From the NCBI RefSeq assembly GCF_004010195.1, contig NC_057719.1:29756419-29820418 (forward strand): DNA of 64,000 nucleotides, written 5' to 3'. Under the pieces are notes generated by a model that saw only the letters and a program-made list of their open reading frames with translations, did not search any database and was not told where the DNA came from. Each line of letters begins with the position of its first letter. Position 1 is the first letter of the stretch. Both the position numbers and the translations under genes were made by a program. The DNA is from Chiloscyllium plagiosum. Its lineage: Eukaryota. Below are positions 1-64,000 of the stretch, in pieces.

Positions 1-35
1 TCTTCTAAATAGTGGTGATATAGTCCTAACCTAGT

Positions 36-312
36 GGGGCGGCACAGTGACTCAGTGGTTAGTACTGTTGCGTCACATCACCAGGGTCCTGGGTTCGATT
101 CCAACCTCAGGTGACTGTGTGGAGTTTGCACATTCTCCCACTGTCTGCGTGGGTTTCCTCCGGTTTCCTCCCACAGTCCAAAGATGTGCAGGCTAGGTGA
201 ATTGGCCATGCTTAAATTATCAATTAGGTACATTAGTCAGAGGGGAAAAGGGGTTTGGGTGTGGTCCTGTTGGGCGAAGGGGCCTGTTTCCACACTGTAG
301 GGAATCTAATCT
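36..312 (+). mobile_element. HE1-type tRNA-derived V-SINE
   Basis: tRNA-like head with A/B boxes (CAGTGGTTAG, GGTTCGATTCC), V-domain GTGGAGTTTGCACATTCTCCC...GGTTTCCTCCCACAGTCC, tail GAAGGGCCTGTTTCCACACTGTA-(AATCT)n; same family as 23764-24083. Confidence 0.9.
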
Positions 313-689
313 ATCCAGTCTCCCCTCACAAGTCAGTCCTGCCATCTCAGGAATCAAATTGCTAAACCTTTATGGCACTCCCTTCATAGCCAGAACATCC
401 ATTGTCTCACCAAGACCCTTTATGATTGTAGCTTGTTGTGTAAAGTATAGCAGCTTATGAATTAAAAAATACTTAGAATGCAAAAACAGAATAAAGATGT
501 AAGAGCAGTTGATATCACTGAAGCAGAAAGGTTTCCATGCTAGGCCTGATTTTGTAATGCATAATTAGTAGCTTTCAACTGTGTTGTGTGCTAATAACGT
601 ACAGTCCTCACAATTTACATTATTCACCCTTGTTCCAGGCCACTGCCGTCATAATTGAATTTCAGAGGCACTGTTTATAACATATTAAG

Positions 690-885
690 CCACCAGCAAT
701 TGTCTATTGTCAAAAAACAACCCATCTAGTTCACTCATGTCCTTTAGGGAAGGAAATCAGTCATCCTTACCTGGTGTAGACCCACATAATGTGGTTGACT
801 CTTAACTTCCCTCTGAGCAACTAGAAATGGGCAATAAATAATGGTCTAGCCAGAGATGCCCACTTCTCATGATCAAACAGAGAAA
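690..885 (+). mobile_element. 3' fragment of a Deu/SacSINE-like SINE
   Basis: AACCCATCTAGTTCACTCATGTCCTTTAGGGAAGGAAATC...GGGCAATAAAT matches the reverse complement of 15445-15790. Confidence 0.6.
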
Positions 886-911
886 AAAAGAAACAATTGA
901 TTGAAGCAGCT

Positions 912-2433
912 TGTTGTAGCAACCCATGACTAAAGTTGAGAAGATGGCAGCCTGGGGCTTTTTTAGTTGACACAAGATGGCTGAAAGGGGGTTGACAGCC
1001 TACATACAGATGTTCACAGCTAGACCCATGGTGTCCTCATAGAGATACTGGATAAGATGAGATTCTCCGTAGGGATAAAAATTAGGAAAATCAATCAGGT
1101 TTCTGTAAACAGGCAGTTCTAAATATAAGCATTTTAACAAGGAACAGTTTTGAAAGGCCTAGTTTAGCCGCAGTTTCAAGTTTGTAATTTAGAAAAAAGT
1201 AGAAGAAAACATCTGATCTCTCAGTATTCTGAATTCATTAGGTAATTGTAGAATTGGAAAGGCAAAATAGTATGAAAAGGTTAGTTGGATTCTTTGAGCA
1301 AATCTTTGTAGGCAGTGCATTATTATGAAAGATACAGTAATAATAGATGGTGTAAACACAACCTTAAAAAAACCATTGGCACAGGAGGAGAGCAGAGGAA
1401 GATTGTAAAAAGAGAGAGGTCACAACTAGGGAGAGATAAAAAAAATTGAAACAATGCATATGTAGATAACTTGAACAAATTCTTACATCCAAAGATCAAG
1501 GATAAGTGACAAAGCCAAATTACAACATACAGAGAGTGAAGATGTGGCTATGTGGTTATTTGTGGAATCTAAACAAGTTTTGTTTAAAGACTTCATAAAG
1601 CTGTAAAGTGATTGAATTTTACCCTTGTCAGTGGAATTTGATTAGATGTTTTTGGATGTAAGTTTGCTCACTGAGCTGGGAGGTTCATTTTCAGATGTGC
1701 ACTATGATACTAGGCAACATCATCAGTGAGTCTCCAGTGAAGCATTAGTGCTGTGACCCGCTTTTATTAAAAGATGATTAGTAATGGAAAGTGTTCTGCA
1801 GCTACAGTGAGAAAGGGGTTGTTTTCAATTTGTCAGTCATATCACAGAATTGTAGTAACTTTATTATTTGAGTTGATTTTAAGGACTTCATAACAATTGG
1901 TAGAATTTAATATCCTTCCTAATATCCCACACTAAAATTAGTATAGAAGAGTTCTTAGTGAGGAGCAAGTATTTACGTTATTGGTAAACAATGCAATGCA
2001 GCTGGCAAATGTCTGGGAAGGAATAAAACTGTCAGAAGCATTGCAAGATTCCAGAAACTGACGACAGAGGTATCTGGGAAACATCATAAGATTATGGGAG
2101 GACCTGGGCTGTCCATAGATTTACTTATCATTGATTGTGTGTTTGCTGGATTGAATGTATAGGGTGATGTCGTTAACAATGACATCCATGTTGCATGTAA
2201 TTATTGTAACGTGAAAGGTATAAAAATATTGTATTCAGCTGGTGAACACAGTTTCATTGAAATTCTTCCGATCTGAATCATAATTAAGAGGGCAATTGAG
2301 CCCTATAGGAAAGCCAGATTTAGGGTGGTCTCTGGTCTCTCCCACGTATGTGGTAGAAGAGCTCTCAATAAAAGTCGCTTTTACTACGGAACACAGAACT
2401 CAAGACTCTTCTTTGACATTTCTCCCTCCAACA
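912..2433 (+). mobile_element. Putative 5' LTR (~1.5 kb) of a retrovirus-like element
   Basis: TGTTG at 912 and CAACA at 2429-2433, AATAAA near 2368, followed after 2 nt by a TGG-starting PBS and gag-pro remnants; the 5' boundary is inferred only from the terminal inverted pentamer. Confidence 0.5.
1640..1770 (-). mobile_element. Decayed Penelope-like terminal fragment with a degenerate hammerhead, nested in the LTR
   Basis: Similar to 30263-30370; minus strand reads TCA-CTGATGA...ACATC-TGA but the GAAA box is lost. Confidence 0.5.
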
Positions 2434-2435
2434 AC

Positions 2436-2453
2436 TGGCGCTACAAGTAGGGT
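2436..2453 (+). promoter_or_regulatory. Primer binding site, most like tRNA-Ser (degenerate)
   Basis: TGGCGCTACAAGTAGGGT 2 nt after LTR end CA; resembles the tRNA-Ser complement TGGCGCTGTGAGCAGG. Confidence 0.55.
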
Positions 2454-2627
2454 GATGTACCGGTCTGTAATTGGCTATGTGGACTCTAATTGGGTGAATG
2501 TCTTTAATATTACCAACCTTTAGGTAGATGGTAAACCTTGTAGTCGATCCCGGCTGTAAGTTGTAATAGGAAAGGAATTAAAAGGAGAAGGGGGTTGTAC
2601 TGTGTTCAGTAGACAATTGATAGATCT

Positions 2628-2778
2628 AGTCCACACAGGGGACGGTTGAGCCCCACAGCAGGATGGGCAAGGCCCAAAGACAGTCCACAGCCGAGACTGT
2701 TGAGCTCCATAGCAGGATGGCTAAGGCCTGAGCAGCATCCAAACTGGGAATGTGTTGAGCCCACAGAAGGATGCCTAG
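2628..2778 (+). repeat. Three imperfect ~54 bp tandem units in the proviral leader
   Basis: Recurring GTCCAC...GTTGAGC(C)CCACAGCAGGATGG(G)C(T)AAGG units. Confidence 0.7.
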
Positions 2779-2799
2779 GTGGAAAAGTGCACAAAGGGA

Positions 2800-4700
2800 T
2801 GCATAAGACGATGGCAGCCAGAAAAGATCTGGAAGGGATCATGTTTAAGAACAAAGGAAAAATAGTATGGGGCCCAGAAGAATTCACTGGTTCAAGTTGA
2901 ACTAGAACGTAATCAGAAATTGATCATTAAGATAATTGGGAACGGATATGATCTGGATGCCCGATGTCAGAGCAGAAAGCTTGGTGGAAGGGACAAGAAG
3001 AAAAAAATAAATATGAGAAAGGGGTAATAACTCCAGCAGCCCTTGTCAGAGATATGACCAATGAGAAACAAGAACAAACAAAAGGTGATGGCTCTTAGAC
3101 ATGAGGGCTTGAAGCCAAAGGGCCAGATGATAGTTACAGTCAGAGAGGCCCCACTCCACTCGGAAGGCGGTAAGGACAATGACATTGCCTGGAATGGGTT
3201 AGATGATGACGTATATGTGTATGGACATAGGGAAGACAATCGGTAGGATGACCCACCAGTCTATAAGAAGGCTGCGCCTATGGCACTATTGCGGATCCAA
3301 GTGAGAGCTTAGAAAGACCACCGGAGACAACAAATCCATGAGACAGAAACCAAAACCCAACCATTTACTCTTGCTGAACGACAAATGTTGGTGAATGAAC
3401 TCATAGCTTTAAAGAAAAATGATAATAATGGATCTTATTGGGAGAAATTACATGAATTAGCTGAGGCACACAATCTCACTAATGATATCCTTAAGGTGAA
3501 AACGCCCAACACTATATGGCAGAACCTTCCAGCTCCAATGAAACAAGGACCATCTCGGTTCCACTATTTGACAGTTGACCAGTGGCACCAGATGTTCAAA
3601 AGTAATTGCATGGACACACTAGATAGGAGACAGGCTAATTGGACTAAAATAACCTTGGTGACTCAAGGACCAAGAAAAATGTAGAGCATTAGGCAGACAG
3701 GAAGTTTGAGGCAAAAGGATCGGGGGGGATTCATAAAGGTCGATCGTGATGATGACATGTTTTTGAAGTTTTTTTAAAGATGGCATGGGCCCCCATTTGA
3801 CTAAAATTATAAATATGGGACGTCCAGTGGGAAATAAATAGGGCCACGAGAGCTGAGGAAACTCAGAAATAACAGTGGTACACAGTTAAAATAGCCACAA
3901 TGCAGGGAGCAAAAACAGACCTGGAATGTTACAAATGTAGCAGGATAGGGCACAAAGACACGGAATGTAGGCAGAGAGAGGACAAAAGATGTTTAAATTG
4001 CTGAAGGCCAGACCACTCTAGGAAGGATTGTTGAGCAAAATGGGGAGATAAGGAAAGATGGGAATCCCGAGACCAAATGTCCCAGAGCCAAAGTTCTCAG
4101 GTAGGGACACTGATGACAGTGCTCACATCAGGCTCATATTTGCCCACACATGGGAAGATGGTGTCAGCTCCTGTCATGCAGATCTTGTCAAATGATCTGA
4201 AAAGGCTGCTATCCCAATGACAGATAGCAGTCCTTGGCCGGGGGAGTGGGAAAGGGACCCAAGAATATCTATTGACATGCTGTTAGGAGGTCGGCATTGC
4301 ATGACAGTAATATGTACAGGAGCATCTATATCAATTACCAATACAAATTTGCCTCTCATCCCCTCAACTACTAAAATTAGGGAGTTGGAACTAGATTAAA
4401 CGAACCTGTCCCAGTGCAGTTTAGGAATGTGACAAATACATTCAGATGTGGGTGTGTGAAAATGAGGAAGGGACCATTCTGGCAGTTGACCTTTTAGAAC
4501 AATTAGGAGCAATTATTGATATGGGGACTCAAACCACAACATGGCAACCCTCCAGCCAACTCTGGGAAAGGAAAAAAGATGCTCTCATTTTCCATTTTCC
4601 AACTGCCTTCTTGGTTGTTAATGGTGTAACACTGCTGAAGACTGCAGACAGCTTCAGTCAGTTGTTTCCCAAATACAGATGATCTATTGGCTTCCAGATA
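2800..4700 (+). pseudogene. Decayed gag-protease(-RT remnant) of an endogenous retrovirus/LTR retroelement
   Basis: Two CCHC knuckles CYKCSRIGHKDTEC (3927-3968) and CLNC*RPDHSRKDC (3990-4031); protease-like VICTGASISIT (ORF 4217-4399) and GTILAVDLLEQLGAIID (ORF 4446-4682); possible NTDDLL remnant of YxDD near 4672-4690; many stops and frameshifts. Confidence 0.75.
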
Positions 4701-5320
4701 AATAACCCATGGTATAAAATAGAAGGACTGCAGAATGAAAACATTTTAAGCATTTACTTACTGTACTGTACTATATGTGGACATGGTTCATCTGCCTGTA
4801 ACCAGAAAGACCAACTTCTGCAAGTTAAACCTATTTTCTCACTACTCCAGCTGATAATTACTAGTGATTAGAGGTGAAGTGAAATTTTCTGCTTTGCTCT
4901 GTTACAGATTTAACAATCTCCTTTGAATGCTACCAGTTTGGTAACTTCATAAATTGATAAGCATAAACTGCAATCTTACACAGCCAACGGACTCTGCTCC
5001 AAATCATAACACACAGCAAAAACAGCAAGACAAATTTAGATCATGAACGTATTAAATCAGACTTATTTCAATTCTTTTTTTTTCCCGGATTGTTTTAATT
5101 GCATGACCATTGATATTTACAATGACCTAAATTTGCAATACTCAATAACCAGCTTTCCTTTGCATAAAGAATTCAATGAAATTATTGTAAACCAGTTATA
5201 GAAGGAAAACTTCACTTGAACAAACTCCAATATGGTGTCTGTATTACCAAAATCCATCCTTCAAGCAATAACGTTAAAACTACAAATACAAATAAAGAAG
5301 TAGTGATGTAAAATATGTAC

Positions 5321-5391
5321 CTTAAAGGAGCATATTTTGTTTCCAGAAAGGTTCAGCCATTCTAACTGAACATTGAAGTCCAAAGAGTTAG
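5321..5391 (-). CDS. LRRC9: LRRC9 coding exon 5 (71 bp): (S)NSLDFNVQLEWLNLSGNKICSFK
   Basis: tttcag acceptor, AAG|gtacat donor; its first 2 nt complete the phase-1 codon of the previous exon; LRR motif matches remembered LRRC9 [21 protein letters not shown]. Confidence 0.92.
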
Positions 5392-5554
5392 CTGAAATTT
5401 AAAACATTGTTGCAAGATTACATAAACAATTATTATATTCAAATCTTTAAAGTAACATTTGCCACAAATTAAAAGAGAAAAGGATTCAGTGCAATAACAG
5501 AAAACAGGTTTTAACTGTACTTCAAAACGCTTTACGTTCAATAAATTAGACAAT

Positions 5555-6560
5555 AGTAAGATCACAAGCCAGAGGAACAGGAGGTTATTCACCCCTTGAG
5601 ACTGCTCTGCCATTCAATGAAATCATGGCTGATAATGTAAATCATCAACTTTGCTGCCTTTTCCTTATAACCCTCAATTCTCTTACTGTTTAAAATCTGT
5701 CTATCTCAACATTGAATATACTAAATAATCCAACCTCAACAGCCCTCTGAATAAAGAATTCCATAGATTCACTATTCCTCAAGAGAAGAAATTTCTCCTG
5801 ATCTGTCTTAAATGTGCAATTTCTTATTCTGACATTATGCTGTCTAGATTCTCCAACAAGATGAAGCTCATTTTACATCTACCCAGTCAAGAACCCCAAG
5901 AATCTTCTATGTTTCAATAAAGTCACCTCTCATTCTTCTAAATTCCAAAGAACAAAGATCCAACCTACTGAACTTCTTCTTGCAAAATAGTTCCTTTATA
6001 TGTGTATCAGCCCAGTGAATCTTGTCCAGACTGCTTTCAATGCCAGTATCTCTTTCCTTAGACAAGATACAAAACTGTTTTCCAACTATGGTCTGACTGG
6101 TGCCTTTTACAGTGTTGGCAAAATCTCCCTATTTTTCTCATAAGGTGGTAATGGATATCTGAAACAAAGACAGAATACTGGAGAAACTTAACAGGTCTGG
6201 TAGCTTCCTTAGAGTGAGAAAAACAGTTAACCTACTCCATTCCTTTTGACATAAAAGGTTAACCATTCCATTAGCCTTTCTCGTTACCCACTGAACTTGG
6301 ATGCTGCCTTTTTGTGATTTCTGTACGAGGATGTCCAAATCTGTTTTGTAGCTTTCTGCAGTCTTTTTCCATTTAACTATCATCCAGCTCTTCTATTCTT
6401 CCTGCCACAGTACATAATCTCACATTTCCCCACATTATATTCCATTTGCGAAGTATTTGCTCACTAACTTTACCCATCTAAATTCCCTGCAGACATTTTG
6501 TGTCATCCTCACTACATGCCTTCCCAACTATTTTTGTCATTAACAAACTTGGCTATAAAT
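5555..6560 (-). mobile_element. Old CR1 LINE 3' portion
   Basis: CR1 3' UTR (CATTCAATGAAATCATGGCTGAT) and decayed RT C-terminal sequence ending near TTTGTCATTAACAAACTTGGC. Confidence 0.7.
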
Positions 6561-7676
6561 CATAATGGAATTTAACAGTTATTACAGTTAACAAATGTGT
6601 TAGTTGATTTGTACAAAGCAATATCCAACAAACAAACATTAGTTAGTCTGTTTATCACAATGTTGCTTGAGAAAGGAATGTCAGCCAAGACTTAAAATAA
6701 TCTTCAAATAATATAATGTAATCTCTAATATCAACATTTTCAGAAAAGCATCAGTTTTACAACATACTTTCTGTTGTATTATCCTGGTTTCTACTGAGTT
6801 TTTGAACCCAAACCCTTTTTATCAAACTCCAAACCTCAAACTTTTGATTAGGGATAACAGAATTTTCAATAGAGGCAAGTGATCATAGAAATTTCAGTAC
6901 AGGCACAATCAGTCTTCTAGGGCCAATCTTGACATTATGCCATGTTACAGATTGTTTTTCACAATTTAAAAACTCCTACGAGATTCTATTTTACTTCTCT
7001 ATTTCAGAGAAAAAAAAGAATCAATTATTAAGTCTTCCATCATAATTGTAATAATTAATTCTTATAATTGGAAGTGAACCAAGAAAGGTCAACAACGTGA
7101 TCATCATAGAAAACAAAACCAAAAGAAGAAAACATTTATCATTGTCTTACTGCTTAAAATTCTTAGGATTAATAATGAATTATCTAAGTGTATTATCACC
7201 CATTATAAGACTATATATTGAAGCTAATAATCAGATCAGTATTTTCCAATTCTATCAGTTTTATCTATTCTCAAATTCAATAATAGAACAGAGCAGACAT
7301 CACGCAAATTGAACTGCATCTTTTATCAGTTAAGTGAAGTCAAGTGAAGTGAAGTGAATGCATTGGCTTTCTCTACAGGTCAGCCTAATATACAAATCAT
7401 TTCATTTCACTGTCTGAGTTTAAGGTGGGAAGGGAATAAAAGGCAGAGATTAGAAATAAGAGAAGAGGTATGTCAGGACCATGGTAAGGATTTTAATTTC
7501 ATTCCACTTGATTTGGTTCAGATTTACTTTTGGAAAGAAATATCAAATACTCCTTTATGTTTTAAAATCATAAAAAGTCTAGAATCACTTAAAATAGATA
7601 GTTAACAAATAAGCTAAACACTTGTCATATTGGCCTCCATAAGTAATAACAAAGGTAATAATTATTTTATACTTAC

Positions 7677-7740
7677 AAATCACATCAATTAAATTTCCAG
7701 CAAGATTCAGCTCCTTGAGATGTGTCAATGTGTTTAAGCC
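7677..7740 (-). CDS. LRRC9: LRRC9 coding exon 4 (64 bp): GLNTLTHLKELNLAGNLIDVI+1nt
   Basis: ttttactgcag acceptor, gtaagt donor; LRR LKELNLAGNLI. Confidence 0.93.
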
Positions 7741-8095
7741 CTGCAGTAAAAAAGCGGTTACAGTTAAAATGGTATTTATAGTTTCCACTCATATGAAGCT
7801 TATTTACCCTCATGTTTCCTTTCTATCTATTTTATCATTGTACTATTGAGATACAAAGACTATCCGTATGGCTTCAGCCACCATCAAACATATCAATATA
7901 TCATTATAACATCTTAGTTATAATATTGACAACTACAGTATTTTAGTGAATATTTTAAAGAAATGGTAATGCTGCATTCCTTAAAATTAAGTGAATTTTT
8001 TATCTCTTCCATGTCAAAAGTATACCAATAAAAATATTGTTCCTTGAGATCTCTTTTCACGGAATTCTGAGGCTTTCAAAGTAGATCATTCTCAA

Positions 8096-9722
8096 GAATA
8101 GAATGTAGGGAAATAGATGATGACATCTTGAAAAATGTCCATATTACAGAGAAGTGCTGGATATTTTGAAACACATAAAAATGGATAAATCCCCAGGACC
8201 TGATCAGGTACCAGAGAACTCAGTGGGAAGCTAGAGAAGTGATTGCTGGGCCTCTTGCTGAGAAATTTGTATCATCGATAGTCACAGGTGAGGTGCCAGG
8301 AGACTGGAGGTTGGCTAACCTGGTGCCACTGTTTAAGAAGGGTAGTAAGGAAATGCCAGGGAACTATAGACCAGTGAGCTTGACATCAGTGGTGGGCAAG
8401 TTGTTGGAGGGAATCCTGAGGGACAGGATGGCAAGAACTGATTAGGGATATTCAACATGTGCGTGGGAAATCATGTCTCACAAACTTGATTGAGTTTTTT
8501 GAAGAAGTAACAAAGAGGATTGATGAGGGCAGAGCCCTCATATGGACTTCAGAAAGGCGTACGACAAGGTTCCCCATGAGAGACTGGTTAGCAAGGTTAG
8601 ATCTCACTGAATACAGGGAAGACTAGCCATTTGGATACAGAACTGGCTCAAAAGGTAGAAGACAGAGGGTGGTGGTGGAGGGTTGTTTTTCAGACTGGAG
8701 GCCTGTGACCAGTGGAGTATCACAAGGATCGGTGCTGGGTCCTCTACTTTTTGTCATTTATATAAATGATTTGGATTTTAGCATAGGAGGTTATAGTTAG
8801 TAAGTTTGCAGATGATACCAAAATTGGAGGTGTAATGGACAGCAAAGGAGGTTACCTCAGATTACAACAGGATCTTGATCAGATGGGCCAATGGCTGAGA
8901 AGTGGCAGATGGAGTTTAATTCAGATACATGTGAGGTGCTGCATTTTGGGAAAGCAAATCTTAGCAGGACTTATACACTTAATGGTCAAGTCCTAGGGAG
9001 CATTGCTGAATAAAGAGACCTTGGAGTGCAGGTTCATAGCTCCTTCAAAGTGGAGTCGCAGGTAGATAGGATAGTGAAGGCGGCGTTTGGTATGCTTTCT
9101 TTTATTGGTCAGAGTATTGAGTATAGAAGTTGGGAGGTCATGCTGTCACTGTACAGGACATTGGTTAGACCACTGTTGGAATATTGCATGAAATTCTGGT
9201 CTCCTTCCTATCGGAAAGATGTTGTGAAACATGAAAGGGTTCAGAAAAGATTTACAAGGATGATGCCAGGGTTGGAGGATTTGAACTATGTGGAGAGGCT
9301 GAACAGGCTGGGACTATTTTCCCTGGAGCGTAGGAAGCTGAGGGGTGACCTTATCGAGGTTTACAAAATTATGAAGGGCATGGATAGGATAAATAGATAA
9401 AGTCTTTTCCCTGGGGTGTGAGAGTCCAGAACTAGACGGCATGGGTTTAGGGTGTGAGGAGAAAGATAGAAAAGAGACCTAAGGGGTAACCTTTTCATGC
9501 AGAGGGTGGTACGTGTATGGAATCAGCTGCCAGAGGAAGTGGTGGAGACTAGTAGAATTGCAACATTTAAAAGGCAGTTGGATGGGTATATGAATAGGAA
9601 GGGTTTGGAGGGATATAGGCTGGTTGCTGGCATGTGGGACTAGATTGAGTTGGGATATCTAGTCAGCATGGACAGGTTGGACCAAAGGGTCTGTTTCCGT
9701 GCTGTACATCTCCGTGACTCTA
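8096..9722 (+). mobile_element. 5'-truncated CR1 LINE (RT + 3' UTR)
   Basis: PGNYRPVSLTSVVGKLLE, SKFADDTK, LFSLERRKLRGDLIEVYKIM; tail GTGCTGTACATCTCCGTGACTCTA. Confidence 0.93.
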
Positions 9723-9924
9723 ATATGTGGTTTTATCAAGGTGCCTCCATTGGTTCCATTCTTAATACTTCTGAGTATGTTCAAAAGACTGCAAAAAATT
9801 GGTTCATTTAACAAATGGGAGACTTATTCTATTTTAGAAGAAAGGTCCCTGGACTTCCTGTAAAAAAAATACTTAATGGGAGCTATGTAAACAGCCAGAA
9901 GCTTAGAGACTATGGAACTGCTTA

Positions 9925-10700
9925 CACTTGTTTACAGAAAAAGTTTGGAAGAAAGAACAGATGTAGATTATTTTCTAAATGTGGAAAAGCTTCAGAAATA
10001 TGAAGCATAAAGTGTCTTAGGAGTCCTAGTTCAAGATTCTCTTAAGGTTAACATGCAGGTTCAGTTGGCAGTTAGGAAGGAAAATTCAATGTTAGCATTC
10101 ATTTCAAGAAGACTAGAATACAAGAGCAAGGATGTACTTCTAAAGCTGTACAAGGCTTTGGTCAGACTGTATTTGGAATGTTGTGAGCAGTTTTGGGCCC
10201 CAAATGTGCTCGCCTTGGAGCGAGTCCAGAGGAGGTTAACAAGAATGATTCTGGGAATGGAGGGTTTCAAATATGAGAAGCTGTGGCTGATTCAATACTC
10301 ACTGGAGTTTCGAAGGATGAGGGCAGAGAATCTGATTGAAACCTAAGAGTATTGAGAGGCTTAGATAGAGTGGACATGCAGAAGATTTTTCCAGTAGTGG
10401 GAGAGATTAGGACTCAAGGGCACAGCCTCAAAATGAAGGGATGACCCTTTAGAATTGAGATAAGGAGGAATTTCTTCAGCCAGAAGGTAGTGAATCTGTG
10501 GGACTCATTGCTGCAGAAAGTTGTGGAGGGAAAGTCATTAAGACAAAAATAGAGAAGATTCCTGATTAAAAAAGGGATCAAGGATTACAGGGAGAAGGCA
10601 GGAGAATGGGGTTGAGAAACATATCAGCCATGACTGATTGTCGGTCCAGATTCAATGGGCTGAATGCCCCAGTTCTCTTTGTATACCTTAGGTTTATGGT
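9925..10700 (+). mobile_element. CR1 LINE 3' fragment (second subfamily)
   Basis: LAFISRRLEYKSKDVLLKLYKALVR; 3' UTR CAGCCATGACTGATTG. Confidence 0.85.
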
Positions 10701-11282
10701 TGTCAGACGTTTTGGGGTTTTCTCTGAATATTGCTTGGGAAGTTCATTTGGGGTCCAGTCTGCTAACAGAAACCATCTGCTTCATCCTTTCAAATGTTTT
10801 TTTTTGAGTACGCACTTTTACAGTGCAGTGCAGGAGCTGAAAAACTGATGTGTAAAGTCCCTTATAAAAATTTCTGAAAGATTTCTTCTTGATATCCCTT
10901 GAACACCCTACTTCCTGTAAGGACTCCATTCTATTCTTCGAGTTTCTCCGTTGCATCTGTCCGAATAATGTCATCTTCCAGATGTGCTTGAGAAATCGAC
11001 CTTCTCTTCAATGGATGAATCTATCGCTCTCTTTCTCTTCCCTCTACCTTGGATTGGAGCCCACAATGTCCTACTTATTTCCTACACTTCTGCCCTTACC
11101 TTCCCGAGTTTAGGGTTTCCCTTGTTCTCCTTTTCTATCCCAATTCATCCTCTGGATTCATAACATCATCTTCTACAATTTCCGGCATCTCCAGCAGGAT
11201 GCCACAACCAAACACATCTTTCCCTCCCTTCCAATCTTAGTATTTTGCAGGGACTATTACTTTCATGACAATCTGGTAATAC

Positions 11283-13140
11283 AGTCAGAGTGATAGAGAT
11301 GTACAGCACGGAAACAGACCCTTCGGTCCAACTTATCCAAGCCGACCAGATATCCCAACTAATCCAGCCCCACTTGCCAGCACCCGGCCTATATCCCTAT
11401 AAACCCTTCCTATTCATATACCCATCCAGATGCCTTTTAAATGTTGCAATTGTACCAGGCTCCACCACTTCCTCTAGCAGCTCATTCCATACACGCACAA
11501 CCTTAAATCTTTTTTATATCTTTCCACTCTCACCCTAAACCTATGCCCTCTAATTCTGGACTCCCCCACCCCAGAGAAAATACTTTGTCTATTTATCCTA
11601 TCCCCTGCCCCTCACGATTTTATAAACCTCTACAAGGTCACCCCATAGCCTCCAACACTCCAGTGCAAACAGCCCCAGCCTATTCAACTTCTCCCAAAGC
11701 TCAAATCTTCCAACCCTGGCCACATGCTTGTAAATCTTTTCTTTCAAGTTTCACAATGTCCTTCCAACAGGAAGGAGACCAGAATTGCATGCAATTTTCC
11801 AAATGTGACCTGTACAGCTACAACCTGACCTCCCAACTCCTATACTCAATACTCTAACTAATAAAGGAAAGCATATCAAACGCCTTCTTCAGGTACTGGG
11901 GATTTAGCCACTTTTATGCGTTTCAAGACATCCAGCACTTTCTACTCTGTAATATGGACATTTTTCAAGATATCACCATCTATTTCCCTACATTCTATAT
12001 CTTCCATGTCCTTCTCCACAGTGAACACTAATACGAAATACTTATTTAGTACCTCCCCCATCTCCTGCGGCTCTACACAAAGGCCACCTTGCTGATCTTT
12101 GAGGGGAGTGTGTGGTGATGTAAGAGCACAACAGATCAGGCAGCATCCGAGGTGCAGGACTGTCGAGGTTTCGGGCAAAAGCCCTTCACCAGGAATCTGC
12201 AGTCCTCACTTTCGCCTAGTTGATCTTTGAGGGGCCCTATTCTCTCCCTAGTTACTCTTTTATCCTTAATGTATTTGTAAAAACCCTTTGGATATTCCTT
12301 AACCTTATTTGCCAAAGCTATCTCATGTCCCATTTTTGCCCTCTTGATTTCCCTCTTAAGTATACTCCTCCTGCCTTTTTACTTTAATGATTTTCTCAAT
12401 CTACTATGACATATGCTTCCTTCTTTTTCTTAACCAAACCCTCAATTTCTTTAGTCATCCAGCATTCTCTAAACCTACCAGCCTTTCCTTTCACCCTAAC
12501 AGGGATTATACTGTCTCTGGACTCTCATTACCTCATTTCTGAAGGCTTCCCATTTTCCAGCCGTCCCTTTACCTGCAAAACATCTGCCCCCAATCAGCTT
12601 TTGAAAATTCTTGCCTAATACCATCAAAATTGACCTTTCTACAATTTAGAACTTCAGCTTTTAGATCTGGTCTATCCTTTTCCATCACTATTTTAACACT
12701 AATAGAATTATGGTCGATGGTCCAAAATGCTCCCCCACTGACACCGCAGTCTGCCTTATTTCCCAAGAGTAGGTCAAGTTTTGCACCCTCTCTAGAAGGT
12801 ACATCCACATACTGAGTCAGAAAATTTTCTTGTACACACTTAAATTCCTCTCCACCTAAACCCTGAACACTATGGCAGTCCCAGTCTATGTTTGGAAAGT
12901 TAAAATCTCCTATCACAATCACACTATTATTCTCCAAGTAACTGAAATCTCCTTACAAATTTGTTTCTCAATTTCCCACTGACTATTAGGGGGGTCTATA
13001 ATATAACTCCAATAAGGTGATCATCCATTTCTTATTTCTCAATTCCACCCAAATAACTTTCCTGGACATACTTACGGGAATAACCTCCCCAATACAGCTG
13101 TAACGCTATCCCTTATCAAAAATGCCACTCTTGCCACTCC
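11283..13140 (-). mobile_element. CR1 LINE with internal deletion (APE, linker, 3' end)
   Basis: VIGDFNFPNIDW, LDLLLGN, SDHN-like motif, FYKYIKDKRVTRERIGPLKD; CR1 tail at 11285-11340. Confidence 0.92.
12107..12220 (-). mobile_element. Short hammerhead-headed Penelope-derived element (family A), internally inverted, inserted in CR1
   Basis: 14 bp TSD TGATCTTTGAGGGG at 12093-12106 and 12221-12234; 12107-12196 is minus (CTGGTGA-AGGGCTTTTGCCC-GAAACCTC, core mutated), about 12195-12220 is the plus-oriented 3' end. Confidence 0.85.
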
Positions 13141-13549
13141 TCTATAAGTCATAATACCTTTTCACCTCCCCTTAAACTCATGCCTCCTTCATGAAGGGAT
13201 GCAAGAAAATTGGAGGATGGACATCATGTGGTCAATCTCTGAAGCGGTGGAATTCAGTGAAGTCTTAGAGGCTGTAAAGTCCCTAAGCAGAGGATGAATT
13301 GTTATAGTCTGAGCTTATGCTGTGCTTCGTTGTAATGTTCCAGTAGGACCAGGACCACTTATTCTCTTATGGTATCTTAAGAAGAATTCCAAAGAGGTGT
13401 AACACTTCCTTAGCTGTCTCCTCATCGTTCAAGGATCCAAAAGTAACCTCAAGGTGCAGGAGCATTTTACTTGTACCTTTTCAAGTTAGTCTACCATATT
13501 CTCTGCTCACAAATTTAAACCAGCTATCTAAATATTCTGTCAACAAGAG

Positions 13550-14118
13550 CAGGTCAGAGGCTGGCAGAATAACTCAGCTCTAGGCTGCCCAGAGCCTGTC
13601 CACTATCTACAAAATAGAAGTCGGAGGTGTGATGGAATACTCTCCTCTTTCCTGAATAAATGCAGCACCAATTACATTCTAGAACCTTGACATCATCCTG
13701 AAAACACAGACGACATGACTCACACTCCATCAAACACATCAAAATTCACATCCTCAACCAGGACGGCCAAGTGGCTGTGATGCATTTCATCTACAATATA
13801 TGTACCATCTACAAAATGCACTGCAAAAAAAAAAACCAAGGATCTTTAAACAGAATCTTCCAAATTGCGATAACAACCATCTTGGAAGAAAGAAAGCAGC
13901 ACTTCTATGAGGACACTACAACCTACAAATTCCCCTCCAAGCCACATACTATCCTGATTTTGAACAATATCACTGGATCAAAATCCTACAAATTCCTCTA
14001 CAACAGCACTATTGTTGCATCTACACTGCATGAACTTCAGTACTCAAGAAGGCAGCTCATCACCACCTTCTCAAGAGCAAATAGGGGCAATAAATCTTAG
14101 CTTAACCAGCTACTCCAA
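13550..14118 (+). mobile_element. Old LINE 3' end (CR1/L2-type, shares tail with Deu/SacSINE-like SINE)
   Basis: CCCTCCAAGCCACA...CAAGAAGGCAGCTCATCACCACCTTCTCAAG...GGGCAATAAAT; related copies at 36240-36480 and 63230-63630. Confidence 0.6.
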
Positions 14119-15444
14119 CATAGAACATAGAACAATATAGCATGGGAACAGGCCCTTATGGCCACCATTTCTGTGCCAACCATGAAGCCATTCTAAACTA
14201 ATATCATCTGCCTGCACATGGTCCATATCTCGCTAATCCTTGCCTGATTATGTGTCTGTCTAAATATCTCTGTGCAAGCATATGCAGCATACCATCCAGA
14301 TAATGCCTGTAGTTTGGCAATAGCCATGATACTTTAATTGTGTTAATCCATTGTACCATTGCTATTTGAGCCACAAGAAACTGGAGAAGGCCAATGGAAA
14401 GCAAGGGCTAGTCCCTCATCACCAATTTTGGAACACATCTCACACAGATTGAGGGCAGCATGGTATGTGCAATGATGCCAAACAGACCACTGGGATGTTT
14501 AAGCAATGTAAGCCTCCTGAAACGCATTGAAGGAACCCCGGAGGGAGGGAAGAAGTGAGTCCTTGACTCTCGTGGTCTGCTGCATCTTGCAGAAACAAAC
14601 AATGACAGCACAATTCTTGTCATAAGGTTTACAATGAGAAACGGAAAAGGTGGAGAAGGAGGAAGAGAGGCTGCTGGTGGAAGGGAGAATGCAATAAATA
14701 CACTGCCTTTCTGGCCAAAGTATTCATGATCAGATCATGACAACAGGGAATGCAATCTCATTCCCCATTATACAACCATTCCATACTTTTCAAAGAATGC
14801 TGAAGTAAAAGTCACCATAGAACAAATTTACCGAAACAGCTCAATCAATTAAACCACCCAATATACCAAACAAAAGTTAACTACTATATTAGCCTTCTGC
14901 CTCGATTGCACAACCAGTCAGTTTTTTAGATTAGATTTTTAGATTAGATTAATTCTCTGAAGTGAATATTTGAGGCCAAGCTAGATTGATGCCCTTGCCT
15001 AACAAGAATTTAAAGTTCAACGGTAGATTGGAAAACTGAACTCCAAATTTAACAGATTAGCCATGACCCTATTGAATGGCAGCATATGCTCAAAGGGTTG
15101 GATGGCCTACTTTTGTTCCTAATTTGTATTCATACTCATCTTTCATTAGTCTTCACATGTTCTTGTGCTTCTGTGCAGTGTCACCTCAGTATGAGGCAAG
15201 ATGGATAAAGAGCACCAGTTGAGATGGGGTATTTAGATTTTCAAAAGACATTCAAAAAGTTTATTTCACAATATAAAGGTTCATGTATTGGGGATGATAC
15301 ATTAATAAGAGTAAAGGAGTAGCTAACTGAAAGGAAACAAAAGATGGGCTAAGTGTGTCAATTTCGGGTTGGTAAATGTTAACTAGTGTAGTGTCAACCA
15401 AATTGGTTGTGGACCTCAATTATTTATTGCCTCCATTAAATTTT

Positions 15445-15790
15445 CTTATTCATGCACAGGATGTAGGTGTCACTGACTCGGTCCATCATTGTCCATCCTT
15501 AATTACCCTGAGGGTAGTTGAGAGTCAACCACATTGCTAAGGGTTTGGAGTCATATGCAAGTCAGACTAGATGAGGATATCAGATTTTCTTCCCTTAGGA
15601 CATTAGTGAGCTGGATGGGTTTTTCTGACAATTGACAATGGCTTCATGGTCATCAGTAGATTCTTAATTTCACATATTTTTTACTGAATTCAAATTCCAA
15701 CATCTTGCATGGTGGGATTCGAACCCCAGAATGTTAGCTGAGTTTCTTGATTAACAACCTAGTAATAATACCATTAGGCCATTGCCTCCC
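15445..15790 (-). mobile_element. Deu/SacSINE-like tRNA-derived SINE
   Basis: Minus strand starts GGGGAGGCAATGGCCTAATGGT (A box) and GGGGTTCGAATCCC (B box); central domain and AATAAG tail shared with other copies. Confidence 0.75.
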
Positions 15791-16388
15791 CTATTAATGA
15801 CTTTGATAAAAGGACAGGGTGTAATTGCATCCAAATTTGCCGATGATACAAAAATAGGTGGGAAAGTAAATCATGAGAATACATCTGCAAGGGACATAGG
15901 AATAAATGAGTAGTGAAATAATTTAAAGTGATAATGTGAAGCTTTTCATTTTGGCTGAAAGAACAGAAAAGCAGAATGTTATTTAACAGGAGAATACAGA
16001 ATACAGCAGTACTGAGAGATTTTAGTATCCTTGAACACAAATTGTTAAAAAGTCAGCATGCAGGTAAGTAATTAGAAAGGCAAATAGCATGTTGGTCTTT
16101 ATTACAAAGGGGACAGAATCTAAGAGGGAAGAAGTCTTGTTGTAGCTTTAAAGCACAGTGTTGAGATAGCACCTGGGGAACTGTGTATAACTTTCACCTC
16201 CTTGAATAGGAATATACTTGATTTATAAATAATTCACAGAAGATCCTACATCAATTTCTGGGTTGAAGGGGGTCATCTTATGAGGGACGGCTGAATTAGT
16301 TGGACCTTTACTCACTGGATTTCAAAAGAACAAGAGGTAATCATGTGTAAACAGATTCTGAAGGGGTTTGATAGTGTAAATGCTGAAG

Positions 16389-16513
16389 CCCTGATGATGG
16401 GTTATGCCCAAAACAAGAGTCCTTTGCTCCTCAGATGCTGCCTGACCTGCTGTGCCTTTTCCAGCGCCACACTTTATCGACACTAACTCTTCAGCATCTG
16501 TCGTCCTATCTCC
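16389..16513 (+). mobile_element. Short hammerhead-headed element (family A), degenerate ribozyme
   Basis: 12 bp TSD TAAATGCTGAAG (16377-16388, 16514-16525); begins CC-CTGATGA-TGGGTTATGCCC-AAAAC (GAAA mutated). Confidence 0.8.
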
Positions 16514-16977
16514 TAAATGCTGAAGGGATGTTTTCTGTTGTTGCAGAATACACAACATAGGCGAACACTTTAAGCATAAGGTGTCATTCACTTAAGATGG
16601 CGAATAGGAGGAATTTCTTTTCAGAGGTTATTAATCACTAGAATTCTCTTCACCAGGGAACAATGGATGCTGGGTAATTTAATATATCCATGTTGCACAG
16701 ATCTTTAACGGACTGGAGCGTCAAGGATATTAGGGTGGTCCTCAATCAAGTCAGCCATGATCTTATTGAATGGTAGAGAATATTATAGGAGGCAAATGGC
16801 CTAATCCTACTTCAAATAATTTTGGAGTAATGTACTTGAAACTTCCAAACTCATTCAGGAAATAGTAACTTTCAGATACATCATATCCAGAATGTAGAAT
16901 GCTATTGCAAGGTTTTTCACGGGGGCAAAACCAAAGGAGGGATGGTTAAGACACCTGGTCAAAAATAAACATTTTTA

Positions 16978-17139
<162 letters not shown>

Positions 17140-17589
17140 CTAGAAAAATAATTCAAAGGTTTTTTGGAACAAATATGATGCTCTAATTGTACTGGTCTCT
17201 TATTGCACTACAATAAAGAACACATAACTTTAGAACCTTCAGGTGATCGTCTCAATGGACCGAACAGCCTCCTTTTGCATCTCAACAATTTTGATCTTGC
17301 AATTCAATACTTTAGCAACATTTAAAGTAACACATCATGGAGAAGAACTTGTATTTATCTTACACTACCCTACATATCTCAATAACTCTACAGAACATTT
17401 CAAAATCATAAATTATTCAAAAAAAATTTAAACACCAAGCAACTTCTACAGATGCCTGTTGGTGGCAGTATTGAGCTGTTACAAACTATACTCAAGACAA
17501 AACTAGCAGCATCTTAATGGTATGCAGACTGATTTCAACAAGTTACTTTAAAAGGGGTTATATAATTGCCATAAAATGTTCCAAGGCAA

Positions 17590-18030
17590 TTCAGAAGTAT
17601 TATTAAAAGGAATTAAGTTTCTGAAACTGTGAAATAGGCAAAATCCGTAGGTTTTGCTGAGCATCTGAAGAGAAAAATAAGTGAGGTAGAAAGGCTTACA
17701 GAAAGAATTCCAGTTTACAAATTTTACAATTAGAGGGTTGGTCATGAAGGGCGGAGTGATTAAAGCAAAGGTTTGGCAACAAGCTAGAATTAGAGGAAAA
17801 CAAAGAAGTGGAAGGTTGGAGAGCAGCAAGAGATTATAAAAGGATTTCAACATAAGGATGAGAATTTTAACATCCAGATAGTACTTAAATTGGGAGCCAA
17901 TGTCAATCTGTGAGCCCAAGCGCAACAAGGTAATCAAGTCTTTGGATGATATTAGAACAGTTTTAGGGATTAAGAGCAAAAGAGTGGCAAGGAAAATGTT
18001 ATAATAGCCAAGGCTATAGGTTTAAAAGAA
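17590..18030 (-). mobile_element. Old L2-like LINE fragment
   Basis: Purine-rich plus strand typical of antisense L2 (GAAAGAATTCCAG...GGATGAGAATTTTAA...GGGAGCCAATGT); appears to resume after 22335. Confidence 0.45.
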
Positions 18031-18037
18031 AATGTGA

Positions 18038-21000
18038 GGGACTTACCTCGGGAATCGGGCCTCCATTTTGCCAGAGCGGCGGGGGGAGAAGGAGTGGTGA
18101 AGCGAGGGCTGCCAGGGTGAGTTTTCCTGCATTAAAAGGAACTTATCTCGGAAGTCGGGCTTCCATTTGCCAAGAGGTGCGAGGGAAGAGCGAAGGACTT
18201 CTGGGAAGTCATATATTGGTTGAGTTACCCGAAACACTACTCGGGTAGCGTCTCCCACCATCCTCCTCCTCTAACCAGAAAAAAAGGATCTGTGCGCCAG
18301 CTTGGTAAGGTAACAAGTTTATTTTTTTATTCCTTATTTTTTAAACAGTCTCTTTGGGAATTTAGAATAGTGAGAATGGAGGTTAGGGCAGTTGAATGTT
18401 CCTCCTGCAGAATGTGGGAGGTAAGGGTCACCACTAGTGTCAATGCTGACTACACCTGTGGGAAGTGCACCCAACTCCAGCTCTTCGAAAACTGCTTTAG
18501 GGAACTGGAGCTGGAGCTGGATGAACTTTAGATCATTCGGGAGGCAGAGGGGGTTATTGAGAGGAGTTTCAGGAGGTAGTCGCTCCTAAGGTACAAGAAA
18601 AAGGCAGGGATCCCCTGTGGCCATTCCCCTCAACAATAAGTATACCGTTTTGGATACTGTTGCGGGGGGGGGGGAAACAACTTACCAGGGAAAAGCAGTG
18701 GGGTACAGGGTTCTGGCACAGAGTCTGTCCCTGTTGCTCAGAAGGGAAAGGGGAAGAGGAGCACAGCAGCAGTCACTGGGGACTCCTTAGTTAGGAGGAC
18801 AGATAGGAGGTTCTGTGGGGACAAGAGAGACTCACGGTTGGTATGTTGCCTCCCAGGAGCCAGGGTTCGTGATGTCTCTGATCGTGTTTTTGGGCTCCTT
18901 AAGGGGGAGGGGGAGCAGCCCCAAATCGTGGTCCACATTGGCACCAACGACGTACGTAGGAAGAGAGATGGGGATTTAAGGCAGAAATTCAGGCAGCTAG
19001 AATGGAAGCTTAGAGCTAGGACAGACAGAGTTGTTGTCTCTGGTTTGTTGCCCGTGCCACGTGCTAGTGAGGCAAGGAATAGGATGAGAGAGGAGTTGAA
19101 CACATGGCTACAGGGATGGTGCAGGAGGGAGGGTTTTGGATTCTTGGATAATTGGGGCTCTTTCTGGGGTAGGTTGGACCTCTACAAACAAGCAGGATGG
19201 TCTTCATCTGAACCAGAGGGGTACCAATATCCTGGGGGGGAAATTCGCTAAGGCTATTGGGGTGGGTTTAAACTAATCCAGCAGGGGGATGGGAATCAAA
19301 ATTGTAGTTCAAGTATAGAAAATGTTGAGAGTAGGGAGATCCAAAATCAAGTTTCAGGGACGCAAGATGGCACTGGCAAGCAAGAAGTTGGTTTGAAGTG
19401 TGTCTACTTCAACACCAGGAGCATCTGGAATAAGGTGGGTGAACTTGCAGCATGGGTAGGTACCTGGGACTTCGATGTTGTGGCCATTTTGGAGACATGG
19501 TTAGAGCAGGGACAGAAATGGTTATTGCAGGTTCCAAGATTTAGATGTTTCAGTAAGAACAGAGAAGATGGTAAAAAAGCGGGAGGTGTGGCATTGTTGG
19601 TCAAGGACAGTATTTCAGTTGCAGAAAGGATATTTGGGGACTCGTCAACTGAGGTAGTATGGGCTGAAGTTAGAAACAGGAAAGGAGGTCACCCTGTTGG
19701 CAGTTTTCTATAGGCCTCTGAATAATTCCAGAGATGTAGAGGAAAGGATAGCAAAGATGATTTTCGATAGGAGTGAGAGAGACAGGGTAGCCGTCATGGG
19801 GGACTTCAACTTTCCAAATATTGACTGGGAACACTATAGTACGAGTACTATAGATGGGTCAGTTTCTGTCCAGTGTGTGCAGGAGTGTATGTAGACAGGC
19901 CAACAAGGGGCGAAGCTACATTAGATTTGGTACTGGGTAATGAGCCCGGCCAGGTGTTAGACTTGGAGGTAGGTGAGCACTTTGGTGATAGCGGTCACAA
20001 TTCTGCTATGTTTACTTTAGTGATAGAAAGGGATAGGTGTATACCACTGGGCAAGTGTTACAGCTGGGGGAAAGGCAATTACAATGCGATTAGGCAAGAT
20101 TTAGGAAGCATAGGATGGGGAAGGAAACTGCAGGGGATAGGCACATTAGAAATGTGGAGCTTATTCACAGAAAAGCTACTGTGTGTCCCTAGATAAGTAT
20201 GTACCTGTCAGGCAGGGAGGAAGCTGTAGAACATGGGAGCCATGGTTTACGAAGGAAGTGGAATCTCTGGTCAAGAGGAAGAAGGCGGCTTATGTTAGAA
20301 TGAAATGTGAAGGCTCAGTTAGGGCGCTTGATGGTTACAAGGTAGCCAGGAAAGACCTAAAGAGAGAGCTCAGAAAAGCCAGGAGGAGACATGAGAAGTT
20401 GTTGGCAGATAGGATCAGGGTAAACCCTAAGGCTTTCTATAGGTACATAGAACATAGAACATAGAAAAATACAGTGCAGTACAGGCCCTTTGGCCCTCGA
20501 TGTTGCGCCGATCCAAGCCCACCTAACCTACACTAGCCCACTATCCTCCATATGCCTATCCACTGACGTTTAAATGCCAATAAAGAGGGAGAGTCCACCA
20601 GTATTTAAGGAATAAAAGCATGATGAGAGTAAGATTAGGGCCAATCAAGGATAGTAGTGGGAAGTTGTGTGTGGAGTCAGAGGAGATAGGGGAAGCACTA
20701 AATGAATATTTTTCGACAGTATTCACTCTAGAAAACGACAATGTTGTCGAGGAAAATACGGAGATACAGGCTACTAGACTAGGTGTGATTGAGGTTCTCA
20801 AGGAAGAGGTATTAGAAATCCTGTAGAGTGTGAAAATAGGTAAGTCCCCTGGGCTGGATGGGATTTATCCGAGGATTCTCTGGGAAGCCAGGGAGGAGAT
20901 TGCCGAGCCTTTGGCATTGATCTTTAAATCGTCATTGTCTACAGGAATAGTGCCAGAAGACTGGAGGATAGCAAAAGTGGTTTCCCTGTTCAAGAAGGGG

Positions 21001-22332
21001 AATAGAGACAATCCTGGTAATTATAGACCAGTGAGCCTTACTTCAGTTGTTGTAAAAAGTGTTGGAAAAGGTTATAAGAGATAGGATTTATCATCATCTA
21101 GAAAAGAATAATTTGATTAGAGATAGTCAGCACGGTTTTGTGAAGGGTAGGTCATGCCTCACAAACCTTATTGAGTTCTTTGAGAAGGTGACCAAAGAAA
21201 TGAGAGTAAACCAGTTGATGTGGTGTATATGGATTTCAGCAAGGCGTTCGATAAGGTTCCCCACAGTAAGCTATTGTACAAAATGCGGAGGAATGGGATT
21301 GTGGGAGATATAGCAGTTTGGATCAGTAATTGACTTGCTGAAAGAAGACAGAGGGTGGTGGTTGATGGGAAATGTTCATCCTGGAGCCCAGTTACCAGTG
21401 GTGTACGCAAAGGTCGGTGTTGGGTCCACTGCTGTTCGTCATTTTTATAAACGATCTGGATGAGGGCGTAGAAGGCTGGGTTAGTAAATTTGCAGACGAC
21501 ACTAAGGTCGGTGGAGTTGTGGATAGTGACGAAGGATGTTGTAGGTTACAGAGAGACATAGATAAGCTGCAGAGCTGGGCTGAGAGGTGGCAAATGGAGT
21601 TTAATGCGGAGGTGATTCACTTTGGTCGGAATGCAAAGTACTGGGCTAATGATAAGATTCTTGGTAGTGTAGATGAGCAGAGAGATCTCGGTGTCCAGGT
21701 ACATAGATCCTTGAAAGTTGCCACCCAGATTGACAGGATTGTTAAGAAGGCATAGTGTTTTAGCTTTTATTAATAGAGGAATCAAGTTCCGGAACCATGA
21801 GGTTATGCTACAGTGACCACACTTGGAGTATTGTGTACAGTTCTGGTCACCCCATTATAAGGAGCATGTGAAAGCTTTGGAAAGGGTGCAGAAGAGATTT
21901 ACTAGGATGTTGCCTGGTATAGAGGGAAGGTCTTACGAGGAAAGGCCAAGGGATCTGAGGCTGTTTTCATGAGAGAGAAGACGGTTGAGAGGTGACTTAA
22001 TAGAAACATACAAGAAAGTCAGAAGGTTAGATAGGGTGGACAGGGAGAGCCTTTTACCAAGAATGGTGATGGCGAGCACGATTGCTTTAAATTGAGGTGT
22101 GATAGATATAGGACAGATGTCAGAGGTAGTTTCTTTACTCAGAGAGTAGTAAGGGTATTGAATGCTTTGCCTGCAACGATAGTAGATTCACCAACTTTAA
22201 GTACATTTAAGTCGTCATTGGACAAGTACATGGAATAGTATAGGTTAGATGGGCTTCAGATTGGTATGACAGGTTGGCGCAACATCAAGGGCCGAAGGGC
22301 CTGTACTGCGCTGTAATGTTGTATGTTCTATG
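18038..22332 (+). mobile_element. Near full-length CR1 LINE (5' UTR, ORF1 zinc-finger/leucine zipper/esterase, ORF2 APE-RT), frameshifted
   Basis: ORF1 CSSCRMWE...CGKCTQLQL, GDS...LPGA...HIGTND (SGNH esterase); ORF2 YFNTRS, ETWL, GDFNFP, FADDTK; tail GGGCCTGTACTGCGCTGTAATGTT..TATGTTCTATG. Confidence 0.95.
20449..20600 (-). mobile_element. CR1 3' tail nested antisense in the full-length CR1
   Basis: (CATAGAA)3 then TACAGTGCAGTACAGGCCCTT interrupting KAFYRY|LRNK. Confidence 0.85.
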
Positions 22333-22995
22333 TGAATGACGGTTTTAGCACAGTCAAATTGAGGTAGAGTTAAAATCAGGCCTCCAGATTACAGAGGTGG
22401 TAGTAAGCGATCTTACTGATCAGCTAGAAATATGATTAGGATATGTGATCAGACACACCACTCATAGACTAAATCATTAGCATGGTTTTTCTTAGCACAC
22501 ACTAACAGATCAGCTGAGTATCAAACATTTTATGTTTTATTTCAAATTTCCAGTGTCTGCAGTAAATCATTTTATAGCTCAGAAGGAGAGGGGAGATGAT
22601 GAGGGTATCAGTGAAAGTGTCTTTGATACTCTATATCTTTCCTGTGATTTTAGAAATGTAAGGTTCATAATTATTCAAAGTAAAGTAATTGGCAATATCT
22701 TGGGATTGCAATAAGATTAAACAATAATGCACCAAAATTATGATGTTATTTTCTCCAAAGCAAATTGTAGGTTCTGAAAACATTGCAGTCTGTAATTTTA
22801 TTAAATCTTTGGTTATTTACATAAAAATGTAATTTACTGATATTGTACTACATTACAATCAATATAATTTCAAATCTAAAGAAAATTCAGTATTTTATTA
22901 GGAGTATTTGACATGCCTTGAACAAAATAAACTATTCAGAAAAGCATCATACTCAAGAGTATTCATTTTTACTTCTCCCAAAATACATAACTCAC

Positions 22996-23214
22996 CGTTA
23001 TATGGCACTCAACAATCCACAGTTGAGTAAGCAGAGGACATGCTTCCAAACCTTCAATTTTTGTGATATTTTGCTTCACTAATGTAAGAACAACTAAATT
23101 TGGAAAGTATAGCAGTCCCACCATTTGTGGATATCCAGAGAAGAACATTTCCAGTTCAGTGACTGATGGTCCTTCCTGAGCAATCTTCTCATATGACAAT
23201 CCATTGCACATACA
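22996..23214 (-). CDS. LRRC9: LRRC9 coding exon 2 (219 bp): CMCNGLSYEKIAQEGPSVTELEMFFSGYPQMVGLLYFPNL...LWIVECHIT
   Basis: tgttttgtcag acceptor, ACG|gtgagt donor, phase 0/0; CxCNGLSY and LEMFFxGYP are diagnostic of the LRRC9 N-terminus. Confidence 0.96.
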
Positions 23215-23763
23215 CTGACAAAACATTTTAAAAAATGAATTAGAAGTGAGATTTAATTTCTAGCTTTATTAGATCTCCATACTTCCATAGTCCCAGATTT
23301 ACATTCATAACAGCAGGAGTTAAATTAAAAACTCCAGTTTTGACTTAGAAGTAAACTTTTTAAACCACCAAAGCCGATCTATTTTGGGTGAGCAAATATT
23401 TTGACGATTTTTAATGTAACACTGAGTTAGAGATGAAGTCTAACAGGACAGACCATCATGGAATCTAGGGTCTATATTTTTGTTGTTTCTCTCAAACATA
23501 ATAACATCAAAGAGAACTTAATTCTTCAATCAGCATTTAATTCAGAATTGCCAACAATGAATGGAGATATTGCGAAAGGTTTCACCATGCGATAATTAAA
23601 ATCATAGAATCCTGACAGAAAAGAAGCTATTCCGCCCATTGAATCTTGACTAATCCCCAGGGGACATCCTACCCAGATGTACCCTATCCCTGTAACCCCT
23701 CAATTCTGATTAAGTGACATCTGCCATATTATTCTTGGTACCCTGTACAGGTTGGGCTCTCAG

Positions 23764-24083
23764 TGGGCGGCACGGTGGCACAGTGGTTAGCACTGCTGCC
23801 TCACAGCGCCGGAGACCCAGGTTCAATTCCCGCCTCAGGTGACTGACTGTTTGGAGTTTGCACGTTCTCCCCGTGTCTGCGTGGGTTTCCTCCTGGTGCT
23901 CCGGTTTCCTCCCACAGTCCAAAGATGTGCAGGTCAGGTGAATTGGCCATGCTAAATTGCCCGTAGTGTTAGGTAAGGGGTAAATGTAGGGGTATGGGTG
24001 GGTTGCGCTTCGGCGGGTCGGTGTGGACTTGTTGGGCCGAAGGGCCTGTTTCCACACTGTAATGTAATCTAATCTAAATCTAA
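23764..24083 (+). mobile_element. Full-length HE1 V-SINE
   Basis: GGGCGGCACGGTGGCACAGTGGTTAG...GGTTCAATTCCCGCC, V-domain, (AATCT)n tail; CpGs retained, so probably young. Confidence 0.95.
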
Positions 24084-25058
24084 ATCAGTAGTTGAGTATT
24101 CTTTACTCCGGTTAACCGCACCTGTTGTTGTGCAGCCAACTGAGAAAAACATGACCAAATAGGTGAAGGAGGGAAATGGAGGAAGGGGGCACAAAAAAAA
24201 CTTAAAAGTGGAGGAGCAATGCATAGAGGGAAGTAGTATAGGGAAATCTGCTTGATTAAGTTGCAGTTTCAATAAGTTTCAGTTCCTTAATCAAATTAAA
24301 ATTATTTAAGTGAGGAATTAAGTTATATTCTGTTCAACGGTAGTCAATGTAGGAAACTTATGCAATACATTACTTACTCAACCTCACTTGGGGATGTAGA
24401 GGTACTGTTACCACTTAGTTCTATATCACTGAACTTTCATTTTTTCAAGATTGAACAAACAAGTTCACAACATACCTAGTATTTTATGCTAATTGTGATT
24501 ATGCACCTTTATTTTGTTGATAATGGCTTTGTGTTATTTCTGTATTAGTTTTACATTATATAGTTTTAATGTCATGTACAAATTTAGAATTTAAACATTT
24601 ATGAAAAAGCTAACTCTTCCCATCATCATTAGCTGCCCATAAAAGCCATTCTCCACCAGATGACCTTTAAAAACAAATGGCCATTGATAAAGGTATTTGG
24701 TGTAATTAGAAACTCTCATCAATTTAACAAAATTGAGGCAATGAACTCAGAGTATCAATTGCAGAACATGGCAGAGATGGCTTCATGAATAATTGACATC
24801 TTAGGAACCAATTCGAAGACAGTAGGAACTGATGACACTTGGATAGCTATTGTATGTAAAGAAATCAGTTAGTGGTTAAGCAGACATCATTTAGGCAGAC
24901 ATCATTTAGCAGTCAAGACTGATCATGAATTGTTCACGTCAGTTAGAATTCAGGGTGTCTCTAATCATGCACAGGGCGCAGTAGCACAATAAGGGTAAAT
25001 AAGACCTGGTTTAATGGTTTGTGTTGCAAAGAGAAAAATCGAAAACAGGCCAACTTCA

Positions 25059-25502
25059 GTCATAGAGATGTACAGCACAGAAACAGACCCTTCGGTCCAA
25101 CTCATCCATGCCGACCAGATATCCCAATCCAATCTAGTCCCACATGCCAGTACCTGGCCCACATCCCTCCAAACCCTTCCTATTCACCCTTCCGGATGCC
25201 TTTTAAATGTTGCAATTGTACTAGTCTCCACCGCTTCATCTGGCAGCTCATTCCATACACGTGAAAAGGTTGTCCCTTGGTCTCTTTTGTACCTTTCCCC
25301 TCTCACCCTAAACCTATGCCCTCTAGCTCTAGACTCCCCCACCCCAGGGAAAAGACTTTGTCTATTTATCCTATCCATGGCCCTCATAATTTTATAAACC
25401 TCTATACGGTCACCCCTCAGCCTCTCCCTATAGCTCAAATCCTCCAACCCTGGCAACATCCTTCTAAATCTTTTATGAACCCTTTCAGGTTTCACAACAT
25501 CT
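25059..25502 (-). mobile_element. CR1 3' fragment
   Basis: RLRGDRIEVYKIM...SRARGHRFRV; tail GTCATAGAGATGTACAGCAC. Confidence 0.9.
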
Positions 25503-25789
25503 TTTCATTAGAAAGAATCAAGCAAGTGACACCGTCTAGTTAACCAGTATCACAAACTTGTATCACAGCCCAAATAGACTGCAAACCATTGATTTTATTA
25601 AGTATCAATTCTTTTGTACATTTTTGATAAACTTAAATTCTCTTGTAAAAACATATTTTACCTGGAAAGAGGCTTATAACCAAGTGCACCTTTAGACAGG
25701 CTGTCTAAATGGAGTCTATTGACTGTAACTGACTTAAGATATACAATTAAAGTTAAGTGAATGTTAAGGTCTTACACAAGAGCTGAGGA

Positions 25790-28298
25790 ACAGTCAGACG
25801 TTTCTGCGGCCAGCAGCAAAAAATCAGAATGGTGTGTTGCTTCCCAGGTGCCCAGGTCAAGGATGTCTCAGAGAGGGTGCAGAATGTTCTTAAGGGGGGA
25901 GAGGGACCAGCAGGAGGTCATTGTAAACATTGGAACCAATGACATAAGAAGGGAAAAGGATGAGATTCTGAAGGGAGAATATACAGAGTTAGGTAGGAAT
26001 TTAGAAAGGAGATCCAGTGCTGTGAGGGTAGGAATAGAAAAATAGAGCAGATGAATGCAAGGCTGAGGTGCTGGTGTATGGGAGAAGGATTCACATTTTT
26101 GTATCATTGGAATCTCTTCTGGGGTCAAAGTAACCTGTACAAGGACGGATTGCACCTGAATTGGAAGGGGACTAATGAACTGGCAGGGAGATTTGCTAGA
26201 GCTGCCTGGTGAATTTAAACTAGTAAGGGCTGTAGGGGACCCAGGGAGATAGTGAGAAAAGAGATCAATCGGAGACTGGTGCAATTGAGAACAGAAGCAA
26301 GTCAAACAGTCAGGGCAGGCAGGGACAAAGCAGAGAACAAGGTAGGACTGATAAATTGTTGCATTTATTTCAATGCAAGAGGCCTAACAGGTAAGGCAGA
26401 TGAACTCAGGGCATGGTTAGGAACACAGGACTGGGATATCATAGCAGTTACAGAAACGTGGCTCAGGGATGGACAGGACTGGCAGTTTAACATTCCAGGA
26501 TATAAATGCTACAGGAAGGACAGAAAGGAAGGCAAGAAAGAAAGGAAGAGTTGTGTTTGTGATAAGGGAGAGCATTACAGTTGTACTGAGGGAGCATATT
26601 CCTGGAAATCATCCAGGGAAGTTATTTGGGTGGAACTGAGAAATAAGAAAGGGATGATCACCTTATGGGATTGTATTATAAACCCCCTAATAGTCAGAGG
26701 GAAATTGAGAAACAGATTCGTAAGGAGGTCGCAGTTATCTGTAAAAATAATAGGGTGGTTATGGTAGCAGATTTTAACTTTCCAAACATAGACTGGGACT
26801 GCCATGTGTTAAGGGTTTAGATGGAGAGGAATTTGTTAAGCGTGTACAAGAAAAATTTCTGATTCAAAATATGGATGTACTGACTAAAGGAGGTACAAAA
26901 CCGGACCTCCCTCTTGGAAAATAAGGCAGGGCAGGTGACTGAGGTGTCAGTGGGAGAGCACTTTGGGGTCAGCGACCATAATTCTACTAGTTTTAAAATA
27001 GTGATGGAAAAGGATAGACTGGATCTAAAAGTTGAAGTTCTAAATTGGAGGAATGCTTATTTTGACGGTATTAGGCAAGAACTTTCAAAAGCTGACTGTG
27101 GGCAGATGTTCGCAGGTAAAGGGACGGCTAGAAAATGGGAAACCTTCAGAAATGAGATAACCAGAGTCCAGATACAGTATATTCCTGTTAGGGTGAAAGG
27201 AAAGGCTAGTAGGTGTAGGGAATGCTGGATGAAGGGCTTTTGCCCGGAACGTCGACTTTCCTGCTCCTCGGAGGCTGCCTGACCGGCTGTGTTTTTCCAG
27301 CACCACTCTAATCTAGAGTCTGATTTCCAGCATCTGCAGTCCTCACTTTTGTCTAAAGAAAGTGAAGGTTTGGTTAAGAAAAATAAGGAAGCATATGTCA
27401 GGTATAGACAATATAGATCGAATCAATTGTTAGAAGAGTACAAAGGCAGGAGGAGTATACGCAAGTGGGAAAACAGGAGGATAAAAAGGGGACATGAGAT
27501 AGCTTTGGCAAATAGAGTTAAGGAAAATCTAAAGGGCTTTTACAATAACATTAAGGACAAAAGGGTAACTAGGGAGAGAATAGGACTTCTCAAAAAATCA
27601 GACAGCCTTAGTATGAGGCCGCAGGATATAGGGGAGATACTAAACAAATATTTTGCATCAGTGTTTACTGTGGAAAAGGACATGGAAGATATAGAATGTA
27701 GGGAAATAAATGGTGAAATCTTGAAAAATGTTCATATTACAGAGGAGAAAGTCCACTTTTGGATTAGGCCACTTTTGGAATATTGCGTGCAATTCTGATC
27801 TTCCTGTCGGAAGGACGTTGTGAAACTTGGAAGGGTTCAGAAAAGATTTACAAGGATGTTACCAAGATTAGGTTGAATAGGTTGGGGCTGTTTTCCCTGG
27901 AGCGTAGGAGGCTGAGGGCCAAGACCTTATAGAGGTTTATAAAATCATGAGGGGCATGGATAGGATAAACAGGAAAAGTCTGTTCCCTGGGTTGGGGGAG
28001 TTCAGAACTAGAGGGCATAGGTTTAAGGTGAGAGGGAAAATATATAAAAGAGACCCAAGGGTCAACTTTTTCACACAGAGGGTGGTATGTGTATGGAATG
28101 AGCTGCCAGAGGAAGTGGTGGAGGCTAGTACAATTGCAACATTTAAAAGGCATCTGGATGGCTATATGAATAGGAATGGTTTGAAGGGATATAGGTCAGG
28201 TGCTGGCAGGTGGGACTAGATTCGGCTGGAATATCTGGTCGGCATGGACGAGTTGGACTGAAGATTCTGTTTCTGTGCTGCACATTTCTATGGCTCTA
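25790..28298 (+). mobile_element. CR1 LINE (ORF1 esterase, APE, 3' end) with the RT core deleted near 27755
   Basis: VNIGTND, YFNARGL, ETWL, SDHN; jumps from HITEEKV to RPLLEYCVQF. Confidence 0.9.
27229..27352 (+). mobile_element. Short hammerhead-headed element (family A) inserted in CR1
   Basis: GATGA-AGGGCTTTTGCCC-GGAACGTC...CATCTGCAGTCCTCACTTTTG interrupts CR1 TGCTGGATGA|CTAAAGAA; joined by microhomology, no clear TSD. Confidence 0.8.
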
Positions 28299-28540
28299 AG
28301 TAACTAAAAACAATTCACTGAAATGACATCAAAAACTATTAATAATACTGGAAATACAGATTCTCAGAATTATCTTGCAGAAAGAGGTTATTCAGCTCAT
28401 TGTTCTTGCGTTGCCTCTTCCAACACACCTAGTGCCAATCCCCTGCTTTTCTCCTTGCAGACTATTTCTATCCAAATAATCAGAATAAAGGTGACACCCT
28501 AGGTCAGACATTCCATTTTCTGATCAACATTACGTATTAC

Positions 28541-29150
28541 AGGAAAACCGATGTTTCGGGCAAAAACCCTTCATCAGGAATGGAGGCAGGGAGCCTCCAG
28601 GGTGGAGAGATAAATGGGGGGGTGGGGCTGGGGAGAAGGTAGCAAAGAGTACAAGAGGTGAAGGGGGGTGGGGATGGAGGTAATAGGTCAGAGAGGAGGA
28701 TGGAGTGGATAGGTGGGAAGGGAGATTGGCAGGTAGGACAGGTCATGAAGACAGTGCTGGGCTGGAAGTTTGGAACTGGGGTAAGGTGGGGGGAGGGGAA
28801 ATGAGGAAACTGGTGACATCCACATTGATGCCCTGGGGTTGAAGTGTTCCGAGGCGGAAGATGAGGNNNNNNNNNNNNNNNNCTACCTTCCCTCACCCTC
28901 CTCTCTGACCTATCACCTCCATCCCCACCTCCATTCACCTACTGTACTCTTTGATACCTTCTCTCTCCCTCTTCCCCCCCACCTCCATTTATCTTTCCAC
29001 CCTGAAGGCTCCCTGCCTCCATTCCTGATCAAGAGCTTTTGCCAGAAACATCAATCCTGCTCCTCGGATACTGCCTGACCTGCTGTGCTTTTCCAGCACC
29101 ACTCTAATCTAAACTCTGGTTTCCAGCATCTGCAGTCCTCACTTTTGCCT
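28541..29150. mobile_element. Inverted (fold-back) Penelope-like insertion, family A, with a hammerhead motif in each arm; assembly gap at centre
   Basis: Minus arm 28541-28866, Ns at 28867-28882, plus arm 28883-29150; TSD ATTACGTATTAC (28529-28540) / ATTACATATTAC (29151-29162). Confidence 0.85.
28545..28581 (-). ncRNA. Minimal hammerhead motif, core boxes intact, stem III altered (ACAU)
   Basis: Minus strand TTC-CTGATGA-A-GGGTTTTTGCCC-GAAA-CATC-GG. Confidence 0.65.
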
Positions 29151-30032
29151 ATTACATATTACCAGTAAATATTACATACAAACATTACAGTGCAGTACAG
29201 GCCCTTCAGCCCTCAATGTTGCGCCGACCTGTCATACCAATCTGAAGCCCAACTAACCTACACTATTCCATGTACATCCATATGCTTGTCCAATTACAGT
29301 TCAGCTTTCTTCAGAAATTGGAGAGTTTGGCATTCACTAACATTGAATACAGTGTCCTGTATCATAGGGCATAGATTGTGGCTTGCTAAAAGTGCAAGGT
29401 TCAAAATGTTCAAACCTGTAAACAAAGTTGACTAATTAAGGAGATGTTTTGTGTCTCAGAGCTGGTAGGTGGCCAACAGTGTGTGCCTGTCTGTTTGTAT
29501 GTATGCACCTGTGTGAGTGTGATTGAGAGAGAGATTGTTATGATCATTGGTATTTCATCAGTTGTTGGTCTTCCATCATGTGAGGAGACAACAGGTATCT
29601 CTATACTCTTTGGAATTGAGAACACTCTGCAAAGACTATGGCTCCCAGCCCGGAATGAAGAGTTATCAGTCTCCCCATTGGTTGGTAGCTCTTTGAGGTG
29701 CATTATTGCTCCAATGCCAGATTCATGTAAAATCCACCCGAGACTCCCAGAACCGGCCAAGGATGTAATTGGCCTCAACTCAGATTGGCTAATAAACAGG
29801 GCCTCTCCTTCCCATAAAAACACCAGCTGGTAATTTTGGAATGTTTGTAGTTATATAGTTTTCAAATCTGGACAGCCCAATGAATGTCACCATTTCTTTA
29901 TAAACCATGACAAATACATTAAAATAATGAATAAAGTCAAATTCTTCAGGAGAAAATGGATAAGTTTCAATTAACCATTATTTATTAGTTCCAGATCAAT
30001 GATTTAACAATAATACAAAGGGTTATACTTAC

Positions 30033-30089
30033 TAATTCTTTGAAAATTTCTTCTGTTTCGTCCTGTATTTGGATCATCTCCGAATTCAT
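30033..30089 (-). CDS. LRRC9: LRRC9 first coding exon (CDS part): MNSEMIQIQDETEEIFKEL; exon extends to acceptor at 30115
   Basis: ttttttttgtag acceptor, ATG at 30089, TTA|gtaagt phase-0 donor; EEIFKEL|CMCNGL matches remembered mammalian EEIIKEL|CLCNGL; start could be the second Met. Confidence 0.88.
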
Positions 30090-30298
30090 TTGGTAACTTA
30101 CATGCAAATTAACCACTACAAAAAAAAGCAGCATGGCAAAAATAAAACAATTTTTGCTTAAGATATTGTAGCAGTTGAATATTATTTAAATAAAGTAAAA
30201 ATCCTTACAAATTAGCTCAGATTCTCAAAGTTTATGTGAAGATTTGTAGCTCGGGTGCTCGTTGTTGTAGTTGTGTTCGCCGAGCTGGGAATTTGTGT

Positions 30299-30340
30299 TG
30301 TAGACGTTTTGTCCCCTGTCTAGGTAACATTCTCAGTGCT
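30299..30340 (-). ncRNA. Inactivated hammerhead motif in the left arm
   Basis: Minus strand GCA-CTGAGAA-TGTTACCTAGACAGGGGAC-AAAA-CGTC-TAC; both conserved boxes mutated. Confidence 0.6.
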
Positions 30341-31344
30341 TGGGAGCCTCCTGTGAAGCGCTTCTGTGATCTTTCCTCCGGCATTTATAGTGGTTTGAAT
30401 CTGCCGCTTCCGGTTGTCAGTTCCAGCTGTCCACTGCAGTGGCCGGTATATTGGGTCCAGGTCGATGTGCTTGTTGATTGAATCAGTGGATGAGTGCCAT
30501 GCCTCTAGGAATTCCCTGGCTGTTCTCTGTTTGGCTTGTCCTATAATAGTAGTGTTGTCCCAGTCAAACTCATGTTGCTTGTCATCTGCGTGTGTGGCTA
30601 CTAAGGATAGCTGGTCATGTCGTTCCTTGGCTAGTTGGTGTTCATGGATGCGGACCGTTAGCTGTCTTCCTGTTTGTCCTAAGGAGTGTTTTGTGCAGTC
30701 CTTGCATGGGATTTTGTATACTACGTTGGTTTTGCTCATGCTGGGTATCGGGTCCTTTGTCCTGGTGATTTGTTGTCTGAGAGTGGCTGTTGGTTTGTGT
30801 GCTGTTATGAGTCCTAGTGGTCGTAGTAGTCTGGCTGTCAGTTCAGAAATGTTCTTGATGTATGGTAAAGTGGCTAGTCCTTTGGTTGTGGCATGTCCTC
30901 ATTCCGTTGTCTTTCCCTGAGGCCACAACCCGATACCCAGCATGAGCAAAACCAACGTAGTATACAAAATCCCATGCAAGGACTGCACAAAATACTACAT
31001 AGGACAAACAGGAAGACAGCTAACGGTCCGCATCCATGAACACCAACTAGCCACGGAACGACACGACCAGCTATCCTTAGTAACCACACATGCATGAGTT
31101 TGACTGGGACATGAGTTTGACTGGGACAACACTACTATTATAGGACAAGCCAAACAGAGAACAGCCAGGGAATTCCTAGAGGCATGGCACTCATCCACTG
31201 ATTCAATCAACAAGCACATCGACCTGGACCCAATATACCGGCCACTGCAGCGGACAGCTGGAACTGACAACCGGAAGCGGCAGATTCAAACCACTATAAA
31301 TGCCGGAAGAAAGATCACAGAAGCGCTTCACAGGAGGCTCCCAA

Positions 31345-31384
31345 GCACTGAGGATGTCACCTAGACAGGGGACGAAACGTCTGC
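31345..31384 (+). ncRNA. Minimal type I hammerhead ribozyme (family C), apparently intact
   Basis: Stem I GCA/TGC, CTGAGGA 31348-31354, stem II GTCACCT/AGGGGAC (one mismatch), GAAA 31374-31377, palindromic ACGT stem III, GUC cleavage after 31381. Confidence 0.85.
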
Positions 31385-34300
31385 AACACAAATTCCCAGC
31401 TCGGCGAACACAACCACAACAGCTCTGATTCTTTTGTTGCACACATGGAAGAAATACATGTGCTTAAAATCAAGGCTGGTTACTGTTCATTGGAGATTTG
31501 AAGAGAGGGAGTCAATAGGATAGTTGATAATCATACGTAACAATATCAATCCACAGCTAGTGAATATTCAAACTATGTAGCAGAGAAAACTCTTCCCCAC
31601 ACAGCTTGATTCTAGTCCCCACTGACCACACCCAAAGTAAATGCTTGGGTTAATCTCTAAACCACTCAATCTCCCTCTGTTAAGGGATCAAAATATAAAT
31701 TTGATGAAATACAGTGGATTATTTCCCATCACCATCTGAAGGGAAATCTGTTCCTGTGGAAATCAAGAGGAGCCCACTGCAAGTTGCACCCTCTTCATTG
31801 TTTCATTTTATCCTTCCATGGGATATGTGCATAACTGGTAGACATTCATTGTCCATTCATGATTGCTTTCAAGGTAGCAGCGATGTGCTGCCTTTTGAAC
31901 CACTGTTGTACATTTGGTGTAGGAACAGTCACAGAATACAGGAAGGGAGATTTGTGATTTTCATTCAAACTTTCTCTGTCTTTGCTCTTATCCTTCTCCA
32001 TCACTTCTCTCCCTCTCTGCTGGTCTTCAATCTCTACTCCACCAGCCATCCTTCAACTATCCTTCTCCCTTCTTGTATTCAATTTGCCCTTCTATTCTTG
32101 TACTATCTTCTCCTGTTCTTTCCTGTCCCCTTCCTATCCTCATCCCTTTCTTCCATCTGCTTCTTTTACATTCTCTTCTCTGTTGTTTACTCAAAGAAGT
32201 TCTGTAAAATTTATCAGACAGTCCTTCCTTTAAAAATCTATACTTGCTCTCTGTAATTACTCGTGTCTTTTTCTGCAGTATTGATTTTGTCCAACATTAA
32301 GCCATAGAAGCTTACCCATGATCAAAGTTAGGCTGGCTGGTTCATAGCTACCTGATGTCTCCCTTTCTGAACCAACTGTTATATTGGCAACCCTCCAACC
32401 TTCTGTCACAACTTTCATATTCAAGAATATTTATGGTCAGAGATTTATTTGCTTTCTCATTTCTCTAATCGTTCTGGGACATGAGCCAAGGGAGTTGATA
32501 CCTTTTCCACTTTCAGCTTTGTCAATTTAAATCACCTTCACTTCCAGTACCCATAATTTCTTCTGCAAAAAAAAAAGAAGTCTCATTTATTATCTCTGAA
32601 AGGTTTTCATCATCCAGAGGATTTCATGTTTCATCTTTCATTGGTTCTTTTCTTCCTTGAACAGTCATTTTAGTGTTACAAATGGGTAACTACAAGTAAA
32701 AGTAATTACAAGTTCTCTGTTCTATTTATCAGATTTTGCTCATACTGTCTCTTAGCTTTCTAGTACTTTTTGGTTTTCTTTTTTTATATAGTTGGCTTGA
32801 TTTTATTTTATATTATTAGCTTCTCAAATACTTCTAAACCAGCAGCAGCTAGGAACTTTCCTGAAAAATACAAACAGTAGAAAAATATATCTTTCATAAA
32901 TTCAGGGAAAATAATCAAAAATATAGTTGCAGGTGTTTAACAGTCACCATGAAAACTGACCTCTTCTGGCTGTAATTTATTATTCATGTGACTCTTCATT
33001 TTCAATGCTAGAAATAATATTTAAGGTAGTTGGAAGTATTTACTTTAAGAAAGCAATCTGTTAGAAGGTTGACTTAGAAAAAGTTGTAAAAGAAACTATG
33101 GGAAAATCTGGTTTTTCCAAAGTCAGGACAAGGCAGCAGGAGTACTCCTAGGAGGAGGACTGCCAGATTGGAAACAGGAATAAATCAATATGAATTCTGA
33201 AGGGCTGTGGCATCCCTGAAGAACAGAATTTACATTTGAGATTTTAAGAAAAGGGAAATCTTGGGTGGGATTAAAGTAAAACTGGATTCAGCCTACACAG
33301 CTATAAAACACTATATTAAGTTAAAACTGCTTACTTTAAAATTTTAACATATGCAATAAAACTTGTTATTATTTAAGAACATGAAAGCTAGTGGTATGGT
33401 TCTCTCAGTTAATTAATGGGCATTCAAAATTTCTCTTTGAACATTAACGATTCCTACCAGGATCCTCACAAGTATTTCTTATAAATTAAAGGTCAAGGCA
33501 AATTTCAAGTTAATAACATAAAAGAAGCTAAGCCAGGTTTCTTCCATTCTCTCCCATCAGTTTCTAATTTAGAACCAGTATACAAACAAATGCTTGGCAT
33601 TAACTCTACCATATGCATCACATAATACTGATCTATAGTTTTACAGTCCTAAAACACACAATGCAAAGTCTATATGTTTTGATTTCCAGGAGAGTTCTAA
33701 GTTGGGACTTTACATTTAAATCTAGGGCAAATGAGAATAAATGTGCTCTCTGTTAGAATTTGCTTGGCTGTAAAAGCTGGGTGTTAATGAGGATCAATAG
33801 AAAGACAAACTGCATTATTGAGAGAAAGGTGACTGATACTTTGAAGACAATCACAGCTGTTGCTATGTTCGCAGTTAAAAAATGCAAAGTCTCTTAAAAG
33901 CTTTCATATGTTATTTACCAAGGTTCCAAGTAGTTGTGCTAAAATGTGCTCCTTTGTTTTTCAGATAGAAGGCTGTTGTGGGTAGATATAGCTAAATCAA
34001 CATTTCTTCTTGCAAACAGGGCTAAAGTATTTTCTGTTGGCATGAAGGGGGAAAGGAAATATTTTTGGAATTAAATTAAAAATATTATAGAAACCCAAGA
34101 ATATTACAGAAGCTTGGTCTTGTAGAGTTTGCAGCTCAGAGAATTCAGGAAGCTCAAAATTAAATGGTAGCCAGGTCTGTAAGTTAAGCAGAGAAAAAAA
34201 GATATCTGTTTATTATGTAAGTGAAAACATACCCAATTCAGTGGCTGAATTCATGGGAGGGGAGGGGGTTGGGTTAAGAGACTGTAAGATTTGCTTAGTT

Positions 34301-36602
34301 TAAAGCTACAGAAAGATCTGTAGCAATTCTCAGCCAAAAGCAGTTAGCTAAGGAGCAAATTGGGAGAAACTGGTGTGTCTGTCTAAAGCTAGAATAATGA
34401 GCATAGGGACCATTAGAAACTAAGAGTGTTCCTGATCTCCCACACTTGAGCGGAGAAGTCAACAGCTTTGAAAGAAAGTTGAAGGATAGCTTAGCCAAAT
34501 GCCAATGGAAGAATTCCCATGAACTGTCGTACTTTGGAGAATGGCTGCAACACAGGAGAACTCAATGTACCATACTTGATTTGATGCAAGAAGGAAGTAA
34601 ATAAACTCTCAAAATCGTATGATGTATCAGAAAACTTTTGCCTGGAATCAAGTTGTAAAAGGGAATTTGATTCTTACTCTAAGTAATGACAAACTATGGT
34701 GGTAAATTAATAGAGATTACTTTACTTGTTATATATAAAATGTCTTTTTGTCTATAATGTGAAGTATTGTACCATACTTCATCACTGGGTATTCGAATTT
34801 CTCCTTAAAACATTAATAATCTCTAGGGAGATTGTAACAACAACTTAAAAGTATCATTACTTTACTCCTTTGCTATTTTGGCGTAATTTATATTGTGGAG
34901 TTTTAATTAATTTCTCACCAGAAGCAGGAGAGTTGTGGTTCTCGGTAAAGAAAATCAGCATATTACAAAGGTTGCTTGATCTGTAGATATTTGAGCAATT
35001 AGATGTGGAAACAAAGATACCATTAAAACAAATGACGTATCAGCAGTGACAAGGCAGTTTTCAGAAGACCTCATGTTACGTACATGCAATCTTAATTTGA
35101 CACCTGAGCACATGACAACCATCTGAAACATCTTTCTAGAGAAAATTTCACAAATTTTAATTTGCACAGGCTGCAAACATGACTCCAACTTGTTCCATGC
35201 TACATAGAGAAATGGCTTCTGCCTATCAATTCAAACAAATTCATACAAAATCACTAGCTCACTCAAACTGCTGTCAACCAACTCTTCAAACCCAGTGCTT
35301 TTGGATCTTGTGAACCATTTCTTTTCCTCAGTTACTACCTTTGCTAACTTCATCCTTAAAAAGCCCACTCTCTCCATCTCTACATGACCACATTCCTAAA
35401 ATCCCCTACCTCTCAGCTCCTGAAACAATACTTCCCATATGAAACTAATCTTTTCCCCATTTAAGATATCTCAACGTCAAAACTAGCAATATGACTATAA
35501 TTACAGTTCAATATCAATCTTCTAGGGGATACTAATACGATATTCATGTCCTCCAGCACCAACACTTAGGAGCAGCTGTAAACCATCTGCAAGACAGTGA
35601 AGAAATTCACCAAAGATCCTGATACCAAAGGCAAGGGTAGCAGGACAGCAGTGAGGACATTCTCCTGGCAATCAGAGGTAGTGGCAATGAGTGTGTTCTC
35701 TCCTAGTTGGGGCTTTTGGCAGTGGGTGTTATCTCCTGGCGCTCGGGGCTAACAGCAGCAGCAGTGAGGTTATCCTCTCAGCGATTGGGGGGCAGTGGTA
35801 GCCACGTTCTCCCAGTGTCAGAGCTAGTTCCAGCAACAGAGAGGTTGTTCTCCTGGTGTTTAGGGTCAGCAGCAGAAAAGCTCCTCCAGCAAGTGGGGAT
35901 GGCGGCAGAGATTGCAGCGCTGGCAAGGAGACATCTGCAAGCAAAGCAGGACATATGGCCCAGTGATGGCCTGGCCTAGCAGAGAACCAGAGACTCTTGG
36001 TTGCGGGGAAAGTGTGGTTTCAGCAGCATCAGTGAATTGGGCCCAACGGTGAAGAGATGATGCCTAAAGTGGGGCAATTCCTATGTTCTTTACTTTTCTG
36101 ATTTGTTTTTGTTTCCTAAGAATTTGAACTTGAGTATCTGTACCTAGGTACCTTTCCACCCGAGATGGCATTGTAATGCAGCAACTATAAATTCTTCATT
36201 GTACTGATTTGAGTACATGACAATAAAGCTAATTCAAAATGGAAGAACCACAATCTGCAAGCTCTCCTCCAAACCATTCAACATCCTGACTTGGAAATAT
36301 ATAATTGTTTCTTCACATATTGCTGGGTCAAAATCCTAGAATACCCTCTCTAACAGAATTATGGGTCAATCAATTGCAATGGGTGAAAGAAGGCAGTCCA
36401 CCCCCACTTTCTCAAGGGCAACGAGAGACAAGCAGTAAATGCGGGCCCAGTCAGCAACATCCACATGCCAAGAGTAAATTTTTAAAAACTGGCTCATCCC
36501 TTTCATGATTCCAATCCTTACAGAAATGTGGGGATATTTTCATTGTACTCAAAAGTTTTATTTTTAGTCTCCTCCACTTGCTTAAAAAAAATCTCAGTTA
36601 CA

Positions 36603-39600
36603 TCATAGAGTCATAGAGATGTACAGCATGGAAACAGACCCTTCGGTCCAACTCGTCCATGCCGACCAGATATCCCAACCCAATCTAGTCCCACCTGCCA
36701 AGACCCGTCCCATATCCCTCCAAACCCTTCCTATTCATATACCCATCCAAATGCCTTTTAAATGTTGCAATTGTACCAGCCTCCATCACATCCTCTGGCA
36801 GCTCATTCCATACACACACCACTCTCTGCGTGAAAAAGTTGCCCCTTAGGTCTCTTTTATATCTTTCCCCTCTCACCCTAAACCTATGCCCTCTAGTTCT
36901 GGACTCCCCCACCCCAGAGAAAAGACTTTGTCCATTTATCCTATGCATGTCCCTCAATTTTGTAAACCTCTATAAGGTCACCCGTCAGCCTCCGATGCTC
37001 CAGGGAAAACAGCCCCAGCCGGTTCAGCCTCTTCCTATAGCTCAAATTCTCCAACCCTGGCGATATCCTTGTAAATCTTTTCTGAACCCTTTCAAGTTTC
37101 ACAACATCTTTCCGATAAGAAGGAGACCAGAATTGCATGCAATATTCCAACAGTGGCCTAAGCAATGTCCTGTACAGCCGCAATATGACCTCCCAACTCG
37201 TGTACTCAATATTCTGACCAATGAAGGAAAGCATACCAAACACCTTCTTCACTATCCTACCTACTTGTGAGTCCACTTTCAAGGAGCTATGAACCTGCAC
37301 TCCAATGTGTCTTTCATTAGATTAGTTTAGATTCCCTACAGTTTGGAAACAGGCCCAGCTGCCCAACATGTCCACACTGACCCTCCGAAGAGCAACCCAT
37401 CCAGACCCATTTACCCCGACTAATGTACCTAACACCATAGGCAATTTAGCATAGCCAATTCACCTAACCTGCACATGTTTGGATTGTGGGAGGAAACCGG
37501 AGCACCCAGAGGAAACCCATGCAGACACGGGGAGAATGTGCAAACTCCACACACCCATTGCCCAAGGTGGGAATTGAACCAGGGTCCCTGGTGCTGTGAG
37601 GCAGCAGTGCTTATCACTGAGCTACCGTCTCTTGGTTCAGCAACACTCCCTAGGACCTTACCATTAAGTGTACAAGTCCTGCTATGATGGTGCTTTCCCA
37701 AATTGCAGCACCTCACATTTATCTGAATTAAACTCCATCTGCCATTCTCAGTCCATTGGCCCATCTGGTCAAGATCCTGTTGTAGTCTGAGGTAACCCTC
37801 TTTGCTGTCCACTACACCTCCAATTTTGGTGTCATCTGCAAACTTATTAACTGTACCTCTTAGGCTCGCATCCAAATCATTTATGTAAATGACAAAAAGT
37901 AGAGGACCAAGCACCGATCCTTGTGGCACTCCACTGGTCACAGGCCTCCAGTCTGAAAACCGAAACTCCACCACCACTCTCTCTCTCTCTCTCTTCTGCC
38001 TTTGAGCCAGTTCTGTAGCCAAATGGCTAATTCTCCCTGTATTCTGTGAGATCTAACCTTGCTAACCAGTCTCCCATGGGGAACTTTGTCAAACACCTGA
38101 CTGAAGTCCGTATAGATCACATCTACCGCTCTGTCCTCATCAATCCTCTTTGTTACTTCCTCAAAAAACTCAATCAAGTTTGTGAGACATGATTTCTTAC
38201 ACACAAAGCCATGTTGACTATCCATAATCAGTCTTTGCCTTTCCTAATACATGTGCATCCTGTCCCTCAGGATTCCCTCCAACAACTTGCCCACCACCGA
38301 CATCAGGTTCACTGGTCTACAGTTCCCTGGCTTGTCCTTACCACCCTTCTTAGACAGTGGCATCACATTAACCAATCTCCAATCTTCCGGCACCTCACCT
38401 GTGACTATCGATGATACAAATATCTCAGCAAGAGGCCCAGCAATCACTTCTCTAGCTTCCCATAGCGTTCTAGGGTACACCTGATCATATCCTGGAGATT
38501 TAGCCACTTTTTTGCGTTTCAAGATATCCAGCACTTTCTCCTCTGTAACATGGACATTTTGAAAGGTGTCACCATCTATTTCCCTACATTCTATATGTTC
38601 CATATCTTTTTCCACAGTAAATACTGATGCAATATACTCATTTAGTATCTCCCCCATTTTCTGCAGCTCCACACAAAGGCCGGCTTGTTGATCTTTGAGG
38701 GGCCCTATTCTCTCCCTAGTTATCCTTTTGTCCTTAAATGTGTTTGTAAAAACCCTTTAAATTCTCCTTAATTCTATTTGTCAAAACTACTTCATGTCCC
38801 CTTTTTGCCCTCCTGATTTCCCACTTAAGTACACTCCTACTGCTTTTATACTCCTCTTAGGATTCACTCAATCTATCCTGTCTATACCGGATATATGCTT
38901 CCTTCTTTTTCTTAACCAAACCCTCAACTTCCTTAGTCATCCAGCATTCCTTATACCTACCAGCCTTCCCTTTCACCCTAACAGGAATATACTTTCTCTG
39001 GATTCTTGTTATCTCATTTCTGAAGGCTTCCCATTTTCTAGCCGTCCTGCCAACATCTGCCCCAGTCAGCTTTTGAAAGTTCTTGCCTAATACCGTCAAA
39101 ATTGGCCTTTCTCCAATTTAGAACTTCAATTTTTAGATCTAGTCTATCCTTTTCCATCACTATTTTAAATCTAATAGAATTATGGTCGCTGGTCCCAAAG
39201 TGCTCCCCCACTGACACCTCAGTCACCTGCCTTGCCTTATTTCCCAAGAGTAGGTCAGGTTTTGCACCTTCTTGAGCATGTACATCCACATACTGAAACA
39301 GAAAATGTTCTCATACACACTTAAATTCCTCTCCATCGAAACTCTTAACACTATGGCAGTCCCAGTCTATGGAAAGTTAAAATCCCCTACAATAACCACT
39401 ATTATTCTTACAGATAGCTGAGATCTCCTTACAAGTTTGTTTCTCAATTTCCCTCTGACTATTCGGGGGCCTATAATACAATCCCAATAAGGTGATCATC
39501 CTTTTCTTATTTCTCAGTTCCACCCAAATAACTTCCCTGGATGTACTTCCGGGAATATCCTCCCTCAGCACAGCTGTAATTCTATCCCTGATCAAAAACA

Positions 39601-40735
39601 CCATTCCCACACCTCTCTTGCCTCCCTTTCTATCCTGGTACATTAAGTTGCCAGTCCTGCCCATCCCTGAGCCATGTTTCTGTAATTGCTATGATATCCC
39701 AGTCCCATGTTCCTAAACATGCCCGGAGTTCATCTGCCTTCCCTGTTAGGCCCTTGCATTGAAATAAATGCAGTTTAATTTATTAGTCCTACCTTGTCCC
39801 TGCCTGCCCTGACTGTTTGTCTTGCTTCTGTTCTCAACTATACCAGTGTTAGATTGATCGCTTTCCTCACTATCTCCCTGCATTCCACACCCCCCACCTT
39901 ACTAGTTTAAATCCTCTCAAGCAGCTCTAGCAAATCTCCCCTCCAGTATATTAATCCCCTTCCAATTTAGGTTCAATCCACCCTTCTTGTACAGGTCACT
40001 TCTACCCCAAAATACCTTCCAATGATCCAAAAATGTGAATCCTTCTCCCCTACACCAGCTCCTCAGCCATGCATTTATCTGCTCTATCCTCCTATTCCTG
40101 CCCTCACTAGCTCATAACATCAGGAGTAATCCAGATATTACAGCTCTCGAGGACCTCCTTTTTAAATTATTGCCTAACTCTCTGTAATCTCTCTTCAGAA
40201 TTTCAACCTTTTCTCTTCCCATGTCGTTGGTTCCAATGTGGACAATGACCTCTTGCTGGCTCCTCTCCCACTTGAGAACATTCTGCACCCTCTCTGAGAC
40301 ATCCTTGATCCTGGCACCAGGAAAGCAACATACCATTCTGATTTTTCACTGCTGGCCACAGAAACGTTTGTCGGTACCTCGGACTAGAGAATTCCCTAAA
40401 ACAATGGATCTCTTGGAACCCGATGTACCTCTCGTTGCATTAGAACCAGTCTCAATACCAGAAACTTGGCTGTTCGTGCTACATTCCTGAGGATTCATCA
40501 CCCCCTACACTTTCCAAAACAGCATACTTGTTTGAAATGGGTATAGCCACAGAAGACTCCTGCACTAGGTGCCTACCTCTCTTACCTTTCCTGGAGTTAA
40601 CCCATCTGTGTGACTGTATGTGAGACTTTCTTCCCACCCCCCCCTCCCATAACTGCCATCCATCACATACTGTTGCTGTTGCAAATTTCTCACTGCTTCT
40701 AACTGTCTCTCCAACTGATCCATTCGATCTGACTT
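36603..40735 (-). mobile_element. Long CR1 LINE (ORF1 esterase through 3' tail), decayed
   Basis: [57 protein letters not shown]; tail CATAGAGTCATAGAG. Confidence 0.94.
37316..37627 (-). mobile_element. HE1 V-SINE nested in CR1
   Basis: Reverse complement of HE1 head, V-domain and (AATCT)-like tail. Confidence 0.88.
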
Positions 40736-41373
40736 TGCAATCACAAAAAAATCACTGGAATTGCATCCTACTTCACAGCTTCAGATACAACTTACAATAT
40801 ATTCCAATATTTTGTTCCATTTAACCATCACCACATCCTCATCTATCCCTTCTGGCTCTCATTTCCCAAGGAATTAAAATGTTCATCAAATTTAAAGTAC
40901 TTTTTGCAATCTCACCCCATGCTGTAGCTCCTTTAGGTATAAAATCATGTTGCAATCTCCTCACTTCAGTTTGTTGTTCCTGCAGAGTGTCTAATTTTAA
41001 CTTAGTCTTCCTCTGGTATTCCCTTCCTATCTATTGCCTGCTCTCTATGTTGAAGCCTAATAAAAATCCACATGAACAATCACTTCCTCGAAGTTCAATT
41101 TTTGTTTGGCTGTTCTATTTTACGCACTCTCTCACAGACACTATGTAGGTTCCCGTTGACAAAAGGAAATATAATACTTGCAAATATACAAAGTATATTA
41201 GGTAATATCCTAATTATTCAGTACACAGAAACATTTAAAGTATTGCATAGGTACAAATACATTGAGGTTCTGCTCGATTCATAATAAACGTTTACAGAGG
41301 GATAATAATCTGCAATTATATTACCACATTTGTCCAGTCAGAAAAGTCTTTAAATTGGCGTAACAAATAACTA

Positions 41374-42181
41374 TCAGCGTTCCAGAAAGACCACTCCCTC
41401 CGCGACTCCCTCGTCAGGTCCACACCCCCCACCAACCCAACCTCCACTCCCGGCACCTTCCCCTGCAACCGCAAGAAATGCAAAACTTGCACCCACACCT
41501 CCCCCCTCACTTCTCTCCAAGGCCCCAAGGGATCTCCCATATCCGTCACAAATTCATCTGCACCTCCACACACATAATTTACTGGATCCGCTGCAACCGA
41601 TGTGGCTCCTATACATTGGGGAGACAAGCCACCTACTTGTGGAACGTTTCAGAGAACACCTCTGGGACACCCGCACCAACCAACCCAACCACCCCTTGGC
41701 TGAACACTTTAGCTCCCCCTCCCACTCCGCCAAGGACATGCAGGTCCTTGGCCTCCTCCATCGCCAGACCATGGCAACATGACATCTGGAGGAAGAGCGC
41801 CTCATCTTCCGCCTAGGAACCCTCCAACCACAAACGATGAATGCAGATTTCTCCAGTTTCCTCATTTCCCCTCCTCCCACCTTTTCTCAGTCCCAACCCT
41901 CGGACTCAGCACCACCTTCTTGACCTGCAATCTTCTTCCCGACCTATCACCCTCACCTTGACCTCCTTCCACCTATCGCATTCCCAACACCCCTCCCCCA
42001 AGTCCCTCCTCCCTACCTTTTATCTTAGCCTGCTTGGCACACCCTCCTCATTCCTGAAGAAGGGCTTATGCCCGAAACGTCGATTCTCCTGTTCCTTCGA
42101 TGCTGCCTGACCTGCTGCGCTTTTCCAGCCACACATTTTTCAGCTCTGATCCCCAGCATCTGCAGTCCTCACTTTCTCCTA
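41374..42181 (+). mobile_element. 5'-truncated Penelope-like element (GIY-YIG + pLTR), coding parent of family A
   Basis: FICTSTHIIYWIRCNRCG / LYIGETSHLLVERFREH; 14 bp perfect TSD GTAACAAATAACTA at 41360-41373 and 42182-42195. Confidence 0.92.
42050..42085 (+). ncRNA. Minimal type I hammerhead ribozyme (family A), apparently intact
   Basis: ATTC-CTGAAGA(42054-42060)-A-GGGC TTAT GCCC-GAAA(42074-42077)-CGTC|GATT; cleavage after 42081. Confidence 0.82.
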
Positions 42182-42614
42182 GTAACAAATAACTACTTTA
42201 CCGCAAAAGTATCAGGAAGAAAGAGGGTAGAAGCCACCTTCAAACCAAGTAACATTAGGCGTTTTGAGTTGTTTAAACGAAAATCAAATGTTGACACAAC
42301 TTGACCCATGGCAATGTGGACCAGATCACACCCAGAGACTGGATGAGCCAAGATTTAAAGTGAATGAAATGGCTGGAGCGCGCCGACTCGTGGCTAATGG
42401 GACGGCGGTTTCTATGCCGCTGTCTCATTCACAGAGTCGCCACGGTAGGAAAGGAAGGGACAACAGGCCGGCGATGTCGACCACTCCATGTCTCCAATCC
42501 TCCGCTGCTTCGACAGTCCACATGGAGAAAGTAAAGTTTACAAATATCCTGTCTATCTGTCTGTCAGTCAGTCAGTCAGTCAGTCAGTCAACCGCCTGAT
42601 CTCGAGCTGCTCAC

Positions 42615-42720
42615 CTGTTGCCTCTCCCAGACCAGGTTAGGTATTTTATCTGTTCCCCTGTTTAGAGGCCATTTCGCCGACTGCTCATTCTAGCCGGCTG
42701 CGCGTCTCTGTTGTCCGGGA
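42615..42720 (-). other. LRRC9: Candidate non-coding first exon of LRRC9
   Basis: Non-repeat CpG-rich patch (about 42370-42720); strong minus-strand donor CAG|GTGAGC (intron begins 42614); TSS unknown. Confidence 0.6.
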
Positions 42721-42743
42721 GCCATTTTGGTTTCCATGGAGAA
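42721..42743. promoter_or_regulatory. Candidate RFX X-box plus YY1-like site at the LRRC9 promoter
   Basis: GTTTCCATGGAGAA (42730-42743) vs X-box GTTTCCATGGAAAC; adjacent GCCATTTTG; LRRC9 is a cilia-associated gene. Confidence 0.5.
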
Positions 42744-43061
42744 GGCCATGGGGTTAAAGGTTAAAGGGGCAACAAGCAAAAACCCCTTGCAAAACAAGAA
42801 ACAAAATTTAAGAGTTGGAAATGTGACAGCAAAAAATAAAAGGAGATAATTCGGACATTTTCATCTTAGCATCTCAAGCAAAAATTTTGAGGCAAACACT
42901 TCAGCCGTTGTTTTTCAAATATGAAAGCAGAGACGTACGTGGGCACGTGAATACTGTAGATCTGATGAATCACAAAACTGAAGAAGCTTCAAAAGCCATA
43001 TAACTTTTTAAAAGAAATATACAGTACTCCATTACTGGAATGAAGACTGTGCAAGATTATT

Positions 43062-43330
43062 TTGATTTGGAGGAGCCGGTGTTGGACCGGGTGGACAAAA
43101 TTAAAAATGACACAACACCAGATTATAGTTCAACAGGCTTATTTGGAAGCACTAGCTTTCGAGGCGCTGCTTCTTCGTCAGGTGGTTGTGAAGCAGGACC
43201 ATAAGACACAGAATTTATATCAAAAGATTACAGTGATACAATGACACATTGAAGAAACCTATATTGTTAAGTCTTTGATTTTTTAGAAATGATTTGCTGG
43301 TTTCGGTTCTTTAATATGTACATCCCATAT
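43062..43330 (-). mobile_element. Penelope-like terminal fragment (family B) with hammerhead
   Basis: Reverse complement of 50207-50368, extended further 5'. Confidence 0.8.
43147..43187 (-). ncRNA. Minimal hammerhead (family B), one stem II mismatch
   Basis: Minus strand AACCAC-CTGACGA-A-GAAGC AGC GCCTC-GAAA-GCTA|GTGCTT. Confidence 0.72.
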
Positions 43331-43379
43331 GGGATTTCACTACAGATTATTATTAAAGATCCAAAACCATTATTAATCT

Positions 43380-43902
43380 CATCTATCCTTTTCCATCACT
43401 ACTTTAAAACTAATAGAATTTTGGTCGCTGGCCCCAAAGCGCTCTCCCACTGACACCTGCCTTGCCTTATTTCCCGAGAGTAGGTCAAGTTTTGCACCTT
43501 CTTGAGTAGGTACATCCACATATTGAATTACAAAATTTTCTTGTACACACTTAACAATTCCTCTCCATCTAAACCCTTAACACAATGGCAGTCCCAGTCT
43601 ATGTTTGGAAAGTTAAAATCCCCTACCATAACCACCCTATTATTCTTATAGATAACTGAGATCTCCTTACAAATTTGTTTCCCAATTTTCCTCTGACTAT
43701 TAGGGGGTCTACAGTATAATCCTAATAAAGTGATCATTCCTTTCTTATTTCTCAGTTCCACTCAAATAACTTCCCTGCATATATTTCTGGGAGTGTCCTT
43801 CCTCAATACAGCTGTAATGCTATCCCTGATCAAAAATTGAAATAAATGCAGTTTAATTTATCAGTGTCCTAGCTTGTTTTTGCTTTGTCCCTGCCTGCCC
43901 TG
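43380..43902 (-). mobile_element. CR1 APE-domain fragment
   Basis: LGLYCRPPNS...VGDFNFPNIDW. Confidence 0.88.
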
Positions 43903-44980
43903 ATAGTCCATTTGCTGTTGATACGCCCACATGGCATAAGAGAGGGAGATCCAGGATTTTAATCCAGCAAGAGTGTAGGAATGTGATATGTTTCCAGGTC
44001 AGTAAGGCTTAAGTCAGTAAGTTGAGGAGTTTCCTGTTTGATTGTATGTGGAGGTATATTCCTTTTATGTTGACAAAGAAAGCAGAAGTCAGAAAGGCAT
44101 AGAAACATTTCAAAGTTAATGAGGCTTAAAAAAAAATTTGCACATGATGGTGTTCTCACGTAACTGCTACCCTTGTCTTTATAGATAGTAGCGCAACACA
44201 TATAAAAAGTCTTATTTGTTCTTTATAATCCTTCCTGGTTCTCTCTCCATTTATGTTTCTTTTCCTATTTATCTGCTTTTTAGACACTATTTGCTGGACT
44301 TTGAACATGTGCCAATCTTGAAGCTAGCCGCTACGCTTGCGGTATTATAAGCTTATTATTTTCATCTAATGTAATCCTTAATATCCATTGTTGGCCATGA
44401 TATTTCCACACTGAATTTTTACTCTATAAACTTGTGTATAAGTTGAATTTTGAAGATCATTTATTTAAGCTGAAATTAGAGGGTCGACTAATACATGAGG
44501 TATTGTTTTTGAGGGGATGAAATTCATGCTAGGAGTCAAAAAATGGACAAACAAGAGCCAGATCTCTATATAAAATAATAAACAGCAAAGGAAAAATAAT
44601 TATAGTCATTATTGAATATCTATTTACAAAATAACTGTCTCAATTCTACTTGCTATGGCAGAAAGTATTGTTGTATCTTATTCCAGTTACCAGTACCGTC
44701 AAGTGCATGTTGGTATACATATATGTACAATGTTAATAGACATACCAGCTGGTGGTCAGGCCATCTACCGAGGGTATTTGTACAATACACAATTCATGAA
44801 ATAAAAACAAAAAAAAGACTGATAATATTTTATTTAAAAAAACCAGATAAAACTATTAATATTATATGGTAAACACTTTACATCAAAAAACTGATATTCA
44901 CAGCAAATGACTCTTCTCATTGTATATCACAGATATTATGGGATAGCTGCTTAAAACAAAAGTTACATGCAAAAGTCCCA

Positions 44981-46287
44981 TTAGAATCCTTCAAATTCAC
45001 TGTCCTCATCACATGCACCACTTAATAAATCATTCCAGTCGTCTGGATCAAGCATATCGTCATATAGATCATCATCTGCAGTCTCAAGGGGATCATCAAT
45101 TGATTTTTCATCACTTCCATCTGACCGTAAATAGCCATCCTCCATACCATTAAAGTAATAGATTTTCCACATTTTTTGAAGGCTTTCACAATAATTTCAG
45201 TTTTCCTCATCTTCCAGGACTCAATAATCCACACACATACAGTTGCAAGTAATGGAGCACGCATGTTGCCACCCTTTGTGAAGCTTTTTTCTCTACTTGC
45301 ATCCAAGTGTTCCATTTCTTCTCTACTAAGTCCTTAAAAAGTTTATTGATGCTAACATCCAGTGTCTGTACCATGCTTGTAAGGCCTCCAGGAATCATTG
45401 CAATGTTAGTATTTTAGCTCAAAAGTTCACTGATAACAGTTTTCACTCTGTGTGATTTGAACATATCCCAAACCAGTAAGCTTTTTGCATTTCTAAGTCC
45501 ACTTGGTTGCATATTCCATTCCTCCCAGTCCAATTCTTGCAGCCACTTTCATCCATTCACCTTTTTTCCAAAGACTAGGACAACAATACCTTTCAGAAAT
45601 TTCTGTTTGGGTGCGCTTTCTGCTTAAAAATCACCATAGGCTTTAACTTTGTTCCATTTGCCACACAACCAAGTGCCACAGTGAATTGACTCCTTTCATG
45701 GCCAGTAGTCTTAACTAAAACTGTTTTTGCACTAATCTTGTCATCAGTTCTGTTCCCTGCCACATTCTGTTCATTGGGATCTTGTTGATATTGCCGATGC
45801 ATGAGAGTCTGCACTCGTTTTTCTTCCGACTTCTGATTACAAAGCAATGGACCTCAATTAACTTGTCATTAGGTTCTGCTGGTAGACATTGGGCAATCTT
45901 GGTTTTCTGTCTGAGCACTAAATCATACCTTTTCATGGACCGACTGCACCATCTAGCACTGGCTTTGAAATCACTGAATCAATCTTTTTTTGCTCCTTTT
46001 TGGCACGAATTCTTATGCTTGGCGAGTCACTATGCTTCCATTCTGACGACACTGAATTACCCAGTTAGCAACCTTTTCTTCTAGTTGTGGCCACTTGTTA
46101 GGCTTTCCTTGGTCGGCATACCTCTGTTTTGGCACAGCTTTTAACTGTGTGGCTTTTCTCCTCCAATCTCGGACATGTTTTTCCAGAAACATAGGCCCTT
46201 GCAGCTACGCTTATTGTTGTTCTTCTCTGCAACCTCAATAAGTTAAAGTTTAAACTGTACTGTATACTCTTTTCTTCATGATGCCAT
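44981..46287 (-). pseudogene. Fragmented pogo DDE transposase
   Basis: MAS*RKEYTVQFKL (Brinker-like HTH), FMKRYDLVLRQKT (CENP-B HTH end), KTTGHERSQFTVAL...GTKLKPMVIFK, IPGGLTSMVQTLDVSINK, IVKAFKKCG, acidic tail ending DSEFEGF. Confidence 0.88.
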
Positions 46288-46539
46288 TTTGTCAGAAAAA
46301 ATTGGGGGAGTTTTACAATATGTTCAGAGCACAACCGTACATTACACCTACTTCTAAGAAATCAAAGTAACAGTGGGAATACAAGGTCGCAGGCTCCCAT
46401 AAGGTAGATAGTTGCATGCACAGATCAAATAGATATATGTAAATAGTACAAAAATAAACATATACATTATCAACATTCAATTTAATGATTTGAAAATCAT
46501 GTTACCCAAATATATCCTGGTGCATGTAACATGTGATGA

Positions 46540-49500
46540 CCCAGGTGATGTTATCAACCTAGACTTCCGAAAGGCCTTTGATAAGATGCCTCATGGGAGC
46601 CTGCTGAGTAAGGTGAAGGCCCATGGTGTTTGAGGTGAGCTACTGGCATGGATTGAGGATTGGCTGACAGAAGGCAGAGAGTTGGGATAAACGGGTCTTT
46701 TTCAGAATGGCAGCTAGAGACAAGTGGTGTCCCACAGCGTTCAGTGTTGAGGTCCCAGCTGTTCACTTTATATATAAATGATCTGGATGAAGAGACTGGG
46801 GGCATTTGGTGAAGTTCACTATGATGCGAAGTTAGGTGGACAGGCAGGTAGTTCTGAGGAAGTGGAGAGGCTACAGAAAGATTTAGGCAGTTTAGGAGAA
46901 TGGTCCAAGAAATGGCTGATGAAATTCAATGTGAGCAAATGTGAAGTCTTGCACTTGGAAAAAAGAACACAGGCATGTACTATTTTATAAACGGTGAAAA
47001 AATTCATAAAGTCAAAGTACAAAGGGATCTGGGAGTGCTAGTACAGGATTCTCTAAAGGTTGACTTGCAGGTTGAGTCCATGGTTAAGAAAGCAAATGTA
47101 ATAGAACATAGAACATTACAACGCAGAACAGACCCTTCGGCTCTCAATGTTGTGCCAACCTGTGAACTATTTTCAGCTCATCCCCCTACACTATCCCCAA
47201 ATCATCCAAAATTATCTAAGGACTGTTTAAATCTCCCTAATGTGGCTGAGTTGACTACATTAGCAGGTAGGGCATTCCACACCCTTACCACTCTATGCGT
47301 AAAGAACCTGCCTTTGACATCTGTCTTAAATCTATCCCCCTGAATTTGTAGTTATGCCCCCTCGTACACACTGGCATCATCATCCTAGGAAAAAGAGTTT
47401 TGCTGTCTACCCTATCTAATCCTCTGACCATCTTGTATGTCTCTATCAAATCCCCTCTTAGCCTTCTCCTTGCCAATGAGAACAGGTTAAAGTCTCTTAG
47501 CCTTTCCTCATAAGACCTTCCCTTCAGACCAGGCAACATCCTGGTAAATCTCCTCTGCACCTTTTCCAATGCTTCTACATCCTTCCCGAAATATGGGGAG
47601 CAGAACTGTACACAATATTCCAAGTGTGGCCGCACCAGCGTTTTGTATAGTTGCAGCATGATATTGCGGCTCCGGAACTCAATCCCTCTACGAATGAAAC
47701 TTAACACACTGTATGCCTTCTTAACAGCACTATCCAACTGGGTGGCAACTTTCAGGGGTCTATGTACATGGACTCCAAAATCCCTCTGCACATTCACACT
47801 ACCAAGAATCTTTCCATCAACCCAGTACTGACAAACAGCAGTGGTCCCAAAACAGATCCTTGTGGCGCACCACTAGTAACCGGACTCCAGGCTGAATATT
47901 TTCCATCAAACACCACTCGCTGCCTTCTTTCAGAAAGCCAGTTTCTAATCCAAACTGTGCCTCTGCATTTTCTCCAACAGCCTGCCATGTGGAACCTTAT
48001 CAAATGCTTTACTGAAGTCCATGTATACCACGTCAACTTCCCTACCCTCATCTACATGCTTGGTCACCTTCTCAAAAAGCTCAATGAAGTTTGTGAGACG
48101 CGACCTGCCCTTGACGAAACCATGTTGACTATCTGAAATCAAATTATTGCTTGCTAGGTGATTATAAATCTTATCTCTTATAATCCTTTCCAAAATCTTT
48201 ACTACAACAGAAGTAAGGCTCACCGGTCTATAATTACCTGGGTTCATCTCTACTGCCCTTCTTGAACAAGGGCACAACATTTGCAATCTTCCAGTCCTCT
48301 GGTACCAAGCCTGTAGCCAATGATGACTTAAATATCAAAGCCAAAGACTCTGCTATCTCCTCCCTAGCTTCCCAGAGAATCCTCGGATAAATCCCATCCG
48401 GCCCAGGGGACTTGTTTACTTTCACTCCTTCCAGAATTGATAACACCTGTTCATAACTAACCTGGATCCTTTCTAGTCTAATATCTCATCCCTCATTCTT
48501 CTCCTCTACAATATTAACCTTTTCCTGAGTGAAAAATGATGAGAAATGTTCGTTTAGCACCTCTCCGATCTCCACAGGGTCCACACTCAACTTCCCACTT
48601 CTGTCTTTGATTGACCCTTTTCCTACCCTAATCATCCTTTTATTCCTCACATATCTTTAGAAAGCTTTAGGGTTCTCCTTTATTCTATTTGCTTAAGATT
48701 ACTCATGTCCTCTCTTTGCTCTTCTTAGCTCTCTCTTTAAATCCTTCCTAGCTCATCTGTACCTCTCCATCGCCTCATCTGAACCATCTTGCCTCATCAA
48801 CACATAAGCCTCCTTCTTCTTCGTAACAAGAGATGCAATTTCTGTTGTAAACCACGGTTCCCTTATCTTATCACTTCCTCCCTGCCTGACAGGGACATAC
48901 CTATCACGGACGCGCAATATCTGTTCCTTAAACCAGCTCCACATTTCCATTGTCTGCATCTCCCACATTTTGCTATCCCATTCTATGCATCCTAATTCTT
49001 GCCTAATCGTGTTATAATTTCCCCTGCCCCATCGATAACTCTTGACCTGTGGCATGCACCTATCTGTTTCCACTTGTCATTTATTTCAAGAGGGTTAGAA
49101 TGTAAAAGCAGTGAGGTACTAGTAAGACTTTATAAAGCTCTGGTTAGGTCCCATTTAGAATATTGTGTCCAGTTTTGGGACCCACCCCTCAGGAAGGACA
49201 TACTGGCACTGGAGCCAGCAGAGATTCACACGGATGATCCCTGGAATGGTAGGCCTAACATACGATGAACGGCTGAGCATCCTGGTATTGTATTCATTAG
49301 AGTTCAGAAGGTTGAGAGGAGATCTAATAGAAACTTACAAGATAATGCATGGCTTAGAAAGGGTGGACACTGGGAAATTGTTTCCGTCAGGTGGGGATAC
49401 TAGGACTTGTGGGCACAGCCTTAGAATCAGAGGGGGTCAATTTAGAACAGAAATAGGAGACATTTCTTCAGCCAGAGAGTGGTGGGCCTGTGGAATTCAC

Positions 49501-49696
49501 TACCATGGAGCGCAGTGGAGGCCGGGACTTCAAATGTCTTCAAGGCAGAGATTAATTCTTAATCTTGCAAGGAATTAAAGGATATGGGGAGAGTGCGGGT
49601 GAGTGGCGTTGAAGTGTCCATCAGCCATGATTGAATGGCGGAGTGGACCCGATGGGCTGAATGTCCTTACTTCCACTCCTTTTTTCTTATGGTCTT
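46540..49696 (+). mobile_element. CR1 RT/3' fragment (46540-47100 and 49076-49696) split by an antisense CR1
   Basis: LDFRKAFD...KKANV| continues as [10 protein letters not shown]...RLRGDLIETYK; CR1 3' UTR at 49620-49696. Confidence 0.85.
47101..49072 (-). mobile_element. CR1 LINE nested antisense in CR1
   Basis: (ATAGAAC)n tail at 47101, [33 protein letters not shown]. Confidence 0.9.
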
Positions 49697-50206
49697 ATTG
49701 CATTTGAATCAGAAATGTGCAAATCGTGCCCTTTAAGACTGCATGCATGGTCAAAAAGAGAGCTCTGAAAAACTATAGTTGACTTATACATCATATACAG
49801 GTATATGAAAATTACAAGATTTGTTTGGCCAAAATAAGGGGTTACTTATATATGAAATCGACCTATATATGAGTATATATGGTAGCTTTGTTATTCAGCT
49901 GATATAAAGGTATAATTCTTACCTGATTATTGTTTACGCTTGGTACAAGCTTCCAATTATGTCTTATTTAATGCTCTGCCCAATGGTATAACTACTGTAA
50001 GAAGATCTATAAGCTACTCCAACCAGCACTTTCTGATTTATGATTTCTTGTCTTCACCCAGACTGATTGTTCTTCTAATTCTAATTCCTGAACATCTGAA
50101 ACAAGATCCTTTCTTACTACTTTAAAATAATCCTTTATTATCAAAGTTACTCCTGCTTGTTTTCCATTCAAAATAATAAATACCCTGGAATATATTGCTC
50201 AACTTT

Positions 50207-50368
50207 TGCTATAAATTCTATGCCTTACAACTGTGCCCTCCACAACCACCTGATGAAGGAGCAGTGCTCCGAAAGCTAGTGCTTCCAATTAAACCTGTTG
50301 GACTATAACCTGGTGTTGTGTGATTTTTAACTTTGTACACCCGAGTCCAACACTGGCATCTCCAAATC
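50207..50368 (+). mobile_element. Short Penelope-derived element (family B) with hammerhead
   Basis: 13 bp TSD ATTGCTCAACTTT (50194-50206) / ATTACTCAACTTT (50369-50381). Confidence 0.85.
50244..50284 (+). ncRNA. Minimal type I hammerhead ribozyme (family B), apparently intact
   Basis: Stem I CAC/GTG (extends AA/TT past a C-C mismatch), CTGATGA 50250-50256, stem II GGAGC/GCTCC, GAAA 50271-50274, palindromic AGCT stem III, CUA cleavage after 50278. Confidence 0.87.
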
Positions 50369-50709
50369 ATTACTCAACTTTGGTCACCTTGCAATCATGT
50401 TGTCATATATCAAACCCACTTATCTCTATTTGGGTCATTAGTTATATTGTTATGAATGCTTTGTAAAGCCTTTAATCTTAATTTTTGAATCACTATTCCT
50501 TGTTTGTACATTATTCATTGACATCTAGTATCTATCCTTGTCTCTTCCCATTCCATTCTCCCTCATTTTATCCAAATCACTTCACTTCTCTATTGTCTTG
50601 ACCTTTCTGTTTAAATTTCAAAATTTCCCTTCTCCTGATTTCTCAACAGTCTCCCGCACAACCCTTTTAATTCAAAACCCTGCCCAGTACCGTAGTTATT
50701 ATGATTCAA

Positions 50710-51050
50710 AGTTGATTAACTCAATTGGTGATCGGCTGGTATATAATGAGAATGATGCCAACAGCACAGGTTCAATTCTTGCACTACTGAGGTTACTGTG
50801 AAGGACTATCCCTCTTAACCCTCCCCTGAGACAACCAGTTGTCTCCCTCGGGGCGATGTGGACTTGTTGGGCCGAAGGGCCTGTTTCCACACTGTAAGTA
50901 ATCTAATCTAATCTAATCTAATCTAATCTTGCACTGCTGAGGTTACTGTGAACGACTATCCCTCTTAACCCTCCCCTGAGACAACCAGTTGTCTCCCTCT
51001 CTCTGATGAGTGATCGGCCCTATACTTCTTTCGGATTGTGGTGACTTTTT
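50710..51050 (+). mobile_element. Old tRNA-derived SINE containing a truncated HE1 tail (50850-50926) flanked by a 73 bp duplication
   Basis: A-box-like TAACTCAATTGG, B-box GGTTCAATTC; 50777-50849 repeated at 50927-50999. Confidence 0.7.
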
Positions 51051-51697
51051 ATGACTCGGCAGGATGCTGAATGCAGCCCAATTGAAGTGGAGCTCATCCC
51101 AACAGAACAGTTCCTTCATCTCCATGTTCTGCTATCAGCCTCCCATGAATCAAGATCACTTATCACACATCACATATGTCACTCCTCAAGCCACACATTA
51201 ATTGCTTGCCCCTATGCATTTTGTAAATGGTCCAGGTAATATTTCAAAAATTGAGGTTTTGAGATTCATGAATTTTAAATTGAACCATAACTCCCTAAAA
51301 TTTTCCAACAGAAAAATATATGTTCTACATATATCATTGGTGATCATGTGGACTTTGACAAACAGATCTTCCCCTTACTTCTTTGGTTTAGACAGTACAT
51401 TTGGATTGGCTCAGGTTTGGAGGGCCAAAGGGTCTGTTCCTGGGCTGTAAATTTTCTTTGTTCTTCTTTATTCTTTAATGCAGTTCTAGCAACAAGGTGA
51501 TGTCTTTCAGACAAGCACTGAATAGAAAACACAATCTTCAGCACTGCTGAAAACAGTACCCAGCCTCTTAATTATATTGTTGCTATCATTACCACATTTT
51601 TTTTATTCTACCTACTGGAATATCATCCTATATGATGGTGAATTTGTCTATCCAGCTGGGAGTCCTTGTTATCATTCACATAGGGAACAAATACTTT

Positions 51698-51794
51698 GGA
51701 TTCTGGATTAGTGGTGCTGGAAGAGCACAGCAATTCAGGCAGCATCCGAGGACAGGCAAAATCGACGTTTCGGGCAAAAGCCCTTCATCAGGAA
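51698..51794 (-). mobile_element. Short hammerhead-headed element (family A)
   Basis: Nearly identical to 52810-52935 over its length; no clear TSD. Confidence 0.85.
51761..51794 (-). ncRNA. Minimal hammerhead (family A), apparently intact
   Basis: Minus strand TTC-CTGATGA-A-GGGCTTTTGCCC-GAAA-CGTC|GAT. Confidence 0.82.
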
Positions 51795-52809
51795 CGGACC
51801 TGTTGACCAAAGCTAAATGGCAATGTTCCTCAATCACTATGTCCAGAATCCCAATATTCATCCTATCGAAAAGATAGGCAGGTGGGCAGAGGAGGTACGG
51901 TTGCCTAGTTGGAAAGAAATAAAATCAAATCAGGAGTAGGAAACGAAGTCAGGCCAGATGGTGTGGAATCTGTTTGGGTAGAATTGAGGAACCGCAAAGA
52001 TAAAAAAAAATCATAATTGGATTTGTGTACAGGCAACCAAACAGTAGTCAGAAGCTGGGGTACAAGATAGACAAGGAGATAGAAAAGATGTGTAGGAGAG
52101 GCAAAGTTACAGTGATCATGGGAAATTCCAGTATGCAGGTGGACTGGGAAAATCATGTTGGTAGTGGATTGCAAGAAAAAGAATTTGTGGAATATCTACA
52201 AGATGGTGTTTTGAAGCAGCTGGTAGTGGAGCCCACCATGGAACAGGCAATACTAGATTTAGTGTTGTGCAATGAGGCAGACTTGATAAGGGAGCTTAAG
52301 CTGAAGAAGCCCTGAGGAGACAGTGATCATAATATGATTGAATTTACTCTGCAATTTGAGAGGGAGAAGAAAGAATCAGAGGTAACGGTATTACAGCTGA
52401 ATAAAGGCAACTACGGAAGCATGAGGGAGGAGCTGGGTAGAATTTACTGGGAGATGAGCCGAGCAGGAAAGACAGTGGAATAGCAATGGCAGCAGCTTTT
52501 GGGAATAAGTCAGGAGAAGAAGAAGAAATTCTTCCCGAATAAAAAGAAGCATGGTACAGGGAGGATGCGGCAACCATGGCTGACTAAGGAAGTCAAGGAT
52601 AGCATAAAAGCAAAAGAGGAAGTATATAATGTGGGGAAGAGCAGTGAGAAACCAGAGGAAGCTTACAAAGACCAACAGAGGGCAATGAAAAAAGAAATAA
52701 GGAGGAAGAAGATTAAATATCAGCTTAAGCTAGCCGGTAATATAAAGGAAGACTGTAGGAGTTTCTTTACATATATATAGGGGAAAAGAGAGGCAAAAGT
52801 AAACATTGG

Positions 52810-52935
52810 ATAAAAACAATGACTGCAGATGCTGAAAACCAGATTCTGGATCAGTGGTGCTGGAAGAGCACAGCAATTCAGGCAGCATCTGAGGACAGGC
52901 AAAATCGACGTTTCGGGCAAAAGCCCTTCATCAGG
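52810..52935 (-). mobile_element. Short hammerhead-headed element (family A), young
   Basis: Perfect 15 bp TSD AAAAGTAAACATTGG at 52795-52809 and 52936-52950. Confidence 0.92.
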
Positions 52936-52937
52936 AA
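52904..52937 (-). ncRNA. Minimal hammerhead (family A), apparently intact
   Basis: Minus strand TTC-CTGATGA(52934-52928)-A-GGGCTTTTGCCC-GAAA-CGTC|GAT. Confidence 0.82.
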
Positions 52938-53039
52938 AAGTAAACATTGGGCCACTGAAAAATGACGCAGGATTGGTAATAGTGGGGAACAAGGAAACGG
53001 CTGACAAACTATATCAGTCTTCACAGTGGAAGACATGAG

Positions 53040-53735
53040 TGTTACGAAGGTGTAGAAGTGTATTGTACCTTTAAGAGAGTGAAGGACTTGGCAAGCACCC
53101 TGAGACTTTACAATGTAACATTTGGTTCAGAACAGATAGCACTGGCTGAGTTGCTATGAAACAAAACAAGTTCAAATTTGGCTAATCAGTTTAAAGTATA
53201 CACTGAAAATACCAAATTCCAATCAAGCTTGAATTGAATATATTGACAATCTTAAAAGCCAATCACACAATCCAATGCTTTGAGCATATAAGACTGGGGA
53301 AAATTGAATAATTGAGATGAGAACTGCCAATCCACCAACATGTAAAGACTGCCTGAAAAATAGCTCTCTTAAAGGTACCTCTATCGATCAGTAAACTATG
53401 AAGCAGAATCCCCAAGAAGAAGAAAAGAAGACAGGAATACAGAGAAGAACTGAAAGCTGCCTAGTTTTGAGATAAGAAGTTCAGTTTTGTAAACTTTAAT
53501 CAGCAATATTTTCAGACTAGTATTGTAGAAGGGGAAGGTAAAAGGTAGGTTAGAGGAAGGAGTTGTAAATAGTTGCTAGTTAATTACTCTCTGTTATACT
53601 TTAAGAAACAAAGTTGTTAATTTTTACTTTAAATAGTTCTTGGCCTCTCGAATTTTCACATATTACTGCAGGGGAGAAATCTTTTCTGTGTTGCTGGCTT
53701 TAAATTGGCAGAGGGGTTTACCCTGTGTCGTAACA
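53040..53735 (+). mobile_element. Solo LTR (Gypsy/Gmr1-type)
   Basis: TGTTACGA...TCGTAACA termini, 4 bp TSD TGAG/TGAA; homologous to 60471-61193. Confidence 0.88.
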
Positions 53736-55722
53736 TGAATAATATACAAAAATTCAAGTGAGTAAGGGGGAAGAGCTAGATATGGTTGCCATCACCTAGG
53801 AGAAAGTGCTAGAAAAACTGATAGGATATGTGTGGATAAATCATATGGACTAGATGGACTACACCCCAGAGTTCTATGGGAGATAGCTAAAGACTTAGTA
53901 GTAGAAGCGTTAGTGATGATCTTTCAGGAATCATCAGAATCAGGAAGGATCCCAGTGAACTAGAAACTTGCTAATGTGATACCCCTGTTTAAAAAATGAA
54001 TATGTGGAAAATCACAGACAGATTAGCCTAACCTCAGTCATATATAAGATTGTGGAATCCATTGTGAAGGATGAGATTTCTGAATACTTCAAAGTATCTG
54101 GTAAAATAGGGCAAAGTCAGCATGATTACATCATGGGAGATCATGCCTGACAAATTGGCTAGAATTTTTTGAGGATGTAATGAGCAGATTAGACCAAGGA
54201 GAGCCAATGGATGTTATCTACTTGGACTTCAAGAAAGCCTTTGACAAGGTGCCACACAGAAGGCTATTGAGCAAGATAAGGGCCTATCATGTTAGACACA
54301 AGGTGCGAGCATGGACAGAAGCTTGGCTGTCTGACAGAGAGCAGAGAGTGGGGATAAAATGGTCCTTCTCAAGATGTCAGCCAGTGACAAGTGATGTTCC
54401 ACAAGACTCAGTGGAAGGACCACAACTTTTCACTTTATACATTAACAATCTAGATGACTGCAGTGAGTGAATTCTGGCTAAGTTTGCAGATTATGTAAAA
54501 ATAGGTAGAGGAACAGGTAGCATTGAGGTGGAGAACCTGCAGAAATATTTGGACAGGTTAGGAGAGTGGACAAAGAAGTGGCAGATGGAGTACAAAGTGG
54601 GAAAGTGTGAGGTCATGCACGTTGGTCGGAAGAATAGAAGCCTAAACTATTTTCTAAATTGGGAGAAAATTCAGAAGTCTCAAGTGCAAAGAGGCTTGGG
54701 AGTTCTAGTCCAGGATTCTCTCAAGGTAAACTTGCAGGTTGAATCAGTAGTAAGGAAGGCAAATGCAATGATGGCATTTATTTTGAGAGAACTTGAATAT
54801 AAAAGCAGGGATGTACTTCTGAGGCACTATAAGTGTCTGATGAGACCACATTTGGAGTATTGTGCACAGTTTTAGGCCCCCTATCTCAGGAAGGATGTAC
54901 TGGCCTTGGAATGTATTCAGAGGAAGTTCACAAGAATGGTCCCAGGAATGAAAAGCTTAACATATGTTATGAAGTTGAAGGCATGTACTGCACCTTTAAG
55001 AGAGAGTGAAAATTGTTTTGCACTCAGAGCTTGCAGGCACCTGTCATGTGACTGACTAGCAGTCTCAGAATGTACTGGAAAATTGAAAATATGTAACATT
55101 TGGATGTGAAACAAACACCTGAGTTTTGGTTGCTATGTTGACAACCATTGAAATTTAACCAATCAGATTAAATTATGCTCCAGGATACTAAAACCCTACT
55201 GATTTTGAATTTACTGTTTTGTCAACATTGAACCACTGAGATTATTTGATGTTTTGGGTATAAAGAAGCAGGCATTTTGACAGTCAGCCAGAGAGCAACT
55301 GCCACTGAGAGACTGTGATTCAAAACACTTTCTATCAAAGATACCTTTTTCATGTGAAACATCTTTACAGCAAAAGATTGAAGATGACCCAGAAAGATCT
55401 GCAGCTGAAAGAAGACAGATACTGATGACAACAGGGTGGTTTTGAAATTATGTTGATGTAATTTTAATGCGGCTTTTATTGGAACAGTTCATTGTTATAG
55501 ATTTGGAGATAGATAACAAACCTTTAAGAGAAAGGAGGCTTAGAGTTGGAAATAAGTGTTGTTTAATGTTCACTTTTAGGATTAAAGAATAATTTTTTTC
55601 TTTAAATAGTGGAATTTGGGAGTTCTCTGTCACTCATACTTTAACAGATTATGAGGCAAAGTGAGCTTTTCTGGGTGTTTGGTTTAATTAGCAGAAGGGT
55701 TCACTGTCATGTTGTAACATTT

Positions 55723-55742
55723 TGGGGGCTCGGGTCTGTGAT
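55723..55742 (+). promoter_or_regulatory. tRNA-Pro-type primer binding site (degenerate)
   Basis: TGGGGGCTCGGGTCTGTGAT vs tRNA-Pro PBS TGGGGGCTCGTCCGGGAT, 3 nt after the LTR end. Confidence 0.75.
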
Positions 55743-55777
55743 TTTGACAGGTTTAGACAGATCCAGTCTGGAATTAT

Positions 55778-56575
55778 GGGGAGACAATGGTCTAGTGGTA
55801 TTATTGTGAGACTGTTAATCCAAAGACTCCAGGTAATATTCTGGGGACTTGTGTTTGAATCTCACCACAGCAGACTGTAAATTTTGATTGTCGGAAAAAC
55901 CCAATCCTGTGGCACTCCACAGGTCAGAGGCCTCCAGTCTGAAAAGCCTCCACCACCATCCTCTGTCTTGTACCTTCAATCCATTTCTGTATCCATGCAA
56001 TCTAACCTTGTTAACCTCTCCCATGGGGAACCTTGTCGAACGCCTTACAAGTCCATATGCATTATGTTCACCAGTCTGCCCTCATCAATCCTCTTTGTTA
56101 CTTCTTCAAAAAACTTAATCACCTTCGTCAACCACATTGCTGTGGGTGTGGAGTCACACATAGGCTAGACCAGGTAAGGATGGCAAATTCCTTTCCTAGA
56201 GGGCATAAATTTAGGGTGAGAGGGGAAAGATATAAAAGGGACGTAAGGGGCTACGTTTTCATGCAGAGGGTGGTGGTGTGTATGGAATGAGCTGCCAGAT
56301 GAAGTGGTGGGGGTTGGTACAATTGCAACATTTAAAAGGTATCTGGATGGGTATATGAATAGGAAAGGTTTCAGGGATATGGGCCAGGTGCTGGCAGGTG
56401 GGACGAGATTAAGTTGGGGTATCTGGTCGGCATGGACGAGTTGGGCCGAAGGGTCTGCTTCTCTGCTGTACCTCTCTATGACTCTATGATTTTTAACTGC
56501 CCTCTGAGCAATTAGGGACTGGCAATTAATGCTGGCTTGGCCAGTGACACTCTCACCTTGTGAATGAACTTTTTA
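55778..56575. mobile_element. Deu/SacSINE-like SINE with a CR1 insertion and a ~300 bp internal inversion
   Basis: SINE head (+) 55778-55900, CR1 RT piece (-) about 55901-56125, SINE middle (-) about 56126-56197, CR1 3' end (+) to 56489, SINE tail (+) to about 56575. Confidence 0.7.
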
Positions 56576-57142
56576 AAAATTGGACAGATTTGAATAGATT
56601 TTGGGGTACAAAAGATCCCAGCAGATTTAAACACTTGCCGATTAATGTCCTAGATCTTTAAATAAAATGTAAGTGAGATAATTTGTTTAATTTCGGTCAC
56701 TTGTGGTTGGTTAAATTAAATGTGAGAGAAATCGCTCTTAAGACTGCTGAAGAGGTTCTGGGATTTGAAGATGATTCCCAAATTTGCCAAGAAAGTTTAG
56801 AAAGACAGAAGGAGGACATACTTTTAGAATTAGCAAATAGGCTATCAATTAGGTCTAACCAGGGACAATCGGAAAGCTGACATTGTAAGGGAGTTAGTCA
56901 AGCGCTTAGGTGTGTCAGAGAAACAGACAAGGGCAGTCGAGTTAGAAAAACATAAATTACAATTGTGAAAAATGGAGTTAGAAGATAAAGAAAGGGAAAG
57001 AAGATCCATGAGAGAGGAAAAAGAAAGAGAGAGATGGTTCTTAGCTGAGCAAAGAGAGAGAGAGAGAGGAGAAAAGGAGAGAGAAAGAGAGAGAAAAGAA
57101 CGAGAAAAGGAGAGAGAACTTGAACTTCAGAAGTTGTGACTT

Positions 57143-57565
57143 AGAGTCATCGAGTCATAGAGATGTACAGCATGAAAACAGACCCTTCGGTCCAACCCGT
57201 CCATGCCGACCAGATATCCCAACCCAATCTAGTCCCACCTGCCAGCACCCGGCCCATATCCCTCCAAACCCTTCCTATTCATATACCCATCCAAATGCCT
57301 TTTAAATGTTGCATTGTATCTGCCTCCACCACATCCTCTGGCAGCTCATTCCATACACCTACCACCCTCTGCGTAAAAAAGTTGCCCCTTAGATCTCTTT
57401 TATATCTTTCCCCTCTCACTCTAAACCTATGCCCTCTAGTTCTGGACTCCCCAACCCCAGGGAAAAGACTTTGTTTATTTATCCTAACCATGCCACTCAT
57501 AATTTTGTAAACCTCTAAAAGGTCACCCTTCAGCCTCTGACGCTCCAGGGAAAACAGCCCCAGCT
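57143..57565 (-). mobile_element. CR1 3' fragment inserted in Gmr1 gag
   Basis: SRTRGHRFRVRGERYKRDLRGNFFTQRVV; tail GTCATAGAGATGTACAGC. Confidence 0.9.
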
Positions 57566-60470
57566 AGTCAGGAAAGTCAACTTAACAGGATGGTGGGGAA
57601 GAGAGAAGGTAGTGATATATATAAATATGATAAAACACTGCCACATTTTGATGAAAAAGATGTTGAAGCCTTCTTTATTTCATTTGGAAAATTGGCTTGG
57701 CAGATAGAGCGGTCAGAGAACTTGTGTTAGTTTAGAATAAGTTGGTAGGCAAAGCTAGTGAGGTATTTGCAGTACTGTCAGATGAGGGGTCAAGAGATTG
57801 TTATTTTTAGTGCTTTCGAATTGGTACCAGGAGCAAATATGCAGCACTTCAAAAACATAAAGAAGGAAGCAGGTCAGACTTACGTTGAGTTCTGAAGAAT
57901 TAAACATAGTAATTTTGATAGACGGGTGCAGGCCTTAAAAATAGATAAGACCTATGAGGCTCTAAAAGAGATTATTCTGCTGGAGGGGTTTAAAAACTCA
58001 CTTCCAGAGATGATGAGAATTCATGTGGATAAACAGAAAGTTCAAGAAGTGAGAAGAGCAGCAGAGATGGCAGATGAATATGCATTTGTGTACAAGGCAA
58101 AGTTTAGCTTCTGGCAAGAATTGTATCCTATGAGGGATAGAAATTGGGAGAAGGGGAGATCCTACACTACAAAACAAAGGATAAAGACTACTAGTGATAG
58201 TTTACCACAGATTAAAAAAGCAGCCCAAGAGGGTGAAAAGGAGATGAAAGGCCTCACTTGTTTCCACTGTGGTAAACTGGGACATGTAAAGTCACAGTGC
58301 TGGTCAGTAAAGAAAGGCACTGTGGAAAAGATGTGGAGACAATAAAAGATATGTTGATGCATACACAGAAAAGGAGTCAGAGAATATTCCTGAGGGTTAT
58401 TATCTGAAAGATAGAACTCTAAGATGAAAATGGAGACCATGGCAGGTTAGTGCAGAGAAGAAATGGGCAGAAGTGCACCAGATTGTGTTGCAGGTAGCAT
58501 GCAGACAGGAAATGTAACAGGTAGCACATGAATTACCAGTCAGAGGTCTCCTAGTTGTAAGGAAGACTCAAGCTAAGGTACAAAAGCATTTCTATTGGTC
58601 TGGACTGCATAAGGATGTGGTTAACTTTTGCCATACATTGTCATTCATGCTAAATGGTAGGTAAGCCACAGGCAGTCCTAGAACCAGCACTTTTGTTGCC
58701 AATTCCCACATTCAAAGAACCTTTCAAGCGGGTTATAATTGACTGTGTAGGTCCTGGCCCAAAATCTAAAAGTGGGAACCAAAACTTGCTAACCGTAACG
58801 AATATCTACCAGATTTCTGAAGGCAATTCCATTACTGAGTATTAAGTCAAAAAGAGTGGTAGAGAAGAGTTAATAGCATTCTTAATGCGGCATGGACTAC
58901 CCAGAGAGATTCAGACCATGTGTCTGTTTTTATTGTTAGGCTGTTTAAGGATGTCATGGATATCTTAGGCATATAGCACTTTAAATCAATGGTGTATCAT
59001 CCAGAATCCCAAGGAGTTTTGGAAAGCTGACATCAGATTCTGAAGACCATGTTAAGAGCATACTTTCAAGATTACTCGAATGACTGGGATAAAGATATCC
59101 CATTCATATTGTTTGCCATTAGAGATGCCCCAAATGAATCTACTCAGTTTACTCCCTTTGAGTTAATATTCGGACATGAAGTAAGAGGGCCTTTGAAATT
59201 CATTGAAGATAAATTGACAGGTCCAAAGTCAGAGATCTCACACTTGCTTATGTATCGGAGGTGAGGGAGAGATTAAATTGGGTAAGTGAGTTAAACAGCA
59301 CCTGAAGTGGGCACAGCATAGAATGAAGTAGGTGGCAGACAAAAACTCTGGAATTCAGACATTTTCCCATGGGAGGATGTCATATTATATTCTTACCAAT
59401 GATAGGAGATCCCTTCAAAGCCAGGTTTAGTGGTCCCTATCAAATTGAGAAAAACTTGAGTCAGGTAAACTATCTGGTAAAATTGCCTGACATCGATAAA
59501 GATAGCATCGAACTGGTTCAGAGCAAGTGGAGTTCGCCAATTGTGTTAGTTCCCAAACCTGACTGGACTCAACGATTTTGTGTGGACTATCAGAAGGTCA
59601 ATGCAAATACCAAGATTGGAGGACTGTATAGAGAAAGTTGGACAGGCCAATTACATCACAAAGGTGGACTTACTGTGTGGTCATTGGCAGGTAATTTTAT
59701 CAGAGAAAGCAAAAGAAGTTTCTGCGTTTGTAACCCCAAATGGTCTATATCAATTCAAAGTGATGCCGTTTGGAATAAAGAATGCACCAGCCACATTCCA
59801 AAGACTCATGAACAGAGGTATGGCTGAGTTAACAAACTGTGCAGTCTATGTGGATGATGTAGTGATCTTTAGTGAGTCATGGAAACATCACATGGTACAA
59901 TTGGCAGTGATGTTTGAATAATTAAGAGAAGCAAAACTAGTAAAAAACTTAAAGAAAACAGAATTCACGAAGGCAGAGGTGATGTTCTTGGGATATAACA
60001 TCGGTCATGGAAGGTTGAAGGTCATAGAAGGAACGCAAAGATGAAGGCCATCGAGGAATTTCCATGATCAATCTTGAAGAAAGAGGTGCTTCAATTTTTG
60101 GGACTAAGTGGATTCTAATGAAAGTTTGTTCCAAACTTCAACAGCATGGTGGCACCACTAACAGATTTACTGAAGAAGAACACAAATCTTTGGTGGACAG
60201 AACAATATCAGGAGGCATTTGACAATTTAAAAACAATATGAACAACCACCCCAGTTTTAGCTACATCAATTTTTTGAAATGCTTTAAAGTTGCAATCAAT
60301 GCTTGTGAGAGAGGCGTTGGATGTGTACTGCTACAGTCAGATTATGATGGAATTGAATGGAGAGTTGGTTACTTTTCAAAGAAACTCAACACCCTCCAGA
60401 GAAAATAACTCTACCATTGAAAAGGAAATATTGAGTTTGGTACTGGCCTTACAACATTTTCATGTTTATG

Positions 60471-61193
60471 TGTTATGATATGGGGTAAACCCCTCTGCTA
60501 ATTTAAACCAACAACACAGAAAAGATTCACCCCGTACTGTAATCTGTTAAAATTCAAGAGGTAAAGAACTATCCCAAAATTCACTATTGAAAGTAAAAAT
60601 TAACAATTTTATTTCTTTATATCTAACAGAGAATATTAACTAACAACTATTTACAATTCTTTTCTCTTAACCCTATCTTTTACCTCCCCCTCTACAATGC
60701 TGGTCTGATTTTTTAAAAAAATCCTGATTCCGATTTACAAAAGAAAATTAATCACGTTTCATAACCAGCCAGCTTCGCTGAGTTTCCTCTGTAGATTTTT
60801 CTCTGTAGATTCTCTCTCCAAGTCAGTTTCTATGTTCTGCTGTACAAACTTCTTTAACAGACAGGTACTTTTATGAGCGCTCTTAAACTAGCAGCTGACC
60901 TCTGTTGGTCTTTTGATAGTTCTCTCTCAACTGTTCAAACATATTCAGTTTTATACCCCCAAAACATTGGATTTTTTCATTGTTTTTAATATTATCAAAC
61001 CATTAAATTCAAACTTGATTGGAGTTTGGGATATTTGGTCATAATTTAAACTGATTGGCCAAATTTGAATTTGTTTTTGTCTCATGGCAACGTAGCTACA
61101 TTGTTACCTTGTTCTGGACTCTGTGTGCTTCTCTAAGTCTTTGCTAGCTTTTCAACTCTCTTAAGGGTACTGTACCCCTACACCTTCATAACA
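60471..61193 (-). mobile_element. Solo LTR inserted antisense in the Gmr1 RNase H region
   Basis: TGTTATGA...TCATAACA termini, perfect TATG TSD (60467-60470, 61194-61197); same family as 53040-53735. Confidence 0.9.
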
Positions 61194-61550
61194 TATGTGA
61201 TGAACATTGTGTCGGAGACAGTTGTGTACACAGATCACAATGCTTTTACATTCTTGGAATGATTTAAAGGCAAGTATATGAGACTATTTCATTGGAGTCT
61301 TATGTTATAGAGTTTTAATTTACAAATTATGCATGTTTCAGGTCATAAGAATGTGATAGCAGATGCATTATCGTGGATTTAATGGTAAAATATAGATAAG
61401 ATTGAACAGATACCAATGTTATATATATATATGTGTGGAAATTAATATGAACTTAGATTAATGTCCTATGTATTTCTTTGTAATGGGGTCAAGAATTAGA
61501 AAAATATAAAGCCATCTTTTCATTATGATGGTTCATTTTTTCTGAGAGGT

Positions 61551-61706
61551 ATATAGGTATCTGGATGGGTATATGAATAGGAAGGGTTTAGAGGGATATG
61601 GCCAAGTGCTGGCAAATGGAACTAGATTAGGTTAGGATAACTGGGTGGCATGGACGAGTTGGACCAAAGGCACTGTTTCTGTATTGTACATCTCTACGAC
61701 TCTCTG
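61551..61706 (+). mobile_element. CR1 3' tail
   Basis: GGTATCTGGATGGGTATATGAATAGGAAGGG...TGTACATCTCTACGACTCT. Confidence 0.85.
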
Positions 61707-63229
61707 ATTGGTTAAATTCGAATGGTTGTCAACATAGCAACCAAAACTCAGGTACTTGTTTCACAGCTAAATGTTACATATTTTCAATTTTCCAATACAC
61801 TCTGAGACTGCTAGTCAGTCACATCACAGGTGCCTGCAAGCTCTCAGTGCAAAACAGCTTTCACTCTCTCTTAAAGGTATAGTATACACCTTCAACTTCA
61901 TAACCACCTTGCCCCTGAAGAAAAAACCATCATAATGAAAAGGTGGGTTCATTTTTTTTTCTAATTCTTATCCCCATTATAGTGAAATGCATAGGACATT
62001 AAGCTAAGTTCATATTAATTTCTGCACATATATCAGTTTATGCTCCAGGATATTAAACCCAATCCATTTTGAATTCACTGTTTTGCTAACATCGAACTAA
62101 TGAGATGATCCGATATTTGGGGTATAAAGAATCAGGTATTTTGAGAGTTAGTCAGAAAGTAACTGCCATTGAGAGACTGCCACTCAAAACACTTTCTATC
62201 AAAGGTACCTTTTCCATATGAAACATCTTTGCAGCAAAAGACCGAAGATGACCCAGGTAACTGAAAGAAGACAAACATTGACAACAACATCAGCTGGCTG
62301 ATTTTGAAATTCAGTTGATATAATTTTAATACAGGCTTTTATTGGAATAGAACACTGTTATAGAGTTAGAGATAGATAACAAATCTTTAAGAGAAAGGAG
62401 GCTTAGAGTTGTAAATAATAGTTGTTTAATGTTCACATTTAGGATTAAAGAATAAATTGATACTTTTTCTTTAAATAGTGGAATTTGAGAGTTCTGTCAC
62501 TCATACTTTAACAGATTACAAGGGGAGGTGAGCCCTTCTGGGTGTTTGGTTTCATTAGCTGAAGGATTCATCACTGTTGTAACACATGTGAAAACTCCAG
62601 GTCTTATACTCAATGAAGTTTAGAAGGATGAGGGCAGATCTAATTGAAACATACAGAATACTGAATGGCTTGAACAGAGTTGATGTTGGGAAGATGTTTC
62701 CATTAGTAGGGAAGACTAGTACCCAAGGGCACAGCCTTAGAATAATGAGATGATCTTTCAGAATGGAGATAAGGAGAAACGTCTTCAGCCAGAGAGTGGA
62801 GAATCTATGGAATTCATTGTCACAGAAGGATATGGAGGCCAAGTCGTTGAGTATATTTTAGACTGAAATAGACAGGGTCTTGAGTATCAAGGGGATTAAG
62901 GATTATGGGGAGAAAGCAGGAGAATGAGGTTGAGAAACCTATCAGCCATGATTGAATGGCAGGGCAAACTTGATGGGCTGAATGGCCTAATTTCTGCTCC
63001 TATGTCTTATGGTCTTAGGCCAGCCTAGTTCAAGATTGCTACTTGGATTAAACCACTCTCGTTTGTAAAGAATGCCCTGGACTGTAGGAAGAAGACAAAT
63101 GACTTTTTCCACTTTGCCAGCATTTTCTCTAAGATACCTCAAACTTATTCTATCTGTGACACTATACCCACCCTCCACCAAGGCTTATGCTCTCCCTATC
63201 TCACTTCTGACCTCATTCACCCACCACCA

Positions 63230-63630
63230 TCACTTGATTGGCACTGCATATACAAACATTCACTTGTTCCACCATTGATATTGTGTACCATCTACAAGAC
63301 ATACTGCAAAATTTACCAAGTTTCGTTGGACAGCATCTTTCAAACCCACAACCACTAACATCTGGAGCAATAGGCATCAAATACATGGGGAGTAGCACCA
63401 CTTGCAAGTTCTCAGCTAAGCCATTCACCATCCTGGCTTGAAAATATATCATCATTCCTTCAGTGTTGCTGGGTCAAAGTCCTGTTACTGCCTCCCTAAT
63501 GGCATTGTGGTTGTACCTACAGCAAATGGACTGCAGTGGTTCAAGAAAGCACCTCACCACCACCTTAGTGAAGGCAGCTAGAGATGGGAAATAAATATTG
63601 GCCCAGACAACAATGCCCACATCCCATTAA
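63230..63630 (+). mobile_element. Old LINE 3' end (same family as 13550-14118)
   Basis: GCTGGGTCAAAGTCCTG...GGTTCAAGAAAGCACCTCACCACCACC...GGGAAATAAAT. Confidence 0.65.
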
Positions 63631-64000
63631 TTGAAAACTAACTCTCATCTCTTTGTGTTGCCTAATAATTGACTCTGGACACCTCCCACCTACACCAACA
63701 GTAACAGCTATACCACACAAATTTATCTTTCTTTAATACTTGCCTCTTTCTCAGTCCAAGAAAAATTGGCTACAACAAGGTAGAAAAACTGAAGAAGGGT
63801 AAAAACAATGACTGTAGATGCTGGAGATTCCCCTGGCCTCGGAATCTACTCAGACGCCATTAGCATGCGGCTGATGCTGCTGCCACCCCCACGCTGATTG
63901 ATGATGTCACTTCCCCCCCCATCATGGCAACTCCCACAACCACTTCCACCCCTCACAATTCCTCATGCAACACATGTGACATCACTTCCGCCCTTCACAT

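What the first reader, a model, noticed from the sequence alone, without database searches (positions are those of the whole stretch)
1691..52937. Thirteen minimal hammerhead ribozyme motifs in three families dispersed through one shark locus
Seen: the type I hammerhead layout stemI-CUGANGA-N-stemII-GAAA-stemIII-UH-stemI recurs at about 1691-1730(-), 12160-12196(-), 16391(+), 27229(+), 28545-28581(-), 29025(+), 30299-30340(-), 31345-31384(+), 42050-42085(+), 43147-43187(-), 50244-50284(+), 51761-51794(-) and 52904-52937(-). The three families have unrelated stem sequences (A: GGGC/GCCC with ACGU; B: GGAGC/GCUCC with AGCU; C: GUCACCU/AGGGGAC with ACGU) but keep the same core, an extra nt after CUGANGA, and a palindromic 4-nt stem III. 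That covariation argues for a real RNA fold. Established: Penelope-like elements carry minimal hammerheads thought to cleave as dimers via palindromic stem III. Inference: five copies (31345, 42050, 50244, 51761, 52904) are potentially active, and this density implies a very large genome-wide ribozyme load in sharks that standard repeat annotation does not flag.
Basis: partly seen in the sequence, partly recalled or inferred. Interest (0 to 1): 0.88.

Follow-up and report, generated by a model that had tools for sequence, protein, structure and literature searches.

The report
Penelope retroelement minimal hammerhead relics
The thirteen motifs are real but are the small self-cutting RNA motifs already known from Penelope-like jumping genes, mostly broken leftovers; the fresh point is that the genome holds about 100,000 intact ones and that the short copies look like DNA copies of the capped, uncut front end of the element's RNA.

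Summary
All 13 sites exist and beat chance; five have a complete core, eight are damaged. They are end pieces (pseudo-LTR, hammerhead, tail) of 5'-truncated Penelope-like elements: two families run straight out of a GIY-YIG endonuclease frame in this window. This motif class is published (PMC4209133), and this scan noted it before elsewhere in the same genome. The load is large: at least 93,613 exact intact cores and roughly 0.8 million relics, so the window is ordinary for its genome. Copies decay neutrally and nothing shows cleavage: 5' ends show no excess at the scissile bond (2.4% loss over 3 nt, background rate) and RNA reads do not pile there. Instead, in subfamily A2, 63% of copies stop matching within 8 nt upstream of the core, at an initiator-like A; family B starts 30 nt behind a TATA box. 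Both carry excess G just 5' of that start (56% and 69% of non-consensus bases; 5% and 28% one base further in), as expected from a copied cap. Family B RNA is polyadenylated 30 nt after the cut site. Known kind; the capped run-off reading is likely (0.6) but unproven.

The parts
1647..1731 (-). Old family C relic; GAAA box lost
12109..12220 (-). Family A relic (A6>G, palindrome broken) with an inverted piece of its own tail at the 5' junction, inserted in a LINE
16389..16507 (+). Family A relic starting at -2, 125-nt insert between 12-bp target-site duplications; core dead
27229..27355 (+). Family A relic truncated inside the first box, inserted in a LINE
28540..28702 (-). Family A copy, boxes intact, palindrome lost, 3'-truncated; left arm of an inverted pair
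28894..29154 (+). Family A copy, G8>C; right arm of that inverted pair
30231..30898 (-). Family C, long arm: GIY-YIG endonuclease frame 30320-30898 whose stop codon lies in stem II of the (dead) hammerhead at 30336, then tail
30928..31421 (+). Family C, inverted arm (95.6% to the long arm over 495 nt); intact hammerhead 31345-31384, predicted cut 31381|31382; an ATG at core position +6 opens a frame through the tail
41374..42181 (+). Family A (A3) 5'-truncated element between 14-bp target-site duplications: frameshifted Cys-linker and GIY-YIG-like frame, pyrimidine-rich 3' UTR, initiator-like TCATTCC, intact hammerhead 42050-42085 (cut 42081|42082), tail
43063..43226 (-). Family B copy; boxes intact, stem II mismatch; family-wide RNA reads carry poly(A) at 43123, 30 nt after the predicted cut
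50203..50369 (+). Family B copy with TATAAA upstream, intact hammerhead 50247-50281 (cut 50278|50279), tail, about 13-bp target-site duplication
51696..51794 (-). Family A (A1) short copy starting at the hammerhead; intact core, cut 51764|51763
52810..52937 (-). Family A (A1) short copy, 124-nt insert between 15-17-bp target-site duplications; intact core, cut 52907|52906; same strand as 51791, 1,143 nt apart

Best explanation
The motifs are the minimal type I hammerheads of endonuclease-positive Penelope-like retroelements (PLEs), left as dead-on-arrival end fragments of three element families (identity 0.95). Shown: linkage to GIY-YIG frames, 5' truncation, target-site duplications, inverted pairs, two 3' ends about 35-40 nt apart, very high copy number, neutral decay, and that copies were made from RNA not cut at the ribozyme. 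Inferred (0.6): in families A and B the element's promoter lies in the upstream repeat and transcription starts at, or 4-8 nt before, the core, so the hammerhead forms the first 32-37 nt of a capped RNA. The element's enzyme primes internally at the tail, 90-130 nt from the cap, and runs off the 5' end, often copying the cap as an extra G. The short cDNA is joined to the target (solo copy) or folds onto a second copy (head-to-head hairpin). The ribozyme is selected only in the master elements, where it probably cuts in a dimer or with the element's protein (from literature); genomic copies are passengers.
For: Family C arm runs out of a 192-aa frame that the atlas places with GIY-YIG clusters (score 0.96, 206 of 256 features; PF01541 on 15-20% of members); family A copy 42054 follows a Cys-linker plus GIY-YIG-like frame inside one TSD-bounded insertion; a like frame lies upstream of family B in L017. 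Counts: 70,570 + 17,124 + 5,919 exact cores, reversed controls 0. A2 5' survival: 13,467 at the core, 9,499 to -4, 7,144 to -5, 4,984 to -8, 4,677 to -12. Across the scissile bond: 51,397 > 50,166 > 48,233, about 0.8% per base on both steps. G at the base before the start: A2 1,322 of 2,355 non-C, B 2,744 of 3,975, genome G 0.21; one base further in, G is 5 and 28 of the first 100 listed; in long B copies G is only 7 of 81 substitutions there. YYANWYY at -6..0 in 21 of 24 long A copies; TATAAA at -38/-40 in 16 of 24 long B copies. Loose ends at 42050 (-4) in RNA reads and contigs; 166 poly(T) loose ends at 43123. Precedents: PMC4209133, PMC11167929, PMC2377424; cap-derived G for L1/SVA in PMC4859970.
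Against: No transcript 5' end was observed directly. About half of the G cases are inverted junctions where the G may come from the opposite arm (21 of 41 A2 matches, 13 of them templated or ambiguous by eye; 27 of 41 B matches). TSD-anchored proof is thin: G outside the duplication in 3 of 7 A2 and 1 clean case of 3 B copies, against A outside in 0 of 3. Family A has no canonical TATA box. Family C shows no start cluster at the hammerhead or at my guessed site -18. Pfam found no family in the endonuclease pieces, the two endonuclease fragments barely align with each other, and the reverse-transcriptase domain was not examined, so clade names rest on recalled motifs.
Confidence: 0.85

Rival explanations
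1. Same elements, but the 5' hot spot is made by the endonuclease cutting the element's own ATT, by reverse-transcriptase arrest, or by microhomology, not by a capped start.
For: The anole PLE protein prefers ATT (PMC11167929) and the family A boundary reads ATT; microhomology with the inverted arm is obvious at many junctions; 31 of 161 family A ends lie at +1..+10, inside the motif.
Against: Family B's boundary has no ATT and lies 30-32 nt behind TATAAA; the G excess appears in two unrelated families at the start base and falls one base further in; 20 of 41 A2 G cases are not inverted.
Confidence: 0.3
2. The intact copies are working ribozymes that cut host or repeat RNA as dimers (for example 51791 with 52934 in one minus-strand transcript).
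For: About 0.1 million intact cores in few sequence classes offer partners; family RNA exists on both strands in run X19; subfamily A2 folds as the hammerhead monomer at minimum energy.
Against: No pile of read ends on the two sites laid and zero depth on the unique flank 42198-43043 (one sample, a 3'-biased library, so weak); no conservation beyond neutral; the five folds lie 2.3-6.2 kcal/mol above the minimum and the 4-mer duplex is -3.1 or -4.5; published activity low.
Confidence: 0.1
3. The short copies are a separate non-autonomous SINE or retrozyme family that multiplies from its own copies.
For: Uniform insert sizes of 92-94 and 125-130 nt with TSDs; one locus (L028) holds tandem family B units; retrozymes derive from pLTRs (10.64898/2026.07.22.740005).
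Against: Short and long copies share the same subfamily sequence; the family B TATA box lies outside the short copies; neighbours are mostly inverted, not tandem.
Confidence: 0.08
4. Long copies arise by an LTR-like jump of the short cDNA from the RNA 5' end to the 3' repeat.
For: Family B 3' ends (priming sites) lie downstream of the poly(A) site seen in RNA, so a polyadenylated RNA lacks them at its 3' end.
Against: No cap-G excess at -9 in long B copies: 7 of 81 against 19 of the first 100 at -10; read-through explains it as well; PMC2377424 argues pLTRs are not made by reverse transcription.
Confidence: 0.12

Closest known systems
Minimal hammerheads (min-HHR) in pLTRs of metazoan PLEs (Cervera & De la Pena 2014, PMC4209133; text parts 1-2 of 4 read)
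   Same: Type I layout, extra base after A9, G10.1-C11.1, palindromic 15-16 region, short stem I, several families per genome, mostly solo copies and nearby inverted pairs.
   Different: Host not among the vertebrates named in the parts read; counts here (>=93,613 exact cores) exceed the about 9,000 for Xenopus tropicalis and 4,000 for coelacanth, with different descriptors; stem I is 2-4 bp here against 4-5 in schistosome.
Poseidon element of Anolis carolinensis (Frangieh et al. 2024, PMC11167929; parts 1-2 of 4 read)
   Same: Two internal priming sites bounding a tail, uncut RNA as template, start codon inside the hammerhead (as in family C), no RNA reads ending at the cut site.
   Different: That work is biochemical on one element; in the parts read it does not map the RNA 5' end or a cap-derived G.
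Drosophila virilis Penelope promoter (Schostak et al. 2008, PMC2377424; passages)
   Same: Transcription starts inside the upstream pseudo-LTR at an initiator, a short way before the hammerhead.
   Different: TATA-less, with a 46-nt exon and an intron before helix I; here the start is inferred to abut helix I and family B has TATAAA.
Animal non-LTR retrozymes (10.64898/2026.07.22.740005; part 1 of 5 and passages)
   Same: PLE-derived, type I hammerhead, found in one chondrichthyan genome.
   Different: Defined as tandem repeats; the window's copies are solo or inverted.

Membership tests
PLE minimal hammerhead (min-HHR) | CUGANGA and GAAA boxes, stem II, UH, stem I | tested here: met
   6 of 13 window sites pass a strict descriptor; shuffles 0.02
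PLE minimal hammerhead (min-HHR) | Extra base after A9, G10.1-C11.1, palindromic 4-mer instead of stem III | tested here: met
   5 of 13 window sites complete; extra base fixed per family
PLE minimal hammerhead (min-HHR) | Located in the terminal repeat of a PLE | tested here: met
   follows GIY-YIG(-like) frames in A, B, C
PLE minimal hammerhead (min-HHR) | Compensatory changes between related families | tested here: inconclusive
   few double-sided changes: C-type pair 3 G-C 53, C-G 2, T-A 1 of 60; A-type pair 3 T-T 48, T-A 8, G-C 4 of 70; sample dominated by young subfamilies
PLE minimal hammerhead (min-HHR) | Self-cleavage as dimer or with protein help | not testable with these tools
   indirect only: no cut-site ends in DNA copies or RNA reads
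Endonuclease-positive PLE | C-terminal GIY-YIG endonuclease | tested here: met
   atlas 0.96 for family C; A and B by motif inspection; Pfam silent on fragments
Endonuclease-positive PLE | Telomerase-like reverse transcriptase in the same frame | not tested
   domain not examined in long copies
Endonuclease-positive PLE | 5' truncation, adjacent inverted copy, optional 30-40-nt tail, TSD | tested here: met
Neptune (A, B) / Poseidon (C) clades | Cys-rich linker before the endonuclease present / absent; RT phylogeny | tested here: inconclusive
   CxxxxCxxC-type linker seen for A, none for C, not seen for B; no tree built
Non-LTR retrozyme | Tandem units each with a hammerhead | tested here: not met
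   window copies solo or inverted; one tandem locus L028 among fetched loci

The most novel reading that the evidence does not exclude
In two unrelated vertebrate PLE families the hammerhead is the 5'-terminal 32-37 nt of a capped transcript, and hundreds of thousands of SINE-sized and hairpin insertions are run-off cDNAs of that uncut 5' end, primed at an internal site downstream of the element's own poly(A) signal. The genome thus records start site, priming sites and the uncut state of the template at base resolution, and points to the ribozyme as a decapping or off switch of the element's RNA rather than a maker of the template's end.
Probability: 0.6. Interest if true: 0.6.

Novelty: new member of a known kind. 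Interest (0 to 1): 0.4.

Why it matters
What PLE hammerheads do is an open question (PMC8557442 calls their function unclear). The proposal that they cut the precursor to make the template predicts copies that begin at the cut site; tens of thousands of young copies here show no such excess. If the capped-start reading holds, it places the ribozyme at the cap, explains the short and hairpin copies, and gives concrete constructs for testing. The count is also roughly ten times the largest vertebrate min-HHR count in the paper read, and family B supplies working poly(A) sites. The individual motifs in this window are ordinary relics.

Tried and rejected
Rfam scan: no hammerhead. Pfam on the endonuclease fragments: nothing. 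Cleavage-made 5' ends: rejected (3 of 161 at +27..+29). Selection on genomic copies: not seen. Start of family C at -18: rejected, 222 non-C, G 16 of first 100. A long sub-subfamily with G before the start: rejected (0 of 41 A2, 2 of 41 B). Cap-G carried into long copies by strand transfer: not seen. Sequencing runs: no RNA holder listed; run X20 laid no reads (no test), X1 and X15 are contigs and cannot show ends or strand. The alignment-based 5' map can misplace subfamilies without a long reference, so the genome-wide A2 counts carry the claim. The systematic sample is 40 stretches from contigs C1-C5 only. Lunse et al. (dimer cleavage) was not available and is known only through its citation in PMC6765202. 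Literature searches for a shark report or for the start-site/cap reading found none; subscription papers, one supplement of PMC4209133 and the bioRxiv supplements were not seen and may hold shark counts.
Full report
Observation. All 13 sites are present, and family profiles find exactly these 13 in the window (8 A, 2 B, 3 C). Seven others have lost a core base, the palindrome or their 5' part; 43181 is borderline. Rfam reports no hammerhead. Positions below are relative to C3 of the core (=0).

What carries them. Family C at 30336(-) directly ends a 192-aa frame that the protein atlas groups with GIY-YIG clusters (0.96; Pfam alone found nothing); its stop codon lies in stem II, and an inverted 495-nt arm carries the intact motif at 31348. 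An ATG at +6 opens a frame through the tail, as described for the anole Poseidon element (PMC11167929). Family A at 42054 ends an 0.8-kb insertion between 14-bp duplications that holds a frameshifted Cys-linker and GIY-YIG-like frame; a similar frame lies upstream of family B in L017. 5' truncation, adjacent inverted copies (56 of 161 family A copies), duplications (14 of 77 examined, control 5 of 229) and two 3' ends about 35 nt apart (inserts of 92-94 and 125-130 nt) are the listed hallmarks of PLE insertions (PMC8557442, passages). The reverse transcriptase was not examined; Neptune-like (A, B) and Poseidon-like (C) are recalled labels.

Load. Window = G000:C10:29756419-29820418 in a 3.56-Gb assembly. 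Exact intact cores: A 70,570, B 17,124, C 5,919; reversed controls 0. In 40 evenly spaced 10-kb stretches (379,539 readable bases, contigs C1-C5) the descriptor hit 19 times (12 palindromic; 0 in 10 shuffles) and the profiles 90 times: about 110,000 palindromic cores (49,000-176,000) and 0.84 million copies (0.67-1.0 million, Poisson, ignoring clustering). The window's 203 per Mb is below the sample's 237. PMC4209133 gives about 9,000 for Xenopus tropicalis and 4,000 for coelacanth with another descriptor.

Selection. Among 81 family A copies that span the core, 47 keep all 11 core positions; G12 is lost in 20, 19 of them G>A at a CpG; non-CpG core identity is 0.96 against a tail median of 0.94 (B 12 of 18, C 10 of 17 intact). 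That is neutral decay. Conservation lies between subfamilies, where tail columns vary and boxes do not; double-sided stem changes are few in my sample.

No sign of cleavage. If cut RNA were the template, copies would begin at +28. Only 3 of 161 family A copies do (13 dropped for edge or N, 9 core-picked left out). Genome-wide, young A2/A3 tails fall from 51,397 to 50,166 over the 3 bases spanning the bond and to 48,233 over the next 5: the same 0.8% per base. Raw RNA reads of run X19 (3,437 laid, about 2% of the run, one sample) on window 40600-43400 show no place where many molecules begin or end, come almost wholly from other copies (95% run on unlike), and leave the unique flank empty. This library is 3'-biased, so it is a weak test. 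For the five intact copies the hammerhead fold lies 2.3-6.2 kcal/mol above the minimum; for subfamily A2 it is the minimum.

Where copies do start. 55 of 161 family A copies start at -7..0 and 31 at +1..+10; 13 of 14 duplication-bounded ones start at -10..+4. For homogeneous subfamily A2, counts fall 13,467 > 9,499 (-4) > 7,144 (-5) > 4,984 (-8) > 4,677 (-12): 63% lost in 8 bases, then 6% in 4. Reads and contigs show loose ends at 42050 = -4 (156 reads; 182 contigs of X15, agreement 0.32). The -4 base is the A of a YYANWYY initiator in 21 of 24 long copies; in family B, TATAAA sits at -38 or -40 in 16 of 24 long copies (both motifs recalled), 30-32 nt before a start at -8. The base before these starts is G in 1,322 of 2,355 non-C cases for A2 (A 816, of which 40 of the first 100 listed are perfect head-to-head palindromes; T or N 217) and 2,744 of 3,975 for B, where about 26% is expected. 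One base further in, G is 5 and 28 of the first 100 listed. It is not a long variant (0 of 41, 2 of 41) nor mutation (7 of 81). An untemplated 5' G is read as a copied cap in L1 and SVA (PMC4859970, passages). Against: about half the G cases are inverted junctions where the other arm may supply the G; G lies outside the duplication in only 3 of 7 A2 and 1 clean case of 3 B copies (A outside in 0 of 3); family C shows no such cluster.

3' processing. 166 reads carry poly(T) loose ends at 43123 (agreement 0.83), i.e. family B sense RNA polyadenylated 30 nt after the cut site, behind AATAAA or ATTAAA (18 of 24 long copies); fetched genomic copies have no A run there. Genomic 3' ends lie further on, so priming sites are available at the 5' repeat of the RNA or in read-through RNA. 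A retrovirus-like jump was tested by looking for cap-G in long copies and not supported.

Mechanism. Promoter in the upstream repeat (published for D. virilis, PMC2377424); capped RNA beginning at the hammerhead (inferred); internal priming at the tail (published, PMC11167929; two 3' ends shown here); run-off to the cap on uncut RNA (uncut shown, cap inferred); joining to the target or to a second copy; neutral decay (shown). The ribozyme's own job is not shown; removal of the capped leader in dimers or with the element's protein is the simplest guess.

Known or new. The motif class and its massive occurrence are in print (PMC4209133; reviews PMC6155905, PMC6765202, passages); one chondrichthyan was screened for tandem retrozymes (10.64898/2026.07.22.740005). 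Searches found no shark count and no start-site/cap analysis, but supplements and subscription papers were only partly visible. This scan reported the motif, the fold-backs and the upstream clustering before on other pieces of this genome; a look-up for the cap and poly(A) points returned nothing. Verdict: new member of a known kind, interest 0.4.

Noticed in passing
window 22995-23230 (-): Probable coding exon of a leucine-rich-repeat gene with a GTGAGT donor (Pfam LRR_4 E 2e-4, below cut-off; weak PDB matches to LRR proteins); resembles LRRC9 from recall. Sites 1726, 12192 and 16391 may be intronic to it.
   Followed up: partly
window 45210-46204 (-): Fragmented Tc5/pogo-type transposase relic (DDE_1, HTH_Tnp_Tc5)
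   Followed up: no
window 57896-59921 (+): Broken LTR-type retrotransposon relic (SCAN-like, zinc knuckle, RVT_1 pieces)
   Followed up: no
window 18640-19251 (+): GDSL esterase-like frame before a LINE endonuclease fragment
   Followed up: no
window 43123 (-): Family B repeat supplies a working poly(A) site; with tens of thousands of copies it may end host transcripts too
   Followed up: partly
G000 contigs C1-C3, e.g. C1:21185367-21185412: Perfect head-to-head palindromes of two A2 hammerheads overlapping at their first bases: 20 pairs among the first 100 matches
   Followed up: partly
   Followed up: no
L028: Tandem family B units about 155 nt apart on both strands, retrozyme-like
   Followed up: no

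Follow-up and report, generated by a model that had tools for sequence, protein, structure and literature searches.

How Penelope-like elements (PLEs) copy themselves is debated, and the models in print include antisense RNA that primes itself, circles cut out by the ribozyme, and priming at internal sites. Specifically, one account of EN+ PLEs (PMC8557442 or PMC3846280), in its accessible part, puts forward self-priming on antisense RNA as the origin of the inverted forms, and the anole element PAc primes internally at two sites in vitro with unprocessed RNA as template (PMC11167929). Here, hundreds of thousands of base-precise stubs constitute an in vivo record of the process. The short units of ~130 bases are stubs of the terminal repeat of an abundant Penelope-like element and not a separate ribozyme-headed element, and the record that they hold favors a capped, uncleaved and internally primed sense RNA.

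In the window, the whole stretch of 64,000 nucleotides of Chiloscyllium plagiosum DNA that was analyzed, the unit and its parent element are found at the following places. Position 0 is the C of CUGA, negative values lie 5′ of the hammerhead core, and TSD stands for target-site duplication.

6152–6222, minus strand: old diverged fragment of the terminal unit (nhmmer E 0.0006)
12107–12220, both strands: head-to-head inversion insertion, its minus-strand arm spanning −4 (12196) to about +85 and its tail piece lying on the plus strand at 12195–12220; 14-bp TSD (12093–12106 / 12221–12234)
16389–16513, plus strand: solo tailed stub, 5′ end at −2; 12-bp TSD (16377–16388 / 16514–16525)
27229–27352, plus strand: solo tailed stub, 5′ end at about +3, no TSD, within another repeat
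28539–29154, both strands: two longer copies of this Penelope-like element arranged head to head, the minus arm with endonuclease sequence at 28739–28866 and the plus arm ending near 29150
41374–42181, plus strand: 5′-truncated element, apparently of Neptune type, with a Cys-motif linker, a frameshifted GIY-YIG endonuclease, a 3′ UTR and the terminal unit; 14-bp TSD (41360–41373 / 42182–42195)
51698–51794, minus strand: solo untailed stub, −3 to about +96, no TSD
52810–52935, minus strand: solo tailed stub, 5′ end at −1 to −3 (52935–52937, overlapping the TSD); 15-bp TSD (52795–52809 / 52936–52950)

The initial annotation had described five copies starting near CUGA, and all five are present, with 5′ ends at −4 to +3 and a match to the end of the element at 41374–42181 (81–86% in three copies, 76–78% in two). 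However, the copy at 12107–12220 is not a simple unit but a head-to-head inversion, whose arms are joined via 2–3 common bases; it does not run through to CATCTGCAGTC, so that three simple full units reach this 3′ end rather than the four first counted. The three duplications of 12–15 bp were correctly reported. The core of the copy at 51698–51794 is identical to two long copies elsewhere. The pair at 28539–29154 and the fragment at 6152–6222 were absent from the earlier list of copies.

The parent appears from its sequence motifs to be a Neptune-type Penelope-like element. The reverse transcriptase (RT) motif YIDD/YFDD and then LYIGETG occur in this order at three loci (L118, L134 and L201), and a zinc-finger-like Cys motif, a Neptune/Nematis feature, is present between RT and endonuclease. 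The Pfam matches to RVT_1 (E 0.0084) and GIY-YIG (E 0.0017) both lie below curated cut-offs, the GIY-YIG match in 41374–42181 is weak (E 0.29), and the retrieved copies have no intact ORF. Long copies carry the terminal unit at their 3′ end, and the full element also has it at its 5′ end, where it is followed by about 40 nt and then the ORF start, with the ATG about 165 nt downstream of the hammerhead. This partial-tandem pseudo-LTR arrangement was confirmed by the terminal unit and its continuation in L064 and L171–L200, the continuation running into the ORF at L201 and L202. Several matches began at 41371, yet this candidate second fixed 5′ end is merely the query end, and other copies extend further upstream. 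By extrapolation, the genome holds about half a million copies. An inverted abutting arm is found in 90 of 219 copies, exactly one arm is tailed in 34 of 35 scored pairings (one arm paired twice), and the 3′ ends of stubs fall into two classes, tailed at about +127 and untailed at about +80–100. That these copies were made by the Penelope machinery, as initially proposed, is upheld.

The 5′ ends were scored for 219 copies from 158 genome stretches (1.63 Mb). A uniform distribution had been named beforehand as the outcome that would speak against a fixed boundary; instead, the ends are clustered genome-wide and far beyond chance, 97 of the 219 lying within +5 to −5 of the hammerhead core, where the per-base stop rate is 0.067 as against 0.0036–0.0054 upstream of −35. 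Another 22 ends were called at −6 to −14, partly through chance extension of local alignments, and none of 62 falls at −15 to −35, where about 4–5 would be expected, although this empty bin may partly be an alignment effect. The edge is sharp and falls on the A of ATTC, 4 nt 5′ of CUGA (position −4), at the start of the weak helix I and 32 nt upstream of the predicted cut. In exact genome counts, which cover one young subfamily, 27,257 matches reach −3, and of these 6146 depart from the template at −4, 5724 at −5 and 2917 at −6, while 12,470 (46%) run intact past the edge. Leader-carrying copies also start near the edge (12 of 25 loci at −8 to +11). None of the 219 ends lies exactly at the ribozyme cut (+28) and four lie within 2 nt of it; simple self-cleavage does not account for the ends, as had been argued from the window.

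The sequence around the edge carries three further features.

42018–42024, plus strand: TTTTATC box, a likely TATA-like core promoter element; TTATC begins 30 nt before the putative start
42047–42053, plus strand: initiator-like CTCATTC; the A at 42050 is the putative capped transcription start (−4)
42050–42085, plus strand: predicted minimal type I hammerhead motif, with the CUGAAGA core (42054–42060), stem II and GAAACGUC; predicted cut at 42081/42082

The hammerhead is predicted from sequence and fold: the conserved core and stem II were found, stem II being present in the fold, and helix I has only 4 positions including one U-U. An Rfam search of the window gave no matches at E≤1, so the call is based on motif inspection, by comparison with the description in the available part of PMC4209133. 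Shuffled versions of the region fold equally well (z 0.02). This bears on the structure-dependent stop that had been offered as one origin of the boundary, in which RT stalls or switches at the folded ribozyme and palindromic bases there favor joining. Many inverted joints do use palindromic bases of the core and stem II, and ends already begin rising from +15 inwards toward the edge. A stall would be expected 3′ of the hairpin, but only 8 of 219 ends lie at +20 to +24 against 59 at −5 to −1, and the edge lies beyond the single predicted hairpin, to its 5′ side. Moreover, the folding is unremarkable, solo stubs with TSDs cluster as well, and a stop leaves the extra G described below without account. 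We consider such a stall improbable.

TTATC lies at −29 to −32 in 40 of the 51 long templates that end in ATTC, and its spacing is conserved among diverged subfamilies, which suggests that the TTTTATC box is likely a TATA-like core promoter element. We take CTCATTC to resemble the initiator consensus. The stub edge thus predicts an exact transcription start together with its core promoter. In the D. virilis Penelope, a TATA-less internal promoter is described with a start 46 nt plus an intron away (PMC2377424, available part), a different geometry, so that the one found here is not universal.

An additional base is found at the edge. Where the template has C at −5, the non-template base is G in 3444 matches of the young subfamily, A in 1634 and T in 646, a G share of 60% against 26% expected. 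In hand counts of the first 100 matches listed, the controls gave G 19, A 19 and C 62 at −6 and G 13, T 33 and C 54 at −4; the G:A contrast between −5 and −6 has p 0.023 on 38 listed matches. The raised A at −5 probably stems from palindromic joints of inverted pairs. In the random sample, the extra G was seen on 8 of 31 short copies and on none of 48 long ones (p 0.0003), and four of five leader-carrying copies starting exactly at −4 carry it. Likewise, in contigs from public runs, the largest listed 5′-side loose-end group lies at −4 with a consensus opening with the extra G (185 contigs in X15, 42 in X3). Raw reads of X21, a poly(A) single-cell library of which about 2% was read, cover the unit without a pile-up of molecule starts at any site, and their consensus of loose ends at −4 has no extra base at its start; X22 gave 0 reads on the unit. 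Runs of this kind inform neither on the start site nor on circles. The G is restricted to a minority of stubs, as numerous ends fall a few bases short of the edge (+9 to −3) or on the templated C at −5. The contexts 5′ of the G are heterogeneous (2 of 100 listed resemble the template), which speaks against a shared spliced leader or upstream exon. Long copies substituted at −5 show no G excess (T 39, A 15 and G 7 of 61), so the cap scar that homologous strand transfer of the LTR type would leave in them is not seen; transfer after trimming remains compatible. The extra G of full-length L1 insertions has been attributed to the cap (PMC11702581, available part).

Two further explanations were weighed against this evidence. 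The most frequent cut of the anole protein is at an ATT motif that lies downstream of the junction between ORF and pLTR (PMC11167929), and the edge here is ATTC, so the element's own endonuclease could fix the 5′ end by cutting a DNA copy at the ATT before the hammerhead while an intermediate is resolved. A cut of this kind gives no reason for one extra G or for a conserved box 30–32 nt upstream, and 46% of the young-subfamily matches pass the site intact; we regard it as unlikely. Alternatively, an RNA 5′ end at −4 might arise by processing, through another nuclease or the ribozyme in an alternative fold, with an untemplated C added at any RNA end. Reverse transcriptases are able to add C without a cap, and processing with a C-biased terminal transferase would explain both the fixed end and the G, the transcription start at −4 being a putative one. 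Yet the initiator-like context and the −30 box suit a promoter, neighboring end positions have no G excess, and the CTC before −4 is not followed by a second hammerhead geometry, so that we hold RNA processing to be quite unlikely.

The initial annotation had also raised a discrete non-coding retroelement, that is, a SINE or retrozyme lineage amplifying from its own short masters, possibly via circular or tandem RNA. The extrapolated half a million copies would suit it, as would the TSDs, found at 14 of 72 short copies without an inverted arm and at 1 of 72 controls, and at three loci (L174, L188 and L191) the same joint is repeated in both arms or one upstream start is reused, a pattern compatible with a side route through circles or composite masters. 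Additionally, solo copies have slightly fewer long nearest neighbors than shuffled labels (0.20 against 0.34, p 0.02), a weak signal. On the other hand, short copies are scattered among long ones without a short-only clade, with 50 label changes against 50.5 shuffled on an 84-column, poorly resolved tree, and all five motif-defined subfamilies contain solo, inverted and long copies. The variants common to 51698 and 52810, initially taken as a possible mark of short-copy subfamilies, are also borne by three long copies that group with them in a well-supported clade, leaving no private diagnostic variants of the kind that define a SINE lineage. Head-to-tail neighbors amount to 3 pairs among 235 copies, spaced 205–381 nt apart, and none is an array of the unit, whereas head-to-tail repeats with one hammerhead per unit define non-LTR retrozymes; a retrozyme monomer would also be delimited by the ribozyme cut, where the ends do not lie. 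A separate lineage is highly unlikely. As to a SINE-type head, with an internal Pol III promoter or of tRNA/5S/7SL origin, Rfam matched no family anywhere in the window.

Taken together, these findings make it probable, in our judgment, that RT primes internally, at +127 or about +90, on capped and uncleaved sense RNA and runs off the cap, and the stubs are likely run-off DNA copies of the first ~95–130 bases of capped element mRNA. In this mechanism, a Pol II promoter in the upstream repeat, with the TTATC box and the initiator, would start transcription at the A of the edge; the element protein would nick the target and prime reverse transcription at an internal site, for which the anole element provides in vitro precedent. 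Because the 5′ repeat copy leaves only ~130 bases, the enzyme would reach the cap and copy it as one extra base. The cDNA end could then join the target by microhomology to give a solo stub, join a second cDNA primed from the other strand to give a head-to-head pair, or jump to another RNA position to give a partial tandem. Ends without the extra G would reflect trimming and microhomology joining. Fold-back copying of one arm from the other was rejected, as either arm can extend further upstream (untailed 22, tailed 9, equal 3). Lacking the upstream box and the downstream leader, stubs would be inert from the moment of insertion, and each active subfamily would produce them anew. More tentatively, we propose that PLEs run a target-primed ‘strong-stop’ step, a doubtful generalization, in which the protein would bind the 5′ leader of capped sense mRNA, with coupled priming of one target strand at +127 and of the other at about +90, copying to the cap, and a jump required for longer products; stubs, head-to-head pairs and partial tandems would be its outcomes, and the hammerhead at the cap would act as a decapping or template-inactivating switch.

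A search by title and abstract opening found no prior description of cap run-off stubs in PLEs, subscription journals and Repbase being outside its scope. EN+ PLEs of the Neptune/Nematis type, in the available parts of PMC8557442 and PMC3846280, share with the element here what appears to be one RT plus GIY-YIG ORF with a Cys motif in the linker, as well as a pseudo-LTR, an adjacent inverted 5′-truncated copy, an optional 30–40 bp tail on one end and TSDs of about 9–17 bp; what predominates here, unlike in those accounts, are stubs with a 5′ limit precise to the base and with an extra G. The Poseidon element of Anolis carolinensis (PAc; PMC11167929) is likewise similar, on the reading proposed here, in its two internal priming sites a tail-length apart, about 90–130 nt past the hammerhead, and in the extension of both target strands, the uncleaved RNA template and the absence of ends at the ribozyme cut. 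However, its ORF starts inside the hammerhead, the ATG here lying about 165 nt downstream, pairs here nearly always have one tailed and one untailed arm (34/35), and its main text neither locates a transcription start nor takes up run-off stubs.

In LTR elements, internal priming near the 5′ end yields a short run-off cDNA, the minus-strand strong-stop DNA. Unlike in LTR strong-stop and L1, the short cDNA here would itself be inserted by target priming, with no tRNA primer. As in L1 (PMC11702581, available part), one extra G would be left when the enzyme copies up to a capped 5′ end; unlike full-length L1 insertions, the long copies here have no cap scar. The minimal type I hammerheads of metazoan pLTRs (PMC4209133, available part) resemble the motif here in the CUGANGA core, the unpaired base before stem II, the G-C closing pair, the palindromic GAAACGUC and the mostly single, dispersed occurrence. 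That source reads single motifs as probably truncated PLEs and proposes self-cleavage and circles, whereas the edge here lies 32 nt upstream of the cut. Non-LTR retrozymes (PMC7229834; bioRxiv 10.64898/2026.07.22.740005; available parts) are, like the stubs, non-coding, hammerhead-bearing, pLTR-related and dependent on PLE enzymes, but are described as tandem repeats of 150–450 bp units processed to circles, with canonical type I hammerheads in the 2020 paper. The copies here, by contrast, are solo or head-to-head, with a minimal hammerhead and no lineage of their own, and annotation calls for caution: dispersed minimal hammerheads in such genomes are to be read as Penelope stubs rather than as SINEs or retrozymes.

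All five copies of the ~125–130-bp unit reported in the initial annotation can be located in the window, and each matches the terminal part of the copy at 41374–42181, a Penelope-like element probably of Neptune type. Numbered from the C of the hammerhead core CUGA (position 0, window 42054; minus is upstream), their 5′ ends cluster at −4, −2, +3, −3 and −1 to −3, and the three claimed target site duplications (TSDs) are confirmed at 14, 12 and 15 bp. The copy at 12107–12220 is genuine but is not a simple unit: it is a minus-strand arm (−4 to about +85) lying head to head with a plus-strand tail piece. A longer head-to-head pair had been overlooked:

28539–29154, both strands, longer head-to-head pair of copies

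Elsewhere in the window, a near-perfect nested inverted repeat at 30263–31421 (313 nt at 98% and 167 nt at 96%) may represent a MITE or fold-back element of recent origin. The window is also dense in LINE fragments, probably CR1-like, and contains another family of short repeats (e.g. at 11287, 25056, 36607 and 57151).

Since an Rfam search of the window at E ≤ 1 gives no match, the hammerhead call rests on likeness to the minimal motif, which comprises CUGANGA, one unpaired base, stem II and GAAACGUC in the available part of PMC4209133; comparison with this motif predicts a cut just before +28. The repeats of the 3.56-Gb assembly resemble those known from cartilaginous fishes. We surveyed the assembly through 157 position-chosen 10-kb stretches (four adjoining the window) plus the window, totalling 1.634 Mb, of which 61,838 positions are N. 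Searching this sample with a profile built on the unit gives 375 matches, of which 235 score at least 60; with 140 weaker ones excluded and 16 of the 235 discarded for N or a stretch edge, 219 copies are analysed, and extrapolation gives about 530,000 arms genome-wide. Among the matches scoring below 60 are older, diverged hammerhead-headed families of the GAAGGGTCA/GAAGAGTCA types, which apparently begin near the core too, frequently as inverted pairs.

In this sample, the per-base stop rate is 0.002–0.009 from +45 to +6 and 0.067 at +5 to −5, where 97 of the 181 copies at risk stop, so the proposed clustering of 5′ ends holds genome-wide. The rate is 0.033 at −6 to −14, none of 62 copies at risk stops at −15 to −35, and further upstream it is 0.0036–0.0054. 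The commonest 5′ ends are −3 (17 copies) and −4 (15 copies). As the initial annotation had argued, self-cleavage does not explain them: none of the 219 ends lies exactly at +28 and four lie within 2 nt of it. A structural stop at the fold is argued against by the unremarkable folding of the leader (z 0.02), a value that has no bearing on ribozyme cleavage. Additionally, the 3′ ends form two classes, at about +110–127 and +80–100, and both are evident among the loose ends of contigs and reads from public runs. TSDs of at least 9 bp flank 14 of 72 non-inverted short copies, versus 1 of 72 shifted controls.

The edge carries an extra G. Long copies, which extend further upstream, have (C/T)ATTC directly upstream of the core, and in the genome sample G stands at −5 in 0 of 48 long versus 8 of 31 short copies (p 0.0003). 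In one young subfamily, with C as the template base at −5, exact counts across the whole genome are C 15,387, G 3444, A 1634 and T 646; G thus makes up 60% of non-template bases, versus 26% expected. Hand counts of the first 100 matches listed reveal no G excess at −6 (C 62, G 19, A 19) or −4 (C 54, T 33, G 13), long copies substituted at −5 follow an ordinary spectrum without a visible cap scar (T 39, A 15, G 7 of 61), and the contexts upstream of the G are varied, being template-like in only 2 of 100 listed. There is therefore one extra G, at one position; in only 9 of the first 50 contexts listed does another G precede it (hand count). In public-run contigs, the biggest group of 5′ loose ends among those listed is at −4 and its consensus begins with the extra G (185 contigs in run X15, possibly the assembly's own sample, and 42 in run X3), as do five listed joints from −4. 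Copies with leader continuation at 25 loci (excluding five duplicate or reference loci) start at −8 to +11 in 12 cases and further upstream in 4, with 9 truncated; four of the five starting at exactly −4 carry the G. In most stubs, as we term the short copies, the 5′ end falls a few bases short of the edge or on the templated C, and the G is found only on a minority. Terminal transferase activity could add a base without a cap. The A at −4 lies within CTCATTC, an initiator-like motif, and TTATC begins at −29 to −32 in 40 of 51 long templates, with intervening sequence that varies among subfamilies.

Sequence comparison indicates that the short units are not a separate lineage, contrary to one of the two suggested readings, a discrete ribozyme-headed retroelement. 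On a poorly resolved tree of 181 cores (84 columns), the short/long label changes 50 times versus 50.5 when shuffled, and each of five motif-defined subfamilies contains solo (non-inverted), inverted and long copies. The variants common to the copies at 51698 and 52810 do not mark a short-only subfamily, because both group with three long copies (support 100/97), two of which are identical to 51698 across the aligned core. A contrary signal is that long nearest neighbours of solo copies amount to 0.20 versus 0.34 shuffled (p 0.02).

Longer relatives of the element encode, in order, RT (YIDD/YFDD), a Cys motif and an LYIGETG endonuclease; their Pfam matches are weak and under cut-off, and the sequences retrieved lack an intact ORF. 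The Cys linker appears compatible with the Neptune/Nematis type, as far as the accessible portion of PMC8557442 describes it. The unit with its continuation is seen at loci L064 and L171–L200. In L201 and L202 the continuation leads into the RT; an ATG lies about 40 nt beyond the unit, and the full element length is near 3.3 kb. The unit is thus found at both ends of the full element, as the pseudo-LTR end and as the 5′ leader. In L201 (minus strand), the unit is missing ahead of a near full-length copy, and the sequence immediately upstream of the continuation instead contains (CCTAAT)4-like repeats and a small duplicated part of the leader. L202 (minus strand, about 3900–4400 in reverse-complement coordinates) has a low-complexity Ala/Thr/Pro-rich stretch N-terminal to RT, resembling inserts reported for Penelope ORFs of rotifers. 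The tail at window 42165–42182 reads CTCAC, a pyrimidine run and AG, a pattern resembling a branch point followed by a 3′ splice site; it may mark a candidate leader intron of the kind present in Drosophila virilis Penelope.

At the junctions of full-length L1 insertions, an extra G is ascribed to the mRNA cap in the available text of PMC11702581. The protein of the anole Penelope element has two internal priming sites, which bound the tail; it extends both target strands, depends on RNA lying downstream of where it primes and copies RNA that has not been cleaved (PMC11167929). Combining these precedents, we propose that the stubs are quite probably run-off copies of capped, uncleaved, internally primed element RNA. 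The edge, the G, the two 3′ classes and the mixing with long copies are observed; the involvement of a promoter and a cap, and the succession of events, are our inference. Specifically, transcription would begin at −4; reverse transcription primed at +127 or about +90 within the 5′ copy would have only 95–130 bases left before running off the cap, and the cDNA end would then join the target, a second cDNA or another RNA position. Long copies may derive from read-through RNA primed on the downstream repeat, or from a jump.

In the genome sample, 34 of 35 head-to-head pairings (one arm counted twice) join one tailed arm (3′ end at about +127) to one untailed arm (about +80–100), and either may reach further upstream. 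Two coupled priming events explain this pattern better than fold-back does, and a random choice between the two sites would not produce it. Coupled priming does not need the antisense template that the accessible part of PMC3846280 proposes for inverted forms. At L174, L188 and L191, both arms of the inverted pair have a common jump joint (+263 to −116 in L174; +272 to −35 in L191), and in L174 and L188 one upstream start is used twice, the outer pass matching 4–5 bases of the joint. Such structures would fit a circular RNA, a single RNA on which the enzyme jumps repeatedly from end to end, or transcripts of composite loci. In many of L171–L200, unit and leader are followed by a return jump into a unit whose start lies at −6 to −1; 8 of 25 leader exits fall between +257 and +276, a figure biased by the search query.

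The pseudo-LTR, tail, inverted copy and minimal hammerhead are known parts; the mainly open-access literature searched listed no description of cap run-off stubs of Penelope-like elements. In Drosophila virilis, Penelope is arranged differently and is TATA-less, according to the available part of PMC2377424; TTATC here lies ~30 nt upstream of the putative start. Retrozyme identity is not supported: retrozymes are defined by tandem organisation (PMC7229834; bioRxiv 10.64898/2026.07.22.740005, as far as their accessible text goes), whereas the units here are almost never head-to-tail, with only 3 such pairs among 235 copies.
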